NCBI GenBank assembly: GCA_963740355.1
Contig: CAVUDW010000002.1
Span: 1,280,001 to 1,344,000, forward strand
Source: an uncultured Gemmatimonadaceae bacterium
GTDB taxonomy: Bacteria > Gemmatimonadota > Gemmatimonadetes > Gemmatimonadales > Gemmatimonadaceae
Direction of reading: 5' to 3'
Length of the DNA stretch: 64,000 nt
In this document: piece after piece, positions 1 through 64,000 of the stretch
Position numbering within the stretch: position 1 is the first letter of the stretch
Layout of the letters: each line of letters opens with the position of its first letter
Notes under the pieces: generated by a model
Told to the model about the DNA's origin: nothing
The model's input: the letters and a program-made list of their open reading frames with translations, nothing else
The model's database searches: none
Translations under genes and position numbers: made by a program

Positions 1-362
1 GGGCACCAGGCATCACCCCGTATGCGCGCGGTGTGCTGTCGCGCACCACCATCGAGGAGATGTGGCGCGGCATCGTGCCCCTGGCGGCGGGGAGTCGCGA
101 CTCGGTCGGCCTTGGGTTCTTCCTCGAGGAGCGCAATGGCATTCGTCTGGTCGCCCACACTGGAAGCCAGGCAGGCTTCCGCGCCTTCTTCTACCTCGAC
201 CCTTCCACCAAAGCCGGCGTGGTCGCGGTCTTCAACACGGCACCGACAGACGATCCGCGCAATCCGACGGATTCGACCGACGCCAAGCCACACATCTCGC
301 TGATCTTCAGCGGGTTGCTCGATCGTCTCACGAAGGGAGTCTTCCCGCTGTACCGTCACTGA
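1..362 (+). CDS. Serine hydrolase (beta-lactamase/PBP-like family), C-terminal fragment running off the window edge
   Basis: The frame is open from the window start to TGA at 360-362. It contains the class-C-like C-terminal motif GLGF...VAHTGSQAGF..F.Y.DP....GVV.VFN. Confidence 0.75.
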   Translation, partial: APGITPYARGVLSRTTIEEMWRGIVPLAAGSRDSVGLGFFLEERNGIRLVAHTGSQAGFRAFFYLDPSTKAGVVAVFNTAPTDDPRNPTDSTDAKPHISLIFSGLLDRLTKGVFPLYRH

Positions 363-395
363 GCGACGCGCACGTCCCGCCGCTATCTTCGCGCC

Positions 396-2147
396 ATGAC
401 ACAGTTGCGACGCACCCCGACGCTTCTTCTCGCAGCTGCGACGCTGGTCGTCGCCTGCAAGCCTGCTGACACCGCCGGAACGACGACGGCGACCAGTGCG
501 CCAGCGGCGACACCGGTCGCGACTCGCCTGGCATCGCGCCCCGCGAGGGTCGCCACCGCCGACTCGGCGATGGTGGTGTCGGCTTCGCCCTACGCGACGC
601 AGGCCGGTCTCGACGTGCTGCGCGCCGGCGGCAACGCGGTGGATGCCGCTGTCGCGGTAGCGATGACGTTGGCGGTGACCTACCCCGCCGCCGGTAATAT
701 CGGCGGCGGTGGATTCATGTTGGCCCGGATCGATGGGAAGAACGTTGCGCTCGATTTCCGCGAGATCGCACCGCGCGCGGCGTCGCGAGACATGTACCTG
801 GATGTTTCGGGCAACGTCACGGACAAGAGCCTGACAGGGGCGCTGGCAGCGGGAGTTCCGGGGTCGGTGGCCGGATTGTACGAGGCGCACAAGAAGTTCG
901 GGCGCCGGCCGTGGGCCGAGGTCGTGGCTCCTGCCATCGCGCTGGCAGAGAAAGGGTTTGCCATCGACTCCGCATTCAGCGACGACGACGAAAGTGGTGC
1001 GCATCGCCTCGAGAAGGATTCAGCCAGTGCGGCGCTCTTCCTCAAGAATGGCCGTTTCAGGGCGGTCGGTGATACCTGGAGCGCGCCTGAACTGGCGCAG
1101 GTCCTGAAGCGTATCGCAGCGCGTGGTCGCGATGGCTTCTACACCGGTGAAACCGCCGCGCTGATCGTGGCGGCGATGAAGAAAGGCGGCGGTATCATTT
1201 CGCTGGCTGACCTCGCGACCTATCGACCGGTCTGGCGCGACCCGATTGCATTCGACTACCGCGGCCACCACATCGTGTCGATGCCACCGGTCTCCTCCGG
1301 TGGTCTCACGCTCGCCCTCATACTCGGCATTCTCGAAGGCAAGGATGTCTCATCGCTCGGCTGGCGGTCGCCGGCGTCGATTCATCTGCTGGCCGAGGCG
1401 GAACGGCGCGCCTATGCGCGGCGCAACACGCTGCTCGGCGATCCGGCGTTCATGAAGATTCCGGTCCAGTCGTTTCTCTCCCCTGACACGGCCGCTGCAC
1501 TGCGCGCTCAGATCGGCGAGAAGTCGTCGGGAAGTGCGAACGCCGCAGCCACGAAGGAGCCGAAGCACACCACGCATTTCTCGGTGGTCGATGCGGCCGG
1601 CAATGCGGTCGCCATCACTACCACGCTCAACGAGAGTTATGGCGCGGCATTCACCGTGCCCGGCGGGCAGTTCCTGATGAACGATGAGATGGATGATTTC
1701 ACGACCAAGATTGGTGCCGTGAACGCGATGGGCCTGGTGCAGGGTAGTGCCAACGCCATCGTGCCCGGCAAGCGCATGTTGTCGAGCATGACACCGACGA
1801 TCATGCTCGATTCGACGAACCGTGTGGAACTCGTGACGGGTGCGGCTGGTGGCGCGTACATCATCACGGCCGTCGCGCACCAGATCGTGAGCATCGTGGA
1901 CTACGGTCGTACACTCGCCGAAGCGATGGCGGCCCCGCAATTCCATCATCAGGATGTGCCGGACTCCCTGGTGGTCGAGAACACGGCCTGGGCTGACAGC
2001 GCCATCGCATTCATGCGTCCACTCGGTCACGGCGTGAAGACATCACCGTGGGGATTCCTTGCGAACGTGCAGAGCATTCATCGCGAAGGGCGGCAATGGA
2101 GCGGTGTGACTGAACCTCGCGGTCGTGGGTTGGCGAAGGGCTACTGA
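396..2147 (+). CDS. ggt: Gamma-glutamyltransferase (probable lipoprotein)
   Basis: Motifs GGNAVDAAVA, GNIGGGGF, DFRE.AP, the autoprocessing site H-TTHFSVVD, NDEMDDF and PGKRMLSSMTP. Lipobox LVVAC. Confidence 0.95.
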   Translation: MTQLRRTPTLLLAAATLVVACKPADTAGTTTATSAPAATPVATRLASRPARVATADSAMVVSASPYATQAGLDVLRAGGNAVDAAVAVAMTLAVTYPAAGNIGGGGFMLARIDGKNVALDFREIAPRAASRDMYLDVSGNVTDKSLTGALAAGVPGSVAGLYEAHKKFGRRPWAEVVAPAIALAEKGFAIDSAFSDDDESGAHRLEKDSASAALFLKNGRFRAVGDTWSAPELAQVLKRIAARGRDGFYTGETAALIVAAMKKGGGIISLADLATYRPVWRDPIAFDYRGHHIVSMPPVSSGGLTLALILGILEGKDVSSLGWRSPASIHLLAEAERRAYARRNTLLGDPAFMKIPVQSFLSPDTAAALRAQIGEKSSGSANAAATKEPKHTTHFSVVDAAGNAVAITTTLNESYGAAFTVPGGQFLMNDEMDDFTTKIGAVNAMGLVQGSANAIVPGKRMLSSMTPTIMLDSTNRVELVTGAAGGAYIITAVAHQIVSIVDYGRTLAEAMAAPQFHHQDVPDSLVVENTAWADSAIAFMRPLGHGVKTSPWGFLANVQSIHREGRQWSGVTEPRGRGLAKGY

Positions 2148-2282
2148 TCGCCGCAAGGACCGCGCAACGTGCTGCGCTGATTCGTTCGCTCGTGCACGAT
2201 TTCGGTAATGGTCTTGAGGGCTCGGTGTGCCATTGTGTGGCATGTCGAGCCCTTGCCAAATCCCTCGAATAGAGAGCAGACT

Positions 2283-2876
2283 ATGGCTATGCCTGTCACG
2301 CGCCATTGGACTGTTGCTGACGTGCGTGAACTCACGCGCGAGGATCGGCCGTGGCCGCGATACGAACTCATCGATGGTGAACTGCTCGTGACGCCGGCGC
2401 CGCAGAATCGGCACCAAATCACATGCCAGGAGATTTGGAAGCTGTTGGATGCGTACGTCACGATCGCGAACACCGGTCTCGCCGTGATGTCGCCATCGGA
2501 CCTCGAGCTCCGTACTGGCACGATCACCCAGCCGGACGTTTTCGTGGCGCCGTTCGACACACCAATCGCTAGTGTGTTCCTCGAATGGTCCGATGTGCGG
2601 TCGCTGCTGCTTGCCGTCGAGGTTCTGTCACCGAGTTCGCTTCGGACGGACCGGGTGGTGAAGCGTGACTTCTATCTCGCCAACCATGTCGATGAATACT
2701 GGATCGTCGATATCGATGCACGCGTGATCGAGCGTTGGCGCCCAGTACAGGAAACACCCGAGTTGCATCGCGCAGAGATCGCGTGGTCGCCGATTGGACG
2801 AGCGCCGCTCGTGATCGATGTGCAAGAGTTGTTCGACACGATCGATGCCAAGGCGCGACTGCTTCCTCGCCCGTAG
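2283..2876 (+). CDS. Uma2 family (PD-(D/E)XK) putative endonuclease
   Basis: RYELIDGELLVTPAP..H, QPDVFV, LAVEVLSPSS...DR..KR..Y, EYWIVD. Start moved to ATG 2283 (MAMP). Confidence 0.9.
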   Translation: MAMPVTRHWTVADVRELTREDRPWPRYELIDGELLVTPAPQNRHQITCQEIWKLLDAYVTIANTGLAVMSPSDLELRTGTITQPDVFVAPFDTPIASVFLEWSDVRSLLLAVEVLSPSSLRTDRVVKRDFYLANHVDEYWIVDIDARVIERWRPVQETPELHRAEIAWSPIGRAPLVIDVQELFDTIDAKARLLPRP

Positions 2877-2909
2877 CGAAGGAGCAGCCGCGCGCCCGGT
2901 TGTTGCAGT

Positions 2910-4565
<1,656 letters not shown>

Positions 4566-4722
4566 CGCGTCATCCCCACTCGATCCGCCTGGAACTGTAT
4601 GAAGTCATGCGGAGGATCGACTCGATGCCACGGTGCGTCTTCGCATGGTGGCAGCGGCGCGGACGTCACATGTCTCGCGTCAGGATCTTGCCGCTGGGAA
4701 TCGTGACGCGTATTTCGTGCCG

Positions 4723-4765
4723 AAAAAAATCGGGCGGCACCGCATCACTCGCGGTACCGCCCGAT
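4723..4765 (-). terminator. Intrinsic terminator downstream of the 4836-5927 gene
   Basis: On the minus strand: ATCGGGCGGTACCGC-GAGTGAT-GCGGTGCCGCCCGAT followed by a T run (A7 at 4723-4729 on +). Confidence 0.85.
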
Positions 4766-4835
4766 CCGTGGTGCAGCCCCGTGGCCGCTGATACTTCAGG
4801 CCTGTTGCTGCGCACTGGTCATCCTGGCACCGATG

Positions 4836-5927
4836 CTACTGATATTGAATGTAGCTGATGGTGGGGCGCAAGCGCAGCAGTTCCGACGGCAGCAGGAGCG
4901 CGTCGCCCTTCTTGGTGTCGTTGTGATAGAAGAGCTTGAATCCCGTGAACTGTACAGGATGGTTCACGATGTAGTCGCGGAACGAATCGAGCTTGAGCCA
5001 GGGCGGGCCCCAGCCGTCCATGTGCATCACCACCTGCACGTTGCGCGTCGGCCGGATGTTTTCGGCATCCGGGACCATCTTGCGGGTGAATCGATGCACG
5101 ACCAGCACTTTCGGGGGCAAGTGCTTGTCCGTCACGAGCTTGTCGAGCGTGCGAATCACGTAGTTGATGTCGCTCGCCATCATCGTGCCGATCTTGCTGC
5201 TGGGCCGCGCGCCTTCCTTGTCGTAATGCATGTAGAACTCGGGATCCACGCCGAGGTGGACGTCCGGGCGCTCGAGATACGTCAGGAGCGCGGGGAGTTC
5301 CTGCTGCAACGTGCTGTGCGAGGCCTGAATGTCGAGAATGAGAATGCCATTCCGGCTCTTCGCCCAGGCATACGTCTTTTCGATCATCGATGGATCTTCG
5401 CGGCGCCGCCACATCCCGTCCGCGCCTGCGGCGCCCTGCGCCACCACCGTCACGAGGTGGATCGCAGGCATCACCGGCGTGGACGGATCCGCGGTATTCC
5501 ACTCCTGCACAGTTCGGTCCCACATGCGGAGCATTTCCTGCTCCTCGTACTCGCCGATCACACCCATCTTCTTCGAGTGTGGGTTGCCGTAGTACGCCAC
5601 GATGCGCTTGGCCGGGAGAATGGCGCCCGGGGCGCCCTCGACTTCAGGCCACTTCGCAACACTGGCGTCTCCCGCCTTGATCGCCGCCGCATAGGAGCGC
5701 TGGTCCATGCCCGAGCGACCTTCGCGCAGCACGCCGGGGGCCGGTGGCACCGTGTCGCGTCGGACGGCGGGCGCCGTCGCAGCGACCCCAGCCTTCGCGG
5801 AATCGGCCGGCGCGGCAGGCTTCGGCGTGTCCTTCGAACACCCTGCGAGGAGTGCCGTGAGCAGCACAGCGATGCCGGCGGAATGAGCCGTGCCGGTTGG
5901 AACCGTGCGAGAAACCTTCAGCAGCAT
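4836..5927 (-). CDS. Conserved hypothetical lipoprotein (possibly glycoside-hydrolase-like barrel)
   Basis: Lipobox LLAGC, Ala/Pro linker, then a globular domain with RIVAYYGNP, LDIQ, LGVDPEF, HRF, MDGWG and GFKLFY. Terminator downstream. Confidence 0.75.
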   Translation of the reverse strand: MLLKVSRTVPTGTAHSAGIAVLLTALLAGCSKDTPKPAAPADSAKAGVAATAPAVRRDTVPPAPGVLREGRSGMDQRSYAAAIKAGDASVAKWPEVEGAPGAILPAKRIVAYYGNPHSKKMGVIGEYEEQEMLRMWDRTVQEWNTADPSTPVMPAIHLVTVVAQGAAGADGMWRRREDPSMIEKTYAWAKSRNGILILDIQASHSTLQQELPALLTYLERPDVHLGVDPEFYMHYDKEGARPSSKIGTMMASDINYVIRTLDKLVTDKHLPPKVLVVHRFTRKMVPDAENIRPTRNVQVVMHMDGWGPPWLKLDSFRDYIVNHPVQFTGFKLFYHNDTKKGDALLLPSELLRLRPTISYIQYQ

Positions 5928-6090
5928 GGAGTCAGCGAGAGTCAGCGGAGGTGAGCGCGAAATTCGTGCACCGAGTCGTGCCAGCCGACGCCACAGCGAT
6001 GGACACCAGCGTCGGTGAACACAATGAATGGGGCTAAGCTAGTCGCGCCCGGAAGCTCGGGCCTCGCCACGTCCGGCGGATCACCCGCTG

Positions 6091-7521
6091 CTACCGCACC
6101 CGGCCGAGGTGATACTGAATCCCGCTCGCGGTCACGTTCTGCAAGTGCAGGATTCGGCCACCGTTGACCGACTCGAAGGCGACAGCAAACGTCTCGCTCT
6201 TCCCCTCGAAACGATTCGTGAGTGTGAGCTCCCAATTCCCGCGCATGCTCCAGCGGCCCACGTATTCGTTCTGGTACACGCGCTGCGACCCGGTCATCCC
6301 GCTCGCGCCGGCGTGTTTGCTGGTGTACGTGCCATCGGCGCGAAGGAAGAACTGATTGCTCGTCGCCGTCGAGTTCATCCCAGCGTAGTTCCCGGTGGCC
6401 GTGTAGTACATGTCGATGCCTGTTGCGCTGCTCTCGGACCAATGCCCGACGACATCCGACGGCGCCACCGCAAATCGATTCACGCCAAGCGCCGATTCGA
6501 GGTCGTCCGGCTTGGGATACGCCTGCAGATACACCGCTCGACTTGGCGCGACCACCAGGATATTCAACGCACCGCCGCCAGTCCGGTGCACGTTCATGCC
6601 GATGTAGACCGGCGTCCCGGTGGCACGTTCGATGGCATCCGTCTCACGGTAGACCGTCTGCGAATACGCGAGGTCAGCGCGCCGACGATCGATCGCACGG
6701 ATGTCGTACCGTGGCAGGATGTCGCGATTCCAGAAGTAGTCCTCGACATCGATCACCGGCGGACGCATCTGCTCGGTCATCGGCACCCGCCGAAACAGGT
6801 ACACCGTGATCGGACCGCGGACCGCTTTTACGAACGCCGCGTCGTCAGTGGTCACCCAGCCGTCGGCGAAGGTCGTGGTCGTGAAGTGAAACCCGGCATC
6901 GCCGGCTGTTCGCGACGCGGACGTTTCTGTCGGCTCGGCTGCTGTGGGTGGCGTGCTTGCGATTGCCACAGGATGTTCAGCGGGCGGCGCGCTGGAGGGC
7001 GGTGTCGCGGCCGAGGTGCTCGGCGAGGGTTGGGACGGAGGCTCAGCGCTCGAGACAGTGGCTTGTCCCGACGCGACCTGGGTGTTTCGCTGCGCAATCT
7101 CGATCACATAGATGTAGCGATCCCGCCGATTCGCCTCGAACGAGAGCAGATAGGCGGGGCCGCCCTTCTCCGCCACCACAAGCCCGGTGTCGGTTGGATC
7201 CGGCGTCACGGTCCAGCCCGCGGCTGTCAGCACAGCGAGGAACTCCGGCTGCCATGGCGCATCGAGCGGAACCTTGAACACCTCGAGCGGATCGCCGAGT
7301 GTGAAGCCACGCTTGCCGCCATCAAGTTTGAGCGACAGACGCGCGGCGCCGCGATAGAGACCGCTCTTGCTGAGCGATGCGCCGGAGGGCATGGCGACAC
7401 CCAGCAGCGCGGACGCCTGCATCACCGCTGCCTGCGTGTTGGCTAGTGCCGCGCTGCTCTGCGCTCGTGCGACAGGGGCCTGCGACGCGAACGCCAGAAC
7501 TGCCGCGATGATCGCTTTCAT
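6091..7521 (-). CDS. Secreted hypothetical protein, two domains joined by a Pro/Ser/Thr linker
   Basis: Signal peptide from ATG 7521 (MKAIIAAVLAFASQAPVARA-Q). Low-complexity linker and beta-rich C-terminal region. Confidence 0.7.
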   Translation of the reverse strand: MKAIIAAVLAFASQAPVARAQSSAALANTQAAVMQASALLGVAMPSGASLSKSGLYRGAARLSLKLDGGKRGFTLGDPLEVFKVPLDAPWQPEFLAVLTAAGWTVTPDPTDTGLVVAEKGGPAYLLSFEANRRDRYIYVIEIAQRNTQVASGQATVSSAEPPSQPSPSTSAATPPSSAPPAEHPVAIASTPPTAAEPTETSASRTAGDAGFHFTTTTFADGWVTTDDAAFVKAVRGPITVYLFRRVPMTEQMRPPVIDVEDYFWNRDILPRYDIRAIDRRRADLAYSQTVYRETDAIERATGTPVYIGMNVHRTGGGALNILVVAPSRAVYLQAYPKPDDLESALGVNRFAVAPSDVVGHWSESSATGIDMYYTATGNYAGMNSTATSNQFFLRADGTYTSKHAGASGMTGSQRVYQNEYVGRWSMRGNWELTLTNRFEGKSETFAVAFESVNGGRILHLQNVTASGIQYHLGRVR

Positions 7522-7684
7522 GATGCCAGGGTGCTGGTGCGCGCAACGGCGAGCGGTCGCCGTCAACCCGCGGAGGCGCAGACCTGCGTCTCGCGCGAGC
7601 GACGGATGGGGCATTCACGTATATAACGGTCCAGGCTGCGCCATTTTCTCATCACACCTTCCCGAACGACGGCACACACCCCGG

Positions 7685-8365
7685 ATGACCACCGTCCTGA
7701 TTTTCGGCGCCAGCGGCATGATCGGGCAGGGCGTCCTCGACGCCTGCCTGCGTGATGCCAGTGTCGATCGGATCATCGTGATCGGTCGGACGCGCATTGG
7801 GCGCACCGATGCCAGGATCCATCAGGTCGTGACGGCCGACGTCACGGCCCTCGCGCCACACGCCGCGCTCTTGTCCACCGTCAACGCCTGCTTCTACTGC
7901 CTTGGCACATCGGCGGCAGGGATGAACGAGGCGGCATACACGCGCGTCACGTACGACATCGCGATGGCCATTGCGCCACAACTGGCCAGATTCGCGCCTT
8001 CGATGACGTTCATTTACGTGTCAGGCCTGGGCACCGACAGCACCGAGCGCACAGGCGCGATGTGGGCGCGGGTGAAGGGGCGCACCGAGAATGCGCTGCT
8101 GGCGTTGCCATTTCGGGCCTCGTACATGTTCCGACCGGGCCTCGTGATGCCGGAAGGGAATGCCAGGTCGAAGACGGCCGTCTACCGCGTGGCGTACCTT
8201 GTGCTTGCGCCGCTGCTGCCGCTGCTGAAGCGATTCTTCCCGGCGTACATCACCACCACCGGCGAAGTCGGTCGTGCCATGCTCAACGTGGGCCGTCGCG
8301 GCTACGCGAAACGGGTGCTCGAATCGCGGGACATCACGGCCGCGTCAACCGTGCCGCGCCTGTAG
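7685..8365 (+). CDS. NAD(P)-binding epimerase/atypical SDR (CC3/TIP30-like)
   Basis: Rossmann motif VLIFGASGMIGQG, ACFYCLGT, MWARVKGRTEN, FRPG. Start moved to ATG 7685. Confidence 0.88.
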   Translation: MTTVLIFGASGMIGQGVLDACLRDASVDRIIVIGRTRIGRTDARIHQVVTADVTALAPHAALLSTVNACFYCLGTSAAGMNEAAYTRVTYDIAMAIAPQLARFAPSMTFIYVSGLGTDSTERTGAMWARVKGRTENALLALPFRASYMFRPGLVMPEGNARSKTAVYRVAYLVLAPLLPLLKRFFPAYITTTGEVGRAMLNVGRRGYAKRVLESRDITAASTVPRL

Positions 8366-8418
8366 CTGCCGCACCTGCAGGTGGTGCGCCTCGCGCGTCG
8401 CACCACCTCCGCGAGCGA

Positions 8419-9741
8419 TCACTGCTGAATTGCGATCGTCACCAGGTCGTTCACGTTCGCCGGACCACTCACCTTCACGACACCAAAGCGCACGGCGTTG
8501 TTGGTGAGCGAGATCGTTGCCACCGCGCCAGCCGCCGTTGCAACAGCGCGTTGGATGAGCGCACCGGTGGCGAAGTTGCGGAGCTCGAGTGTGACCGGGA
8601 ATCCGGGTGCCGTGCCAGTGATGCGCACCACCTGACCATTCGTCAGTGCCGGCAGGATCCGCACATCGCGCGAGGTGCAGGTTGGCGTGATGGCAGTGGC
8701 AAACGTCACGCCGGTCGTCACATCAGTGGGAACGCAGGCGAGTCGCGGATCGGGGTTGAGTGACGTCGTGACCGAGTACGTCCCTGGATCCTGCGTGGGC
8801 GCCGTGACGAGGAAGCCGTAGGTGCCGGCACGAATCACCGCAAAACCGGTCGTCGCCGTATCGGCGACGGGCAGCCCGTAGAGCGCTCCGCTGATGTTGA
8901 GCGGGACCAGCGCCATCGGAATCGCCGGGGTCAGCTTCACTGCGTAGTACGTCTGCTCCGTCGCCGTCACGGAATACTGATTGGCCACGCGGTAGCCGAA
9001 CAGGTTCTGGCAGGTCGACAGGTCGATGCTGCCCGTGATCGTCGTGCCGATGGTGACCGGGCGAACCAGGCTGCACGCGGGCACGATCAGGATGCGCACG
9101 GTATCGCGCAGCGAATCGGCGCCGGCACGTGGCGTGGCCGCCTCGATGCTCGCAGTGCCGCTCGCAATCGCGTTCACCAGTCCGGCTGACGTCACGCTGG
9201 CCTGATTCGGCGAGAGTGTGCGCCACGATACCGGCGCCCCGACAATCACGCTGCCATTCTGGTCGCGGATCGTGACAGTAAGTGCGCGCGATCCGAGCGG
9301 CGACAGCGTGTCCACATCGGGGCGTGCATCGATGGTGGTCGCGACCTTTGCCCGCACGGTGATCGCGACGGTGGTGCTAGCCTTGTCGCCGAATGCCGTC
9401 GCAGTCAACGTCGCGGTGCCGACACCGACAGCCGTCACCAGGCCGCTCGCGTCGACGGTCGCGATCTGCGCGTTGCTGGTGCTCCAGCGGACGGTCCGGT
9501 CGTCGTTGGCGCAGCCGCCGGAGAGGCTCACCGATACCTGGCCCGTGCCACCGATGTCGATTGCGAGCGCCGTCGGTGTGGGGGTGAGCACGCGCACCGG
9601 CTCGATGATCCCGCCGCAGCTGTTGCCATCGCCGCCCGACGAACAACCGGCGACGGTCGCGCCGAGCAGCAGCGCCAGACCGAACACCTGGCGGCGGATG
9701 GTGACTGACGCGGCGCGGCGTGTCGAACGATCGAGAGTCAT
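8419..9741 (-). CDS. Ig-like (Big_2) domain lipoprotein
   Basis: Lipobox TVAGC. Big_2 repeats (VRWSTSNAQIATVDASGLVTAVGVGTATLTA). Paralog of 2910-4565 without the PT tract. Confidence 0.85.
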   Translation of the reverse strand: MTLDRSTRRAASVTIRRQVFGLALLLGATVAGCSSGGDGNSCGGIIEPVRVLTPTPTALAIDIGGTGQVSVSLSGGCANDDRTVRWSTSNAQIATVDASGLVTAVGVGTATLTATAFGDKASTTVAITVRAKVATTIDARPDVDTLSPLGSRALTVTIRDQNGSVIVGAPVSWRTLSPNQASVTSAGLVNAIASGTASIEAATPRAGADSLRDTVRILIVPACSLVRPVTIGTTITGSIDLSTCQNLFGYRVANQYSVTATEQTYYAVKLTPAIPMALVPLNISGALYGLPVADTATTGFAVIRAGTYGFLVTAPTQDPGTYSVTTSLNPDPRLACVPTDVTTGVTFATAITPTCTSRDVRILPALTNGQVVRITGTAPGFPVTLELRNFATGALIQRAVATAAGAVATISLTNNAVRFGVVKVSGPANVNDLVTIAIQQ

Positions 9742-10337
9742 CGTGGGAAGCCCATGCTGATGCCGATTTTTGCCGTGTAGGTCGAGAACGGCCGGAATTC
9801 GAGTGCGCCGATCTTCCCGAACTGCTGGCGCACGAGCTGCGCACCGGCGTCGAGATTGATCGTGCGCGAGAGTCGGATGGCCAGCCCACCACCCGCGCCG
9901 AACGCAGTCCCGTTGGCGCTGCCACCTTCCGCAAACTCGAAGGTGCCGGTCATGTGCTGCGCGGCAAATCGTGCGGAGAGGTATGGGAAGATCGTGCTCG
10001 ACGGGATCGGTGGTACCCAGCGCGGCTCGAGGAAGAGTCCCGAGATCGTGAGCCGGTCATTCACCTTGGTGTGCACGGTGTACTGCGCGCCAAGGCCGAG
10101 TGAGAGCGCGCCAAATCCCTCGCTCGCGTAGACTCGGCTGAAACGCTGCTGCAGTTCGACACCCGCGCCAGACACGGTTGTGTTTCCCGCACGAATCGTC
10201 GTGAAGAGGGCCGACAGCTGGATCGCGTAGGGCTGCGCCGATTGCGCCCGGACCGACATGACCGGCACACCCCACAGGCCCATGGCGAGCAGTGTGGTGC
10301 GAAGCAGCGAATGTGCAGCGGTGCGAATCACGAGCAT
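9738..10337 (-). CDS. Small outer-membrane beta-barrel protein (OmpA/OMP_b-brl-like)
   Basis: Signal peptide ending SVRA-Q. Alternating beta-strand pattern (FPYLSARF, GAGGGLAIRL, KIGISMGF). Its stop overlaps the next start (ATGA, 9738-9741). Confidence 0.7.
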   Translation of the reverse strand: MLVIRTAAHSLLRTTLLAMGLWGVPVMSVRAQSAQPYAIQLSALFTTIRAGNTTVSGAGVELQQRFSRVYASEGFGALSLGLGAQYTVHTKVNDRLTISGLFLEPRWVPPIPSSTIFPYLSARFAAQHMTGTFEFAEGGSANGTAFGAGGGLAIRLSRTINLDAGAQLVRQQFGKIGALEFRPFSTYTAKIGISMGFPR

Positions 10338-10395
10338 CTCGAACGGGATGTGCGGTGGGGAAGGGAAATCCTGGAACCGTGGTGCGTACGGTGCA

Positions 10396-11718
10396 TCACG
10401 GCTTCCGAAGCGTACCAACAGTGACGTCGGACGCGGAGACGGCATTCCGGCTCTTCTCGACATCCATCGAGATCGGCGCGATTCGCGTGAACGGTCGGCC
10501 ACCAGCATCGAACTTGGTCATGCGCATCTCGAAGGTCACGCGCACCACGTTGGCGTTGGCGCTGATCGTCGTGGGTGCACCCACCAGTTGCACCCGATGT
10601 CCGGCGCCGGTTGCCATGAACTCCATCAAGGGCACCTCGCCGCCGCCATCGCGCCGGACTTGCCCAACGAAGCGATCGACCGCCGACTTCACGTCGTCGG
10701 CATCCAGCAGTTCGCTGCGCGGCGTTTCGCGGACCGCTGGTGCGGCCGTCGGCACCGTGACCTGCGGCGCCGTCACCCGCGGCTGGGTCTCGGCCGCCGT
10801 CACGACTGGCTGCGCCACAACGGGACGGGCCGTCACGGGGACGGCCGTGGTTGTCGCCGGCGGCTGGGAGATCGGCACAGGTGCGGACCCGCGCGTTGCG
10901 ACTGCCGGCACCGCCGGTGCAGGAGCGCGCACGACCAGATCGAGGGCGAGCTGACCGGCGACGCCGGCATCGGCGATGATGCGCACGCGACCTGGCTTCC
11001 GACCGGTCACGGTGCCCCGCCGCCGATCGACGGTGGCGATACTGGCGTCCGTGCTGGTGTATTCGATACTGCCCGGCAACTCGGTGTTGGTGGCGCGGTC
11101 GCGCACGGCCCCGCGGAGCTGGATCAGCTCGCCCGTTCGGAGCGACTCGGAAACGAGCGGGACCATTCTGAGGACTGGAACCATCGCCATCTGTCGCGTC
11201 GATCCAACAGGTGTGCTGGTCTGGGGCGCCGGTGTCCGTGCCGGAATGCTGGCCGCCGCTGATGCCGTTGGAGTCGCCGGTGGCAGACTGGCCGGTATCG
11301 CAGGAGCAATGGTCGAGGCCGATCTGGCGCTGGCGGACTCGACCACACCAGCTGCCGGGAGACTGGCCGACGCAACCTGTGTGGCAGGCTCATCCGGAAT
11401 GTGTGCAGCTGTGTCCGCGGCAGACTGAGCGGCCCGCACCATCTCGATCGCCGGAGGCTCCGGAGCGTCGTCGGTCGTGAAATAGACTACGCCCATCAGC
11501 GCTGCGAAGCCCACGGCCGAGCCGACGATGATCCGGACGGGCCTGACCTTGCCCCGGAACAGATCGGCGCTCAAGGCAGGATTGCCGGGCAGGATCAGCG
11601 GCGTGCGCCCCGTGTCGGGAAACGGGTTCACATCCGCGCCACAGCGCGAGCAGGTGACATCGTCAACGCCAACGGGCGCCTTGCAGGTCGGACAGGTCGC
11701 GGAAAGCGTGGAGTTCAT
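10396..11718 (-). CDS. Zinc-ribbon / single-TM / Big_2 Ig-like domain protein
   Basis: N-terminal CPTC...CSRCG, TM segment IIVGSAVGFAALMGVVYF, Pro/Ala linkers, Big_2-like IEYTSTDASIATVD..GTVTG. Start moved to ATG 11718. Confidence 0.75.
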   Translation of the reverse strand: MNSTLSATCPTCKAPVGVDDVTCSRCGADVNPFPDTGRTPLILPGNPALSADLFRGKVRPVRIIVGSAVGFAALMGVVYFTTDDAPEPPAIEMVRAAQSAADTAAHIPDEPATQVASASLPAAGVVESASARSASTIAPAIPASLPPATPTASAAASIPARTPAPQTSTPVGSTRQMAMVPVLRMVPLVSESLRTGELIQLRGAVRDRATNTELPGSIEYTSTDASIATVDRRRGTVTGRKPGRVRIIADAGVAGQLALDLVVRAPAPAVPAVATRGSAPVPISQPPATTTAVPVTARPVVAQPVVTAAETQPRVTAPQVTVPTAAPAVRETPRSELLDADDVKSAVDRFVGQVRRDGGGEVPLMEFMATGAGHRVQLVGAPTTISANANVVRVTFEMRMTKFDAGGRPFTRIAPISMDVEKSRNAVSASDVTVGTLRKP

Positions 11719-11897
11719 GTCCAGCAGGGTACAGTCAGAGGGCGGAAACGCGCGGTCCTCGATGCCAAAAACATCGCGAGACACGGCTGTCGTCAGACAC
11801 TCCCCTGCGAGGATAGTGCCGCGGCGCCGATGAGCACGCCAGCCCGGCCCTCCCACCGCCCGCCCTGACCTGGTCAGCCCCACCTGGTCGGCTGTCC

Positions 11898-13139
11898 TCA
11901 GCCGGCGCGGATCACTCCCAGAAACCGGTCCACCTCGCCCCTCAGGAGCTCCGCCATGCGCGAGAGTTCGTCAGCGGCACCGAGCATCTGGCCCGCGGCG
12001 TCGCCGGTGTCGCGCACCGCACTGGAGACGGTCGAGATGGCCTGGGTCACCTCGCGTGTCCCAACCGCTGCTTCATGAATGCTTCGGTTGATCTCGACAT
12101 TCGCATTGCGTTGTTCGGCGACGGCGCCGGTCACGGCTTTCGACAGGTCGTTCACTCGGCGGACGGTGCCACCGATCCCGTCGATCGCCGTCACGACCTG
12201 CTCGGTCGCGCCCTGGATCGAGTTCACCTGCAGTTCGATCTCGGATGTCGCATCCCCGACTTCGACCGCGAGGTTCTTCACTTCTGCCGCCACCACCGCG
12301 AATCCCTTGCCCGCTTCGCCGACACGAGCCGCTTCGATGGCGGCATTGAGTGCGAGCAGGCGTGTCTGCCGCGAAATGTCATTGATCAACTTCACGACCC
12401 GCGTGATCTGTCCTGACGCTTCGGCGAGCGTGAAGACGGTCTCATTGGTGCGCTCCACAGCCATCACGGCCTGTGAGGAGATGCTGCTCGTCTCCTGCGC
12501 CTGCCGCTCGATTTCGGCCACCGTCGCCGTGATTTCCTCGGCTGCTGCTGCGACGGAATCCATGCCGCGCGACGCTTCCTCCGCTGCCGCCGCAACCGTG
12601 TGACTGTGCCTGGCTGTCTGGTCCGCCGTGTGCGACAACCCTTCGGCCGTGGCCCGTGCTTCCGTCGCCGCTGCCGCCACATTGTCGACCACCACCTTGA
12701 TTGCGGCCTCGAACTCATCGGCGAGCTGCAGGCGTGCCACGGATGCCGCGCGCAACTGATCGCTGCTGCGCGCCATCTGCTCGGTGGCCGTATTGATCAG
12801 GCCTGCGGCGGTGCGATAGCTCCCAAGCAGCCCGCGCACCAGCAGGCGTCGATAGAACTTTCCTTCCGACGCATGCTGGAGCGAGGCGCTCGACTCGCGG
12901 ACGAAGGCATCGGACAGGTCCAGCAGGTGATTGATACCCTGCGACAACTCACCGAGCGGACCGTCGGCGGGAATGCCGAGAATGCGTGGCTCGAGGTTCC
13001 CGGCCGCCGCCTGCCGCGCCACGTCGCAGATGACCCTGACGCCTGCATGAAAATCACTGAGTTCCGATCGTAGTGCGTCATTTTCGGCACGAAGCGACGC
13101 CAGTGTCGCCGTCGCCTCGACTGGAATGGCGGTCGTCAT
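11898..13139 (-). CDS. Cytoplasmic methyl-accepting chemotaxis protein (HAMP + signalling domain)
   Basis: Hairpin-tip motif ISRQTRLLALNAAIEAARVGEAGKGFAVVAAEVKNLA, HAMP-like AGNLEPRI...LGELSQGINHL, no TM segment. Confidence 0.92.
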   Translation of the reverse strand: MTTAIPVEATATLASLRAENDALRSELSDFHAGVRVICDVARQAAAGNLEPRILGIPADGPLGELSQGINHLLDLSDAFVRESSASLQHASEGKFYRRLLVRGLLGSYRTAAGLINTATEQMARSSDQLRAASVARLQLADEFEAAIKVVVDNVAAAATEARATAEGLSHTADQTARHSHTVAAAAEEASRGMDSVAAAAEEITATVAEIERQAQETSSISSQAVMAVERTNETVFTLAEASGQITRVVKLINDISRQTRLLALNAAIEAARVGEAGKGFAVVAAEVKNLAVEVGDATSEIELQVNSIQGATEQVVTAIDGIGGTVRRVNDLSKAVTGAVAEQRNANVEINRSIHEAAVGTREVTQAISTVSSAVRDTGDAAGQMLGAADELSRMAELLRGEVDRFLGVIRAG

Positions 13140-13666
13140 AGTGTCCACACCCATTCGTCGTACGACTTTCCGGACGCGAGCAGTTCGGCATTCAGCTTGT
13201 CGTATGATGCGAGCAGCCCTTGTGCGCGATCAGGCGTGCGCTGTTCGACCGAGAGCAGGGCCGCGTACAGTGGTTCGGCCTTCGCGATCTTGCTGCGCTC
13301 GGGCACCCGGCGATTGGAGTGGAAGCCAATGATCGCTCCATCCGTGCCGAACGATGGCGTCATGTGGGCGAGTACCCAGTAGTTGTCGCCGGATCGCGCG
13401 AGGTTGTTCACGTACGCAAACACTTCGTGGCCGCCGAGCAACCGTTCCCAGAGGAACTTGAACACGGCGCGCGGCATCGCGGGATGTCGCACGAGGCTGT
13501 GTGGTGCGCCGAGCAGTTCGTGCTCCTCGTATCCCGAGACTTGCATGAACACACGGTTCGCATACGTGATCTTGCCGGAGACGTCCGTCTTGCTGACGAT
13601 GATTTCGTCTTCGGCGAAGGTCCGTTCGCGGCCCGTCGGATGAATGGCAGTGCGCGCCAGTGACAT
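13136..13666 (-). CDS. Stand-alone Aer-type PAS domain protein
   Basis: IVSKTD..GKITYAN..F...SGY...ELLGAPHSLVRHP.MPR.VF..LW, YWVLAH.TP, SNRR. ATGA overlap with the MCP. Confidence 0.88.
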   Translation of the reverse strand: MSLARTAIHPTGRERTFAEDEIIVSKTDVSGKITYANRVFMQVSGYEEHELLGAPHSLVRHPAMPRAVFKFLWERLLGGHEVFAYVNNLARSGDNYWVLAHMTPSFGTDGAIIGFHSNRRVPERSKIAKAEPLYAALLSVEQRTPDRAQGLLASYDKLNAELLASGKSYDEWVWTL

Positions 13667-14003
13667 AGCAGGATGCTCACGAGATGAAGGAGTGACGACG
13701 TCCGGTGGTGTCGTCCTGCGATCGGATGTTCTATATCAGGCGATGCCTGACAGTGCCGTGCCACTGACCGCGCTCGTGCGCGCATGTCTCCACGCATGCC
13801 TCCGCGCATGACTCATGGCGTTACTTCTGGCGTGCCTCCGGGCGAGATCGGCGAGGCTGGCTGGCGCGTGGGGCCGACGCGGCTCGCTGAGTCGCGTCTC
13901 ATCTCCGCCTCTGGCGGCGGCAGCGGCAGCGGCAGCACTGGAACGCCTTGGTCCCGTCGCCACATTTGGCCAATCGAACGTCGTACTCCCTCCCGCCCGA
14001 TCC

Positions 14004-16091
14004 ATGCGACTCCGTCTTCCGGCCCACCTCGCCCGCCTGTCGGTCCTCACCGCGCTTTTCGCGTCCTGTGACCGACCCGCCGCGGGGCCTTCCACCGATT
14101 GGCCCGTGTACGGCGGCAATACGGACCACACGCACTACACGACACTCGGCCAGATCACGCCGCAGAACGTGTCGACGCTGAAGGTGGCCTGGACGTACGA
14201 GACGCATGACGAGTTCAAGGGCTCGGAGATGCAGGCCAACCCGATCGTCCTCGACGGGGTGCTCTACGCGACGACCCCGAAGCTGCAGGTGTTCGCGCTC
14301 GATGCGACCACCGGCAAGGAGCTCTGGCGCTTCGATCCCAACAACGGCCAGCCACCAACCTCACGAATCCGGCATCGCGGCGTGGTCGTGACGGGCGATC
14401 GTGTGATATTCAACTATCGCTTCCGCCTCTTCGCGCTCGACCGAAAGACCGGCAAGAAGATTCCTGGCTGGGGTAACGACAGCGGATGGGTCGATCTCCG
14501 GGAAGGACTCGACCGACCGGCGAAGGACATCTCGGTGAGCGCGAGCACGCCGGGCGTGGTGTTCGAGGATCTGCTGATCATGGGCAGCACGGTGCCGGAG
14601 CAGTTGCCAAGTGCGCCAGGCGACATCCGGGCTTACGAATTGAAGACGGGGAAGCTGCGCTGGAGCTTTCACACCATCCCGCATCCCGGTGAACCGGGCT
14701 ACGAAACATGGCCGCCGGATGCGTGGAAGATCGCGGGTGGCGCGAACGCCTGGTCGGGCGTGACCATCGATCCGAAGCGGGCGATGCTCTTCGCGGCCAC
14801 AGGCTCCGCGTCGTACGACTTCTATGGCGCGAATCGACTTGGCGACAACCTCTACGCCAATAGCGTGATCGCGCTCGATGCGCGCACGGGAAAACACATC
14901 TGGCACTATCAGGTACTGAAGCACGATCTATGGGACCGCGACCTTCCAGCGGCGCCGATGCTCGTGACGGTGCAGCGTGAGGGCAAGCCGGTCGACGCCG
15001 TGGCGCAGATCACGAAGACGGGACATGTCTGGCTCTTCGATCGCGAGAAAGGCACGCCGATGTTTCCGGTCGAGGAGCGTCGCATGCCGACGGTGGCGCT
15101 GGATGGTGAGCGGCCGTCGCAGTCACAACGCTTCCCGACGTTGCCCTTGCCGTTTTCGCGGCAGCAGCTGACGCGCAATGACCTCACAGAGCGCACCCCC
15201 GAAGCGCATGCGGCCGCGCTGAAAACCTTCGAGGAGTACAACCCCACCGATCCGTACGAAGCCCCGAACGTCACGAAAGGCACGATCATCTTTCCGGGTG
15301 TCGATGGCGGCGGTGAGTGGGGTGGGCCGGCCTTCGACCCGACCACCGGGCTGCTGTACGTGAATGCCAACGAGATGGCGTGGTTGCTGAAGCTGGTGCC
15401 ACGCAACGACAAGTCGCTCTACGGTGCGAACTGCGCTGGCTGCCATGGCGACAACCGGCAGGGCGGTGCCGGTGGGCCGTCGCTGGTCGACATCGCGCAG
15501 CGACGCACGTCGGCGCAAGTCACGCAGATGATCAACGAAGGCAATGGTCGCATGCCGGCCTTCGGTGGCGCGATGGACGGTTCCGCCGTGAAGGAAATCG
15601 TCGAATACCTGATGACCGGCAAGGTGGAGTCGGTGCGCGATGTGCAGAAGAGCCCGTACTTCCTCAAGTATCGCACGGCGTTTTTCGACATCTTCCTCGA
15701 TCACGAGGGCTATCCTGGCATCAAGCCGCCGTGGGGCACCTTGAATGCCATTGACCTCAACACTGGCAAGACGGCGTGGTCGATTCCGTTCGGCGAATAT
15801 CCGAAGCTGGCGGCGCAGGGGATCACCAACACCGGCACCGACAGTTACGGCGGCGCGATCGTCACCGAGAATGGGTTGCTCTTGATCGGTGCCACCACCT
15901 ATGACAACAAGTTCCGCGCCTACGACAAGGCGACCGGTCGGTTGTTGTGGGAGACCGTGCTGCCGGCCGCCGGCAATGCGACACCCTCGACGTACATGGT
16001 GAATGGCAAGCAGTACATCGTGATTGCCTGTGGCGGTGGCAAGAATGGCGCGGCCAGCGGTGGAACGTACGTGGCGTTTGCACTGCCGTGA
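14004..16091 (+). CDS. PQQ-dependent (glucose-type) dehydrogenase with an inserted cytochrome c domain
   Basis: DWPVYGG, PQQ propeller W-repeats (ALDATTGKELW), GGANAW, HDLWDRD, GGGEWGG, heme motif CAGCH plus MPAF, PPWGTL. Possible lipobox LFASC. Confidence 0.9.
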   Translation: MRLRLPAHLARLSVLTALFASCDRPAAGPSTDWPVYGGNTDHTHYTTLGQITPQNVSTLKVAWTYETHDEFKGSEMQANPIVLDGVLYATTPKLQVFALDATTGKELWRFDPNNGQPPTSRIRHRGVVVTGDRVIFNYRFRLFALDRKTGKKIPGWGNDSGWVDLREGLDRPAKDISVSASTPGVVFEDLLIMGSTVPEQLPSAPGDIRAYELKTGKLRWSFHTIPHPGEPGYETWPPDAWKIAGGANAWSGVTIDPKRAMLFAATGSASYDFYGANRLGDNLYANSVIALDARTGKHIWHYQVLKHDLWDRDLPAAPMLVTVQREGKPVDAVAQITKTGHVWLFDREKGTPMFPVEERRMPTVALDGERPSQSQRFPTLPLPFSRQQLTRNDLTERTPEAHAAALKTFEEYNPTDPYEAPNVTKGTIIFPGVDGGGEWGGPAFDPTTGLLYVNANEMAWLLKLVPRNDKSLYGANCAGCHGDNRQGGAGGPSLVDIAQRRTSAQVTQMINEGNGRMPAFGGAMDGSAVKEIVEYLMTGKVESVRDVQKSPYFLKYRTAFFDIFLDHEGYPGIKPPWGTLNAIDLNTGKTAWSIPFGEYPKLAAQGITNTGTDSYGGAIVTENGLLLIGATTYDNKFRAYDKATGRLLWETVLPAAGNATPSTYMVNGKQYIVIACGGGKNGAASGGTYVAFALP

Positions 16092-16112
16092 TCACACGCC
16101 GGGGTTCGACGA

Positions 16113-16829
16113 TTGGCGGATGACGTGAGCAGGCTTGCGGTCCGCGGCGTCGCCAAGCGCTTCGGCCAGACAGTCGCCTTGGCGAGCGCGTCGTTCTCGG
16201 TTGGTGTTGGTGAGGTCGTGGCGTTGTTGGGCCCGAACGGCTCGGGCAAGACGACGCTGCTGGAATGCGTCGCGGGCCTGCTCCCGATGGATGGAGGCGA
16301 GGTTCGCGCCTCCGACGGTGTGCTGAGCGACTCGTCGCGTGCAGAATTGATCTTTTACCTTCCTGACGGCATCGCACCGTGGCGCGACCAGCCGGCTGAC
16401 TGGGTGCGCTGGTTTGCAGGGGAGTTGTTCGGGAGCGATGCCACGGCGATGCCCGATGTGTTGCAGACACTGCGGATCGAGGAGTTGGGGGCACAACCTG
16501 TCGGCACGCTCTCGAAGGGCCAGCGCAAGCGCCTGCTGCTCGCGATCGCCCTGCTCTCGACGCGACCCGTCGTGATTCTCGACGAACCATTCGATGGACT
16601 CGACCTTCGGCTCACGCGGGCGACGATCGCGCTTTTTCGTCGACTGGCTGCACGCGGGCGTTCGCTCGTACTCTCGATTCACGCGATGGCCGATGCCGAG
16701 CGCGTCGCTGATCGCCTGGTGCTCCTGAGTGACGGGCGCACGATCGGGGATGGCACGCTCGAGCAGTTGCGCGCCGTGACGTCGTTGCCGAACGCGTCGC
16801 TGGAGGAACTGTTTCTTGCACTCTCCTGA
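16113..16829 (+). CDS. ABC transporter ATP-binding protein
   Basis: Walker A GPNGSGKT, signature LSKGQ, Walker B VILDEP, H-loop SIH, C-terminal SLEELF. True start may be GTG 16125. Confidence 0.92.
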   Translation: MADDVSRLAVRGVAKRFGQTVALASASFSVGVGEVVALLGPNGSGKTTLLECVAGLLPMDGGEVRASDGVLSDSSRAELIFYLPDGIAPWRDQPADWVRWFAGELFGSDATAMPDVLQTLRIEELGAQPVGTLSKGQRKRLLLAIALLSTRPVVILDEPFDGLDLRLTRATIALFRRLAARGRSLVLSIHAMADAERVADRLVLLSDGRTIGDGTLEQLRAVTSLPNASLEELFLALS

Positions 16830-18162
16830 CACAGGTGGAAGGCGAGGGGCGTCGCGACGGGTGCTCTCGGCGCTCTTCTCGAAGGAATGGCGTGAGCTCC
16901 GCGTGGCGAAAGGTGCCTGGCTGGTGGCGTTGGCGGTGGGGCCACTTGTCGGGCAGGCTTTCATCACCGCGGTGCGCACCTACAGCGAAATGAGTGGTGG
17001 TGCGGGGACAGCCAGCGCCGCTCTCTCGGAGGGATTGAGTCCGCTCGATGGCGTCGTCGTGCCGACGTTCGGTGTGTACGCGCTGCTTGCGACACTGCTG
17101 CTGCCGTTCATTGCGATTCGCCTCGTCAGCGAAGAGAAGTCGTCGGGCGCAATGCTGCTGCTGGCGCAAAGTGGTGTGTCGGCGAGTCGACAGCTGGCGG
17201 TGAAGTTCGTCGTCCTGATGCTCGCCTGGATGCTGCTCTCGATCCCCGGTCTTCTCTCGCTCGCGCTTTGGCGATGGTACGGCGGCCATCTCGCGGTGGC
17301 CGAGACGAGTACGGTGCTGCTCGGCCACCTGCTGCATGGTGCGTTGATCGTTGCGATTGCCTTTCTGGCCGCGGCGATTGCCGATGGTGCATCGAGTGCG
17401 GCCGTCATTGCGCTTGGTGTCACGCTCGGGGGGTGGGCGCTGGATTTCGTTGCTGGGGTGCAAGGTGGTGTTGCGGCGCAGTTGGCACGCTTCACGCCGG
17501 AGGCGATGCTGCGCGTCTTCGAGCAAGGTGAGATCGAGTGGCGCACCCTGTTGCTTTCACTCAGCGTGACGGCGGCGTGCCTTGTTTTGGCCCTGATATT
17601 TCTGCGTCGCGGTCGCGCGCGCGCCGTGCAATCGCGCGCGGCGATGCTCGTCGTTGTGGCGGGGTTGATATGTCAGATCGGCATTCTCAACCTGCGGGGC
17701 AGCGTCGACGTTACCGAAGATCGGCGTCACTCGCTGCCGCCTGCCGACGCGCGCGCGCTGGGCTCGCTCGATGGCACGTTGGCGGTCGAAGCGCATCTTG
17801 GCCCGCAGGATCCTCGCCTGGTGGATCTGCAACGCGGCGTGCTGCACAAGCTTGCGCGCGTGATGTCGGTACGGGTGGTGAACACGTCGCAGACCGGGAC
17901 CGGTCTGTTCGAGGGCGGGGCGGGCTACGGCGAGGTCTGGTACTTGTGGCAGGGGCGGCGCGTGATGACTCGTTCGACAACGCTTCCGATCGTCCTTGAC
18001 ATGATTTATTCATTAACGCGCACCCCCGTTCCGATGGCGGACGCGGGGCCAACGTACCCCGGCTATCCGCTGGCGAGTGAGCCGCGTGGCGCTGCGCTCC
18101 TGTTCTATCCCGGCTGGCTGCTGGCCATCGGGATGTGCTGGGGGATCATGCGTCGTCGCTGA
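16816..18162 (+). CDS. ABC-2 type permease fused to a GldG-like periplasmic domain
   Basis: Multiple TM helices, RLVSEEKSSG, then DVTEDRRHSL (GldG N-terminal-like) and a C-terminal TM. Start uncertain. Confidence 0.78.
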   Translation: MHSPDTGGRRGASRRVLSALFSKEWRELRVAKGAWLVALAVGPLVGQAFITAVRTYSEMSGGAGTASAALSEGLSPLDGVVVPTFGVYALLATLLLPFIAIRLVSEEKSSGAMLLLAQSGVSASRQLAVKFVVLMLAWMLLSIPGLLSLALWRWYGGHLAVAETSTVLLGHLLHGALIVAIAFLAAAIADGASSAAVIALGVTLGGWALDFVAGVQGGVAAQLARFTPEAMLRVFEQGEIEWRTLLLSLSVTAACLVLALIFLRRGRARAVQSRAAMLVVVAGLICQIGILNLRGSVDVTEDRRHSLPPADARALGSLDGTLAVEAHLGPQDPRLVDLQRGVLHKLARVMSVRVVNTSQTGTGLFEGGAGYGEVWYLWQGRRVMTRSTTLPIVLDMIYSLTRTPVPMADAGPTYPGYPLASEPRGAALLFYPGWLLAIGMCWGIMRRR

Positions 18163-18264
18163 CCGGCTTGCGGCGCGCGAGCGGCGGGGGCGCACCCATC
18201 CTCGCCCAGCAACGCAATGTCGTTTCATCACGGCGTGAGTCGATTCCGCCGCCAGCGCCCACCG

Positions 18265-19002
18265 ATGCAGCGGTACGCCGGCCTCGTGGCCTTCGCGCTG
18301 CTGCTGCCAGTTGCGATGCAGGCGCAAGCGCGCGCCGCTCGCTCCCCGTCACCCGCACCGATCCACGTTGGTGTCGAACGCGATCGGGTCGGCGGCGAAC
18401 CATCCACCTTCCTGCCGATGGTAGGCAATTGGGTGGTCGCGAAGGAGGGCGGCCGGAACGTGGTGCGCGTCGATGGCCGTGTCTGGAAGCGCGGTCAACC
18501 CGCAGGTGGCCTCGCAGACAAGGCCCGCTCGATCTACGGCTCGCGGCATGAGGAGTTCATCGACAACGTCACGGCGTTCGCCTATTTCCCGATCGCCGTC
18601 GCCAAAGGCATCGAGAACTTCACGAACGGCGACATCACCGTCCGTTTCATGATGATCGGCGGCACACTCGACCGGTGTGCCGGCATCCTCTTCGACGTGC
18701 AGCCGAACGGTGACTACCTCGCCTTCCGTTTCAACGGCACCGAAGACAACGCCGTCCTCTGGACCTTCAACAATGGCCGACGCGCATTCGTGAAGCGCGG
18801 CGTCGAGAATGCGCCCCTCGAACTCGGGACCTGGCACGAGCTGCGTGTGAACGTGCAGGGGACACAATTCCGCGGGTACCTCGACGGCAAGCTGATGCTC
18901 GAGCACACGCTGCCGCACGCGGTCACTGGAAAGGTCGGGCTCTGGTCGAAGACCGACAGCATGAGCGAGTTCACTGATTTCACCGTGACGGCGCAGCCAT
19001 GA
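18265..19002 (+). CDS. Secreted concanavalin/LamG-like (DUF1080-like) protein
   Basis: Signal peptide, GDITVRF, AGILF, WHELRVNVQG....YLDGK, GKVGLWSK.D. Confidence 0.65.
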   Translation: MQRYAGLVAFALLLPVAMQAQARAARSPSPAPIHVGVERDRVGGEPSTFLPMVGNWVVAKEGGRNVVRVDGRVWKRGQPAGGLADKARSIYGSRHEEFIDNVTAFAYFPIAVAKGIENFTNGDITVRFMMIGGTLDRCAGILFDVQPNGDYLAFRFNGTEDNAVLWTFNNGRRAFVKRGVENAPLELGTWHELRVNVQGTQFRGYLDGKLMLEHTLPHAVTGKVGLWSKTDSMSEFTDFTVTAQP

Positions 19003-19700
19003 TGCGCCGCCTGGCGATTGTCCCCATCCTGCTGCTGGCGTGTGTGATCGGCAGCAAGCCGTCTGGTGCACAGCGCGCTCGTCGCCGCGACTGTGCACCG
19101 CTCGACACCACCGCCTCGTGGTTCCGTCGGCAACGCGAGTGGATGGTCGGCGGTGGCGCGTGGAGCGACACCACGCTGCGCCAGGCGCTGCTCGCGCTTC
19201 CGTCACACGATGCCGCCGCAGCGCAGGGCGCCCTGTTGGGCTTCGAGTTGAATGCCGCACCTCGCCCACTGGCGGCACAGGACTCGGCGATGATCCGCCA
19301 GTTGCTCGCGCTGGCGTCGAAGCGCGGGTCGGTCTGGCCAACTCGCAGCGTCGTCGGTGCCGATGGTGTGCTGGCGGTGTGGACTCTGGCCACGCGTGAC
19401 ACGGCACTCGCACGTGCGGCGCTCAAGCGCATGATGGAAGCAGGTCCGGATGAATCGCCGCCCGCCGCGGTCGCACTGCTCGAGGATCGCGCCCGGACAC
19501 AGGCGGGGCGCAAGCAGCTCTACGGCACGCAGCTGCAACGCAGTGCGAGCGGTGCAATCGCACCAGTGCCGATCGAGGATCTCGCACACCTCGCCATGCG
19601 CCGCGATGGCGCCGAACTGCCGCCGCTCGAGCAATCACTCTGTGCGGCGCGCTCGGCGACTGCACAGGCGGCTGCCAGCCGCGCCTCGACCGATCACTGA
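18999..19700 (+). CDS. DUF6624-like secreted protein
   Basis: WP..SVVG.DG, ALLEDR.....GRKQLYGTQ, PIED......RR...LPPL. ATGA overlap with the upstream gene. Confidence 0.7.
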   Translation: MMRRLAIVPILLLACVIGSKPSGAQRARRRDCAPLDTTASWFRRQREWMVGGGAWSDTTLRQALLALPSHDAAAAQGALLGFELNAAPRPLAAQDSAMIRQLLALASKRGSVWPTRSVVGADGVLAVWTLATRDTALARAALKRMMEAGPDESPPAAVALLEDRARTQAGRKQLYGTQLQRSASGAIAPVPIEDLAHLAMRRDGAELPPLEQSLCAARSATAQAAASRASTDH

Positions 19701-19748
19701 GTCGTCCCATGGCGACTGGTGGTCGCCAACCCTTTGCCCTGCCTGTTG

Positions 19749-22073
19749 ATGTCGCCTCGCCAATGCCGTTCGTACCTGCTCGCAGCCCTCGCGCTGCCCA
19801 CCGCGCTGCTGACGACTCGCGTTGCGGCCCAGACCACCGCCACCGTGCGCGGGACGGTCATCTCCTCCGACAAGGGCACGCCCATCAGCGGCGTGCGAGT
19901 CGCCGTCCAGTCACCGACACGCGTGGCCGTGACCGATGAAGCGGGACGCTACGTGCTGCGCGGCATTCCTGCCGGCAAGTACGACCTCGTGTTCACCGCG
20001 CTCGGCTTCACCCCACTCCATCGCGATGTCGACCTGTCGCACGGAAATGCCACCGTCGATGCCCGGCTGGCAGCCGGCTCTCTGATGCTGTCGAGTGTGA
20101 TCACGACCGCAACACGCTCGCCGACTGAGGCGCGCCTCGTGGCTGCGACGGTGAACGTGCTCACGCCACAACACATCGCGACCAGTGCCGCGCGCGAAAC
20201 GCAGGACCTGCTGCGCGAGATCCCCGCGGTGGAGTTGCCGAGGACCAGCAGCCTCGTTGGCGGCACTGCGCAGATCGTGTCGATCCGCGGCGTCGACGAA
20301 GGGCGCACTGCGGTGCTCTTCGATGGCATCCCGGTCAATGATGCGTGGGGCGAATGGATCGACTGGGGGCGTGTGCCGAAGAGCATGCTGGATCGCGTCG
20401 AAGTGGTGGAAGGCGGCACGTCGAGTCTCTACGGCAACGGTGCGATGGGCGGCATCATCTCGTTCTTCTCGAAGCCGATGTCACCTGGTGACATCTCGTT
20501 CAGTGCCGATGGCGGGCAGCGCGATGCGCAGCATCTCTCCCTGTCGGCAGGAGTGCCGATCATCGGTGCAGTGACGGCGAGTGTCAGCGGCGACTATCAA
20601 GCGGGTGGCGGCTACGTCCTGCTCGATCCGGCGAAGGTCGGGGCCATCGACGTGCGATCGCAGGTGTACCAGCGCAACGGCTATGCGCGGCTCAACTATG
20701 CACCGTCATCCACGATCTCGGCATTCATCACCGGGCATCTCTACGGCGACAACCGTGAGCTCGGCACGCCCCTCGCCATTCAGTCGCGCCAGCAGCGCAG
20801 TATCGACTTCGGGCTCGACCTCGGCCGCGTCGCAGCGGGGCAGTTGTCGCTGCGCGGGTGGGATGGTCGCCAGGATGAACATCAGCGCGCCAGCACCATT
20901 CGCGCTGGCGGCCGAGCCTTCGAGGACAGCAGCGTGACGGCACTGATCCCGAGTCACGATTGGGGCGCCTCGGCGATCTGGACTCGCTCCGCCGTCCTCC
21001 ACCTGCAGTCGGTCAGCGTGGGCGGCGACTATCGCGGCTACAACGGCAACTTCGACGAAGTGAACTTCAACACCACCTGCCCGGGCGCAAACTGTGGCAC
21101 GGTCACGCGGCGCATCCTCTCGGGTGGCGACCAGGCGCTGAGCGGCGCGTTCGTGCAGGCGATCGCAGCACCGATCAAGCCGCTGCGTGTGGAGCTGAGC
21201 GCCCGCGTCGATCACTGGAAGAACGCCAACGGCTTCTCGAATGATGCGAACGCCGGTCGCGTGGACTTCCCGGACAGCAGCAAGACGGCGTTCTCGCCCC
21301 GGATCGGCGTTCGTTATCAGGTCGCGCCGCGGTTCGCGTTGCACGCGGCAGGGTACACGGCATTCCGCGCACCGAATCTTGCCGAGTTGTATCGCAAGCA
21401 GATCAGCGCCACATCGATCACGCTGCCCAATCCATACCTCGCCGCCGAGACGGCCAATGGCCGTGAGATCGGCTTCGATTGGGAGGCCACCAACTGGCTG
21501 CAGTTGAAGGGCACCTACTACACGGCCGACTACAACGACTTCAATGTCCCGGTGACGTTCACCACCAACCGGCCGGCCGCCTGTGGCACCATCGCCACCT
21601 GCCGTCAGCGCCAGAACGTGAACAAGTCGCGCAGCCAGGGCGCCGAGGGGTATGTCGCAATCCGGCCGGTGCCGTCGCTGTTCATCAGCGCCGCGGTGAT
21701 GTACGACGATGCGCGACAGCAGTCTGGCCTCACCACCGCACAACTCAGCAACAAGGCGAAGATCAATCGCGTGCCGTCGCCGAAGCAGGTGGTGCGTGCG
21801 ACGTGGACGTCGGCGCTGCTGGGCGAATACACGGCGATCTGGCGCTTCGAGGGGCACACCACCACGCTGCAGGGGGCCACGCTCGATCCCTACGCGGTGT
21901 ATGACCTGCAGGTGCGACGGCAGGTGGTGCGCGGCCTGCAAGGCTTCGCGGCGCTCGAAAACGTCGGCAACACCAAGTACCAGATCAATCTCTCCGGAAC
22001 CGGTGCGGCGGCGCTCATCTCCTACGGCATGCCGCGAACGTTCCGGGCCGGGATGACCGTGAGCCGCTATTGA
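19749..22073 (+). CDS. TonB-dependent receptor with an N-terminal carboxypeptidase-regulatory-like domain
   Basis: Signal peptide, VRGTV...G.PI.G, plug motifs VSIRG...LFDGIP and DRVEVVEGGTSSLYGNGAMGGII, FRAPNLAELY, C-terminal PRTFRAG...Y. Confidence 0.92.
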   Translation: MSPRQCRSYLLAALALPTALLTTRVAAQTTATVRGTVISSDKGTPISGVRVAVQSPTRVAVTDEAGRYVLRGIPAGKYDLVFTALGFTPLHRDVDLSHGNATVDARLAAGSLMLSSVITTATRSPTEARLVAATVNVLTPQHIATSAARETQDLLREIPAVELPRTSSLVGGTAQIVSIRGVDEGRTAVLFDGIPVNDAWGEWIDWGRVPKSMLDRVEVVEGGTSSLYGNGAMGGIISFFSKPMSPGDISFSADGGQRDAQHLSLSAGVPIIGAVTASVSGDYQAGGGYVLLDPAKVGAIDVRSQVYQRNGYARLNYAPSSTISAFITGHLYGDNRELGTPLAIQSRQQRSIDFGLDLGRVAAGQLSLRGWDGRQDEHQRASTIRAGGRAFEDSSVTALIPSHDWGASAIWTRSAVLHLQSVSVGGDYRGYNGNFDEVNFNTTCPGANCGTVTRRILSGGDQALSGAFVQAIAAPIKPLRVELSARVDHWKNANGFSNDANAGRVDFPDSSKTAFSPRIGVRYQVAPRFALHAAGYTAFRAPNLAELYRKQISATSITLPNPYLAAETANGREIGFDWEATNWLQLKGTYYTADYNDFNVPVTFTTNRPAACGTIATCRQRQNVNKSRSQGAEGYVAIRPVPSLFISAAVMYDDARQQSGLTTAQLSNKAKINRVPSPKQVVRATWTSALLGEYTAIWRFEGHTTTLQGATLDPYAVYDLQVRRQVVRGLQGFAALENVGNTKYQINLSGTGAAALISYGMPRTFRAGMTVSRY

Positions 22074-22112
22074 TTGGCATTGGCGTCGGCAGGACGCTCG
22101 ACATGACCGTCT

Positions 22113-22149
22113 CCACGACCCTCACCCGAAACCTGGGTGAGGGTCGTGG
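22113..22149. terminator. Perfect 15-bp inverted repeat after the TBDR (terminator or stabilising hairpin)
   Basis: CCACGACCCTCACCC-GAAACCT-GGGTGAGGGTCGTGG; no clear U tract. Confidence 0.6.
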
Positions 22150-22271
22150 CGTATCGGGGCCAGCTCGTGTTGCACCACGTTGCCCGCCTCGAGTACGGAC
22201 TTTTGATTGCGGGCAACGCGCGGCCTGAACGCCAGCGCCGCGTCTGTCAGGCTCCCCATTCCGCCAGGTCG

Positions 22272-25200
22272 ATGCGCCGCCTCCACTCGCTGCTGCTTCT
22301 CACCGCGCTACTGCCGGCCGTCGCCGGTGCGCAGGAAGCCCGTCTGCTCCGCGATCCAACGATCAGCGCCACCGACATCGCGTTCACCTATGGTGCCGAT
22401 CTCTGGATCGTCGCACGCACGGGCGGTACCGCGCGTCGTCTCACCTCGACGCCCGCAGTCGAAAGTGATCCGCACTTCTCGACCGACGGCAAGTCGATCG
22501 CGTTCACGTCGAACCGGTCAGGTTCCGCGCAGGTCTATGTGATGAGCACCGCCGGTGGGGATGCCACCCGACTCACATGGCACCCTGCGGAGTCGTACGC
22601 GCGCGGCTGGTCACCCGATGGAGCGCGTGTGCTCTACGCATCGGAACGCGGCGTTGGCCCAGCCCGATACAGTCGTCTCTGGACGGTGCGTGCGAATGGT
22701 GGCCCGTCCACGATGCTTCCAGCGCCGTGGGGACAGGATGGATCCTATGACCCCACGGGAACGAAGCTGATCGTCGATCGCGTCGATCGCTGGGACATCG
22801 AATGGCGGGGCTATCGCGGTGGCCAGAACACGGCGCTCACGATTCTCGACCTCAATGACCTGTCCGAGACGCGACTGCCGAACGAGCGCACGCAGGACAC
22901 GCGGCCGGTCTGGCTCGGCGGCTCGATCTACTTCCTTTCCGATCGTGATTGGGCGGCGAACGTCTGGTCGTACAACGTGGCGACGAAGGCACTCACGCAG
23001 GTCACTCACTTCAAGGATGCCGACGTCAAGCGGCTGTCCGGTGGCGCCGGGATGCTGGTGCTCGAGCAGGACGGATACCTGCACACGCTCGATCCTGCGA
23101 CCGGCCGGACGACCAAACTCTCGATCACCGTGCCCGGCGATTTTCAGTGGGCTGATGCACGGTGGGAAGATGTCTCGAAGCAGATCGGTGCTGCGTCGCT
23201 CGGGCCGAGTGGTGCACGCGCCGTGTTCGAGGCGCGTGGCGAGATCTTCACGGTGCCTGTCGAGAATGGAGACGCACGCAACCTCACCGCCTCCAGCGGC
23301 GCCGCCGATCGGGCACCCGTCTGGGCGCCTGATGGCAAGCAGGTGGCATGGTTCTCCGACGCGGGCGAAGGGTATCGCCTGTTGATCGGTGCCGCCGATG
23401 GCCGCGGTACGCCACGCGCCCTGTCGATTGGCGAATCGAAGATGGCGTGGGAGCCGACCTGGTCACCCGATGGATCACGCATCGCGTTTTTCGACGATGA
23501 CGTGCGGTTGCGCGTGATCGAAGTGGCGAGCGGGAAGATCATCACCGCAGATGTCGGCGGCAGCAACATCGATCGCGGGAACTCCGGGTTGGTCTGGTCG
23601 GGCGACTCCAAGTGGCTCGCGTACGGCAAGACGTTCGCGAACAACTTCCATCGCATCGTGGCATGGTCGGTCGCGACCGGGAAGGCGACGGCGCTCACCG
23701 ATGGCATGGCAGATGCCATTCGCCCGGCCTTTGACCGCGACGGGCGGCATCTGTATTTCCTCGCCAGCACCGATCTCGCGCTCGCGTCAGGCTGGGCGAA
23801 CACCAGTTCGATCGGTGCCGATCCGAACTACGGCGTCTATGTCGCCGTCCTGCGTGCCGACGATCCGAGTCCGTTCATCCCGAAGAGCGACGAGGAAGCG
23901 GCACCGACGCCGGCGAAGCCCGATACCTCGGCAGCGGCGCGCGAAGTCCGAATTGATTTCACGAACTTCGACCGCCGCATCGTCGCGCTGCCGTTGCCGG
24001 TCAAGCACTATCGCGAACTCGTTGCGGGCCCCAAGGGCTCGGTGTTCATCGGCGCTCGCACGGAGGATGGCCCTGGCCTGGCGTTCAGCAAGTTCACGCT
24101 TTCCGAGAAGAAGGCCGATGCCTTCGTGCGCGGCGTGCGCGATCTCTCCGTCTCGGCGGATGGCAAGAAATTGCTCTATCTCTCCGGCGAGACATGGGCC
24201 GTGGTCGGCACGGATGCCCCTCCAGCCCCAGGCAAGGGCGTGCTCAACCTGTCGTTGCGCACGCATCTCGACCGCCGCGCCGAATGGCGCCAGATCTTCG
24301 ACGAGACGTGGCGCTACGAGCGCGACTTCTTCTACGACCCCGGCATGCACGGCAACGACTGGAACGCCGTGCGTGCGCGGTATCGTCCGTTGGTGGAGCA
24401 TGTGCGCCATCGCGATGACCTGAACTACATCCTCGACCAGGTGAACGGTGAGTTGTCGGTCGGCCACTCGTTCGTGTTCGGCGGTGACATGCCGGCGGTG
24501 GATACCAGCCGTGTCGGGTTGCTCGGTGCAGATCTCGCGGCAGAGAATGGGCGTTGGCGGATCACGCGCATCCTGACCTACGAAAGCTGGAACCCTGGCC
24601 TCAAGGCTCCGCTGGATCGCGCCGGACTGTCGGTGCGCGCGGGTGACTATCTGCTCGCGGTGAACGGCCATGAACTGACGGCCAACGATGATCCATATCG
24701 CTGGCTCGACGGCACGGCCGACAAGCAGACCACCATCCAGGTCAATGCGCGCCCGGTGATGGACGGCGCGCGCACCGAAGTCGTGACGCCGGTCGACAAC
24801 GAGAATGAGTTGCGCACGCGTGCCTGGGTCGAGGACAATCGCCGCCGTGTCGATGAGCTCTCGGGTGGCAAGCTTGCCTACGTGTGGGTGCCGAACACCG
24901 GCGGTGGCGGATATCGCTCGTTCAATCGGTATCTCTTCGCCCAGCAGGACAAGGCGGGCGCGGTGATCGATGAACGCTTCAATGGTGGCGGAAATCTCGA
25001 CGACTACATGGTGGACTACATGACGCGTACGCTGCGCGCGGCCGTCACCAACGAAGTCCCCGGTGGTGCACACTTCGCGTTGCCGCAGGGCGTGCTTGGC
25101 CCGAAGGTGCTGCTGATCAACGAGCTGGCCGGATCGGGTGGCGACTACTTCCCGTGGGCGTTCCGCCAGCAAAAGGTCGGACCGCTGATCGGCGCACGCA

Positions 25201-25484
25201 CGTGGGGCGGCCTGGTGAAGTCGTCGGTGCACTATGCGCTGGTCGATGGTGGTGCAGTCACCGCGCCGGACAACGCCGTCTTCGATCCGATCAACAACAA
25301 GTGGATTGCGGAGAACGAAGGGGTGCCGCCGGATATCGAGGTCCTGCTCGATGCGAAGTCGGTGGCCGCCGGGCGCGATCCGCAGCTCGAACGTGCGGTG
25401 CAGGAAGCGTTGCGACTGGTGAACGCTGCGGCCCGCAAGCCGCTCACGCCACCGCCATTCTCGCGGCCGTCGAAGCGGCCCTGA
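22272..25484 (+). CDS. Tricorn-like S41 protease (secreted)
   Basis: Signal peptide, PD40 propeller repeats, YRGG, ELSVGHS, PDZ region, IDERFNGGG, catalytic GSGGD, RTWGG, ENEGVPPDIEV, DPQLE. Confidence 0.95.
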   Translation: MRRLHSLLLLTALLPAVAGAQEARLLRDPTISATDIAFTYGADLWIVARTGGTARRLTSTPAVESDPHFSTDGKSIAFTSNRSGSAQVYVMSTAGGDATRLTWHPAESYARGWSPDGARVLYASERGVGPARYSRLWTVRANGGPSTMLPAPWGQDGSYDPTGTKLIVDRVDRWDIEWRGYRGGQNTALTILDLNDLSETRLPNERTQDTRPVWLGGSIYFLSDRDWAANVWSYNVATKALTQVTHFKDADVKRLSGGAGMLVLEQDGYLHTLDPATGRTTKLSITVPGDFQWADARWEDVSKQIGAASLGPSGARAVFEARGEIFTVPVENGDARNLTASSGAADRAPVWAPDGKQVAWFSDAGEGYRLLIGAADGRGTPRALSIGESKMAWEPTWSPDGSRIAFFDDDVRLRVIEVASGKIITADVGGSNIDRGNSGLVWSGDSKWLAYGKTFANNFHRIVAWSVATGKATALTDGMADAIRPAFDRDGRHLYFLASTDLALASGWANTSSIGADPNYGVYVAVLRADDPSPFIPKSDEEAAPTPAKPDTSAAAREVRIDFTNFDRRIVALPLPVKHYRELVAGPKGSVFIGARTEDGPGLAFSKFTLSEKKADAFVRGVRDLSVSADGKKLLYLSGETWAVVGTDAPPAPGKGVLNLSLRTHLDRRAEWRQIFDETWRYERDFFYDPGMHGNDWNAVRARYRPLVEHVRHRDDLNYILDQVNGELSVGHSFVFGGDMPAVDTSRVGLLGADLAAENGRWRITRILTYESWNPGLKAPLDRAGLSVRAGDYLLAVNGHELTANDDPYRWLDGTADKQTTIQVNARPVMDGARTEVVTPVDNENELRTRAWVEDNRRRVDELSGGKLAYVWVPNTGGGGYRSFNRYLFAQQDKAGAVIDERFNGGGNLDDYMVDYMTRTLRAAVTNEVPGGAHFALPQGVLGPKVLLINELAGSGGDYFPWAFRQQKVGPLIGARTWGGLVKSSVHYALVDGGAVTAPDNAVFDPINNKWIAENEGVPPDIEVLLDAKSVAAGRDPQLERAVQEALRLVNAAARKPLTPPPFSRPSKRP

Positions 25485-25708
25485 TCAGAACCGCGGGGCT
25501 GGTCGCGTGACCTGGGGGATCAGAGTCGAGTGACCGGTCAGTACCGGAACACACCGCCCGCCGACGGAGGCCCGAATGCCGTCGGTGGCGCGGTCGCTGA
25601 CCACCGACGGGCCATCCGCCGTTCGGCGGACTTCGTTGCGGAGGGACGGCGCGTTATCGTGCGGGTTGATGCTGCAGGGGCCGGCGACTTGCTCGAGCAT
25701 GCCACCTG

Positions 25709-26761
25709 ATGCCCCCCAATCTCCCGCTTGAGACCATCGTGACCGCAGCCGCAGATACCGAAGAGTCCCCACATGTCGACCAGGACGATCTTGGTTTCGG
25801 CCGGATCGTTGGACAGCAGGTTCGTGGACGCTTCCTGAACCGTGATGGATCGCCCAACAGCCGGAAGTTCGGGCTCGGACCGCAGCGACTCGAGCGACTC
25901 TATCTCGGCGCCCTCAATACGACCTGGCTGACCTTCCTCGGCTGGTCGCTGAGCGCGATCATGTTGCTCAACGGGTGCTTCACACTCGCCTACATCGCCC
26001 TTGGCACGAAGGCGATCGCGGGTCAGGAACTGGCGGGCATTGCGGATCCGTTCCTCTCCGCCTTCAGCTTCAGCCTGGCAGTCTTCACCACCTCGGATAC
26101 CACGCCGATGTACGCCGTGGGTGCCACGGCGCATTGGTTGGTGATCTTCGAGTCGCTCCTCGGCCCGTTGTGTGTGATCGCAGTCGCTGGCCTGCTGATC
26201 GCACGGTTGATTCGTCCCCGCATGCGGCTTCGCTTCAGCGAGTCTGCGGTGGTGGCACCGTACGAAGACGGCCGCGGCCTCATGTTCCGCATCGTCAACA
26301 CGCAGCCAAGCGAGTTGAGTGATGTGCATGTGCGCGCCAATCTCGCCATGTTCGAGACGCACAACGGCGTGCGCTCGCGTGAGTTCTATCAGCTCGACCT
26401 CGAACTCGACCAGGTCCAGTTCTTCTCGCTACACTGGACGATCGTACACCCGATCACCGACAGCAGCCCACTCCGCGGATTTACGCAGGCCATGTGGCGC
26501 GAGGCTGAGGCCGAACTGTTCATCGCCATCAACGCGCACGAGGAGACGTTCTCGACCCGTGTCACGGCTCGCACGTCGTACATCGGCGACGAGATTCGCT
26601 GGGATGCAAAGTTCGCGAGTGTCTTCGTCAGCTCGCCTGACGCGGTGATCACCATCGACGTCGAGCGCCTTGATCGCCTCGAAACGCTGCCCGACGGAAC
26701 CACCAGCCAGCCGGCTGCAGCAGAGCTCAATGCAACGGCTCCACCAGCCGGGCGTCAGTAG
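25709..26761 (+). CDS. KirBac-like inward-rectifier channel homolog with a non-canonical filter
   Basis: DLGFG, RFLNRDGS.N, two TM helices, RLRFSESAVV, GLMFRIVN, WTIVHPITDSSPL, TSY..DEI.W...F. The filter position reads TSDTT. Confidence 0.88.
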   Translation: MPPNLPLETIVTAAADTEESPHVDQDDLGFGRIVGQQVRGRFLNRDGSPNSRKFGLGPQRLERLYLGALNTTWLTFLGWSLSAIMLLNGCFTLAYIALGTKAIAGQELAGIADPFLSAFSFSLAVFTTSDTTPMYAVGATAHWLVIFESLLGPLCVIAVAGLLIARLIRPRMRLRFSESAVVAPYEDGRGLMFRIVNTQPSELSDVHVRANLAMFETHNGVRSREFYQLDLELDQVQFFSLHWTIVHPITDSSPLRGFTQAMWREAEAELFIAINAHEETFSTRVTARTSYIGDEIRWDAKFASVFVSSPDAVITIDVERLDRLETLPDGTTSQPAAAELNATAPPAGRQ

Positions 26762-26779
26762 GCGATCAGAGGCATCGGG

Positions 26780-28351
26780 TCAGCGCACATCTCCGGCGCC
26801 GACCCGCACCGCTTCGTGATCCAGTTCTTCCTCCAGCTGCCGCAGGGTCTCATCGGAAATTGCGCCTTCGTTACGGAGGCGCACCAGCATCCGCCGCTCG
26901 GCCCGTAACACGCCGGTCCGGAGCTGTCGGTGCGTGAGATCGTGCGAATTGCGCTCGTGGTGCTGCATCCGATCGCGAAGCTCGCGTCGGATCCGGTCCA
27001 CCTCGGTCTGGTCGGCCCATGGTTCGCGCGCCAGGTCCTCGAGAGCCTCGGCGCCGCGCCGCATCGCCTCGCGGCGTGCATGACGCTCTTCCTCGTGATG
27101 TGTGCTGTCCGGCGCAAAGTCGAAGCGCTTGATGATCGGCGTCAACGTCAGCCCCTGGACCACCAGCGTGATCATGATCACACACATCGTGATCAGGATG
27201 ATCTCGGCGCGGTAGGGAAATGGTGCACCATTCGACAGCACCAGCGGCAGCGCGAGCGCTGACGCGAGCGAGACAATACCGCGCATGCCCGTCCACGCGA
27301 CCAACGCCACCGCCTTCGGGTTCGGCTCCGGCTCGCGACGGCGGATGTCGGCACTGAGCCAGCGTGGCAGCCAAGTCGCCACCGGCACCCACACCATTCG
27401 CAGGACAATGGCGACGATGCTGATCGCCACGCCAGCCATGAGCACGGCGCCGAGTGTGCCTGGGGGGACTTCCTTCATGAGGGGGCCGAACTGCAAGCCC
27501 AGGATCAGGAAGATGAGCGCGTTGATCACGAACACGATCAGGTCCCACACCGAGCGTGATTGCAGCCGAGACATCGGTGAGATGACCGTCGAGAAGTGCT
27601 GGCGCAGGTACACACCGCCGGCCACACACGCCAGCACCGCCGATACGTGAATCGACTCCGCCGCGACCCAGGCGAGGTACGGCGCGGCGATCGTCATCAG
27701 CGTTTCAGCCAGTGAATCCTTCGTCCAGCGCGCAGCGCGCACGACGCACCAACTGACCAGCAGCCCGATCAACGCGCCGACGGCGGCGTCGATGAAGAAC
27801 CGAACCACCGCTTCGCCGAGACTGAAGACGCCGGTGACAGCCGCCGCGACCGCCGTGCGAAAGAGCACCAGCGCCGCGGCATCGTTCACCAGGCTTTCCC
27901 CTTCGAGAATCACCACCACGCGGCGCGGCACAGGCAGCCGCGATACCACGGCCGCCGCCGCCACGGCATCGGGTGGCGAAACGATCGCACCGATCGCCAC
28001 CGCGACCGCCCACGGGAGACCGGGCAGCAGACCGCGTGCGGCAATCGCGACCACCGCGGTGGTGACGAACACGAGGCCAACGGCCAACAGGCTGATGGGG
28101 CGAATGGCCTGCTTGAACTCGCGCACCGACGTGAAGAACGCGGCTGCCCAGAGGATGGGTGGCAGGAACACGAAGAAGACGAGGTCCGGTTCCAGCTCCG
28201 GGACACGAACCCCGGGAATGAAACCAAGTGCCAGACCTGCCAGCACCTGCAGGATCGGTGACGGCACGGGCAGGCGACGGGCCAGTGCCGTGATCGCGAC
28301 GACGAGCGCCGCGACTGCGATGGCAACGAGGATTGGCTGGAATGGCGACAT
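26780..28351 (-). CDS. Na+/H+ antiporter, CPA1 family
   Basis: FLPPILW, GAIVSPPDAVA, LEGESLVNDA, WTGMRGIVSLA, C-terminal EELD tail. Start moved to ATG 28351. Confidence 0.93.
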   Translation of the reverse strand: MSPFQPILVAIAVAALVVAITALARRLPVPSPILQVLAGLALGFIPGVRVPELEPDLVFFVFLPPILWAAAFFTSVREFKQAIRPISLLAVGLVFVTTAVVAIAARGLLPGLPWAVAVAIGAIVSPPDAVAAAAVVSRLPVPRRVVVILEGESLVNDAAALVLFRTAVAAAVTGVFSLGEAVVRFFIDAAVGALIGLLVSWCVVRAARWTKDSLAETLMTIAAPYLAWVAAESIHVSAVLACVAGGVYLRQHFSTVISPMSRLQSRSVWDLIVFVINALIFLILGLQFGPLMKEVPPGTLGAVLMAGVAISIVAIVLRMVWVPVATWLPRWLSADIRRREPEPNPKAVALVAWTGMRGIVSLASALALPLVLSNGAPFPYRAEIILITMCVIMITLVVQGLTLTPIIKRFDFAPDSTHHEEERHARREAMRRGAEALEDLAREPWADQTEVDRIRRELRDRMQHHERNSHDLTHRQLRTGVLRAERRMLVRLRNEGAISDETLRQLEEELDHEAVRVGAGDVR

Positions 28352-28361
28352 GTCTGGACGG

Positions 28362-29411
28362 TCAGGCGCTGACTGGCGTACCGAGTGCTGCTCGAACTCG
28401 TGGTGCGACGGCGGTGCCGAGCAGCTCGATCGCGCGCAACATCTTCTCGTGCGGCAAGGTGGACACACCCATCTGGAAGGTGAAGCGCACGATGCCGCCG
28501 AGATCTTCATTGATCCGCAGCAACTTGGTGGCGACCGTCTCCGGATCACCGATCACCAGTGCGCCAGTGGGGCCGCGCTGCGCGTCGAACTGCGCCCGCG
28601 TGGTCGGCGGCCAGCCGCGCTCCTTCCCGATCTCGGTGAAGGTGTGCGCATAGCCAGGATAGAACTCGTTTGCGGCACCGTCGGTGGTGTCGGCCAGGAA
28701 TCCGATCGAGTGCACACCGACCTTGAGCGCCTCTGCCGCGTGACCCGCACGGCGGCCAGCGTCACGATAGAGATCGACCAGTGGCCGGAACCGTCGATGT
28801 TCACCGCCGATGATCGCCACCATCAAGGGAAGTCCGAGTGTGCCGGCGCGCACGAACGATGCTGGCGTTCCTCCGACTCCGACCCAGATTGGCAATGGCG
28901 TCTGGAGCGGCCGTGGATAAATCGCCTGGCCCGTCAACGGCGCGCGATGCTGGCCAGACCAGTGTACTCGCGTATTCTCGCGGATGGCGAGGAGGAGCTG
29001 CAGCTTTTCAGCGAAGAGCGAGTCGTAGTCCTCCAGCTGGAGGCCAAACAGCGGATATGACTCGATGAAGCTGCCGCGGCCAGCCACGATCTCGGCGCGA
29101 CCATTCGAGATCAGGTCCAGCGTCGCGAACTCCTGAAAGACGCGCACCGGATCGGCGGCGCTCAACACCGTCACGGCACTCGTGAGACGAATCCGCTCGG
29201 TGATCGCCGCCGCCGCCGCGAGGATGACCGCTGGTGCCGAGTCGAGGAACTCCGGACGGTGATGTTCGCCGATCCCGAAGACATCCAGACCGACACGATC
29301 CGCCAGCGCGATTTCCTGCAACAGCGTCTGCATCCGCTCAACTGGCGTCAGTGCCACGCCGGTGACCGGGTCAGGAATGGCCGCGGCAAAGCTATCGATA
29401 CCGATCTGCAC
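28362..29411 (-). CDS. LLM class flavin-dependent oxidoreductase (luciferase-like)
   Basis: GLDVFGIGEHH, TSAVTVLS.DPVRV, LDLISNGRAE, GRGSF. GTG start at 29411 with a GAGGAG Shine-Dalgarno. Confidence 0.93.
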   Translation of the reverse strand: MQIGIDSFAAAIPDPVTGVALTPVERMQTLLQEIALADRVGLDVFGIGEHHRPEFLDSAPAVILAAAAAITERIRLTSAVTVLSAADPVRVFQEFATLDLISNGRAEIVAGRGSFIESYPLFGLQLEDYDSLFAEKLQLLLAIRENTRVHWSGQHRAPLTGQAIYPRPLQTPLPIWVGVGGTPASFVRAGTLGLPLMVAIIGGEHRRFRPLVDLYRDAGRRAGHAAEALKVGVHSIGFLADTTDGAANEFYPGYAHTFTEIGKERGWPPTTRAQFDAQRGPTGALVIGDPETVATKLLRINEDLGGIVRFTFQMGVSTLPHEKMLRAIELLGTAVAPRVRAALGTPVSA

Positions 29412-29607
29412 AGCAGGAACTCCTCGCGCCGGAAGTGGCCGGCGTGCCATTGGTTCGGAATCACCGCCCGGCGAGACGCCGGCGATACATGATCGAGCGG
29501 GCACGCGGCGCCAGCCGACCGCGTGCCTGTGATCGATTCAATCATATCGACGCTCGCCCGTCAGCAGCCACTTCCTTGCGACGCGGCGGCTGCGCATCAT
29601 TGCCCGA

Positions 29608-30771
29608 ATGCCGACCACCGCCAGCCGTCTCAACGTCTTCACCGAATCCGTCATCCGCGGCACGACGCGGATGTCCGACCAGTACGGTGCCATCAACCTC
29701 TCGCAGGGGTTTCCGGACTTCGATCCGCCGGAAGCGATGCTGGCGGCTCTCGAGCGGGCCACGCGCGGCCCGTTTCACCAGTATGCCGTCACGTGGGGCG
29801 CACCGCGGTTTCGTGACGCATTGGCGGCCAAGATTCGTCGCTTCGCCGGTGTCGAGATCGATCCTGTGCAGCACCTGGTGGTGACCTGCGGCAGCACCGA
29901 GGCGATGGCGGCAGCGATGATGACGACCTGCAATCCAGGCGACAAGGTGATCGTGTTCTCGCCGTTCTACGAGAACTATGCCGCCGATGCGATCCTCTCC
30001 GGTGCCGTGCCGATCTACGTGCACCTGCGACCGCCGACATTCGACTTCGACCCCGATGAACTGCGGCTCGCCTTCGAGCAGACGCCGAAGGCGATCGTCA
30101 TCTGCAATCCCGGCAATCCGACGGGCAAGGTGTTCACGCGCGACGAGTTGCTGTTCATCCTGCAGCTCGCCGAGGAGCACGACTGCTACGTGATCACCGA
30201 TGAGCCGTACGAGCACATCGTCTACGCGCCGCACGTGCACACCTACATGTGTGCGCTGCCGGGCGCCGAGGAGCGTGTGATCACCTGCAATTCACTCTCC
30301 AAGACCTATTCGATCACCGGCTGGCGGCTCGGCTACGTGCAGGGCCCGCCCGATGTGATCGCGCAGGCGCGCAAGGTGCATGATTTCCTCACCATTGGCG
30401 CGGCGGCGCCACTGCAGGAGGCGGCCGTGGCGGGGCTCGAGTTGCCGCAGAGTTACTACGATGGGCTGACCACGAACTACACCGCCAAGCGCACTCTCTT
30501 CCTCGAATACCTGCGCCAGGCGGGCCTGCCGTTCACGGAACCGCAGGGGGCGTACTACGTGATGGTCGACATCGGATCGCTTGGATTCGCGACTGACACC
30601 GAAGCGTCGGAGTGGTTCATCCGCAAGGTTGGTGTCGCGGGTGTGGCTGGCTCCAGCTTCTTCCGCGAACCAACGCACAACTTCATGCGGTTCCACTTCG
30701 CCAAGCGAGACGAGACGCTGCACGCGGCGGGGGAGCGTCTGGCGAAGGTGCAGGAGATTCGGCGAGGCTGA
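29608..30771 (+). CDS. PLP-dependent aminotransferase class I/II
   Basis: AINLSQGFPDF, NPGNPTGKVF, ITDEPYE, SLSKTYSITGWRLG. Confidence 0.95.
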   Translation: MPTTASRLNVFTESVIRGTTRMSDQYGAINLSQGFPDFDPPEAMLAALERATRGPFHQYAVTWGAPRFRDALAAKIRRFAGVEIDPVQHLVVTCGSTEAMAAAMMTTCNPGDKVIVFSPFYENYAADAILSGAVPIYVHLRPPTFDFDPDELRLAFEQTPKAIVICNPGNPTGKVFTRDELLFILQLAEEHDCYVITDEPYEHIVYAPHVHTYMCALPGAEERVITCNSLSKTYSITGWRLGYVQGPPDVIAQARKVHDFLTIGAAAPLQEAAVAGLELPQSYYDGLTTNYTAKRTLFLEYLRQAGLPFTEPQGAYYVMVDIGSLGFATDTEASEWFIRKVGVAGVAGSSFFREPTHNFMRFHFAKRDETLHAAGERLAKVQEIRRG

Positions 30772-30804
30772 TCGCACGACGGCGGCGTCGCCGATCGCTT
30801 CACG

Positions 30805-32346
30805 TCACTGGCGCATCCTCATCGACTCGAACGCGACCTCGGCTTCGAGACTTTCGCGGTCGCGCCCGACCGTCGCCACCGCCACCAGCTTCCCGTTCAT
30901 GTGGTAGTCCACACGGAAATCAGGAGCGGCGATATCGAATGACCCGCTCGCCGTCGCCGTGAACCCGCGATCCGCGTGACCGACGTAGAGCAGTGTGACG
31001 TCATACTGCTCCGTCCAGAAGAAGGGCACCGCATCGAACGCCTTGTGTTGGCCGAGCATGTTTCGGGCGGCGGCCTGCCCTTGGCGTTCGGCCACGACCC
31101 AGTGTTCGACCCGCGTCAACGCGCCCGTATGCACATCCGGCCAGCGCGCGATGTCGCCAGCAGCAAAGATGTCGGGCGTGGCTGTTTGCATGTACGCGTC
31201 CACCAGCACGCCATTGTCACCGGTAAGCCCTGCGGTCGCCGCGAGCTCGGTGGATGGGCGCACCCCGACTCCGACGACGACGACATCTGCCGCGATGATT
31301 TCACCCGTCGCAAGTGTCACCTGGTGTGGTGCGATCTGGACGACAGTCGTACCGAGATGAAACTGCACGCCGTGATTTTCGTGCAGGCGCTGCATGAACG
31401 CCCCGACGTCATCGCCCAGCACACGCGACATCGGGATCGCGTCCGGCGCCACCACATGCACGTCGATGCCACGCGCCCGCAACGCGGCCGCCGCTTCCAT
31501 GCCGATGAAGCTGGCGCCGATGACCACTGCGCTGCGTGCTTGCGCGGCATCGGTCGCAATCGCTTCGCTGTCGGTCAGGGAGCGAAGCGTGTGGACATGC
31601 GGCAACTCCGCGCCAGGCGTGTCGAGCCGGATCGGCGTCGCACCGGTTGCGAGCAGCAGCTTTGCATATGGAACGCGCGCACCGCCGGTGATGACGACCT
31701 CCCGCGCCGCAGCATCGATCGATTCGACCCGTGTGGCGAGGCGCAGGTCGATGTTCCACTCGCGATAGAAGTCGATCGGCCGCAGGAAGTTGTATTCGTG
31801 CGGTATGCTGCCGCTGATGGTGCCCTTGGAGAAGTTCGGACGATCGGCAGGCGCATTGGTGTCGGCACTCAACATCGTGATCGGGCCCATGTACCCTTCC
31901 GTCCGAAGCATCTCGGCGGCGGAATTCCCGGCGGCGCCGCCACCCACGATCACGATCGGAAGCGCATCGTCTGCGACCAGCATCGGTGCGGCCGGGGGCG
32001 CGGATGGCAACTGTGCTGTGACGAAGACCTTTCCGTCGCGCACCTCGGTGTCCCAGCGTGTGAGCGGATCGAATGCCGGTGCGTGCAGCGCCGCACCGGT
32101 CGCGAGGCTGAAGCAAGCGTGGTGCAGGGGACAGCGCACCGTGTCGCCGACCACCAGGCCATCCGCGAGCGGCACGCCGTAGTGTGTGCAGTGCGCGCCG
32201 ATGGCGCTGAACGCCCCTGCCGCATGCACCAGCAACACGTGTGAGCCAAAGGCATGCCCATGCAGCATCGCGCCGTCGGCGATCGACGACACGGGCACGC
32301 CGTCGGCGAAGTCAGGTCCGGTCAGTTCGGCGGGGATGTCGCCCAT
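30805..32346 (-). CDS. Rieske [2Fe-2S] domain fused to an FAD-dependent ferredoxin reductase
   Basis: Rieske motifs CTHYG and CPLHHACF, GGGAAG, LLLATG, IGASFIGME, FAAGD, RVEHW, PFFWTEQY. Confidence 0.92.
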   Translation of the reverse strand: MGDIPAELTGPDFADGVPVSSIADGAMLHGHAFGSHVLLVHAAGAFSAIGAHCTHYGVPLADGLVVGDTVRCPLHHACFSLATGAALHAPAFDPLTRWDTEVRDGKVFVTAQLPSAPPAAPMLVADDALPIVIVGGGAAGNSAAEMLRTEGYMGPITMLSADTNAPADRPNFSKGTISGSIPHEYNFLRPIDFYREWNIDLRLATRVESIDAAAREVVITGGARVPYAKLLLATGATPIRLDTPGAELPHVHTLRSLTDSEAIATDAAQARSAVVIGASFIGMEAAAALRARGIDVHVVAPDAIPMSRVLGDDVGAFMQRLHENHGVQFHLGTTVVQIAPHQVTLATGEIIAADVVVVGVGVRPSTELAATAGLTGDNGVLVDAYMQTATPDIFAAGDIARWPDVHTGALTRVEHWVVAERQGQAAARNMLGQHKAFDAVPFFWTEQYDVTLLYVGHADRGFTATASGSFDIAAPDFRVDYHMNGKLVAVATVGRDRESLEAEVAFESMRMRQ

Positions 32347-32508
32347 GGCAAGGTGTCAGTGTGGGTTGGCCTGTGCCTCGAATGCTGCGTTGTCGTGCAT
32401 GAACCCACACGACACGGTCTTCGATCGATCGGAATGACAATACACCACGCTCGACGGCGTGTCGCAGACAGATGAGCCTGCAGCAGGCGTCGGCACCGCA
32501 CCGCTGCG

Positions 32509-33588
32509 CTACGGCCGACTTGTCTCTCGTCGCTTCAGCTCCTCGAGCTGCGTCTCGATCGATGCCGGAACGACGAGACTGTCGGAGATACGTGCAATCT
32601 CTTCGGCCTCACGCCACGCGGCCTCCAGTGCCGCAAGCTCGCCGTCCATCGCGCGGCGCTCACTCTCTTCGTGCAGAGCCATCTCGAGCGCCAGCCGGTA
32701 TTGCAGTGTCTGCGCGTGCAACACGCCGGGAACCACCGTGACAGCACCAGTTTCGTTGCCGAAGATGCTCTTCTTTCGTGCCCAGCGTTCAGCCCGTTCC
32801 GTTGCTCCGAACCGGTTCTGGATGGTGCGGAGCACACTGAGCGGGTCACCGACCTCTTCGAGCAGCGACACGGCGGACTGCACATCGCGCTTCGATCCGC
32901 CAAATCGATTGACCGTCGGCATCAGGCGCGCGGCAACACGCATGGCGTGATCGCCGAGCAGCAGATGTGTGCCCTGGACCGACTCGAGCCGCAAGGCGAA
33001 ATCATCCGAGCCGTCGGAGCGCTCGAGGGTGCTCATGCGAGCATGCTTCCGTTGCACCTCGACGGTCGTGCCGTCGGCGAGGGCAATCCGGCCGATCGAT
33101 TTCGTCTGGCGGCCATGCACCAGCGCTTGCCAGAGATTTGCGTTGCCGAACAATCCACCGAAGGAGCCGATGCTCGCGCCAATGGTCAGCATCCCGCCGA
33201 CGATCGTCGCCGCACTCCCAACGACGACCCCGGTGATCAGCAGCTGTCGCTTGCGTCGTGACCCGAACTGGTCGCCATACCGCCACGCTGCCATCTCTGG
33301 ACGCTGCGGCGCCCCGACGCGAATCAGGTCGACGCCCTCGCGCAGCCGCGCCAAGCCGACATTGTCGGTGCTCACGCGGAGGCGGCTGTCCCGAAACCGG
33401 CGCTCGGCCTGCTCGATCGTCTCCCACCGCTCATCGAGGGGCGTCAGGTTCCAGCGTCCGCACGAACGGCAGACGACCCACAGCCTGCCGTTGGCCGCAT
33501 CGAAGGCCAGGCGCGTCCCGACCGGGAAGGTCTCGAACGCCTCGTTTCGGCCCAGATCACCGTTGCAGTGGATACAGGTCGTAAACAT
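32509..33588 (-). CDS. Hypothetical protein with N-terminal CxxC...CxxC zinc ribbon, central hydrophobic segment and C-terminal coiled coil
   Basis: CIHC, CRSC, LLITGVVVGSAATIVGGML, LALEMALHEESERRA...WREAEEIA. Confidence 0.75.
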   Translation of the reverse strand: MFTTCIHCNGDLGRNEAFETFPVGTRLAFDAANGRLWVVCRSCGRWNLTPLDERWETIEQAERRFRDSRLRVSTDNVGLARLREGVDLIRVGAPQRPEMAAWRYGDQFGSRRKRQLLITGVVVGSAATIVGGMLTIGASIGSFGGLFGNANLWQALVHGRQTKSIGRIALADGTTVEVQRKHARMSTLERSDGSDDFALRLESVQGTHLLLGDHAMRVAARLMPTVNRFGGSKRDVQSAVSLLEEVGDPLSVLRTIQNRFGATERAERWARKKSIFGNETGAVTVVPGVLHAQTLQYRLALEMALHEESERRAMDGELAALEAAWREAEEIARISDSLVVPASIETQLEELKRRETSRP

Positions 33589-33689
33589 TGGCTCAGCTCA
33601 GGGCCCAGTGCCGCCGCGCGACGGATTTCGTTTCATCTGAATCATAAACAGTCCCGAATGGTCGCTCGCTCAGGAGGGCGGCCTGCCAC

Positions 33690-33725
33690 TTGACAGTGAA
33701 CTGTCACAGCAGCACACTACTGCCA
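33690..33725 (+). promoter_or_regulatory. Sigma70 promoter overlapped by a palindromic operator; probable leaderless tetR transcript
   Basis: TTGACA (33690-33695), 17 nt spacer, CACACT (33713-33718), 6 nt, then ATG (33725). Palindrome TGACAGT-GA-ACTGTCA at 33691-33706. Confidence 0.75.
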
Positions 33726-34336
33726 TGACGACGACTCCAAATCAGCCGGAGACCACACCCACCCTTCGGGAGCGCCATGCCGCGGCGACCCGTGACCTAC
33801 TCTTGAGCGCGGCCTTCGGCATTCTCACCGGTGAGGCCCGGGACGTGATCTCGCACGAACTGGTCGCCAGCCGGAGCGGCGTCAGCCCGCGCACCGTCTA
33901 TCGCTACTTTCCGACGCAGGCCGACCTCTATCGTGCCCTCTGGGACGAACGCTTGCGCGAGTTCTTCCCGCCAGGCTTTCCCGAGAGCCACGATGTGATC
34001 CCGCAGCGTGCGGTCGAAGCCTTTGCGCGCTTCGAGGAGCATGAGGAGATGCTCCGCACGATCAACTCGTCGCCCGCCGGCTCGAAAATCAGGAATCGCG
34101 GCGGCATCGAAGGCCGCGCCGCGTTCGATGCCGCGCTGGCGCCCCTCTGCGCACATCTCGACCCGGAGCAGCGGCGCCTGGTCGTCGCGGTCTTCGTGGG
34201 CCTGTTCTCGTCGCCCTACTGGCAGGTGCTGCGCGATCGGGCGCAGCTCAGCGGTCCTGATGCACAACGCGCCGTGCACTGGGCGATGCAAGCGTTGCTT
34301 GGCGCTCTCACCAACCTCCCCGGAGTCGTTCCATGA
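33725..34336 (+). CDS. TetR/AcrR family transcriptional regulator
   Basis: HTH region VASRSGVSPRTVYRYFPT..DL; length typical of TetR. Confidence 0.93.
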   Translation: MTTTPNQPETTPTLRERHAAATRDLLLSAAFGILTGEARDVISHELVASRSGVSPRTVYRYFPTQADLYRALWDERLREFFPPGFPESHDVIPQRAVEAFARFEEHEEMLRTINSSPAGSKIRNRGGIEGRAAFDAALAPLCAHLDPEQRRLVVAVFVGLFSSPYWQVLRDRAQLSGPDAQRAVHWAMQALLGALTNLPGVVP

Positions 34337-34824
34337 CCGTCGCTGCTCCCACCGCCGTTCGTTCGTTCGTCCTTGGCGCTGCCGACACTCGCACTGCGGC
34401 TCCGCTCAACATCGTGGGCGAGGAAACACTGGTCAAAGTCAGCGGCGCCGACAGCGATGGCCTGCTCGCCTTCTTCCACCTCACCGCGCCGCCGATGTCT
34501 GGACCACCGCGGCACGTGCACACCCGAGAGGATGAAGTCTTCTATGTGCTGCAGGGTGAGCTGGTGTTCGAGATCGATGGCGCGTCACATACGGTGCGCC
34601 AAGGCGGAACCGTGTACCTGCGACGCGGAGTTGTCCATGCATACCAGAACTTCACCGACTCCGATGCACAACTGCTGATCGCGACCACCCCGGGCGATTT
34701 TGCAGTATTCTTCGAAGAGATGTCGGCGATGACCCCCGCCGGCGGAATGCCGGAGATGGGGCCACTTCTGGCGCTGCACGAACGATACGGCTTGACCATC
34801 GTGGGACCGCCGATGACGGCGTAG
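34333..34824 (+). CDS. Cupin domain protein (quercetin-dioxygenase-like)
   Basis: GPPRHVHTREDEVFYVLQG, RGVVHAYQN. ATGA overlap with tetR. Confidence 0.9.
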   Translation: MTVAAPTAVRSFVLGAADTRTAAPLNIVGEETLVKVSGADSDGLLAFFHLTAPPMSGPPRHVHTREDEVFYVLQGELVFEIDGASHTVRQGGTVYLRRGVVHAYQNFTDSDAQLLIATTPGDFAVFFEEMSAMTPAGGMPEMGPLLALHERYGLTIVGPPMTA

Positions 34825-34854
34825 GTCCCTTTCCGGAACCCTTGGCGAACGCGA

Positions 34855-37062
34855 ATGACCTCGTACCATCGTCCCGGTTTCTTCGCAGCTTTCGCCTTCG
34901 TCGCCTCTACTCTCGTCGTCTCATCGTTGCATGGGCAGGGCTCGCCGCCGGTCACCGGCACCGGTCGCGACGCCGCCCGCGGCCCCAGGGTCGCCGTCGT
35001 CCTCAGCGGCGGCGGCGCCAAGGGCATCGCCCACATCGGTGTGCTGAAGGTGCTGGAATCGGAAGGGATCTCCCCCTCGATCGTCACCGGCACCAGCATG
35101 GGCGCGCTGGTGGGTGGGTTGTACGCCATGGGCTACTCCCCCGCAGAACTCGACAGCCTCGTCCGGCGCCTCGACTGGGCGTCGTACTTCAGTGATGCCA
35201 GCGATTACCACTTTCTTGGGATCGACCGGCGTCGTGTTGGCGATCGCACCCTGCTCAGCGTGCCGATGGCGCACTGGCGACCGGCCCTGCCGTCAGGGGC
35301 CATCACCGGGCAGCGAATCTCGCGTCTGCTCAGCAGCCTGACCTGGCCGGCGCAAACCACCCGCGATTTTCGCACGCTGCCGCGCGCCTTCGTCGCCGTC
35401 GCCACTGATATCGAGACGGGCAAGGCCGTCGTACTCGATCACGGTTCGCTCGCGCAGGCGATGCGCGCCAGCATGTCATTGCCGAGCATCTTCGAACCGG
35501 TGCGGCTCGACGGGCGGCTGCTCGTCGATGGCGGCATCGTGCGTAACCTGCCAGCCACGGATGCACGCACACTCGGCGCCGACATCCTCATCTGCAGTGA
35601 CGTGGCGGATCCGCTGGCCAGCGGCGAGGCACTGAACTCGCTCGCGGCGGTGTTGATGCAGACGATCACCTTCCAGATGAATTCGTCCACCGGTGAGCAG
35701 CGGAAGTTGTGCGACATCTACATCCAACCTGACATCAGTGGCCTGACGGCGGCGGACTTCGGCAAGGCCGCACTGATCGTCGCACGCGGTACCACGGCAG
35801 CCGAATCGCTTCGTGCCGACATCCGCGCGCTCAAGGCACGACTGCCAGGCACCGTGGACGTGCCGCGGCACGCGGCATGGGTCGACTCGATTCGGGCACA
35901 GAAGATCGTGATCGAGGGACTGACGGGTCGTGCCGCGCTGCGGGCACGCCGTGCCCTCGAGCTTCGCACCGGCACGTGGCTCACGGCCAGCACCCTCGAT
36001 TCGGCAATGCAGCGCGCGTACGCCACCGAGCTCTATGAGCGGGTGCAGTACCGGCTCGATTCGGAGCAGGCTGATACCACCATCGTCGTCACGGCGGTGT
36101 CGCGGACGCAGGACCGCGCGGGCTTCGGCTTTCGCTTCGATGACAACTACAAGGCGGCGCTCCTCTTCTCGGCGGTGCTGCGCAACCTGGTCGGCTCAGG
36201 GTCCACCACCGAGCTCGAGATGCGGCTCGGTGAGCAGCTGAAGTTTTCGGCCGACTTCGTCTCGTCGAGTGTCGAGAATCCGCGTTATGCCGTCGGCACG
36301 GGCCTCTCCTTCATCCGCACACCGTTGCCGATCTACACCGAGGGACAGCGGGTCGCCGAAGTCTCGCTCTCGGTCGCGCGCACCAGTGCCTTCGTTGGTG
36401 CCAAGCTTGGTATGCACGGCGGCCTTGGACTCGAGATTTCTGGTGAGGCCGCCAGTGCCTCCACGAGTATTGCCATTCGTGATTCGAGCCGGCGCGATGC
36501 GTTCGGCAGCGTTGGACTGGTCTTCGCATGGGATGCCCTCGATCGGCCGGTCTACTCGCGCCGGGGATTTGAGCTGTCGGCGCGATCGGAGTTTGCAGCC
36601 GGCAACACACGCTTCATGCAGCACGTGGGGCGGGCACGCGTCGCGCAGCCGCTGGCATCGCGTGTCACGCTTCTCGTCGATGCCGTTGCAGGCTCGTCCA
36701 CCCGCGGCGAGGCGCTTCCGTTGCATCGATTCTTCCAGCTTGGTGGCGCCTATGCAAGCGTCATGTTCCCCGATCGCCAGATGGGCTTCGTCGGGCTGCG
36801 ACCGGTTGAACAGATTGGCACTTCGGTCGTGCGTGGCGGTGTTGGGCTGCAGTGGGAAGTGCGTCGCAACATCTTTGCGACCGCGCGCACGAACACGGGC
36901 TACGCTGGCAATGTCCTGACCTTCGATCACCGACGCTATCACACGGGATTCGGACTCAGTCTCGGCTCGCTGAGTGCCTTCGGGCCGATTGAACTCACGG
37001 CCAGTGCGCAGGATCGACGCGGCGGAACACGCGTTGAACTCAACATCGGCCGCATGTTCTGA
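34855..37062 (+). CDS. Patatin-like phospholipase with POTRA and Omp85 barrel (PlpD/type Vd-like)
   Basis: Signal peptide, GGGAKG, GTSMG, DGG, POTRA-like middle region, beta-barrel C-terminus ending in Phe. Confidence 0.9.
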   Translation: MTSYHRPGFFAAFAFVASTLVVSSLHGQGSPPVTGTGRDAARGPRVAVVLSGGGAKGIAHIGVLKVLESEGISPSIVTGTSMGALVGGLYAMGYSPAELDSLVRRLDWASYFSDASDYHFLGIDRRRVGDRTLLSVPMAHWRPALPSGAITGQRISRLLSSLTWPAQTTRDFRTLPRAFVAVATDIETGKAVVLDHGSLAQAMRASMSLPSIFEPVRLDGRLLVDGGIVRNLPATDARTLGADILICSDVADPLASGEALNSLAAVLMQTITFQMNSSTGEQRKLCDIYIQPDISGLTAADFGKAALIVARGTTAAESLRADIRALKARLPGTVDVPRHAAWVDSIRAQKIVIEGLTGRAALRARRALELRTGTWLTASTLDSAMQRAYATELYERVQYRLDSEQADTTIVVTAVSRTQDRAGFGFRFDDNYKAALLFSAVLRNLVGSGSTTELEMRLGEQLKFSADFVSSSVENPRYAVGTGLSFIRTPLPIYTEGQRVAEVSLSVARTSAFVGAKLGMHGGLGLEISGEAASASTSIAIRDSSRRDAFGSVGLVFAWDALDRPVYSRRGFELSARSEFAAGNTRFMQHVGRARVAQPLASRVTLLVDAVAGSSTRGEALPLHRFFQLGGAYASVMFPDRQMGFVGLRPVEQIGTSVVRGGVGLQWEVRRNIFATARTNTGYAGNVLTFDHRRYHTGFGLSLGSLSAFGPIELTASAQDRRGGTRVELNIGRMF

Positions 37063-37078
37063 TCGCGCCGAGGCGGGG

Positions 37079-37126
37079 AACGACATGAGGGGGCGCGAAC
37101 CATCGTTCGCGCCCCCTCATGTCGTT
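37079..37126. terminator. Perfect 22-bp inverted repeat between convergent genes (bidirectional terminator)
   Basis: AACGACATGAGGGGGCGCGAAC-CATC-GTTCGCGCCCCCTCATGTCGTT. Confidence 0.85.
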
Positions 37127-37141
37127 TGCGAACAGTCAGCG

Positions 37142-39577
37142 TCAGCGCGACATCTTCGACAGGACGTATTGCACCGCCAGATCCGTCGTGCTCCACAGCT
37201 GTATGTCCGCCCCGCTGCCATAACGCATGGCGCCCAATTGGCCCCGATCGAAGCCATAGCTCCACAGCTCGGTGTGGAACCCTGACTGCTCCACCGCGGT
37301 GCGCACCTTCTCCAGAGAACCGCGCAGCTCGGCCATGTAGGCGCTCTCGGTCGCCATACCAGGCTGGCGCGCGCGCTCGATACGATTGGCGACGCCCAGC
37401 AGGAAGAGGTTCGCTTCACGACCCCACACCACGCGCGGTCCATGATAGGGATCCTTCACGAAGCTGTCCCACACCGCTGGCGACGCGTACGCATCGTTCG
37501 CGACCACGGGCCCGATGCGGTCCACGAACAACCCTGCGGGATAGGGGCGCGCAAAGAGGCGAACGTCGCGCAGTGTGTTCGCGACTTCCTCGGCCGTCGA
37601 CGCATCGGTGCGCCCTTCGCCGTCGCCGAGGAAGAGCTGCGTTGCCGGGTCGGTATTGGCGACAGCGATCGGGCGGCGATCTCCATCCAGCGCAACTGCG
37701 AGGAACACCAGCGAATCGGAGACAGCCGCCGCCGTTGTGGATCGTGATTGCCACCACCCGCGCTCAGCCTCGGGCATCGCTGCCAGGCGCGCCTGTGTGG
37801 CTGCGCGCACCTGCGGGCCGCTCAGTGACACCAGGAAATGCCGTGAAGCGCCACGCCAGGTCGTGATGGCGCGCTGCAGCAACGCGGGATCGCGCGCATA
37901 GCGGGCCAGCGGCGTGTTGCCGGTGGTGGCTGAGGCGGTCGCGATGCCAAGCGTGCGCATCGCGGCCAGGATCTGTCCGGTGGCCTCCAGTGCGTGCGGC
38001 ACCCAGATCGTATTGATATCCATCGCGAATCGACCACCGGCGTATCCGGCGCCGCTGTCCCGCCAGCTCGCGGTGGCCCAGCCGTCGGGCTCACGGGGCG
38101 CGAATGCGATCAGGTTGGCTGAGTTGGGGTCGGCTGCGTACGGGGCCGTCAACTGCGCGACCAGCGCCAGCTCGCGCAGCAGCCGCGCGGCGCGCGTGCC
38201 ACCGCCATCGCGCGTGTCGAGCAGAAAGGCGCGCTTGGCGGCGGCGGGTACGGCCGGATCCGTGATCCACCGCGCGACGACGATCGGGAGTTGGTACTCA
38301 TCGTCGATCATGTGGTAGTTCTCTCGCACCACGCGCAGGTCGCGCAGCACCGTGTCGGCGCGGGCCATCAGCGAGTCTGCAGCGCGGCGGTCGCCTGCCT
38401 TTGCGCGCTCGTGGTACTGGTCGATCAGTGCGGCGTATTGCCCCGCGGACTCACGCACGGCCTGATCGCCCAGTGCTTCCTCATGACTGACATCGCCGCG
38501 CGGGGCCAGCTTGCGCAGCGCCGTGGCGATCACCGCCTCGAGCGTCTCATGTTGCCAGATGGGACGCATCATCAGCGCCGTCATCAGCATGTCGCGCCCG
38601 AAGTACGTGGCGTAGGTCGGCAACCCGGCCATCAGCTTCTCGCGTGAGACGAGCAGCTCCACACCGGTGACCTGGCGTTCCATGCGACGCGCACGAATTG
38701 CGAGGGTGTCATCCGGCGCCACCGCGGCGCCGCGTGCACGCGTGGTTTCGAGAAAGGCGAGGAAGTCGGGCGTGAAGATCTGCTGTCGAGTGAGTGGCGT
38801 GAGCGCTCGCGCCGTCGTCGTGAGGTGGACGATGAACGTGATGGATTCGCCCGCGCGTGCCGAGAGTGACAGCGAATCGCCGGCTACGGTCGCTGCGACC
38901 AGGCCAGCATCGCCACGCACTTCGAGCGTGAGCGTGTCACGTGCGTCGAGCGTGACCTGCTGCACGCGCGCGATCCACGCGGCACCGTCGGTGCGCAGGG
39001 CAACTCGCGGATACATGCGCGCCTTCAGCGCCTCGACCGAGTTCGCGTTGAGGCGACGGAGGTGGCGCGCACGATCAGCCGCGGGAAGCTGGCCGAGCGC
39101 CGCGATCAGCCGATCGACTTCAGGGATGAGGTACGGGCCAGCGCTGAAGGCGTCCTTGGCGCGCTCATTGTATTGAAAGTCCCGCTCCACCCGCATCGAG
39201 CCGAGCAGGAACCAGCCGAGGGTGAGCGTGTTGGAGCGCGCGGTGAGCTGGTATTCGAAGTGTCGGGTGCGGCCGGTGCTGCTGACGGTCGCATCGGTGA
39301 CTCCCCAGATGAGTGGTGCGACCTGGCCGCTCGCGTTGCGGGCCGTAAAGCCTATGCTCGCGTTGTCGGCGTCCGCGAGCAGGTGCACCACGCGGGCGCT
39401 GCGTTGATCGATGTAGACCTGCAGGGTGTTGCGTGCCGCATCGCGGTAGAAGCGGGTCTGATAGCCGCGGTAGGCTACGGTGTCGTCGAGGCCAGCGTCG
39501 GGGAACGACAGCACCGGTTTGGCCGGTGTCGGCGGTACCGCGAGCTGCAGCAGCAGCGCGAGGGCGAGGGCGGTCAT
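37142..39577 (-). CDS. Secreted (alpha/alpha)6 glycoside hydrolase, amylo-alpha-1,6-glucosidase/debranching-like
   Basis: Signal-like N-terminus MTALALALLLQLA. Motifs LMAGLPTYATYFGRD, VSHEE, MIDDEY, SWRDS, YHG.VVW, TELWS, QLWS. Start moved to ATG 39577. Confidence 0.72.
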   Translation of the reverse strand: MTALALALLLQLAVPPTPAKPVLSFPDAGLDDTVAYRGYQTRFYRDAARNTLQVYIDQRSARVVHLLADADNASIGFTARNASGQVAPLIWGVTDATVSSTGRTRHFEYQLTARSNTLTLGWFLLGSMRVERDFQYNERAKDAFSAGPYLIPEVDRLIAALGQLPAADRARHLRRLNANSVEALKARMYPRVALRTDGAAWIARVQQVTLDARDTLTLEVRGDAGLVAATVAGDSLSLSARAGESITFIVHLTTTARALTPLTRQQIFTPDFLAFLETTRARGAAVAPDDTLAIRARRMERQVTGVELLVSREKLMAGLPTYATYFGRDMLMTALMMRPIWQHETLEAVIATALRKLAPRGDVSHEEALGDQAVRESAGQYAALIDQYHERAKAGDRRAADSLMARADTVLRDLRVVRENYHMIDDEYQLPIVVARWITDPAVPAAAKRAFLLDTRDGGGTRAARLLRELALVAQLTAPYAADPNSANLIAFAPREPDGWATASWRDSGAGYAGGRFAMDINTIWVPHALEATGQILAAMRTLGIATASATTGNTPLARYARDPALLQRAITTWRGASRHFLVSLSGPQVRAATQARLAAMPEAERGWWQSRSTTAAAVSDSLVFLAVALDGDRRPIAVANTDPATQLFLGDGEGRTDASTAEEVANTLRDVRLFARPYPAGLFVDRIGPVVANDAYASPAVWDSFVKDPYHGPRVVWGREANLFLLGVANRIERARQPGMATESAYMAELRGSLEKVRTAVEQSGFHTELWSYGFDRGQLGAMRYGSGADIQLWSTTDLAVQYVLSKMSR

Positions 39578-40364
39578 GCCCACACTCGGCGGGATCGGGC
39601 GTCGCTCGGGGCGTGATGCATGGGTCGGGTTCCGCAGGGGGGGTGAAGGACGAAAAACGCGCGCAGCGGTCGCGCGGAATGCTACCCGTCGGTGCGTATT
39701 CGGGCGATGGTTGTGCGGGGCCTGCACGAAATTCTTCCGAAACTCGGCGGTGGTTGCCGATATCGGTGCACGTTTGTGCACACATGCAAGCGAGTGTGCA
39801 GATAACGGAAAGTCAGGTGTGGAGCCGGTTACTCGGTGCGGCGTGCGGTGTTTGGTACCGCATCTTGACATGTCTCGTACCGACGGCGAGCATAGGCCCC
39901 AACAATCCCCCGGCAAAAAGGCGTCCAACCGGTTTTTCTGGTGCGACGCCGCTTGCCATGTCAGTTCCTCACGCCTGAGGTGTGCACTCTCGAGACGTGT
40001 TCAGTAGTGACGCGCCGTCGTGCAGGGCGTCCCCGCGCACAGGGTGCAGCGATAGGCTGCGCCTGCGGGGTGAGTGTGCGACGACCGGGTGCAAGGATCT
40101 GGCCAGTGCGACATGTGTCGCGGCGCGGATCCGACCAATCGGCAAGAGTGCATGAATTCAGCGACGCCCGGAGCGCCGCTTTGGGTGCACTAGGCACCGA
40201 TTGAAGCGACGAGCTGGGCGAGTGATGGAAATACGATGGAATCCGGTTGTGAATTGGTGTGGTCCGCAGTTGCAGGTGCTGTCTCGACGTTCGGTCTCCC
40301 GACCTCCCCGTCTGGAGCGAGCCCGTTTGACAAAACCCTCCGCATGATCCAGGAGAGCAGACGA

Positions 40365-43300
40365 ATGAAGGTGATCAGAGGTCTGATGGCCGCAGCAGTT
40401 GGCGGTCTCCTTATGGCACATCCACTGCAGGCACAGGGTGCCCGTGGTGCGATTTCCGGTCGAGTCGTGGACTCGACCAGCCAACTCCCGATGCAAAGCG
40501 TGACCGTCACGATTGAGGGCACCCAGCGCGGCGCCATCACGCGTGTCGACGGCGGCTTTACCCTGGCTGACTTGCCGGCTGGCACCGCCCGCCTGCGCGT
40601 CACTCGTATCGGTTACACCCCGCAGGTGAAGGATGTTTCGGTGGTGCCCGGCCAGACGGCCACCGTGCGTTTCACGATGCAGGCTGTGGCCGCGAACCTC
40701 GGCGCTGTCGTCGTGACGGGCTACGGCTCGCAGCGCAAGGAAGCCGTCACGGGCTCCGTGGCGACGATCAACGCTGACGAAGCGAACGTCGGTGTCGTGT
40801 CCAACCCGACGCAGCTGCTCGCCGCTCGCGCACCGGGCGTCAACGTCACCCTGAACAGCGGTGAGCCGGGTGCCGGCGCACAGATCCGCATCCGTGGTGG
40901 CACATCGATCAGCGCCAGCAATGATCCGCTCTACGTCATTGACGGTGTGCCGCTCCAGAACAACGAGTCGGAAGCCCGCGGTTACGGCATCGGCGGTTCA
41001 CCGGCCCTCGGCCGCAACCCGCTCAACGCCATCAACCCGTCGGACATCGCCTCGGTGACGGTCCTCAAGGACGCCGCTGCGACCGCCATTTACGGCAGCC
41101 GCGGTGCAAACGGCGTGGTGCTCATCGAGACGAAGAAGGGTCGTCCGGGCGCCGCCACGATGGAATACGAGACGTACGCCGCCTTCGGTCAGGCCGCCAA
41201 CTCGCTCAACTTCCTGACCGGTTCGGAATACCGCAGCTTCATTCAGGACCAGATCACGAAGGGCACGTTGCCGGCGTCGCGCCTCGCGTCGCAGGGCACA
41301 GCGAACACGGATTGGGAGAACGAAACCCGCCGCACCTCGCTGACCCAGAATCACAACCTGTCATTCGCTGGTGGTAACCAGTCGACCACGTTCCGCGCCT
41401 CGCTGAACTTCGCCGACCAGCAGGGCATCGTCGTCTCGAACGGCTTCAAGCGTCTCCAGGCCCGCCTCAACGGCAGCCACGAAGCGCTCAACGGCCGCCT
41501 CCGCATTGGACTCAACCTGAGCTCCTCGCGCATCGAGAACGACTACCTCCCGTTTGAAAACACGGGTGGTTTCGAAGGTGGTGTGTTCCAGAACGTCGCC
41601 GTCTTCAACCCGACGCGCCCGGTCTACGTGACGGATCCCGTCACGCAGCAGCAGCGCTTCTACGAAATCGGCACTGGCCGTCAGTCGGTCCGTAACCCGG
41701 TCGCGCTGGCCTTCCAGACGCTGGACGAAGGCCAGACGATGCGCACATTGGCCAACGTCACCTCGTCGTTCTCGATCTTCCCGAGCCTCATCGCACAGCT
41801 GAACGTTGGTTCTGACCGCTCGAACGGTCAGCGCAACGTCTACCTGCCGAAGGATGGCGCGGTCGGTTCCGAGTTCGGTGGCCTGGCGCAGCAGTCACAG
41901 CGCGCCCTGTCCAACCAGACGTTGCAGACGTTGCTCACCTGGTCGCCGACGGTTGGCCATGAAGCCGACTTCGACATCGTCGGTGGCTACGAGTACACCG
42001 ATTTCGACAACACGGACTTCTCGGCCCAGAGCCAAGGCTTCACGACGGACGCCTTCACGTTCAACAACCTTGGCGCCGGCGCACGTCCGCAGATCCCGCA
42101 GTCCTACCAGGAGCAGAGCCGCCTGGTGTCGTTCTTCACCCGCGCCAACGTCGGGTACAAGAACAAGTACTTCCTGACCGGCGTGCTGCGTCGCGACGGT
42201 TCGTCGCGCTTCGGTACGGCCAACAAGTGGGCCGTCTTCCCGGCACTCTCCGGTTCATGGCTCATCTCTGACGAGTCGTTCGCCAAGGGCCTGCCGTTCT
42301 CACAGCTCAAGCTCCGCGCCGGCTACGGCCTCCAGGGCAACCAGGCTGTGGCACCGTATGCATCGCTCCCGTCGCTCGCACCGGACGGCGGCGCACGCTA
42401 CGTGTTCGGCAACACCACGTACACGGGCATCGTGCCGAACGTGAATGCGAACCCCGACCTCAAGTGGGAGCAGTCGGCGCAGTCGAACATCGCCTTCGAC
42501 TACGGCTTCATGGACGGCAAGTTCAGCGGCTCGCTCGAGTACTACAACAAGAAGACCACGGACCTGCTCCTCACGGTTCCGATCTCGCAGACGGGTTCGG
42601 CCTTCGTCTCGACCCAGCTCCAGAACATCGGCTCCGTGTCGAACAAGGGTCTCGAGTTCTCGATGGACGCTCGCATGTATGAGCGCGCCGGTCGCGGCCT
42701 CAACCTGACCGCCGGTCTCGTCTTCTCGGTCGAGCGCAACAAGGTCCTCGACCTTGGCCCGGCCAGCTTCATCGAAACTGGCGGCGTCAGCGGCCAGGGC
42801 CAGACGGGTGTGAATTCACAGCGCATCATCCCCGGCCAGCCGATCGGCACCTTCTACGGCTTCGAGTTCGCGGGTTTCAACACCACCGGCCAGCAGCTGT
42901 TCAACACCTACACGGTGGTGAAGGATGCGGACGGCAACATCACGAGCCGCACCAAGAGCGGCACGTCGATCGCTCCGGGCTCGGATGACAAGGTCATCAT
43001 CGGCAATGCGAACCCGAACTTCAGCCTTGGCCTCCGCAGCAATGCGACCTGGCACGGCTTCGACGCCAGCTGGCTGTGGCGCGCAGAGCAGGGCCGCGAT
43101 GTCTTCAACAACACGGACCTGGTCTACGGCACCAAGGCGAACGTCACGCAGGACAAGAACTTCCTGCGCTCGGCTCTTTCCTCACCGGAAGGCCTGACCG
43201 AGCCGTCGCAGTACTCGTCGCGCTATGTGGAGAACGGTTCTTTCGTCCGCCTCCAGAACGTGACGATTGGTTACTCGTTCAAGCTCCCCGCTGGCCAGAA

Positions 43301-43466
43301 GCCGGTCCGCGTGTATGTCTCGGGCGACAACCTGCTCCTCTTCACGCCGTACACCGGCTACGACCCGGAAGTGTTCATCGATTCCGGCCTGGCCTCACGC
43401 GGCATCGACTACCTGTCGTACCCGCGCGCCCGGACCTTTACGACCGGTTTCCGCATTCAGTTCTGA
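40365..43466 (+). CDS. susC: SusC/RagA family TonB-dependent outer membrane transporter
   Basis: VVVTGYGSQRK, IRIRGGTS, DPLYVIDGVP, SusC signature VLKDAAATAIYGSRGANGVVLIETKKG, RRDGSSRFG, NPDLKWE, YPRART...F. SD AGGAG at 40351. Confidence 0.95.
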   Translation: MKVIRGLMAAAVGGLLMAHPLQAQGARGAISGRVVDSTSQLPMQSVTVTIEGTQRGAITRVDGGFTLADLPAGTARLRVTRIGYTPQVKDVSVVPGQTATVRFTMQAVAANLGAVVVTGYGSQRKEAVTGSVATINADEANVGVVSNPTQLLAARAPGVNVTLNSGEPGAGAQIRIRGGTSISASNDPLYVIDGVPLQNNESEARGYGIGGSPALGRNPLNAINPSDIASVTVLKDAAATAIYGSRGANGVVLIETKKGRPGAATMEYETYAAFGQAANSLNFLTGSEYRSFIQDQITKGTLPASRLASQGTANTDWENETRRTSLTQNHNLSFAGGNQSTTFRASLNFADQQGIVVSNGFKRLQARLNGSHEALNGRLRIGLNLSSSRIENDYLPFENTGGFEGGVFQNVAVFNPTRPVYVTDPVTQQQRFYEIGTGRQSVRNPVALAFQTLDEGQTMRTLANVTSSFSIFPSLIAQLNVGSDRSNGQRNVYLPKDGAVGSEFGGLAQQSQRALSNQTLQTLLTWSPTVGHEADFDIVGGYEYTDFDNTDFSAQSQGFTTDAFTFNNLGAGARPQIPQSYQEQSRLVSFFTRANVGYKNKYFLTGVLRRDGSSRFGTANKWAVFPALSGSWLISDESFAKGLPFSQLKLRAGYGLQGNQAVAPYASLPSLAPDGGARYVFGNTTYTGIVPNVNANPDLKWEQSAQSNIAFDYGFMDGKFSGSLEYYNKKTTDLLLTVPISQTGSAFVSTQLQNIGSVSNKGLEFSMDARMYERAGRGLNLTAGLVFSVERNKVLDLGPASFIETGGVSGQGQTGVNSQRIIPGQPIGTFYGFEFAGFNTTGQQLFNTYTVVKDADGNITSRTKSGTSIAPGSDDKVIIGNANPNFSLGLRSNATWHGFDASWLWRAEQGRDVFNNTDLVYGTKANVTQDKNFLRSALSSPEGLTEPSQYSSRYVENGSFVRLQNVTIGYSFKLPAGQKPVRVYVSGDNLLLFTPYTGYDPEVFIDSGLASRGIDYLSYPRARTFTTGFRIQF

Positions 43467-43532
43467 AGCAGGACAACGGTTCCGCTCTGATTTTTGCTTG
43501 ACTTCCTACCTGTTTCATTGAGGCGAATGCGA

Positions 43533-45110
43533 ATGTCTCTGTTGCGAAACCCGATCCGCATGGCGCGCCTTGGCGCGCTCATGCTGGTCCCCGTCGGTCT
43601 GATGGTCGGTTGCACCGACCTGAAGGAGACCCCGACGAGCCTGATCACGAAGGACACGTTCTACAAGAATTCCGATGAGGTGTTCGCCGGCTTGACGTCG
43701 GTGTATGCCAACCTTCGGAACAACATGGAGGACTACTACGCCCTCAACTCGATCAGCTCCGCCGAGGGTGTCGTGCCCGTGCGTGGTGGTGACTGGTTCG
43801 ACAACGGCGCGTGGCTCGAACTCCACCGTCAGGGCTGGACGCCGACCAGCGTGACCGGTCTGCGCGAAGTCTCGAACATCTGGAACCAGCAGTACGCCGG
43901 TGTGGCTCGCGCCAACATCGTGCTCGAAGCGCTCGACAACGTCACGATCCCGAACCAGGCCGCCATCAAGGCCGAACTCCGGGCCCTCCGGGCGCTGTAC
44001 TACATGCAGCTGATGGACGTGTACGGCGGCGTGCCGATTGCCACCGACACGAAGGTCGAGCAGCGCGATCCGAAGACGCGCGCTGAAGTCTTCGCGTTTG
44101 TCGAGACCGAGCTCAAGGCCGCTCGTGCCGACCTGCCGAAGACCTGGCCCGATCAGCAGGGTCGCCTCACCCGCGGCGCTGCCGATGCCATGCTCGCCAG
44201 CCTGTACCTGAATGCGCGAGTCTGGGGTGGAACTCCGACGGCTACGGGCATCACGCTCGGCGCCGCCAAGTGGACCGAAGCGTCGGCATTCGCCGACAGC
44301 GTGATCAACAACGGCAACTACTCGTTGGCTGGCGCGTCGTACTCCAATGCCTGCGGTACGGGCTTCAAGGCGACGTTCTGCTTCACCAACCAGGATTCGC
44401 CTGAGAACGTGTTCGTCGTGCGCGGCAAGGCAGTTGACGGCCTCGGCTTCAACCGCCAGTACAACGCCCTGCACTACAACAGCTTCGCTGGTGGTGGTGG
44501 CTGGAACGGCTGGTCGATCGTGGAGCAGACGTACAATGCGTTTGACCCGTCCGACGTCCGTCGCACGACGATTCTCGCTGGCCCGCAGGTGGACCTGTTC
44601 ACCGGCGCACCGGTCAACAACCGTCAGGGCACGCGACTCATCTTCACCGCAACCATTGCTGACATCACGGCTGCGAACGAAGGCGAAGGCGTCCGGCTCT
44701 ACAAGTTCCCGCTCGATCCGAACCGTGCCGGCAACGCCAGCGGCAACGACTTCACGATCTATCGCCTCGCCGAGATGTACCTGATCAAGGCCGAAGCGCA
44801 GAATGAACTGGGCAATGGTGCCGCCGCTGCTGCGGCGCTCAACATCGTCCGCGCTCGCGCCTTCCCGGGCGATGCGTCCAAGCTCATCGCCTTCACCAGT
44901 CAAGCGCAGATGCGCGCCGCCATCTTCGCTGAGCGCGTGTTCGAGCTCACCGGCGAAGGCAAGCGTCGCCAGGACCAGATCCGCGAGGGTACCTACACCT
45001 CCGGCACCTGGTTCGGGAAGACGGCAACGCCGGCCTTCAAGGTCGTCCTGCCCATCCCGCTGGCGCAGATCAACACCAACCCGAAGCTCGTTCAGAACCC
45101 GGGTTACTGA
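43533..45110 (+). CDS. susD: SusD/RagB family lipoprotein
   Basis: Lipobox LMVGC, LRALYY..LMD.YG.VP, YRLAEMYLIKAEA, ER.FEL.GEG.RRQDQIR, C-terminal QNPGY. Directly follows susC. Confidence 0.95.
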   Translation: MSLLRNPIRMARLGALMLVPVGLMVGCTDLKETPTSLITKDTFYKNSDEVFAGLTSVYANLRNNMEDYYALNSISSAEGVVPVRGGDWFDNGAWLELHRQGWTPTSVTGLREVSNIWNQQYAGVARANIVLEALDNVTIPNQAAIKAELRALRALYYMQLMDVYGGVPIATDTKVEQRDPKTRAEVFAFVETELKAARADLPKTWPDQQGRLTRGAADAMLASLYLNARVWGGTPTATGITLGAAKWTEASAFADSVINNGNYSLAGASYSNACGTGFKATFCFTNQDSPENVFVVRGKAVDGLGFNRQYNALHYNSFAGGGGWNGWSIVEQTYNAFDPSDVRRTTILAGPQVDLFTGAPVNNRQGTRLIFTATIADITAANEGEGVRLYKFPLDPNRAGNASGNDFTIYRLAEMYLIKAEAQNELGNGAAAAAALNIVRARAFPGDASKLIAFTSQAQMRAAIFAERVFELTGEGKRRQDQIREGTYTSGTWFGKTATPAFKVVLPIPLAQINTNPKLVQNPGY

Positions 45111-45143
45111 TCGCTGCTGGGCAATTGAAGTTGTGGTAACTTT

Positions 45144-45186
45144 CAGGGCCTGCACCGGTACACCGGTGCAGGCCCTGTTGTTTATT
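45144..45186 (+). terminator. Intra-operon intrinsic terminator/attenuator after susD
   Basis: CAGGGCCTGCACCGG-TACA-CCGGTGCAGGCCCTG followed by TTGTTTATT. Confidence 0.85.
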
Positions 45187-45244
45187 CGAACGCATCTGGC
45201 GCGGTGGCCCGCGCCATTCTCATCGATGAAGCGAAGAACGCGGC

Positions 45245-48200
45245 ATGAGTGACAGATCGACGGTTGTGCGGAGGGCGTGTCTCACGCTGCTCTGCCTCTC
45301 CGCTGGCTGCAAGGGCGAGACTGCAGCGACGAAGGCCCCCGAGGTGCAGCGATCAGCGAACGCGCCGTCCGTAGACGGCACGCTGTTCACGAAGATGCCT
45401 TCGGCCTACACGGGCGTACGATTCGAGAACCGGATCACCGAGACGGATTCGCTGAACGTCTTCGTCTACCGCAATTTTTACAATGGCGGTGGCGTCGCGA
45501 TCGGCGACCTGAATGGTGACAGCCTGCCGGAAGTGATCCTTGGCAGCAACCTCAAGGGTCCGGCCGTCTTCCTCAATGAAGGCAAGTTCCGGTTCCGGGA
45601 CGTCACGACAGCATCACATCTCGTGACGACCAAGCCGTGGACGACGGGGCTGGCCCTCGCCGATGTGAATGGCGACGGCAAGCTGGATGTCTACGTCAGC
45701 CACGCGGGCACTGGCAGCGCCGAGAGTCGTCAGAACGAGCTCTGGATCAACGAAGGGAACGACGCAAACGGCGTGCCGACCTTCTCGGAACAGGCGGCGA
45801 AGTACGGCATTGCCGACGATGGCTTCACCACGCAGGCCGCCTTCCTCGACTACGACCGCGACGGCGACCTCGATCTCATCGTCATCAACAACTCGCCCCG
45901 TCCCGCCAGCAGCTTCGGCCTGCGCAACACCCGGGCGGAGCGCAATCACAACGGCGGCGATCGACTCTATCGCAATGATGGCGGGAAGTTCACCGACGTC
46001 AGCGAGAAGGCGGGAATCTTTGGCAGTGAAGTCGGCTTCGGACTTGGCCTCGGCGTGGCCGACATCAACCACGATGGCTGGCCGGATATCTACATCTCGA
46101 ACGACTTCTTCGAGCACGACTACATCTACCTGAACAATCACGACGGCACGTTCCGCGAGGTGATGCAGTCGGCGCTCGCGAATAGCAGCTACTTCTCGAT
46201 GGGCATGGACATCGCGGACGTGGACAATGATGGCCAGGATGACATCTACACGACCGACATGTTCCCGGAGGACGAGTACCGCCTTCGCACCACGACATCT
46301 TTTGACGGCTGGGACGTGTACCAGGCCAAGCTGCGCAATGACTATGGCCACCAGTTCATGCGCAACATGCTCCAGCACAACAATGCGGACGGCACGTTCA
46401 GCGATGTGGGACAGATGGCTGGTGTGTCGCGCACCGATTGGAGCTGGAGCGCCCTCATCACCGATCTCGATCTCGATGGCCGGAAGGACATCTACGTCAC
46501 CAATGGGTTGCTCCGGGATGTGACGTCGCAGGAGTACCTCGCCTTCATCGCCAACAACACCGAGACAGCGCGGCAGGTGACGACGGGTGGCAAGGTGGAC
46601 TTCATGGCGCTCACCAACGCGATGAGCACCACGCCGATCGCCGACTACATGTTCCGCAATGACGGCGGGCTGCATTTCAGCAATCAGGCCAGGGCTTGGG
46701 GCCTCGACACACCCAACATCTCCAGTGGCGCCGCCTACGGTGACCTGGACGGCGACGGTGCGCTCGACCTGGTGGTGAACAATGCGAATCTCGAGTCGTT
46801 CATCTACCGCAACAACGCGCGGACGCTGAACCCGGCGAACCACTTCGTGCAGGTACAGCTCGAAGGCACGGGCCTGAATCGCTTCGCCATCGGCGCGCGC
46901 GTCACGCTCTGGAGCGGGGCTGAACGCTTCGTGCAGGAGCAGTCGCCGGTCCGCGGGTTCCAATCGAGCATGGATTACACGCTCACCTTCGGTGTCGGTA
47001 GCAAGGCGACGCTCGATTCGCTCACGGTCGACTGGCCTGACGGCAAGCACAGCCAGCAGTCGGCGATCGCTGGCAACAGTCGTGTGACGATGAAATACGC
47101 GTCGGCGGCCGCCGGGTCGACGACAGCACCTGTCCCGCCCGTGACGATCCTCGCCGATGTCACGAAGGCGGCCGCGATCGGGTTCACGCACCGCGAGAGC
47201 GATTTCGTGGACTTCGATCGCGAGCGGCTGATTCCCCGGATGCTGTCGACGGATGGCCCGGCCGCTGCCACCGGCGATGTGAATGGCGACGGCCTGGACG
47301 ACCTGTTCATCGGCGGGGCCAAGGATCAGGCGGGACAACTCCTGCTGCAGCGCCCAGACGGCACCTTCGCACCGAGCAACGCGGGTCTCTTCGAGCAGGA
47401 CGCCGTGTCAGAGGATGTCGGCGCACTCTTCTTCGACGCCAACGGCGACAAGTACCCCGACCTCTATGTGGTCAGCGGCAGCAACGAATACGCACAAGGC
47501 GCGTCTGCCTTGCAGGATCGTCTCTACCTGAACGATGGCCGCGGCAACTTCCGCAAGACGACCGACGCACTGCCCGTCGAGGCGAACAGTGGCTCGCGCG
47601 TGACAGCGGCCGACTATGACGGCGACGGTGACCTCGACCTCTTCGTCGGCAGCCGCAGCATTCCGTGGCGCTACGGCATCGATCCCGTGAGCATGCTGCT
47701 GCGCAATGATGGCAAGGGGCACTTCACCGACGTCACCACACAGCTGGCTCCGGCCCTGGCGACCGTCGGCATGGTGACGGATGCCACCTGGCAGGATGTC
47801 GATGGCGACCGTCGCCCGGATCTCGTCGTGGTCGGCGAGTGGATGCCGATCACGGTCTTCCACAACGCGGGCGGTGGGCGCCTCGTGAAGGCCACCGTGC
47901 GCGGCCTGGAACAGAGCAGCGGCTGGTGGAACCGGATCGTCGCCGGTGATTTCAACGGCGACGGCAAGATCGATTTCATCGTCGGCAACCTCGGGCTCAA
48001 CAGTCGACTGCGTCGCCACCCCGGCCGAGCCCACGACGATGTACGTGAAGGACTTCGATGGCAACGGCTTTGCCGACCAGATCATCGCCTGCTTCAGCCA
48101 CGGCAAGAGTTATCCGCTGGTGCTGCGCGATGAGATGATCAAGGCGTTGCCGCCCCTCAAGGTGCGGTTCCTCAGCTACACCGACTACGCCAAGGCCGGG

Positions 48201-48638
48201 GTCAACGACATCTTCAAGCCCGAAGACCTCGCCGATGCCGTGAAGAAGAAGGCCGAGACTTTCGCCAGTGCCTTCATGCGCAACAACGGCGATGGTTCCT
48301 TCACGCTGGTGCCGCTGCCGGACGACGCGCAACTGGCGCCGATCTACGGTATCGCTGTCGACGATGTGGATGGCGATGGCATCAACGACCTGCTGCTGGG
48401 CGGAAATTTCGATGGGGTAAAGCCTGACATCGCACGGCTCAGCGAGTCGTATGGTGTGGTGTTGCGCGGCGCGAAGAACGGCACGTTTACGGCGGTGTCC
48501 CGGAACTCGAGTGGATTTTTCGTGCCTGGACAGACCCGCGAGATCCTGCGCGTCCGATCACGTGATGGTGATCGCATCGTGGTCGCGCGCAACAATGACA
48601 AGCCTCTCGTCTTCCGATCTAACGGAGCCAAACAATGA
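45245..48638 (+). pseudogene. FG-GAP/VCBS repeat + ASPIC/UnbV lipoprotein, split by one extra base near 48011-48022 (pseudogene or sequencing error)
   Basis: ORF 45245-48133 is colinear with paralog 50054-53443 up to NLGLNSRL. Homology continues in ORF 47946-48638 (ATPAEPTTMYV...). The joined length would be 1130 aa. Confidence 0.8.
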
Positions 48639-50044
48639 GCAGAGTTGTGAATTCCGCAGCGCTGGTGCTGCTCGGCGTCGTGCTGGCCGGCTGTAAGGGA
48701 CCGGCTGGTGGTACGCAGCCAGCCAAGCCTGCCGGTGGCAGCGAAGCGACCAGCGCAGTAGCGGGCGCGCCCGTCTCCAGCACCGACGCAGAGCCGCTGC
48801 ATGACGCGGTGAAGCAAGTCAATGACGTCATCGTCTACGACATCTTCAGCCCGGTGCAGGCGAGCCGCGTCTATGCATACGCGAGCGTGGCTGCCTATGA
48901 GGTGCTGCGCCAGGCCGACACGTCGTACCACTCGTTGGCTGGCCAACTCAACCAGCTGTCGCCGGTACCGACTCCACCGGCCGGCGTCGAGATCTCACTA
49001 CCGCTCGCGGGCGTGCATGCCTACATGGCCGTCGGCCGCGCGCTGACCTTTTCGCAGGCCCGGCTTGATACGCTGCGGAAGGCGATGGACCAGCGGCTGC
49101 GCACAGGGCTCTCGGTCGATGTGTACAACCAATCCATCGCGTACGGCGACACGGTCGCGAAATTCGTGCTCGCCTGGGCAGGTAAGGATCACTACCGGGA
49201 GACGCGCGGCATGCCGAAGTACAGTGTGCTGCGGACGCCTGGTCGATGGATTCCCACGCCACCAGCGTACATGGACGGCGTGGAACCGAACTGGGGAGTG
49301 CTGCGGGCCTTTGTGATGGATACGTCAAATCAGTTCAAGCCGGCACCGCCATTCGCATGGGATACCACGAAGAACAGTCCGTTCATGCGCGAGGCCGCCG
49401 AGGTGTACCGCGTTGGCGTGAATCTGACTGACGAGCAACGTGCGATCGCCGCCTTCTGGGACTGCAATCCCTTCGTGATGCACGTGCAGGGGCACACCAT
49501 GTTCGCCACCAAGAAGATGTCGCCAGGTGGACACTGGATGGGCATCGTCCGATTGGCGTCACACAAGGCGAATGCGAATATGACGCGTTCCGCTGAGGCG
49601 TATGCGCGCACCGCGATCGCGCTGTCCGAGGCGTTTCTCAGTATCTGGGCCGAGAAATACCGGAGTAACGTGATTCGCCCGGAGACCGTCATCCAGACCT
49701 ACATCGATGAAAAGTGGGAGCCTGTGCTCCAGACGCCTCCGTTCCCGGAGTACACCAGCGGCCACAGCGGGATCTCGACCGCCGCATCAGTTGTGCTGAC
49801 GGACTTCTTCGGCGACAAGTTCTCGTTCGCGGATTCCACCGAAGTCGAGTACGGGTTGCCGGTGCGGTCGTTCCCGTCTTTTGACGCCGCCGCGAAGGAG
49901 GCGGCCATCAGCCGGCTGTACGGCGGCATCCACTACCGGCGCGCGGTCGAGCAAGGCCAGGTGCAGGGGAAGCAGGTGGGTGAGTACGTCGTGTCGAAGG
50001 TCGTGACGCGTGGACCGCGTCCGACAGTCACCGCGGCGAAGTAG
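48635..50044 (+). CDS. Vanadium-dependent haloperoxidase / PAP2 acid phosphatase family lipoprotein
   Basis: Three vanadate/phosphate-binding motifs: KYRSNVIRP, PPFPEYTSGHS, SRLYGGIHY. Lipobox VLAGC. ATGA overlap with the upstream gene. Confidence 0.9.
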   Translation: MSRVVNSAALVLLGVVLAGCKGPAGGTQPAKPAGGSEATSAVAGAPVSSTDAEPLHDAVKQVNDVIVYDIFSPVQASRVYAYASVAAYEVLRQADTSYHSLAGQLNQLSPVPTPPAGVEISLPLAGVHAYMAVGRALTFSQARLDTLRKAMDQRLRTGLSVDVYNQSIAYGDTVAKFVLAWAGKDHYRETRGMPKYSVLRTPGRWIPTPPAYMDGVEPNWGVLRAFVMDTSNQFKPAPPFAWDTTKNSPFMREAAEVYRVGVNLTDEQRAIAAFWDCNPFVMHVQGHTMFATKKMSPGGHWMGIVRLASHKANANMTRSAEAYARTAIALSEAFLSIWAEKYRSNVIRPETVIQTYIDEKWEPVLQTPPFPEYTSGHSGISTAASVVLTDFFGDKFSFADSTEVEYGLPVRSFPSFDAAAKEAAISRLYGGIHYRRAVEQGQVQGKQVGEYVVSKVVTRGPRPTVTAAK

Positions 50045-50053
50045 CGCGGCACC

Positions 50054-53000
50054 TTGGCGACCGTCGTGAAGGCTTTCGAGGCGAGGTCGCGCGTCGCGCG
50101 TGCCACCATCCTGTTGCTGACGGGCAGCATGCTCCAGACGGCCTGTGAGCGCTCGGCGCCTGGTACCGATGCGACGAAGGGCCCGCCGGTGGCGGCGACG
50201 CCAGCCGGGCCGGTCCTGTTCGAAAAGCTCGCGCCGGACAGCACCGGCGTGCGGTTCTCGAATGATTTGCCGGAATCGCCGGAGTTCAACATCCTCAACT
50301 ACCTCTACTACTACAACGGTGGTGGTGTGGCGGTCGGTGATGTGAACGGGGATAGCCTGCCTGATCTCTACTTCTCGTCGAACGTCAACCAGAACCGGCT
50401 CTACCTCAACAAGGGCAATTTCCAGTTCGAGGATGTGACGGAGAAGGCCGGTGTCGGTGGCCCGCCGGGATGGAAGACCGGTGTCACGATGGCCGACGTG
50501 AATGGCGACGGCCGACTGGACATCTATGTCTCAGCGGTGAGCTACCTGTCGATGCACGGGCGGAACATGCTCTACATCAACAATGGTGACGGCACGTTCA
50601 CCGATCGTGCTGACTCGTATGGCCTGGCGCATGTCGGCTTCTCGACGCAGTCCGCGTTCTTCGACTACGATGGCGACGGCGACCTGGACATGTTCCTGCT
50701 CAGCCACTCGACGCACACGGAGCGCGCGATCGGCAATGCGACCAAGCGTGACGTGCGCAATGCACGCGCTGGCGGCCGGCTCTTTCGCAACGACAACGGT
50801 CACTTCTCCGACGTCAGTGCGGAGGCCGGCATCTTCGGCGGCATCGAGGGGTATGGCCTCGGCCTGGTGGTCAGTGACCTCAACCTCGATGGCTGTCCCG
50901 ACGTCTACGTCGCGAATGACTTCCAGGAACAGGACTTTCTTTACTACAACACCTGCAAGAAGCGCTTCGATGAGTCGATCGCGAAGGCCACCGGTCACAC
51001 CAGCCGGTTCTCGATGGGTGTCGATGCGGCTGACGTGAACAACGATGGACGCCCCGACCTGGTGGTCGGCGACATGTTGCCGGAGCGGGAGGACATCCTC
51101 AAGACGTCAGCCAGCTCCGAGGCATACAGTCTCTTCAACCTTCGTGTTCGCGCCGGCTACCACCCGCAGTATGCACGCAACACGCTGCAGCTGAATCGGG
51201 GGAATGGGGAGTTCAGCGAGATCGGGTTTCTGGCGGGTGTCGAGGCCACTGACTGGACATGGTCGTTGCTGTTCGCGGACCTCGACAACGACGGCCTGAA
51301 GGACCTGTTCGTGACCAGCGGGATTTTTCGTCGGCCGAACGACCTCGATTACATCAACTACATCGGCAATGAGTCGGTGCAGGCCTCGCTGGCCAACGGT
51401 GTCACGCGAGAGAACCTGTCGTTGCTGAAGCAGATGCCCACGGTACCGGTGATCAACCATGCCTATCGCAATGACGGAGACCTGCACTTCTCCGACATGG
51501 CGACGGCGTGGGGCCTCGCGACGCCGGGATACTCGAATGGGTCTGCCTACGTGGACCTCGACAACGATGGCGCGCTCGACCTCGTGATCAACAACTACGA
51601 CGCGCCAGCGTCGATCTTCCGAAACCGTGCGCGAGACCGCGTTGGGAACGGCTACCTCACGGTCACGCTGCGTGGCGATGGCAGGAACACCGCCGGCATC
51701 GGCACCAAGCTGTACCTGACGCAGAAGGGGAAGCGCCAATTCCTCGAGCAGAGCCCCACACGCGGCTTCCAGTCGTCGGTCGACCAGCGCCTGCATTTCG
51801 GCCTCGGTCGCGACAGCCTCGTCGACTCGCTGGTGGTGGTGTGGCCCGATCGCCGGTTTCAGGTGCTGACGAATGTCGCGGGGAACCGGCGGATCACTGT
51901 GTCACAGCGCGAGGCCAGTGGACGCTGGGACTATGCGCGCGGCAGCGTTGCCACACCGCTGTTCTCGGAGATCACCGACAGCGTCGTGACAGGATATGCC
52001 CATGTCGAGAATGACTTCAACGACATGGATCGCGAGCCACTTTTGCCGCACCTGCTCTCGACCGAGGGCCCGGCGCTGGCCGTGGCCGACGTGAATGGCG
52101 ACGGGCTGGATGACATGTTCGTCGGCGGTGCGAAGTGGCAGCCGAGCAAGCTCCTCGTGCAGCAGAAGGACGGCAGCTTCGTTTCCAGCGATGCCCCGGT
52201 GTTCGCTGCCGACAGCATCACGGAAGACGTCGATGCTGCGTTCTTCGACGCCAACAAGGACGGGTATCCCGATCTCTATGTGGTGACGGCGGGCAACGAG
52301 TTCTGGGGTACGATGAACGAGTTGCGTGACCGGCTCTACCTCAACGATGGGACGGGGCACTTCACGAAGTCCACCGACGGCTTGCCAGCGCTGTTCGACA
52401 ATGGATCGTGCGTGGTGCCGGGAGACTTCAACGGCGACGGCAACGTCGATCTTTTCGTCGGATCCCGTGTCGTGGCGAAGGAGTACGGTGTCTCACCGAA
52501 GAGCCACCTGCTGCAAGGTGACGGCAAGGGGCATTTTACCGACGTCACGGAGACGCTCGCACCGGCCCTGTTGACGGCCGGCATGGTGACATCTGCGGCC
52601 TGGCTCGACTACGATCGCGACGGGAAGCTCGACCTGGTGGTTGCGGGCGAGTGGATGCCAGTGCGCGCCTTGCATCAGGAGCGCGGTGCGTTCGTCGATC
52701 GCACGTCGGACGCCGGACTCTCGGGTACGGAAGGGTGGTGGAACCGCGTCACCGCGGCCGACCTCAATGGCGACGGTCGCCTCGACCTCGTCCTCGGAAA
52801 TCTGGGCCTGAATTCGTACCTCACGGCGTCGGCTTCCGAGCCGGCGCAGATGTACGTGTTCGACTTCTTCGGCAACGGCACGCTGAAGCAGATCATCACC
52901 TTCTACAAGCACGGCGTCAGCTATCCGCTGGCAACGCGCGATGAACTGGTGAAGCTGATGCCGCCGCTGCGCGCCAAGTATCCATCGTATCACAAGTTCG

Positions 53001-53443
53001 GCGCGAGTACGGTGAAGGACATCTTCCTCCCCGAAGAAGTGAAGCAGGCCACCGTGCTTTCCGCGAAGACCTTCGCCAGCGCCGTTGCCATTGCGGGGCC
53101 GAATGGGGTCTTCCGCGTGACGCCGCTGCCGCGCGAGGCGCAGTTCGCGCCAGTGTACGCCACGCTCGCTCGCGACCTCGATGGCGACGGCAAGGTGGAC
53201 CTGCTGCTGGGCGGCAATTTCCTCGGCGCACCACCGATCCTCGGCCGGTCCGACGCCAGCTATGGCTTGCTGCTGCACGGCAACGGCGACGGCACATTCG
53301 CAGCTGTGGACATGATGCAAAGCGGGATTCGCCTGCGTGGCGAGATCCGGAACCTGCAAGCAGTGCGACGGGCGGATGGCCGCACCACCATCGTTGCCGC
53401 CCGCAACAACGACCGGTTGGCATTCGTCAGGACTCGACCGTGA
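50054..53443 (+). CDS. FG-GAP/VCBS repeat + ASPIC/UnbV lipoprotein (CRTAC1-like)
   Basis: Many DxNGDGxxD Ca-binding repeats, YYNGGGVA, UnbV-type RGFQSS...LHFGLG...VVWP, lipobox-like QTAC. Start uncertain (TTG 50054 or GTG 50066). Confidence 0.9.
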   Translation: MATVVKAFEARSRVARATILLLTGSMLQTACERSAPGTDATKGPPVAATPAGPVLFEKLAPDSTGVRFSNDLPESPEFNILNYLYYYNGGGVAVGDVNGDSLPDLYFSSNVNQNRLYLNKGNFQFEDVTEKAGVGGPPGWKTGVTMADVNGDGRLDIYVSAVSYLSMHGRNMLYINNGDGTFTDRADSYGLAHVGFSTQSAFFDYDGDGDLDMFLLSHSTHTERAIGNATKRDVRNARAGGRLFRNDNGHFSDVSAEAGIFGGIEGYGLGLVVSDLNLDGCPDVYVANDFQEQDFLYYNTCKKRFDESIAKATGHTSRFSMGVDAADVNNDGRPDLVVGDMLPEREDILKTSASSEAYSLFNLRVRAGYHPQYARNTLQLNRGNGEFSEIGFLAGVEATDWTWSLLFADLDNDGLKDLFVTSGIFRRPNDLDYINYIGNESVQASLANGVTRENLSLLKQMPTVPVINHAYRNDGDLHFSDMATAWGLATPGYSNGSAYVDLDNDGALDLVINNYDAPASIFRNRARDRVGNGYLTVTLRGDGRNTAGIGTKLYLTQKGKRQFLEQSPTRGFQSSVDQRLHFGLGRDSLVDSLVVVWPDRRFQVLTNVAGNRRITVSQREASGRWDYARGSVATPLFSEITDSVVTGYAHVENDFNDMDREPLLPHLLSTEGPALAVADVNGDGLDDMFVGGAKWQPSKLLVQQKDGSFVSSDAPVFAADSITEDVDAAFFDANKDGYPDLYVVTAGNEFWGTMNELRDRLYLNDGTGHFTKSTDGLPALFDNGSCVVPGDFNGDGNVDLFVGSRVVAKEYGVSPKSHLLQGDGKGHFTDVTETLAPALLTAGMVTSAAWLDYDRDGKLDLVVAGEWMPVRALHQERGAFVDRTSDAGLSGTEGWWNRVTAADLNGDGRLDLVLGNLGLNSYLTASASEPAQMYVFDFFGNGTLKQIITFYKHGVSYPLATRDELVKLMPPLRAKYPSYHKFGASTVKDIFLPEEVKQATVLSAKTFASAVAIAGPNGVFRVTPLPREAQFAPVYATLARDLDGDGKVDLLLGGNFLGAPPILGRSDASYGLLLHGNGDGTFAAVDMMQSGIRLRGEIRNLQAVRRADGRTTIVAARNNDRLAFVRTRP

Positions 53444-54879
53444 GCATTGTCCACTCCCCACGATCCATGCGACCCCTTCTCCTCGCCATGTTTGCCGGCA
53501 GCCTCACGATCACGGCCTGCAAGGCCGCCGACACCGCGTCCGGCAAGCGCGCCGACGCGACAGCCAGTGCGACAGCGGTGGTCGAACCTGGCATCCACCC
53601 CGCATGGTCGAAGAACGCGGTGATCTATGAGGTGAACATCCGGCAGTACACGCCGGAGGGGACGTTCGCCGCTTTTGCGAAGGAGCTGCCGCGCCTCAAG
53701 CAGCTCGGTGTCGACATCCTCTGGATCATGCCGGTGCAGCCGATCGGCAAGCTGAATCGCAAGGGTACGCTCGGCAGCTATTACTCGATTGCCGACTACA
53801 CCGGCGTGAATCCCGAATTCGGCAACGCGGCCGACTTCAAGGCGATGGTCGATGCCGCGCATGCGCAGGGCCTGAAGGTGATCCTCGATTGGGTCGCGAA
53901 CCACACGGCTTTCGATCACCGGTGGACGAAGGAGCACAAGGACTGGTACACGCTGCACCCGGACGGCACCATCTCACGCGCCATCGATCAGGATGGCAAG
54001 GAGACCGACTGGAGCGATGTGGCAGACCTGAACTACAACAGTAAGCCGATGCGCGCGCAGATGATCAGCGACATGCGCTACTGGGTCGATTCAACGGGCA
54101 TCGACGGCTTCCGGTGCGACGTCGCGGGCTTCGTCCCGTATGACTTCTGGGCCGACGTTCGGACCGCGTTGAAGACCTCGAAGCCAGACCTCTTCTTCCT
54201 CGCCGAGTGGGAAGATCCGGCGCTGCATACATCGTTCGATGCGACGTACGGCTGGGGGCTGTTTCACGTCATGAACGACGTGGCATCGGGCAAGAAGACG
54301 ACGGCTGAGCTGGACAAGTACTTCGCGGAGTTCGAGTCGAAGTTCCCTGCCGGTGCGTACCGCTTGAACTTCACCTCGAACCACGACGAGAACAGCTGGA
54401 ACGGCACGGAGTTCGAGCGTATGGGCGCGAACGCGCAGGCGGCGTGGGTCCTCAGCGCGACCACACAGAATTCCTTCCCGCTGCTCTACTCGGGACAGGA
54501 AGCGAGCTTCAACCGTCGCCTCGCGTTTTTCGAGAAGGACTCGATCGACTGGAAGAAGGGGCCGTCACTGGAGTCGTTCTACCGCACGATGTTCGAGCTC
54601 CGGCATTCGCAGGACGTGCTCTGGAACGGCCCGTGGGGCGCAGTGCAAACGAGGCTCCAGACTGACGGTGGCGATCGTGTGTATGCCTTCTCTCGCGACC
54701 GCGGCGACAAGGCCGTGGTGATCGTGACGAACTTCGGCGACAAGCCGGCCACCGTGAGGTACTCCGCGCTCAAGACGCCTGGTACCTACACCGATTGGTT
54801 CACGAAAACGCCGCTCACCCTCACCGCCGCCGGCGCCATCGACGTCCCCGCGCACGGGTATCGAGTTCTGGTCAAGTAG
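53440..54879 (+). CDS. GH13 alpha-amylase family lipoprotein
   Basis: IYEVNIRQYT, DWVANHT, catalytic DGFRCDVAG / LAEW / NHDE. Lipobox ITAC. Confidence 0.93.
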   Translation: MSIVHSPRSMRPLLLAMFAGSLTITACKAADTASGKRADATASATAVVEPGIHPAWSKNAVIYEVNIRQYTPEGTFAAFAKELPRLKQLGVDILWIMPVQPIGKLNRKGTLGSYYSIADYTGVNPEFGNAADFKAMVDAAHAQGLKVILDWVANHTAFDHRWTKEHKDWYTLHPDGTISRAIDQDGKETDWSDVADLNYNSKPMRAQMISDMRYWVDSTGIDGFRCDVAGFVPYDFWADVRTALKTSKPDLFFLAEWEDPALHTSFDATYGWGLFHVMNDVASGKKTTAELDKYFAEFESKFPAGAYRLNFTSNHDENSWNGTEFERMGANAQAAWVLSATTQNSFPLLYSGQEASFNRRLAFFEKDSIDWKKGPSLESFYRTMFELRHSQDVLWNGPWGAVQTRLQTDGGDRVYAFSRDRGDKAVVIVTNFGDKPATVRYSALKTPGTYTDWFTKTPLTLTAAGAIDVPAHGYRVLVK

Positions 54880-54911
54880 CTGGTCGTCGCGGTTGGGCGA
54901 CTTGCTGTCAT

Positions 54912-55559
54912 TCAGCCCCGCAGCGAGATCTCGTAGTCCTTGTCGAGCAGGATGTCCGCGACGTCACCTTGTGGCGCGATCAGGCGATGCTCGATGTCGA
55001 GCACCTGGTCGACGAACGGATCCATGATGTCGCGGTTGCGCGCCTTGCGGCGGCCCTCGGTGTCCTTCCATGTGGCTTGCAGGAAGACGGCGATGTCCGA
55101 CGCGTCGAGCAGGATGGCGTACGTGCCTTCGACCACCAGCACATCGATGTTGGTGAAGTCCAGTGTCTGCGTGTCGAATCGATTCTCGGGATAGTTCACC
55201 ACTGGCGCCGAGACCACCGCGCCGGCGCGGAAGGCACGAATGTGCTCGCGGATCAGGTCCATCTGGACTTCCTGCGGGCCCACGCTGCCAAGGTCTGTGA
55301 GGCGGTGCTCGTGGTTCGTGCGTGGTGGGCGCACGAAGTAGTTGTCCTGATGGATGATCGCCGAGCGGATCCCCGCGGCATTCATCACCGTCGCGAGGTC
55401 GATCGCGGTGACAGACTTTCCGCTCCCCGATTCTCCGGCCACGGCAATCACTGTCCGCGTCTCGCGGGGCAGCCCGAAATCGCTGTTGAGCAGCGCCAGC
55501 AGCTGTTCGGCGCGCTCCTGATACGCTGAAGCGGGGCGTGATCGATTGACGTCACTCAT
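54912..55559 (-). CDS. Uridine-kinase/phosphoribulokinase-like P-loop kinase
   Basis: VIAVAGESGSGKS, IHQDNYF, VLVVEGTY, R..RNRD. Confidence 0.82.
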   Translation of the reverse strand: MSDVNRSRPASAYQERAEQLLALLNSDFGLPRETRTVIAVAGESGSGKSVTAIDLATVMNAAGIRSAIIHQDNYFVRPPRTNHEHRLTDLGSVGPQEVQMDLIREHIRAFRAGAVVSAPVVNYPENRFDTQTLDFTNIDVLVVEGTYAILLDASDIAVFLQATWKDTEGRRKARNRDIMDPFVDQVLDIEHRLIAPQGDVADILLDKDYEISLRG

Positions 55560-55569
55560 GCGCGATCAC

Positions 55570-56748
55570 TCATGCGGCGAACAGCGCGCGCGTGTCTTCG
55601 CGCGACGCATGCTCGAGGAAGACGAGCCCCGAGGCGGAATAGGCCATGTTCGGTGTGCCAAGTGATTCCCCGGTGGCGCCATGGAAATACTCCTCGAAGC
55701 CGTACGACGGTGTCGCCGTCAGTCGTGCCGCGGTCAGTTCGCGCAGTGTGTCGAGGGCCGCCGTGCGACCGGTGTGCCCCAACGCCAGCGCCAGCCAACC
55801 GAGCCAGATCGGCCAGATGCCGCCATTGTGATACTCGAACGGCCGATTGCGGAATCCATGCAGGTGGTATCGACTCAGCGCCGCCCACTCGGGGTGGCCT
55901 TCATCGATCACCGGGTGAAATGCCGGCGGCAGCGCCTTGGCGTCGAGGAACGTCGCGACGATCCAGTCGAGCGCTGACGCACTCATCGTCGGCGCAATGT
56001 CCGACAGCGCGAGCAGGCTGCAAGCCGCCAGGTCAAAAATGTCGCGGGCACCGACTGGCGAGAACGACGCCAGGGGATGGCAGGGCGTGGTGCGCACCTC
56101 AGGCCAGAAGCTGGCGTCGATCCGCGCCGCGATCCAGGTCGCCTTGTCCACCCATGCATGCTCCTCGTACGTCACGCCGAGGAGCTTGAGCGCCCAGGCG
56201 CGCAACACCTGATCGTAAAGGATGTAGCCGTCATAGATGTACTCGTCCGCCCAGTTGCCGCCGGTCGGGATGTAGATCAGGTGGCGGCCATTGTATTCCA
56301 ACGCATCGAGCACACGCACGGTGGCGCGCACCGACTCCTCGAAGTCGTCGGGATTGATCACCCCGCGCCGTGCTGCCAGCGCGACGCCGACGAGGTACCA
56401 GGTGGCGCCATCGATGCGTGGCGCGAGGGACCCAAAGCTGACCAGCGGCGGCTGCCCGTCGCGGAGCTCGAAATTGGACGCAATCTGGCCCTGCGCGCCC
56501 TGCGTGTCGCGCAGTCCCTCGAGCGTACGCTCGAGCCCTGTGGTGATCTGCGGGTCGTGCAGCAACAGCCCTGCCACGCCCGCCATCACGCCGTCACGCG
56601 AGAAAATGGCGCGATAGTTCGCCGTACTGGCCTGCGAGGCGTGAATGCCCTGTGGGCCACTCAGGGAGCGCAGCAGCGCAATGGCCGCAGTCAGATGGGG
56701 AACGGGCAGGGGACGTGCCTCGGTGCGTGTTGAGCGGGTGCTGGACAC
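55570..56748 (-). CDS. Cytoplasmic (alpha/alpha)6 glycoside hydrolase, GH100 (alkaline invertase)-like
   Basis: NYRAIFSRDG, Q...GQI.SN, DGATWY, NWADEY, YHNGGIWP, FEEYFHG.TG, MAYSASG. No signal peptide. Confidence 0.78.
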   Translation of the reverse strand: MSSTRSTRTEARPLPVPHLTAAIALLRSLSGPQGIHASQASTANYRAIFSRDGVMAGVAGLLLHDPQITTGLERTLEGLRDTQGAQGQIASNFELRDGQPPLVSFGSLAPRIDGATWYLVGVALAARRGVINPDDFEESVRATVRVLDALEYNGRHLIYIPTGGNWADEYIYDGYILYDQVLRAWALKLLGVTYEEHAWVDKATWIAARIDASFWPEVRTTPCHPLASFSPVGARDIFDLAACSLLALSDIAPTMSASALDWIVATFLDAKALPPAFHPVIDEGHPEWAALSRYHLHGFRNRPFEYHNGGIWPIWLGWLALALGHTGRTAALDTLRELTAARLTATPSYGFEEYFHGATGESLGTPNMAYSASGLVFLEHASREDTRALFAA

Positions 56749-56940
56749 CAGTGTCTACCACCCGGCGGGCGCTGGGGCAAGCGTCCCGGGCGTGCCCGCC
56801 CACCGGCGCCGCGATCCTCGGTGCAGCGCTGCCGCTGGTCGCGGCGGCGTCCGCTACGTACACTGCCGCGTCACCATCACGGCGGGGCGGGGTGACCGCT
56901 CCGGCCGGCCAGCTTTCTGCACGCGAACGAGGCCATACGG

Positions 56941-58299
56941 ATGTCGATACCGACCGCACCAGCGCGAGCCCGACTCACGTTTGGCCAGATCGTGAACATG
57001 AACATCGGGTTCTTCGGAATCCAGTACAGCTTCGGGCTGCAGCAAGGCAACATGAGCCCGATTTATCGCTATCTCGGCGCCGATGAAGCGAGCCTGCCGC
57101 TCCTCTGGCTGGCGGGCCCGATGACGGGATTGCTGGTGCAACCGATCATCGGCGCGATGAGCGACAAAACGCTCAGCCCGCGCGGACGCCGGACGCCCTA
57201 CTTCCTGATCGGCGCGGTGCTCTGCAGCCTGGCGCTGTTTGCAATGCCGTTCAGTGCCGCCCTCTGGATGGCAGCCGGCCTGCTCTGGGTGCTCGATGCC
57301 GCCAACAACATCACGATGGAGCCGTACCGCGCCTTCGTCAGTGACCGCCTCGATCCGAGCCAGCACTCGATCGGCTTCCTGACGCAGAGCGCATTCACCG
57401 GGCTTGGCCAGACGCTCTCCTACCTCACGCCGTCCATCCTCGTCGTCCTCGGCATGAACAGCGACACGGTCAACGGTCGCGGGATTCCCTACGTCACGAT
57501 GGGAGCCTTCCTCATCGGGGCGATCTTCTCGATCAGTTCCATTCTCTGGACCGTGCGTACCACACCGGAGTTGCCGCTCAGTGCCGCCGAGATTGCGCGT
57601 ATCAAGGCCCTGCCACGCGGATTCGGCGCTGCCATCAGCGAAGTGGTCGAGGCCATGAAGGACATGCCGGCTACCATGAAGCAGCTGGCCGTGATGAAGC
57701 TCTTCCAGTGGTACGCCATGTTCTGCTACTGGCAATACATCGTCCTCTCGCTCGCGGTCACGCTCTTCAACACACGCGACGCGAATTCACACGGCTTTCG
57801 CGAGGCCGGCCTGGTGAACGGCCAGATCGGCGGCTTCTACAACTTCATGGCCTTCGTTGGTGCGTTCGCGATGGTGCCGTTCACCAAGCGCTTCGGCCCC
57901 AAGATCATGCATGCCTTCTGCCTCACGCTGGCTGGATTCGCGATGATCTCGATCCCGATGATCACCGACCGTGCGCTGCTGTTCATTCCCATGATCGGGG
58001 TCGGGCTGGCCTGGGCCAGCATCATGGGGAATCCGTACGTCATGCTGGCAGGGAGCATTCCGCCGGAACGGGTCGGCGTCTACATGGGTATCTTCAACAT
58101 GTTCATCGTGATTCCCATGATGATCCAGATCTTTACGCTGCCGCTCTATTACAACTCGCTGCTCGGCGGCAATCCAGCCAACGTGATCCGCCTCGCCGGC
58201 GCACTGCTGCTCTGCGCGGCCGTGGCGGTGATGTTCGTGAAGACGGTGAAGCGCGGTGCACTGGACGACGTCGTGCTTCCAATGACGGGTGGACATTGA
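56941..58299 (+). CDS. MFS sugar transporter (maltose/sucrose GPH/SLC45-like)
   Basis: GFFGIQYSFGLQ, LAGPMTGLLVQPIIGAMSD, GRRTPY, MEPYRA, GVYMGIFNMFIVIP; about 12 TM segments. Confidence 0.92.
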   Translation: MSIPTAPARARLTFGQIVNMNIGFFGIQYSFGLQQGNMSPIYRYLGADEASLPLLWLAGPMTGLLVQPIIGAMSDKTLSPRGRRTPYFLIGAVLCSLALFAMPFSAALWMAAGLLWVLDAANNITMEPYRAFVSDRLDPSQHSIGFLTQSAFTGLGQTLSYLTPSILVVLGMNSDTVNGRGIPYVTMGAFLIGAIFSISSILWTVRTTPELPLSAAEIARIKALPRGFGAAISEVVEAMKDMPATMKQLAVMKLFQWYAMFCYWQYIVLSLAVTLFNTRDANSHGFREAGLVNGQIGGFYNFMAFVGAFAMVPFTKRFGPKIMHAFCLTLAGFAMISIPMITDRALLFIPMIGVGLAWASIMGNPYVMLAGSIPPERVGVYMGIFNMFIVIPMMIQIFTLPLYYNSLLGGNPANVIRLAGALLLCAAVAVMFVKTVKRGALDDVVLPMTGGH

Positions 58300-59927
58300 A
58301 TACGCGCCTCGGGGTAGTCATCATGGGTCTTGCAAGTGCGCTGGTCCTTCCCGCCTGCAAGACCGTGACACAGACGACATTCATCGTCGCCAAGAGTCCG
58401 GTCCCGGTGCTCGGCTATGACCCAGCGCGCGATCTCGGCCCGCTGTTTCACGACGTGCAGATGGCCCGCCTCTTCGCCGACTCGAAGACCTTCGTCGATG
58501 CTCGCCCGCTGGAGGCGCCCGCCGCCCTCGCCACGCGGTACCTGGCCGAGAAGAGTGTCGCTGGCTTCGACCTCAAGACCTTCGTCACGCGCTGGTTCAC
58601 ACAGCCGATGCCCGCCGCCACCGTGCCGGGCAGCGCCTCGACGACCGGCATGGAGCAGCACATCCGTGACCTCTGGCCGCTCCTGACTCGCGCAGCCGAT
58701 TCGACCGATGCCCGCTCCTCGCTGCTCCCGCTCCCCAAGCCGTACGTAGTGCCTGGCGGTCGCTTCCGCGAGGTCTATTACTGGGATTCGTACTTCACGA
58801 TGCTGGGCCTGGTGGAGAGCAAGCGCACCGACCTCGTCGCGAGCATGCTCGACAACTTCGCGCACCTCATTCGGACGGTCGGTCACATCCCGAATGGCAA
58901 CCGCACGTACTATCTGAGTCGCAGCCAGCCGCCCTACTTCTCGGCCATGGTCGGCCTGTACGCCACTGCGACCGACACCGCGTCCGCGATGCCGTACCTG
59001 GATGCGATGGAAACGGAGTATGCCTTCTGGATGGATGGCGCCGAGAAGCTCACGCCAGGCACGGCGAACCGCCGCGTGGTGAAGATGCGTGACGGCGCCT
59101 TGCTCAATCGGTACTGGGATGATCGCCCCGAGCCGCGCCCGGAGTCGTACCGCGAAGACTACGAACTCGGTATCTCGCTGCCGGAAGCGAAGCGTGAAGC
59201 GCTCTACCGGAATATTCGCGCCGCAGCCGAGAGTGGCTGGGACTTCTCCAGCCGCTGGATGCGCGATACGACGGATCTGCGGACGCTGGAGACCACCGAT
59301 CTCGCGCCGATCGATCTCAACAGCCTGATGTACCATGCGGAACGCACCATCGCCGCGTTGCATCGCTATCGGAAGGCGGCCGGTGATTCCGCCGCTGCGG
59401 TGAAGTTCGAGGCAGCGGCCGAAGCGCGGAAGGCCGCGCTCCTGGCTGCCGCGTGGGATGTGAAGAGCGGCTTCTTTTACGATGTGCGTTGGCGCAATGG
59501 CGAACGGGTCACCGATCGCCCGACACTCGCTGCCGCCGCGCCGCTGTACTTCGGCCTCGCCACCGCCGATCAGGCACGCGGTGTCACGGCACGACTCGAG
59601 CGCGACTTCATGCGGCCCGGTGGCTTCGTCACGACGACGATCCGCTCAGGACAGCAGTGGGATGCACCCAACGGCTGGCCGCCACTGCAGTGGGTCACGA
59701 TGGAAGGAGTGCGCCGGTATGGTCGTGCCGACATCGCCGACATGGCGCGTGACCGATGGTTGACACTCAACCGTCGCACCTATGCAGCCGTCGGCAAGAT
59801 GACGGAGAAGTACGATGTGCTCGACCTCACGCGACCGGCCGGTGGTGGTGAGTACCCGACGCAGGATGGCTTCGGCTGGACGAATGGTGTCGCGCTGGCG
59901 CTGGCGGCGATGGGCGCCGTGCGATGA
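58296..59927 (+). CDS. treA: Alpha,alpha-trehalase, GH37 (probable lipoprotein)
   Basis: DSKTFVD, PGGRFREVYYWDSY, PNGNRTYYLSRSQPP, PRPESY, AAESGWDFSSRW, QWDAPNGWPPLQ, GFGWTNG. TTG start overlaps the MFS stop; lipobox LPAC. Confidence 0.93.
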   Translation: MNTRLGVVIMGLASALVLPACKTVTQTTFIVAKSPVPVLGYDPARDLGPLFHDVQMARLFADSKTFVDARPLEAPAALATRYLAEKSVAGFDLKTFVTRWFTQPMPAATVPGSASTTGMEQHIRDLWPLLTRAADSTDARSSLLPLPKPYVVPGGRFREVYYWDSYFTMLGLVESKRTDLVASMLDNFAHLIRTVGHIPNGNRTYYLSRSQPPYFSAMVGLYATATDTASAMPYLDAMETEYAFWMDGAEKLTPGTANRRVVKMRDGALLNRYWDDRPEPRPESYREDYELGISLPEAKREALYRNIRAAAESGWDFSSRWMRDTTDLRTLETTDLAPIDLNSLMYHAERTIAALHRYRKAAGDSAAAVKFEAAAEARKAALLAAAWDVKSGFFYDVRWRNGERVTDRPTLAAAAPLYFGLATADQARGVTARLERDFMRPGGFVTTTIRSGQQWDAPNGWPPLQWVTMEGVRRYGRADIADMARDRWLTLNRRTYAAVGKMTEKYDVLDLTRPAGGGEYPTQDGFGWTNGVALALAAMGAVR

Positions 59928-61066
59928 AGTCGCTGTTCTGGCTTGGCGTGCTTGGGCTGGCGGTGCTGGAGATTGCGCTCGTGTATTTCATCATGCCCAT
60001 GCCTGGCAGTCAGCGCATGCGCAGCATCGAGCTGGCGTACACGCTCTACAGCTGGCGCTGGGCCGGGCGGGCACTGTTCGGTGTGATGATCGCGGCGGGA
60101 CTGCTGCCAGCATGGCGAAGCGTTGGGCGCACACGATACCTCGTCCCCGTCGCCCTGCTGGCCGTCGGCGCAATTGCGTACGCCTTCAATTTCCAGATGG
60201 CGGCCGATCACATGTTCCTGCAGCCACGCACACTGCGCATGGCGTCGGCATCCGTGAACACGGTCGCGGCTGATCGTCTCGTCGTCGGCTTCGAACTGAA
60301 TGGGCAGGCGCGCGCGTATCCGCTGCAATTCATCGGGTATCACCATCAGGTGCGCGACACGGTGGCGGGTGAGGAGATCCTCGTCAGCTACTGCACGGTG
60401 TGTCGCACCGGTCGGATTTTTCGGCCGACGGTGAACGGGCAACTGGAGACATTCCGGTTGGTCGGCATGGACCACTTCAACGCGATGTTCGAGGATGCCA
60501 CCACCAGGAGTTGGTGGCGCCAGGCCAATGGTGAAGCCGTGATCGGGCCGCTCAAGGGCACGGCGATGCCGGAGCTGCCCAGCGTCCAGGTGTCGCTCGG
60601 ACAGTGGATGAAGCTGCACCCGCAGAGCCTCGTGATGCAGGCCGATCCGGCGTTCACCAGTGAGTACGCCAAGGACTATGCGTACGAAAAGGGCACGAAG
60701 ACCGGCGGTCTCACAGGCACCGACACCGTGTCGTGGAATGACAAGGCGTGGGTGGTCGGTGTGGCGATGAAGGGAGCTGCCAAGGCGTACGACTGGAAGC
60801 AGCTGCGCCGTGAGCGAGTGATCAACGACACGGTCGGTGGCGTGCCGATCGTGATCGCGCTTGGGCCGGACAGTGTGAGCTTCTTCGCCTTCCAGCGCCC
60901 CGACACTGCCACGCGATTCGCGCTGCGTGGCGATTCGCTGGTGGCACCGGTGGGAAGCTTCGCGCTCAACGGGCGCGGTGCCTCCGGCGCCTTGACTGCC
61001 ATCAACGCCAGCCAGGAATTCTGGCACAGCTGGCGCACGTTCCAGCCGGCGACCACGCGTTACTAG
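59924..61066 (+). CDS. DUF3179 family protein with N-terminal TM helices and a CxxC motif
   Basis: ARAYPL..I.YH..V.D, VSYCTVCRTG, D..T.S.W.Q..G.A..GPLKG, FWHSW..F.P.T. ATGA overlap with the trehalase. Confidence 0.82.
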   Translation: MKSLFWLGVLGLAVLEIALVYFIMPMPGSQRMRSIELAYTLYSWRWAGRALFGVMIAAGLLPAWRSVGRTRYLVPVALLAVGAIAYAFNFQMAADHMFLQPRTLRMASASVNTVAADRLVVGFELNGQARAYPLQFIGYHHQVRDTVAGEEILVSYCTVCRTGRIFRPTVNGQLETFRLVGMDHFNAMFEDATTRSWWRQANGEAVIGPLKGTAMPELPSVQVSLGQWMKLHPQSLVMQADPAFTSEYAKDYAYEKGTKTGGLTGTDTVSWNDKAWVVGVAMKGAAKAYDWKQLRRERVINDTVGGVPIVIALGPDSVSFFAFQRPDTATRFALRGDSLVAPVGSFALNGRGASGALTAINASQEFWHSWRTFQPATTRY

Positions 61067-61069
61067 TCA

Positions 61070-63400
61070 ATGCCACGCGCATACTTTTCGCGTGCCCCGC
61101 GACTGATCGCGATCGTCGCTGCAGCAGTGGGCATCGCGGCGTGTGGCGAGACGGCGTCAACGCCGAAGGGCGTCGCGATCCCGAGTGGCACGCAGCGCAT
61201 GGCCGATACGCTGGCCGCGTTGTATGCGAGGTCGCTGCTCCATCCGGAAACGAATCCATTCCTCAATCGCGCGCGCGTTGACGCGATCGCAAAGGAACTG
61301 GCGGGCCAGACGGGCGACGGTGCGATGGACGCCCGCTTTCGGCTCGCCGAGGAACAGCTGAAGACCGGTCGGACACAGGATGCCATCGACGGGCTCGAAT
61401 CGCTGATCCGCGATGCGAAGATCTCGTGGGATAGCATCCTTCCGCACCAGAAGCCGTTCTTCGACCTGCTGTCGGTGGCCTACATGCGGCTTGGTGAGCA
61501 GCAGAACTGTCTCGCCAATCCTGCGGCCAACATCTGCATCCTCCCACTCGCCGGTGGCGCGCGGCATACGAAGCAGGTGGGCGCTCGCGCGGCAATCGAG
61601 CGGTATACGAAGATCCTGCGACAGTATCCCGATGATCGTGGATCACAGTGGCTGCTGAACCTCGCGTACCTGCAGATCGGCCATTACCCCGACAGCGTGC
61701 CCGCGAAGTATCTCATCAGCAAGCTCGTTCCCAAACGCGGGCCGAACGACTTTCCGGAGTTCCACAACATCGCCGGGCCGGTTGGCCTGGCGGTGACCGG
61801 GCTCGCAGGCGGCGTGGACATCGACGACTTCAACGGTGATGGCCTGCTGGATGTCTTCACGACCGCGTGGGGCCTCAACGACCCAGTGCATGTCTTTCTC
61901 GCGGACGGTCGCGGCGGATTCCTCGATCACACCGCAGCGGCTGGGGTGCAGGGGATCGTCGGTGGGCTCAACTCGACACACGCCGATTACGACAACGACG
62001 GTGACGTGGACATCCTCATCATGCGTGGCGCGTGGATGCGGGAGAATGGGCCGTTTCCGCTGTCGCTGCTGCGCAATCGTGGGGATGGCTCGTTCGACGA
62101 CGTGACCTTCGATTCCGGTCTCGGTTCGTTCGGCCCGACGAACACGGCCAGCTGGGCAGACTTCAATCTCGATGGGTATCTCGATCTCTTCGTCGGCTAC
62201 GAGTCGTACTCGAAGATCAACGGTGGGCCATCACATCGCTCGAAGCTCTTCCTCAACAACCGGAACGGCACCTTCACCGAGGTCTCGGCGAAGGTCGGCA
62301 TCGATGTCGATGATTTCGTGAAGGGTGCCACGTGGGGCGACGTCAATGACGACGGCCTGCCTGACCTCTACCTGACGGTCATCTACGGCCGCAACAAGCT
62401 GTTCATCAACAAGGGTGGGGCGTCGATCGACGCGTGGCGGTTCGAGGAGCAGGGGGAGAAGGCCGGAGTGCAGCTGCCGATTGCGGCCTTCCCGACCTGG
62501 TTCTTCGACTTCGACAATGATGGACATCCGGACCTGTTCGTCCCCAGTTACGACGTGAACGCCGCGATGCACGAGTTCGTGGCGCGCGAGTACCTCGGGC
62601 TGCCGCTCTCGGTGAAGATCGGCGGCGTCGATGTCACCTTCGAGGATGCGAAGCTCTATCGCAACAAGGGTGATGGCACCTTCGAGGATGCGACGACCCG
62701 AATGGGGCTCGATCGCAAGGTCATCTACGCGATGGGCAGCAATTTCGGCGACATCGACAACGATGGCTGGCTCGACTTCTACATCGGCACCGGCAATCCC
62801 GACCTGCGGTCGGTGATCCCGAACCGCATGTTCCGCAATGTCGATGGCAAGCGCTTCGAGGAGATCACGCTCTCGGGCGGGTTCGGCCATCTGCAGAAAG
62901 GGCATGCGGTGGCCTTTGCCGACCTCGATCGCGATGGCGACGAGGATGTCTTCGAGGTGATCGGCGGGGCGTACGATGGCGATCTGGCGACGACCGTACT
63001 GTTCGAGAATCCCGGGTGGCCGAAGACGCAGTGGCTCAACCTGAAGCTCGAAGGGACCACCGCCAATCGGTCGGCGATTGGGGCTCGGGTCGAGATCGTC
63101 GTGACTGATGGCACGGGCACTGCGCGCAGCATCCATCGCACGGTCGGCACTGGCGGATCGTTCGGCGCGGGACCGCTGGAACTGCACGTCGGCCTGGGAG
63201 CGGCGACGAGTGTGAAGGAGGTGCGGATTCAGTGGCCCGACAAGGCACACTCACGCGCCTCGTTCACGAACCTGACGGCGAATCGGTACTACCGGATCGT
63301 GCAGGGCGCTCAGCCGACGACACTGACTCGACCGGCGGTCCCCTTCCGCACCACACCGTCGGGCACCGGGCCAATGATGACCATGCCGATGCCGAAGTAG
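61070..63400 (+). CDS. CRTAC1-like lipoprotein (helical N-terminus + FG-GAP repeats + ASPIC/UnbV)
   Basis: Lipobox IAAC, helical region with NC...IC, DFNGDG/DYDNDG repeats, NRSAIGARV, LHVGLG, IQWP. Confidence 0.88.
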   Translation: MPRAYFSRAPRLIAIVAAAVGIAACGETASTPKGVAIPSGTQRMADTLAALYARSLLHPETNPFLNRARVDAIAKELAGQTGDGAMDARFRLAEEQLKTGRTQDAIDGLESLIRDAKISWDSILPHQKPFFDLLSVAYMRLGEQQNCLANPAANICILPLAGGARHTKQVGARAAIERYTKILRQYPDDRGSQWLLNLAYLQIGHYPDSVPAKYLISKLVPKRGPNDFPEFHNIAGPVGLAVTGLAGGVDIDDFNGDGLLDVFTTAWGLNDPVHVFLADGRGGFLDHTAAAGVQGIVGGLNSTHADYDNDGDVDILIMRGAWMRENGPFPLSLLRNRGDGSFDDVTFDSGLGSFGPTNTASWADFNLDGYLDLFVGYESYSKINGGPSHRSKLFLNNRNGTFTEVSAKVGIDVDDFVKGATWGDVNDDGLPDLYLTVIYGRNKLFINKGGASIDAWRFEEQGEKAGVQLPIAAFPTWFFDFDNDGHPDLFVPSYDVNAAMHEFVAREYLGLPLSVKIGGVDVTFEDAKLYRNKGDGTFEDATTRMGLDRKVIYAMGSNFGDIDNDGWLDFYIGTGNPDLRSVIPNRMFRNVDGKRFEEITLSGGFGHLQKGHAVAFADLDRDGDEDVFEVIGGAYDGDLATTVLFENPGWPKTQWLNLKLEGTTANRSAIGARVEIVVTDGTGTARSIHRTVGTGGSFGAGPLELHVGLGAATSVKEVRIQWPDKAHSRASFTNLTANRYYRIVQGAQPTTLTRPAVPFRTTPSGTGPMMTMPMPK

Positions 63401-63426
63401 CTGCCTGAGTTGCTGTCTGAGAAGCT

Positions 63427-63464
63427 GCCACCCGCCTGCCGCTGCTCTGCGGCAGGCAGATGGC
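63427..63464. terminator. Hairpin between convergent genes closing the locus
   Basis: GCCTGCCGC-TGCTCT-GCGGCAGGC with an outer GCCA/TGGC pair. Confidence 0.55.
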
Positions 63465-63471
63465 CTGCAGG

Positions 63472-63966
63472 TCAATTCGCTGGCGCTGTCGGCAGTGCGT
63501 TGATGATCGTGTCGAGCCCCGGCCACGATTCCGACGCATAGCGGTGAATCGTCCGCAGATACCGCTCGCCCTCGTCACCGTGCGCTGCGATCGTTGCGGC
63601 GGCGCCCTTCTCGACTGCCAGCGCGTCGCAGTACGGCGGCTCGAGTTCTTCGTCGATGCGGCCATTCTCATGCTTCACGCCAGCCGCGTCGAGGAAGGTG
63701 GCCTGAATGGCCGGTTCCAGGTCGACGTAGAGCGTCTGCATCAGTCCCAACTCATCTTGAGCCGACTCGACCTTCAGGCGCACCACTTCCTGCGCCAGGC
63801 GTTCGGCAGGCCAGTTCTGGAAGCTCGCCGGGCGGAAGCCTCCGCCGCGGGAGACCAGCCGCTGGATGAAGATCGCGCGTGCGTCCTTCTGGGTCTTGAG
63901 TTCGTAGGTCACCAGCGCGACTCGGCGCTCGACCGGCAGGGTTCGGTACGGAGAAAGAGGAGGCAT
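63472..63966 (-). CDS. Hypothetical protein
   Basis: ORF with protein-like composition (GGGFRP, LYVDLEP..Q..FLDAAGV). Probable ATG at 63966. Confidence 0.7.
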   Translation of the reverse strand: MPPLSPYRTLPVERRVALVTYELKTQKDARAIFIQRLVSRGGGFRPASFQNWPAERLAQEVVRLKVESAQDELGLMQTLYVDLEPAIQATFLDAAGVKHENGRIDEELEPPYCDALAVEKGAAATIAAHGDEGERYLRTIHRYASESWPGLDTIINALPTAPAN

Positions 63967-64000
63967 AACTGACAAAATAACTGATCCCACTCGACCGCGC

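Follow-up and report, generated by a model that had tools for sequence, protein, structure and literature searches.

The window analyzed here is a stretch of 64,000 nucleotides from the genome of an uncultured Gemmatimonadaceae bacterium; the source is a soil or sediment bacterium. An open reading frame at positions 25709..26761 (+), stop codon included, encodes a protein of 350 residues with zero internal stops, and its stop codon lies 18 bp from that of a convergent gene for a CPA1 Na+/H+ antiporter. The features of the locus are as follows.

25709..26761, plus strand: NirBac2-type Kir-like channel gene, 350 aa (IRK_C; phmmer to KirBac3.1/KirBac1.1; AlphaFold2 [AF2]; Foldseek)
25886..25918, plus strand: slide helix, residues 60-70 (AF2 helix H60-70; matches the KirBac slide helix in the phmmer alignment)
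25925..26002, plus strand: TM1, outer transmembrane helix, residues 73-98 (AF2 helix H73-98)
26048..26086, plus strand: pore helix, residues 114-126 (AF2 helix H114-126; clade-specific A124 and V125)
26090..26104, plus strand: filter T128-S129-D130-T131-T132, in register with T-[IV]-G-Y-G
26123..26212, plus strand: TM2, inner helix, residues 139-168 (AF2 helix H139-168)
26228..26704, plus strand: cytoplasmic Ig-like Kir domain, residues 174-332 (PF17655; AF2 beta strands)
26780..28549, minus strand: convergent CPA1 Na+/H+ antiporter (PF00999, 1.2e-55; TIGR00831, 360.6 bits against a cut-off of 279.6)

The antiporter, which a preliminary description of this DNA had also named, scores above the family cut-offs; its match to CPA1 begins near residue 76, which probably makes the Met near 28351 the actual start. 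A promoter and terminator scan of positions 25300-27000, which is uninformative for this phylum, found none.

Several comparisons place the first of these genes in the Kir/KirBac family (IRK-C, TC 1.A.2). First, the IRK_C domain (PF17655) is intact at residues 174-332 (3.9e-22; 79.2 bits against a cut-off of 22.5), and a slide helix-TM1-pore helix-TM2 fold is continuous with it; in the Pfam search the transmembrane IRK model PF01007 had no match either in this protein or in the window's genome. Second, phmmer comparison with the PDB aligns residues 39-320 with residues 11-289 of KirBac3.1 (E 8e-38), and residues 53-332 with KirBac1.1 (1p7b; 2.5e-28). Third, an AF2 monomer model built on a 150-sequence alignment (mean pLDDT 93, pTM 0.83) contains two transmembrane helices and a Kir domain only, beta-rich over residues 174-326, and the 6-TM voltage-sensor architecture is absent. 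A Foldseek search of the PDB with this model returned KirBac structures for all of the top 20, with KirBac3.1 and KirBac1.1 first (E 1.7e-27) and target-normalised TM scores of up to 0.87 for KirBac3.1 and 0.90 for 2wll. A prediction of the tetramer from four copies of the TM/pore domain (residues 56-174) gave a median of 0.40, against a mark of 0.42, and is given no weight in either direction. The transmembrane helices and cytoplasmic domain had been described as intact and free of stops, and the 350-residue frame, the IRK_C domain and the full-length KirBac match bear this out.

The departure lies in the P-loop. Residues 119-136 of the window translation read F-S-F-S-L-A-V-F-T-T-S-D-T-T-P-M-Y-A, and T-S-D-T-T, at residues 128-132 (nt 26090-26104), is exactly where the preliminary description had put it. 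The pore helix, filter and TM2 align without gaps to KirBac3.1 in the phmmer alignment, and T-S-D-T-T therefore lies in register with T-I-G-Y-G, again as first described; the K+ signature T-x-G-[YF]-G is absent from the P-loop. The selectivity of K+ channels is taught as dependent on the two filter glycines, which are needed for the carbonyl-lined S1-S3 sites, and neither is present here. The AF2 model has high confidence in the filter, which may derive from the canonical members of its input alignment, and the monomer model is uninformative on whether D130 faces the pore.

Comparison of the clade to which the protein belongs with a set of 125 canonical T-[IV]-G-[YF]-G sequences shows that residues around the filter have changed with it. 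At pore-helix residues 124 and 125, the canonical Q (0.89) and T (0.92) are replaced by G or A and by V (A124 and V125 in the window protein), the post-filter Pro is replaced by Ala at residue 136, residue 142 changes from N to H, and residue 143 is a fixed Trp. Two further clade-specific changes lie at residue 153 (L to P), beside G152 of TM2, and at residue 167 (F to L), and D113, at the turret or start of the pore helix, is invariant in the clade. Common to the clade and to canonical KirBacs are the gating residues F121, S122, T128, E148, G152, G161, R166 and P170, with G152, G161 and T128 invariant in the clade.

A scan of species-representative genomes identified 37 related loci, 35 of which are labelled as Gemmatimonadaceae, Gemmatimonadales, Gemmatimonadota or Gemmatimonas MAGs; of the two remaining contigs, one, of 3.3 kb, bears the label Tepidiformaceae and the other 'uncultured bacterium'. 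The orthologous frame is complete in all loci examined but one, which leaves its contig. The filter is TSDTT in five of these loci (L003, L004, L006, L007 and L012) and TSDTA in two more (L005 and L013), and since the same motif recurs in 7 independent assemblies, sequencing error is excluded; the preliminary description had argued against a single such error from the several substitutions in register. Filter conservation and dN/dS among homologs, on which that description had wished to be judged, both speak for a maintained gene: TSDT[T/A] is kept in relatives, and selection is not relaxed. For the window gene together with six orthologues that are complete and carry TSDT[T/A] (21 pairs), Nei-Gojobori estimates give a dN/dS of 0.091 for the whole gene (residues 20-335; dN 0.10, dS 1.10), 0.080 for the turret, pore helix and filter (residues 101-139), 0.065 for TM2 and 0.098 for the cytoplasmic domain, all of these ratios being approximate because dS is near saturation. 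The pore region is constrained at least as much as the remaining gene.

Channels of this kind have been named before. Zubcevic et al. (2015, Sci Rep 5:15305; PMC4607889) introduced the name 'NirBac' for KirBac homologues with non-canonical P-loops and describe NirBac1.1 and NirBac1.2 of Anaeromyxobacter as tetrameric, POPG-activated channels that pass Na+, K+ and Rb+ with little selectivity in liposome flux experiments. Neither is blocked by Ba2+ or spermine, and NirBac1.2 does not pass Ca2+, according to the same paper (PMC4607889). Its authors also mention a second type, NirBac2.1 (YP_002762692) of Gemmatimonas aurantiaca T-27, with a conserved P-loop frame and the filter TTGTD, the expression or purification of which failed and which was not taken further (PMC4607889). 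The NirBac2 type is thus already known from print. The window protein combines full-length KirBac homology with a non-canonical P-loop filter, as the name NirBac implies, and we infer from motif, taxon and clade membership that its clade is the NirBac2 type and orthologous to NirBac2.1. Loci labelled Gemmatimonas sp. carry TTGTG, and when one of these was taken as the query of a further homologue search, a clade member with TTGTD itself (P0319) came to light, which shares 65% identity with the window protein across a gap-free 310 residues; no protein named for G. aurantiaca was among the best 120 matches of that search. Judged by its sequence, the window gene appears to be a more extreme NirBac2 variant, glycine-free and with Asp at position 3. 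A literature search, conducted outside subscription journals, turned up no subsequent study of NirBac2-type channels and none of Kir filters that lack glycine. New here are the clade's size and history, the evidence of selection, the repeated appearance of T-S-D, the coexistence with canonical paralogues and the pairing with CPA1.

Of 8000 candidates scored in a word-indexed protein search, 1099 are relatives at E <= 0.001. Identity to the window protein is 60-86% for the best 120 of these 1099, and those among the 120 that are named are Gemmatimonadota proteins annotated as 'inward rectifier potassium channel', 'transporter' or 'hypothetical'. An exhaustive search of 50%-identity representatives yielded 2344 relatives; once a few clusters of the same clade are set aside, the representatives closest to the window protein (<=43% identity) have, with few exceptions, T-[IV]-G-[YF]-G. 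A maximum-likelihood tree (IQ-TREE quick search, LG+G4) was built without the filter columns from 127 rows, comprising 8 canonical outgroup sequences and 119 clade proteins (P0001-P0121 at 320-420 aa, with P0041 and P0053 dropped). The Gemmatimonadaceae clade is monophyletic (SH-aLRT 100) and sits on a long branch.

The distribution of filters on this tree has several features. First, T-[TV]-G-T-G is the commonest filter and is present in all three major subgroups. Second, Ser at filter position 2 marks a 52-row clade (support 96) with the filters TSGTG, TSSTG, TSDTG, TSDTS, TSDAS/A and TSDT[T/A], and inside it lies the 20-row subclade of the window protein (support 99), with TSDTT or TSDTA and single instances of TSNTT, TSTTT and TSSTT. 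Third, a separate 9-row clade (support 99), nested in TTGTG rows, carries TSDPG, TSDAT, TSDTS, TSDHS and TSAPG, and elsewhere on the tree TRDTT adjoins TTGTT. Across the 119 rows, position 3 is G in 62, D in 42, S in 11, A in 2, and N and T in 1 each, and position 5 is G in 70, A in 20, T in 19, S in 9 and E in 1; both glycines are kept in 48 rows and neither in 35. Glycine-free members have D130 in 86% of cases and S129 in 97%. Finally, the tree requires at least 5 losses or regains of the first glycine and at least 16 of the second.

An AU test rejects a single clade of all 63 T-S rows (delta lnL 125.8, p 0.0096), and together with the tree this indicates that T-S-D was reached more than once; the T-S group used in the test was defined only once the tree was known. 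The same test with the 42 rows having Asp at position 3 as one clade gave p 1.5e-51 and was not relied on: it is too strict, as the main T-S clade has Gly and Ser rows scattered through it. The T-S-D filter thus appears to have originated at least twice, and the glycine-free filter presents itself on this tree as the endpoint of a graded series, from T-[T/V]-G-T-G through T-S-G-T-G and T-S-D-T-G to T-S-D-T-T. The variability of positions 4 and 5, and the occurrence of TSNTT, TSTTT and TSSTT in the close clade, imply that the Asp is not absolutely required.

The antiporter gene is a frequent companion. Among the 37 loci, 34 are informative (1.5 kb or more of downstream sequence, or a neighbor in view), and in 30 of these a CPA1 gene lies convergent to and immediately downstream of the channel gene, at distances in related loci of roughly 36-594 bp and down to channel identities of 55%. 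CPA1 adjacency is absent in four (L011, L020, L027 and L033), and the other three loci are uninformative. Other neighbors are lost sooner: the upstream tricorn-type protease (peptidase) is common to only 1 related locus, and the luciferase-like monooxygenase beyond CPA1 is present in 10, all close relatives. The junction of channel and antiporter therefore outlasts the rest of the neighborhood. The convergent orientation means that the two genes are not co-transcribed, and since all of the loci come from one bacterial family, shared ancestry partly explains the adjacency; as evidence of a functional link it is suggestive, short of proof.

The NirBac2-type genes also coexist with canonical ones. 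An IRK_C gene is present in 78 of 151 sampled genomes of the same family (65 of 109 among those of high quality), a tally in which two unpublished genomes, G134 and G007, were counted; they enter no other result here. IRK_C matches more than once in seven genomes, which were examined. Five (G018, G019, G031, G094 and G104) each combine a single canonical TIGYG copy with a single NirBac2-type copy, at 36-40% and 56-65% identity to the window protein respectively; G079 has two canonical copies, and the three matches in G137 are confined to residues 134-332. CPA1 adjoins the NirBac2-type copy in four of the five two-copy genomes, the contig of the fifth ending about 150 bp past the gene, and is found within 3 kb of the canonical copy in none of four informative cases (three canonical loci are uninformative). 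This coexistence, and the possession of a partner of their own, mark the NirBac2-type genes as a separate paralogous lineage. A canonical paralogue, to which the preliminary description had directed attention, is thus present in five related genomes and was not found in the window's own (5.45 Mb, 94.5% complete), in which IRK_C matches the channel gene alone and PF01007 nothing. The only other pore-loop channel match in this genome is a small ORF matching Ion_trans_2, whose loop reads F-G-Y-S-D. The genome encodes Kup and KdpA, which by gene content cover K+ uptake; TrkH was not found in the 94.5% complete assembly.

What, then, might such a channel do? The preliminary description had offered two readings, a non-selective or different-ion channel and a non-conducting regulatory subunit. 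The former is the best supported, by analogy with NirBac1: we hold it somewhat better than an even chance that the gene encodes a tetrameric cation channel of the NirBac2 lineage without selectivity for K+ over Na+, possibly paired with the antiporter, and the branch as a whole probably no longer selects for potassium. By homology with every characterized Kir, KirBac and NirBac1 channel the protein would form a homotetramer, each subunit running from slide helix through TM1, pore helix, filter loop and TM2 to the cytoplasmic Ig-like gating domain. According to established structural work on K+ channels, replacement of both glycines by L-residues precludes the canonical four-site K+ filter. The pore would most likely have a short filter, in which T128 and S129 supply inner carbonyl or hydroxyl sites and the four D130 side chains form a carboxylate ring at position 3, and such a ring with such inner sites would pass Na+ besides K+, and perhaps also bind or conduct divalent cations. 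Conservation of the antiporter in tail-to-tail position suggests that the two proteins act in one cation circuit, in which the channel would admit Na+ (or K+) and CPA1 would exchange the cation for H+, for pH or salt homeostasis. In alkaliphilic Bacillus, channel-borne Na+ entry supplies cation/proton antiporters for pH homeostasis, according to a published account (PMC4225499). A bolder version has in our estimation a small though real chance of being correct: that the T-S-D carboxylate-ring filters, arising at least twice independently on the Kir scaffold within Gemmatimonadaceae, are equivalent to those of bacterial Na+/Ca2+ channels and make these proteins the first natural Na+- or Ca2+-preferring members of the inward-rectifier superfamily, functioning as a cation re-entry valve that feeds CPA1. 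Channel and CPA1 would then constitute a two-gene module for pH or salt homeostasis.

The non-selective channel has to be weighed against other accounts of the same filter. The protein might still prefer K+ through a different filter geometry and take up or release K+ as canonical KirBacs do. T128 and the entire pore-helix frame are retained, and the window's genome has no canonical KirBac and an atypical F-G-Y-S-D protein as its other pore-loop channel, which leaves the role of a K+ channel otherwise vacant; moreover TbIRK, which lacks TxGYG, has a K+/Na+ selectivity above 7 (PMC5429665). Yet L-residues, one of them charged, replace both glycines, the characterized NirBacs are described as non-selective (PMC4607889), a TIGYG paralogue has been kept in five genomes that also have the NirBac2-type gene, which speaks for separate functions, and Kup and Kdp are present, so that we consider a K+-preferring channel unlikely. 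A narrower version of the main reading makes the pore specifically a pathway for divalent cations (Ca2+/Mg2+), or a proton-gated one, with the Asp ring as a high-affinity divalent site. D130 at position 3 and the invariant D113 at the turret or pore-helix start are in keeping with it, and additional acidic residues in a BacNaV filter confer Ca2+ selectivity, as in CavAb TLDDWSD (PMC8677417). The filter proper here has a single acidic residue per subunit, however, like the Na+-selective TLESW; NirBac1.2 is reported as impermeable to Ca2+ (PMC4607889), and the CPA1 partner points to monovalent cations. We regard a dedicated divalent or proton-gated pathway as improbable.

The second proposal of the preliminary description, that of a pseudo-channel in which the Kir scaffold acts as a sensor or regulator, for instance of CPA1, with a permanently collapsed pore, is disfavored. 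The filter glycines are gone, the Q/T network of the pore helix behind the filter is altered, the CPA1 neighbor is conserved, and the cytoplasmic domain is the best-conserved part recognizable to Pfam, with the PF01007 transmembrane model unmatched, all of which would fit a regulatory protein. But purifying selection is no weaker in the P-loop (0.08) and TM2 (0.065) than in the gene overall (0.09) or the cytoplasmic domain (0.098), the clade shows no variation at G152, G161 or T128, T-S-D has arisen repeatedly, as selection acting on the chemistry of the pore would explain better than neglect, and NirBac1, with more divergent P-loops, conducts (PMC4607889); a collapsed pore accordingly strikes us as a doubtful explanation with little probability. 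That the gene is an assembly or sequencing artifact or a recently inactivated pseudogene has nothing in its favor but the oddity of the motif itself, and is excluded by the 7 independent assemblies, the 20 clustered database proteins in the window's subclade, the complete frames and a dN/dS of 0.09 at dS about 1.1.

Natural selection appears to have removed one and then both glycines on an otherwise unchanged Kir scaffold while strong constraint was kept, and the living intermediates TTGTG, TSGTG, TSDTG and TSDTT may be read as a natural mutational series for the change of a filter from K+ to other cations, on a scaffold with many solved structures. The NirBac2 branch is given scale, with more than 1000 database proteins and a Kir-type gene of either kind in about half of the sampled Gemmatimonadaceae genomes, and it is now tied to canonical KirBacs as a paralogous lineage, with CPA1 as its candidate partner in physiology.

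Among known systems, KirBac3.1 and KirBac1.1 (1xl4 and 1p7b) share the fold over about 290 residues, the TM2 glycines, R166/P170 and IRK_C; identity is 30-31%, and the window protein has other residues in place of T-[IV]-G-Y-G, of the Q/T pair in the pore helix and of the Pro that follows the filter. The Thr-led filter with an acidic residue at position 3 recalls instead the bacterial Na+ channels: TVGYG has been aligned to NavAb TLESWSM and CavAb TLDDWSD, in which an acidic residue occupies that position and forms a four-carboxylate ring (PMC8677417), and D130, following the pore-helix Thr, stands at the same place. Those channels are 6-TM and voltage-gated, have a second pore helix and lack a Kir domain, so the likeness would be one of filter chemistry only. 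TbIRK of Trypanosoma brucei, a Kir homologue with the filter GGYVG (PMC5429665), likewise lacks TxGYG but has three glycines and moderate K+ selectivity, and is eukaryotic and organellar. NirBac1.1 and NirBac1.2 have the Kir architecture and a non-K+ filter in common with the window protein, for which NirBac1 may serve as the functional model; they come from a different phylum and their whole P-loop is unrelated to those of K+ channels, whereas the window protein keeps the frame F-S-F-S...F-T-T and is altered only in the filter and its support residues. Closest is NirBac2.1, like the window protein a KirBac homologue of Gemmatimonadota with the P-loop frame kept and a non-canonical filter starting T-T/S; it retains the first filter glycine (TTGTD), while the window protein has none and carries its Asp at position 3 rather than 5.

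Further rare filters occur among the Gemmatimonadaceae NirBac2-type channels, namely TTGID, TTGSE and TRDTT (L020, a fetched locus, at 2322–3302, and the clade proteins P0115 and P0097), and these variants show positions 2–5 of the filter to be an evolutionary hotspot, with the T at position 1 fixed.

The genes flanking the channel and its convergent CPA1 antiporter gene are as follows:

22137–25484, + strand, large tricorn-protease-like ORF (PD40 repeats, Tricorn_C1, Tricorn PDZ and Peptidase_S41)
28362–29504, − strand, luciferase-like monooxygenase (PF00296, 7e-48)

The tricorn-protease-like ORF, upstream of the channel, is syntenic in just one related locus; the monooxygenase, on the far side of CPA1, adjoins it in 10 loci, all from closer relatives. 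The channel and convergent CPA1 pair is also present on a 3259-bp contig titled Tepidiformaceae (L017), with 62% (channel) and 70% (CPA1) identity to the Gemmatimonadaceae genes, and either this contig is mis-binned or the pair was transferred into the Chloroflexota.

Three IRK_C-containing matches (L054, L055 and L056) are present in the same-family genome G137. Their alignment is limited to residues 134–332 of the window protein, at about 40% identity, and no similarity to its TM1 or P-loop was detected in any of the three; they may be Kir-domain proteins whose pore module is different or missing.

The genome containing the window has one other pore-loop channel match:

L002:1156–1698 (contig C2, near 1828084–1828626), + strand, two-TM Ion_trans_2 ORF of 180 aa (Pfam 5e-05)

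The pore loop of this ORF reads F-F-G-Y-S-D, as against T-x-G-Y-G-D, and since it is the sole such match, a channel whose K+ signature is fully canonical appears to be absent from the genome.

What the first reader, a model, noticed from the sequence alone, without database searches (positions are those of the whole stretch)
37142..63400. SusC/SusD alpha-glucan/trehalose locus carrying an unexplained haloperoxidase + triple ASPIC/UnbV + DUF3179 module
Seen: a divergent secreted debranching-like GH, then susC-susD-[FG-GAP/UnbV]-[V-haloperoxidase/PAP2]-[FG-GAP/UnbV]-GH13. An opposite-strand kinase/GH100-like pair follows, then MFS-trehalase-DUF3179-[FG-GAP/UnbV]. Junctions overlap or nearly touch (48635-48638, 53440-53443, 58296-58299, 59924-59927). 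Known: SusC/SusD pairs define polysaccharide utilisation loci, best studied in Bacteroidota; the characterised starch system uses SusE/F/G, not FG-GAP proteins or a peroxidase. Inference: about half of the locus is non-CAZyme machinery coupled to glucan uptake in a high-GC, apparently non-Bacteroidota host. It may be an uncharacterised surface complex that combines Ca-dependent propeller binding proteins with oxidative or phosphatase chemistry. I recall similar VCBS + haloperoxidase neighbourhoods in annotations, so the novelty is function rather than existence.
Basis: partly seen in the sequence, partly recalled or inferred. Interest (0 to 1): 0.85.

Follow-up and report, generated by a model that had tools for sequence, protein, structure and literature searches.

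The report
Alpha-glucoside uptake locus with iodoperoxidase
This is a Gemmatimonadota copy of a widespread but never-studied sugar-uptake gene cluster in which an outer-membrane importer is teamed with giant calcium-binding propeller proteins and a vanadium enzyme that oxidises iodide, and nobody yet knows why a sugar importer needs that chemistry.

Summary
The host is a Gemmatimonadota bacterium.

The "haloperoxidase" is a lipoprotein that closely matches the crystallised Zobellia vanadium iodoperoxidase (PDB 4CIT, E 4.9e-141). Its vanadate-site residues are invariant in 79-80 of 80 relatives.

The core SusC-SusD-propeller-propeller-haloperoxidase recurs in Gemmatimonadota, Bacteroidota and Rhodothermota. 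The two propellers are old, separately kept paralogs. Haloperoxidase and UnbV propeller are also fused into single predicted proteins in 18 of 35 longer homologs. A second, diverged haloperoxidase-propeller pair sits by another TonB-dependent receptor in this genome.

Alpha-glucoside genes accompany the core in two phyla.

[quoted passage not shown] Fig. S2J). This scan has also met it before on other DNA.

So this is a new member, in another phylum, of a catalogued but biochemically unstudied kind. What the propellers and the halide chemistry do is still open.

In this assembly the first propeller gene carries a one-base frameshift.

The parts
37142..39577 (-). Secreted GDE-like (amylo-alpha-1,6-glucosidase-fold) glycoside hydrolase candidate, divergent from susC. 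The ORF runs to 39928, but the likely start is the ATG at 39577, before a signal-like MTALALALLLQLA.
   Evidence: Translation. No Pfam, NCBIfam or PDB sequence hit. 905 homologs at E<=1e-3. AF2 model pLDDT 91. Foldseek top hit 7VMA, E 8.3e-10. VIA-align Z 27.8, 504 residues aligned, rmsd 4.5, next family Z about 24. Kept next to susC in other Gemmatimonadota loci.
40236..43466 (+). SusC/RagA-type TonB-dependent outer-membrane transporter.
   Evidence: TIGR04056, 712.6 bits (cut-off 368), and the SusC signature TIGR04057. Plug, barrel and CarboxypepD_reg domains.
43494..45110 (+). SusD-family lipoprotein (lid of SusC).
   Evidence: PF07980 2.7e-30 and PF14322 8.7e-20. Lipobox LMVGC. It is the only strong SusD of the genome; PF07980 gives 4 matches and the other three are at 26-31 bits.
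45144..45188 (+). 15-bp GC-rich hairpin followed by UGUUGUUUAUU, between susD and the first propeller gene. Probable terminator or attenuator.
   Evidence: Sequence. Fold -35.3 kcal/mol, z -6.9, 0 of 200 shuffles as stable.
45245..48638 (+). CRTAC1-like double-propeller lipoprotein FG1 (FG-GAP repeats + UnbV/ASPIC). Interrupted by a one-base frameshift near 48008-48022 in this assembly.
   Evidence: Pfam for both pieces. Lipobox LSAGC. Frame change located with intact orthologues of L002 and L003. Belongs to the paralog clade that follows susD in all three phyla.
48635..50044 (+). Lipoprotein vanadium-dependent haloperoxidase, close relative of Zobellia Zg-VIPO1.
   Evidence: PDB 4CIT/4USZ, E 4.9e-141 over residues 46-456. 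Lipobox LAGC. K341, R348, S375, G376, H377, R427 and H433 invariant in 79-80 of 80 relatives. Sources name relatives 'vanadium-dependent haloperoxidase [Gemmatimonadaceae]'.
50054..53443 (+). CRTAC1-like double-propeller lipoprotein FG2, 47% identical to FG1.
   Evidence: FG-GAP_3 5.7e-86 and UnbV_ASPIC 4.6e-21. PDB 9ETN (CRTAC1) 5.4e-18. Identity to FG1 and two-module build. Invariant residues are mostly Asp/Asn/Gly. Belongs to the paralog clade that sits next to the haloperoxidase gene.
53440..54879 (+). GH13 alpha-amylase-family lipoprotein. Its start overlaps the FG2 stop.
   Evidence: PF00128 6.3e-32. Best NCBIfam hit alpha-amylase MalA, 1.2e-53, below cut-off. Lipobox ITAC. Also present in G102.
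54912..55559 (-). P-loop kinase of the PRK/uridine-kinase family. Proposed sugar-acid or sugar kinase partner of the next gene (inference).
   Evidence: PF00485 1.3e-9. Uridine kinase models at 5e-15, far below cut-offs. The pair with the GH100-like gene is kept in L006, L008, L011, L014, L088 and L089.
55570..56748 (-). Cytoplasmic GH100/GH63-like (alpha/alpha)6 hydrolase. Candidate invertase or glucosylglycerate-type hydrolase.
   Evidence: PF12899 3.7e-9 and MGH1-like 2.6e-4. Glucosylglycerate hydrolase model 3.5e-5, below cut-off.
56941..58299 (+). MFS transporter of the GPH/sucrose-symporter type.
   Evidence: PF07690 5e-19. TIGR01301 3.8e-21, below cut-off.
58296..59927 (+). Periplasmic-type alpha,alpha-trehalase (GH37) lipoprotein.
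   Evidence: PF01204 6.8e-139. TreA subfamily NF009774, 587.8 bits (cut-off 560). Lipobox LPAC.
59924..61066 (+). DUF3179 membrane protein: N-terminal helices plus a Rieske-like beta domain with invariant HH...CxxC.
   Evidence: PF11376 1.5e-48. Invariant GYHHQV and YCTVCRTGR. Some relatives are named '(seleno)protein'. AF2 pLDDT 86. Residues 126-228 match Rieske ferredoxins at Z 6-8. Adjacent to trehalase also in G102. Present in 7 of 47 related loci with at least 8 kb downstream.
61070..63400 (+). Third, single-module CRTAC1-like propeller lipoprotein FG3, 26% identical to FG1 and FG2.
   Evidence: FG-GAP_3 1e-36 and UnbV_ASPIC 1.6e-13. Lipobox IAAC. Identities. A 47%-identical relative follows the haloperoxidase gene in a Rhodothermales locus (L034).

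Best explanation
The region is a Gemmatimonadota member of a widespread SusC/SusD locus type that has been catalogued but never studied. In North Sea flavobacteria the type was labelled a predicted 'trehalose (alpha-1,1-glucan) PUL'.

Shown:

- The outer part encodes a SusC/SusD importer, two anciently separated CRTAC1-like double-propeller lipoproteins, and a lipoprotein that closely matches the Zobellia vanadium iodoperoxidase and has an intact vanadate site.
- The rest encodes alpha-glucoside and alpha-glucan enzymes and inner-membrane transporters.
- Haloperoxidase and UnbV propeller form a tight evolutionary unit. They are adjacent in two diverged subfamilies, fused in many predicted proteins, and each time sit beside a TonB-dependent transporter.

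Inferred mechanism:

1. The propellers and the haloperoxidase are working parts of the SusCD surface machine, in the positions where ordinary loci place surface glycan-binding proteins and a surface enzyme.
2. The propellers act as calcium-dependent binding or scaffold proteins.
3. The haloperoxidase, held on or beside them, turns H2O2 plus iodide (or another halide) into hypohalite at the uptake site.
4. The imported cargo is small alpha-glucosides and alpha-glucan fragments.
5. Lipoprotein GH13 and trehalase split the cargo in the periplasm. The MFS carrier takes it up, and the GH100/GH63-like hydrolase with its kinase finishes the job.

What the hypohalite step achieves is the open link. 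It could release or condition the cargo, or let the cell cope with peroxide-rich phototroph sources. DUF3179, a membrane-anchored Rieske-like CxxC protein, may be a redox helper.
For: Family calls.

Haloperoxidase identity: PDB 4CIT/4USZ, E 4.9e-141. Catalytic set invariant in 79-80 of 80 relatives.

Lipoprotein signals on SusD, FG1, the haloperoxidase, FG2, GH13, trehalase and FG3. By a lipobox pattern, signals also occur on 63 of 77 haloperoxidase and 68 of 88 propeller ORFs in related loci.

Synteny over the 80 best of 603 related places:
- A propeller gene lies directly upstream in 42 of 65 loci with at least 1.5 kb upstream.
- Two or more propeller genes occur in 40 of 51 loci with at least 9.5 kb upstream.
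- SusD occurs in 20 of those 51. This is an undercount where three propeller genes fill the flank.

Gemmatimonadota genomes G102, G135 and G061 keep SusC-SusD-FG1-VHPO-FG2 plus GH13 or SSF, the kinase, the GH100-like gene, MFS and trehalase.

Phylum census: 13 of 151 genomes have the haloperoxidase. In the 10 other genomes tested for UnbV, 10 of 11 haloperoxidase genes have an UnbV domain within about 2.5 kb on the same strand. The exception lies at a contig end.

The second, 44%-identical pair is followed by a TonB-dependent receptor in 4 of 5 loci fetched.

Two old propeller clades are kept in all three phyla.

Fusions: 18 of 35 longer homologs join FG-GAP + UnbV + haloperoxidase. Three join the haloperoxidase to trehalase, GH97 or GH20.

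Alpha-glucoside neighbours elsewhere:
- Trehalase, MFS, GlpF/K/D-like genes, DUF3179 and TreC-like GH13 in L056.
- A GH65 kojibiose-hydrolase equivalog directly upstream of the haloperoxidase gene in L037. GH65 also in L023, L029 and L044.
- GH97 in L029.

Print: Suppl. Fig. [quoted passage not shown] The main text reports SusC/D-like proteins of that cluster in bloom metaproteomes.

Zobellia: ZGAL_1259-1261 (ASPIC/UnbV) precede ZGAL_1262 (haloperoxidase). ZGAL_2086-2087 precede ZGAL_2088.
Against: - No experiment links any of these proteins to sugar uptake.
- Trehalose and similar disaccharides need no oxidative pre-treatment, so the proposed chemistry has no obvious use for the proposed cargo.
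- In marine Flavobacteriaceae loci, Zobellia included, the propeller-haloperoxidase core often has no GH neighbour, and sometimes no SusCD within reach.
- About 11 of 51 loci with long upstream flanks show no propeller gene at all.
- In Zobellia, ZGAL_1259-1262 and ZGAL_2086-2088 were not induced by the algal polysaccharides tested, relative to glucose. The only significant changes were decreases of ZGAL_1261.
- The propellers show no conserved catalytic or redox-metal signature. There is one invariant His and no invariant Cys beyond the lipobox. 'Binding or scaffold' is therefore a default, not a finding.
- No LacI or other dedicated regulator was found in the stretches I scanned.
- The first propeller gene is frameshifted in this assembly.
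- The 80 loci are the closest relatives of this haloperoxidase and are kin, so the counts overstate independence.
Confidence: 0.45

Rival explanations
1. Iodine or halide handling system. The haloperoxidase oxidises iodide with H2O2. The calcium-binding propellers and a TonB-dependent or sodium/solute transporter capture or take up the product. The sugar genes matter only because they yield glucose for peroxide production, or they are mere neighbours.
For: - The enzyme closely matches an iodide-oxidising enzyme.
- The text of PMC5064120 reports that iodine uptake by Arenibacter C-21 needs glucose, oxygen and calcium, or an H2O2-generating system, and that its genome holds at least five homologs of the Zobellia enzyme.
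- Arenibacter loci L045 and L052 carry SusD-propeller-propeller-haloperoxidase plus an SSF transporter.
- SSF transporters occur in 14 of 47 loci with at least 8 kb downstream, and as ZGAL_1258 in Zobellia.
- PMC9296495 states that Z. galactanivorans can accumulate iodine.
Against: - Hypoiodous acid and iodine are small and membrane-permeant, so they need neither a TonB-dependent importer nor a SusD lid (established knowledge).
- No bacterial need for iodine is known.
- Many carriers are from soil, freshwater or sediment, where iodide is scarce.
- The SSF proteins match only generic solute:sodium symporter models.
- The halide preference of this protein cannot be read from its sequence.
Confidence: 0.15
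2. Surface peroxide defence or antagonism. The propellers act as integrin-like adhesins to phototrophs or other cells. The haloperoxidase removes the H2O2 these cells emit, or turns it into a biocidal hypohalite, while the bacterium feeds on released compatible solutes.
For: - FG-GAP propellers are integrin-type adhesion folds (family knowledge), and FG2 matches CRTAC1.
- The neighbours target typical compatible solutes of phototrophs: trehalose, sucrose or glucosylglycerate-like compounds, and glucosylglycerol or kojibiose.
- PMC9296495 discusses a Zobellia iodoperoxidase (vIPO3) among responses to algal defences.
Against: - General defence does not explain why both haloperoxidase-propeller subfamilies and the third PAP2-like gene each sit by a TonB-dependent transporter.
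- It does not explain the operon-like coupling behind susD either.
- No adhesion data exist.
Confidence: 0.15
3. The core and the alpha-glucoside genes are separate units that merely lie side by side. SusCD-propeller-haloperoxidase would then import an unrelated, unknown substrate.
For: - Many marine Flavobacteriaceae loci have the core without GH genes.
- The downstream genes vary a great deal between lineages.
- A hairpin and an opposite-strand gene pair split the region into at least three transcription units.
Against: - GH13 is translationally coupled to FG2, and FG3 follows trehalase-DUF3179 within 3 bases.
- Alpha-glucoside genes of different families (GH13, GH37, GH65, GH97, GH100-like) recur next to the haloperoxidase gene in differing gene orders in two phyla.
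- Predicted haloperoxidase-trehalase and haloperoxidase-GH97 fusions exist.
- The same combination is drawn as one PUL in PMC6298971, Suppl. Fig. S2J.
Confidence: 0.15
4. The PAP2-fold protein works here as a phosphatase rather than a haloperoxidase. It would remove phosphate from sugar phosphates or phosphorylated glucans before uptake.
For: - Pfam sees only PAP2 above its cut-off.
- Acid phosphatases and vanadium haloperoxidases share the active-site architecture, and apo-haloperoxidases show phosphatase activity (recalled knowledge, not from a call).
- Starch and glycogen carry phosphate esters (recalled).
Against: - The match to an enzyme solved and named as a vanadium-dependent haloperoxidase is very strong.
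- The residue after the second His motif is not the Asp of the phosphatase motif as I recall it.
- The protein also matches the VCPO second helical-bundle model weakly, and that model is in the precomputed domain lists.
Confidence: 0.07

Closest known systems
Predicted 'trehalose (alpha-1,1-glucan) PUL', PULs 103 and 116 of Flavobacteriaceae bacterium MAR_2010_105 / MAR_2010_119 (Kappelmann et al., ISME J 2018/2019, PMC6298971, Suppl. Fig. S2J). I saw passages of the main text and supplements 1, 4 and 7.
   Same: Same parts list: SusC, SusD, several ASPIC/UnbV proteins, a PAP2-superfamily protein, GH13, MFS and GH37 trehalase.
   Different: - Different phylum.
- No LacI seen here.
- The haloperoxidase gene lies between the two propeller genes instead of after them.
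- Extra genes here: GDE-like GH, GH100-like hydrolase plus kinase, DUF3179, a third single-module propeller, and further GH13/GH77 beyond the window.
- That paper assigns the substrate from GH37 and GH13 alone, and the passages and supplement rows I searched say nothing about the ASPIC and PAP2 genes.
Zg-VIPO1, vanadium-dependent iodoperoxidase of Zobellia galactanivorans (PDB 4CIT/4USZ; Fournier et al. 2014, AEM). The paper is not held, so I cite only the PDB entry name and reference lists.
   Same: E 4.9e-141 over nearly the whole mature protein. All vanadate-site residues are shared. Its gene ZGAL_1262 also follows three ASPIC/UnbV genes.
   Different: - By numbering I recall from that paper, two second-shell positions differ here: Tyr263 is Phe and Cys320 is Ile.
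- The halide preference of this protein is unknown.
- The Zobellia locus has an SSF transporter and no SusCD directly upstream.
Starch utilisation system (Sus) of Bacteroides thetaiotaomicron and flavobacterial alpha-glucan PULs.
   Same: A SusC/SusD pair with GH13 enzymes and an inner-membrane sugar carrier. Lipoprotein genes follow susD, where surface binding proteins and a surface enzyme normally lie.
   Different: - No SusE/F-type proteins.
- Their place is taken by 1,100-residue CRTAC1-like double propellers and a haloperoxidase.
- A trehalase and GH100/GH63-like enzymes are present.
Vertebrate CRTAC1 (cartilage acidic protein 1, PDB 9ETN).
   Same: FG-GAP propeller followed by an UnbV/ASPIC domain.
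   Different: The bacterial proteins are lipoproteins with two propeller modules in tandem, encoded behind outer-membrane importers. CRTAC1 gives no lead to their biochemical function.

Membership tests
Vanadium-dependent haloperoxidase (bacterial iodoperoxidase type) | Clear sequence relationship to a solved, characterised member | tested here: met
   PDB 4CIT/4USZ 'vanadium-dependent haloperoxidase', E 4.9e-141, query residues 46-456.
Vanadium-dependent haloperoxidase (bacterial iodoperoxidase type) | Vanadate-binding set Lys, Arg, Ser-Gly-His, Arg, His (residue roles recalled) | tested here: met
   K341, R348, S375, G376, H377, R427 and H433 are present, aligned to the same residues of 4CIT, and invariant in 79-80 of 80 relatives.
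Vanadium-dependent haloperoxidase (bacterial iodoperoxidase type) | Vanadate-dependent halide oxidation, and which halide | not testable with these tools
   Needs purified protein. Sequence alone does not give the halide preference.
SusC/SusD polysaccharide utilisation locus | Adjacent SusC-family transporter and SusD-family lipoprotein | tested here: met
   TIGR04056 at 712.6 bits and PF07980 at 2.7e-30, with the two genes 27 bases apart.
SusC/SusD polysaccharide utilisation locus | Linked carbohydrate-active enzymes | tested here: met
   GH13, GH37, a GH100/GH63-like gene and a GDE-fold protein in the region. GH13 and GH77 lie just beyond it.
SusC/SusD polysaccharide utilisation locus | Substrate-induced co-expression under a dedicated regulator | not testable with these tools
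   No RNA data were available, and no regulator was seen in the ORFs scanned.
Catalogued 'trehalose PUL' type (Kappelmann 2018, Suppl. Fig. S2J) | Gene content SusC, SusD, two or more ASPIC, PAP2, GH13, MFS, GH37 | tested here: met
   All are present, matching the figure text.
Catalogued 'trehalose PUL' type (Kappelmann 2018, Suppl. Fig. S2J) | LacI-family regulator at the head of the locus | tested here: not met
   No LacI family among the ORFs scanned: window 13.8-64 kb and the 15 kb beyond. Small ORFs were not all scanned.
CRTAC1 / ASPIC-UnbV family | FG-GAP propeller plus UnbV_ASPIC domain | tested here: met
   PF13517, PF01839 and PF07593 above cut-off in all three proteins. FG2 matches 9ETN at 5.4e-18.
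Bacteroides starch Sus (SusE/F/G accessory set) | SusE/SusF-type surface starch-binding lipoproteins | tested here: not met
   No SusE/F family among the Pfam hits of any gene of the region.
Amylo-alpha-1,6-glucosidase / GDE_C-type hydrolases (for 37142-39577) | Family profile match and catalytic residues | tested here: inconclusive
   No Pfam hit even at E<=10. The fold match to 7VMA has Z 27.8 over 504 residues. Catalytic residues were not examined.
Rieske iron-sulfur proteins (for DUF3179) | Rieske fold with CxH...CxxH cluster ligands | tested here: inconclusive
   Residues 126-228 align to many Rieske ferredoxins at Z 6-8. The invariant motif is HH...CxxC, not the classical one. Foldseek gave nothing at E<=0.001.

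The most novel reading that the evidence does not exclude
The CRTAC1-like propellers and the vanadium iodoperoxidase form a halide-peroxide 'front end' of TonB-dependent uptake machines. Hypohalite made at the cell surface would process, release or tag the cargo before import. That would be the first halogen-based, non-hydrolytic surface enzyme of a Sus-like system. It would be conserved across at least three phyla, with a membrane-anchored Rieske-like CxxC protein (DUF3179) as a redox partner in some lineages.
Probability: 0.2. Interest if true: 0.85.

Novelty: new member of a known kind. Interest (0 to 1): 0.5.

Why it matters
SusC/SusD loci are the main route by which Bacteroidota and their allies take up complex carbon. 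SusC/D-like proteins assigned to this very cluster type were detected in North Sea bloom metaproteomes (PMC6298971). Yet more than half of the coding length of the conserved core is proteins of unknown role.

The locus gives a proven iodide-oxidising enzyme a fixed genetic partner and a transporter context. It therefore links two fields that have not met: halogen and peroxide chemistry, and glycan foraging. It also offers clean, testable gene sets in culturable relatives (Zobellia, Gramella, Arenibacter, Flavobacterium).

The Gemmatimonadota copy shows that the module is not a marine flavobacterial speciality. It crosses phyla with both propeller paralogs intact.

Tried and rejected
- **Complex prediction.** FG2 residues 46-625 with haloperoxidase residues 52-462 scored 0.02, verdict 'no answer'. 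This is no evidence either way. Only one of several possible propeller modules was tried.
- **Expression.** No RNA holder was listed for the stretch. There were three DNA holders, with shares 0.25, 0.09 and 0.08.
- **Frameshift check.** Laying their contigs gave no piece bridging 48008-48022. Whether the frameshift is real or an assembly error stays open.
- **Literature.** The following full-text searches found no paper tying UnbV/ASPIC or FG-GAP proteins to SusD or to a haloperoxidase:
  - haloperoxidase + ASPIC
  - vanadium / haloperoxidase / polysaccharide utilization / FG-GAP
  - UnbV + SusD
  - ASPIC + TonB-dependent + Bacteroidetes
  - SusD + FG-GAP
  - haloperoxidase / SusC / VCBS / TonB-dependent ('susc' also matched 'susceptibility')

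  The link appears only in supplementary tables and figures.
- **Papers not held.** Fournier 2014 and Amachi 2007 could not be read. What they say on gene context or physiology is unseen, except as quoted in PMC5064120.
- **Propellers as peroxide-making metal oxidases.** Rejected as unsupported. Among 24 aligned propellers there is one invariant His and no invariant Cys beyond the lipobox.
- **DUF3179.** No PDB sequence match at E<=0.01; the best was E 0.016. No Foldseek match at E<=0.001.
- **Flavobacteriaceae-specific genes.** The two genes downstream of the haloperoxidase gene have no counterpart in the window.
- **ORF upstream of the second haloperoxidase gene (L082:9858-10619).** It looks like a spurious Arg/His/Gly-rich frame and was dropped.
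- **Check for broken TonB-dependent receptor genes near the second module.** Meant as a gauge of assembly quality, it was uninformative.
- **Rows dropped.** In one search, alignments under 80 residues were dropped and locus L081 onward was left out. In one search, haloperoxidase ORFs with alignments under 380 residues were left out. In one search, only propeller ORFs over 3 kb that did not touch a locus end were used.

Full report
**Observation**

- On the minus strand lies a large secreted protein, 37142-39928. Its likely start is at 39577.
- On the plus strand follow SusC (TIGR04056, 712.6 bits), SusD, FG-GAP/UnbV #1, a PAP2-fold protein, FG-GAP/UnbV #2 and GH13.
- On the minus strand follow a PRK/uridine-kinase-type kinase and a GH100/MGH1-like hydrolase.
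- On the plus strand follow an MFS carrier, a GH37 trehalase, DUF3179 and FG-GAP/UnbV #3.

The four overlapping junctions read ATGA, GTGA, TTGA and ATGA. SusD, both large propellers, the PAP2 protein, GH13, trehalase and the third propeller all begin with lipoprotein signals.

1. The first propeller gene changes frame near 48008-48022. Intact orthologues align in frame 1 up to 48022 and in frame 2 from 48015.
2. A 15-bp hairpin with a U-run follows susD (-35.3 kcal/mol, z -6.9).
3. The locus continues beyond the window. There it holds a second MFS, a second PAP2/haloperoxidase-like gene, a TonB-dependent receptor, GH13, GH77 and aldose epimerase.

Genes to the left of 37142 are unrelated: patatin-Omp85, cupin, a TetR-like protein and others.

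**Host**

Named relatives of the PAP2 protein are from Gemmatimonadaceae or Gemmatimonadota. The closest loci in the species-genome collection are Gemmatimonadota MAGs. The window lies in a 5.45-Mb assembly of 5 contigs, 94.5% complete.

**The haloperoxidase**

The PAP2-fold protein matches PDB 4CIT/4USZ, the vanadium-dependent haloperoxidase of Zobellia, at E 4.9e-141 over residues 46-456. The residues I recall as the vanadate site are Lys, Arg, Ser-Gly-His, Arg and His. They are K341, R348, S375-G376-H377, R427 and H433 here. They are invariant in 79-80 of the 80 sequences compared.

By the Zobellia numbering as I recall it, two second-shell positions differ here. Tyr263 is Phe, and the family splits 41 Phe to 38 Tyr. 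Cys320 is Ile, where 65 of 80 have Cys.

I could not read Fournier 2014. The label 'iodoperoxidase' therefore rests on the PDB entry, on reference lists and on PMC5064120. The family is very large: 8,000 of 8,000 scored candidates had E<=1e-20.

**The propellers**

FG1 and FG2 are 47% identical. Each has two modules: a propeller with an UnbV domain, then a second propeller. FG3 is a 26%-identical single-module form. FG2 matches CRTAC1 (PDB 9ETN) at 5.4e-18.

In an alignment of 24 such proteins the invariant residues are mainly Asp, Asn and Gly, as in calcium-binding FG-GAP loops. There is one invariant His and no invariant Cys beyond the lipobox. I therefore see no sign of a redox-metal site. 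I treat the propellers as binding or scaffold proteins by default.

A tree of 85 propeller proteins (FastTree, midpoint root) shows two old clades.

- Gemmatimonadota FG1 groups with the copy that follows susD in Bacteroidota and Rhodothermota.
- FG2 groups with the copy next to the haloperoxidase gene.

Both paralogs have thus been kept through the spread over three phyla. Gemmatimonadota differ only by a swap of FG2 and the haloperoxidase gene.

**Synteny**

A pattern scan of one genome per species found 605 places, of which 603 encode a relative. The best 80 were fetched. I scored neighbours by blastp against the window's proteins.

- A propeller gene lies directly upstream of the haloperoxidase gene in 42 of 65 loci with at least 1.5 kb upstream.
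- One lies directly downstream in 8 of 69 loci with at least 1.5 kb downstream. That is the Gemmatimonadota order.
- Of 51 loci with at least 9.5 kb upstream, 40 have two or more propeller genes, 15 have three, and 20 show SusD and 20 show SusC.
- The SusC/SusD counts are undercounts, because three propeller genes fill the 10-kb flank.
- About 11 of those 51 show no propeller gene.

The carriers are Gemmatimonadota, many Bacteroidota (Cytophagales, Cyclobacteriaceae, Saprospiraceae, Flavobacteriaceae and others) and Rhodothermales.

Within Gemmatimonadota the gene is patchy. 13 of 151 sampled genomes have a match at E<=1e-30. Genomes G102, G135 and G061 keep SusC-SusD-FG1-haloperoxidase-FG2 with GH13 or an SSF transporter, the kinase, the GH100-like gene, MFS, trehalase and the GDE-like gene.

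**The haloperoxidase-propeller pair is the tightest unit**

This genome has a second haloperoxidase gene, 44% identical. It is followed directly by a 1,243-residue protein with two UnbV domains and then a TonB-dependent receptor.

I tested 10 other Gemmatimonadota genomes for UnbV. In them, 10 of 11 haloperoxidase genes of either subfamily have an UnbV domain within about 2.5 kb on the same strand. The exception is at a contig end. G130 and G041 were not tested. A TonB-dependent receptor follows the second-type pair in 4 of 5 loci fetched. The third PAP2-like gene, just past the window, is also followed by one.

A note from an earlier report of this scan pointed to fusions, and I tested that. 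Of 35 homologs longer than 821 residues, 18 carry FG-GAP, UnbV and haloperoxidase domains in one predicted protein. Ten of these are about 900-955 residues, a build that is not a plain joining of neighbours. Eight are 1,147-1,648 residues. Three others join the haloperoxidase to a trehalase, a GH97 or a GH20. Some of these may be gene-calling read-through, which I could not check at the read level.

In Zobellia galactanivorans, ZGAL_1259-1261 (ASPIC/UnbV) precede ZGAL_1262 (haloperoxidase). ZGAL_2086-2087 precede ZGAL_2088. ZGAL_2250 has no such annotated neighbour (supplementary Table 2 of PMC5613140).

**The sugar side**

- **The secreted protein at 37142-39577.** It has no family or PDB sequence match. 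It folds with pLDDT 91. Its best structural match is the amylo-alpha-1,6-glucosidase of Thermococcus gammatolerans: Foldseek E 8.3e-10, and VIA-align Z 27.8 over 504 residues at rmsd 4.5. GH63 and GH100 enzymes score Z 22-24.
- **The minus-strand pair.** It is a GH100/GH63-like hydrolase with a P-loop kinase. It resembles in make-up the 'digeneaside' units of PMC6298971, which pair a GH63 mannosylglycerate hydrolase with a glycerate kinase. I infer a heteroside or sucrose hydrolase plus kinase, but neither reaches a curated cut-off.
- **Related Bacteroidota loci.** The haloperoxidase gene is followed or preceded by:
  - trehalase, MFS, GlpF-, GlpK- and GlpD/O-like genes, DUF3179 and a TreC-like GH13 (L056);
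  - a GH100-like gene with a PfkB kinase and trehalase (L061, a Flavobacterium);
  - a GH65 that passes the kojibiose-hydrolase equivalog cut-off at 1,044 bits (L037), with GH65 also in L023, L029 and L044;
  - GH97 (L029).
- **Downstream counts.** Among 47 loci with at least 8 kb downstream: SSF 14, FGGY kinase 12, MFS 11, aquaporin-type channel 9, trehalase 7, glycerol-3-phosphate enzyme 7, DUF3179 7, TreC-like GH13 7, GH100-like 4.

The common theme is small alpha-glucosides, plus alpha-glucan enzymes in this genome.

**DUF3179**

DUF3179 has N-terminal membrane helices and the invariant motifs GYHHQV and YCTVCRTGR. NCBI names some relatives '(seleno)protein'. The model (pLDDT 86) has a domain at residues 126-228 that aligns to many Rieske ferredoxins at Z 6-8. 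That is middling and only a lead, and Foldseek found nothing at E<=0.001.

In G102 it also follows trehalase directly. In G135 and G061 it is missing. Eleven contig lengths recur between the homolog lists of the haloperoxidase and of DUF3179. This suggests shared contigs in other Gemmatimonadota MAGs, but it is indirect.

**What is already known**

A second note from this scan led me to Kappelmann et al. (PMC6298971).

- Its supplementary text assigns the substrate from GH37 and GH13 alone.
- Its PUL table also lists a Gramella forsetii locus with two FG-GAP proteins and a vanadium-dependent haloperoxidase family protein, and a Dokdonia 'alpha-glucan' PUL with three ASPIC genes.

So the arrangement and its alpha-glucoside reading are in print by annotation. 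The roles of the propellers and the haloperoxidase are not. Six full-text searches found no paper that discusses them together. The scan itself has reported the same module on other DNA several times.

**Mechanism**

I commit to the reading that propellers and haloperoxidase are working parts of the SusCD surface machine for alpha-glucoside and alpha-glucan cargo (confidence 0.45).

Shown:
- the identities of the proteins;
- the lipoprotein signals;
- the tight haloperoxidase-propeller unit, by adjacency in two subfamilies and by fusions;
- the constant company of a TonB-dependent transporter;
- the recurrent alpha-glucoside neighbours.

Inferred:
- surface location;
- physical association;
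- the cargo;
- above all, the purpose of hypohalite formation.

Against it:
- Disaccharides need no oxidative help.
- Marine flavobacterial cores often lack GH neighbours.
- The Zobellia genes were not induced by the algal polysaccharides tested.

Rivals are an iodine-handling system, surface peroxide defence or antagonism, mere juxtaposition, and a phosphatase role. The iodine rival is supported by the physiology of Arenibacter C-21 as quoted in PMC5064120 and by the SSF neighbours. It is weakened because small iodine species need no TonB-dependent import.

**Verdict**

The locus is a new member, in Gemmatimonadota, of a catalogued but unstudied kind. The interest lies in the unexplained and very well conserved marriage of a proven iodide-oxidising enzyme with giant propellers and TonB-dependent import, which is now ripe for experiment in culturable relatives.

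Noticed in passing
window 48008-48022: One-base frameshift in the first propeller gene. Intact orthologues align in frame 1 up to 48022 and in frame 2 from 48015. It could be an assembly error or a real pseudogene.
   Followed up: partly
window 45144-45188: Perfect 15-bp GC-rich hairpin plus a U-run directly after susD (-35.3 kcal/mol, z -6.9). It suggests partial termination between susCD and the propeller-haloperoxidase-GH13 genes.
   Followed up: partly
L082 (G000:C2:810001-830000), 10623-19999: A second module in the same genome: a 44%-identical haloperoxidase gene, a 1,243-residue protein with two UnbV domains, then a TonB-dependent receptor. The same trio occurs in G102, G133 and G139.
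   Followed up: yes
L081 (G000:C2:1343001-1358000): Just past the window's end lie a second MFS, a third PAP2/haloperoxidase-like gene (32% identical), a TonB-dependent receptor, a cyclomaltodextrinase-like GH13, GH77 and aldose 1-epimerase. The alpha-glucan island is therefore larger than the finding's span.
   Followed up: partly
window 59924-61066; alignment A4: DUF3179 has invariant HH...CxxC motifs and a Rieske-like domain (Z 6-8), preceded by membrane helices. NCBI names some relatives as selenoproteins. This looks like an unstudied membrane redox protein.
   Followed up: partly
proteins P0402, P0408, P0405: Predicted single proteins join the haloperoxidase domain to a trehalase, a GH97 or a GH20 domain (domain order). 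They may be real fusions or read-through of neighbouring genes.
   Followed up: partly
L078:11336-13162 and 17 other Flavobacteriaceae loci each: Two further genes regularly follow the haloperoxidase gene in Flavobacteriaceae. One is a membrane-anchored GyrI-like protein and the other is a roughly 290-residue lipoprotein with no clear family. Neither occurs in the window.
   Followed up: partly
L062:8593-11598: In an Aquirufa locus without propeller genes, a flavin amine oxidase gene sits directly upstream of the haloperoxidase gene and a globin-like gene directly downstream. The oxidase is a possible local peroxide source.
   Followed up: no
L037:7757-9847; L023, L029, L044: A GH65 passing NCBI's kojibiose-hydrolase equivalog cut-off lies directly upstream of the haloperoxidase gene in Cytophagales-type loci. 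Glycerol uptake and catabolism genes lie nearby, which hints at glucosylglycerol or alpha-1,2-glucoside use.
   Followed up: partly
window 34855-37062: A patatin-like phospholipase is fused to an Omp85-type barrel, directly left of the locus.
   Followed up: no
window 13815-16091 and 22137-25484: A PQQ-dependent dehydrogenase with a cytochrome c domain, and a tricorn-type protease. Both seem unrelated to the locus.
   Followed up: no
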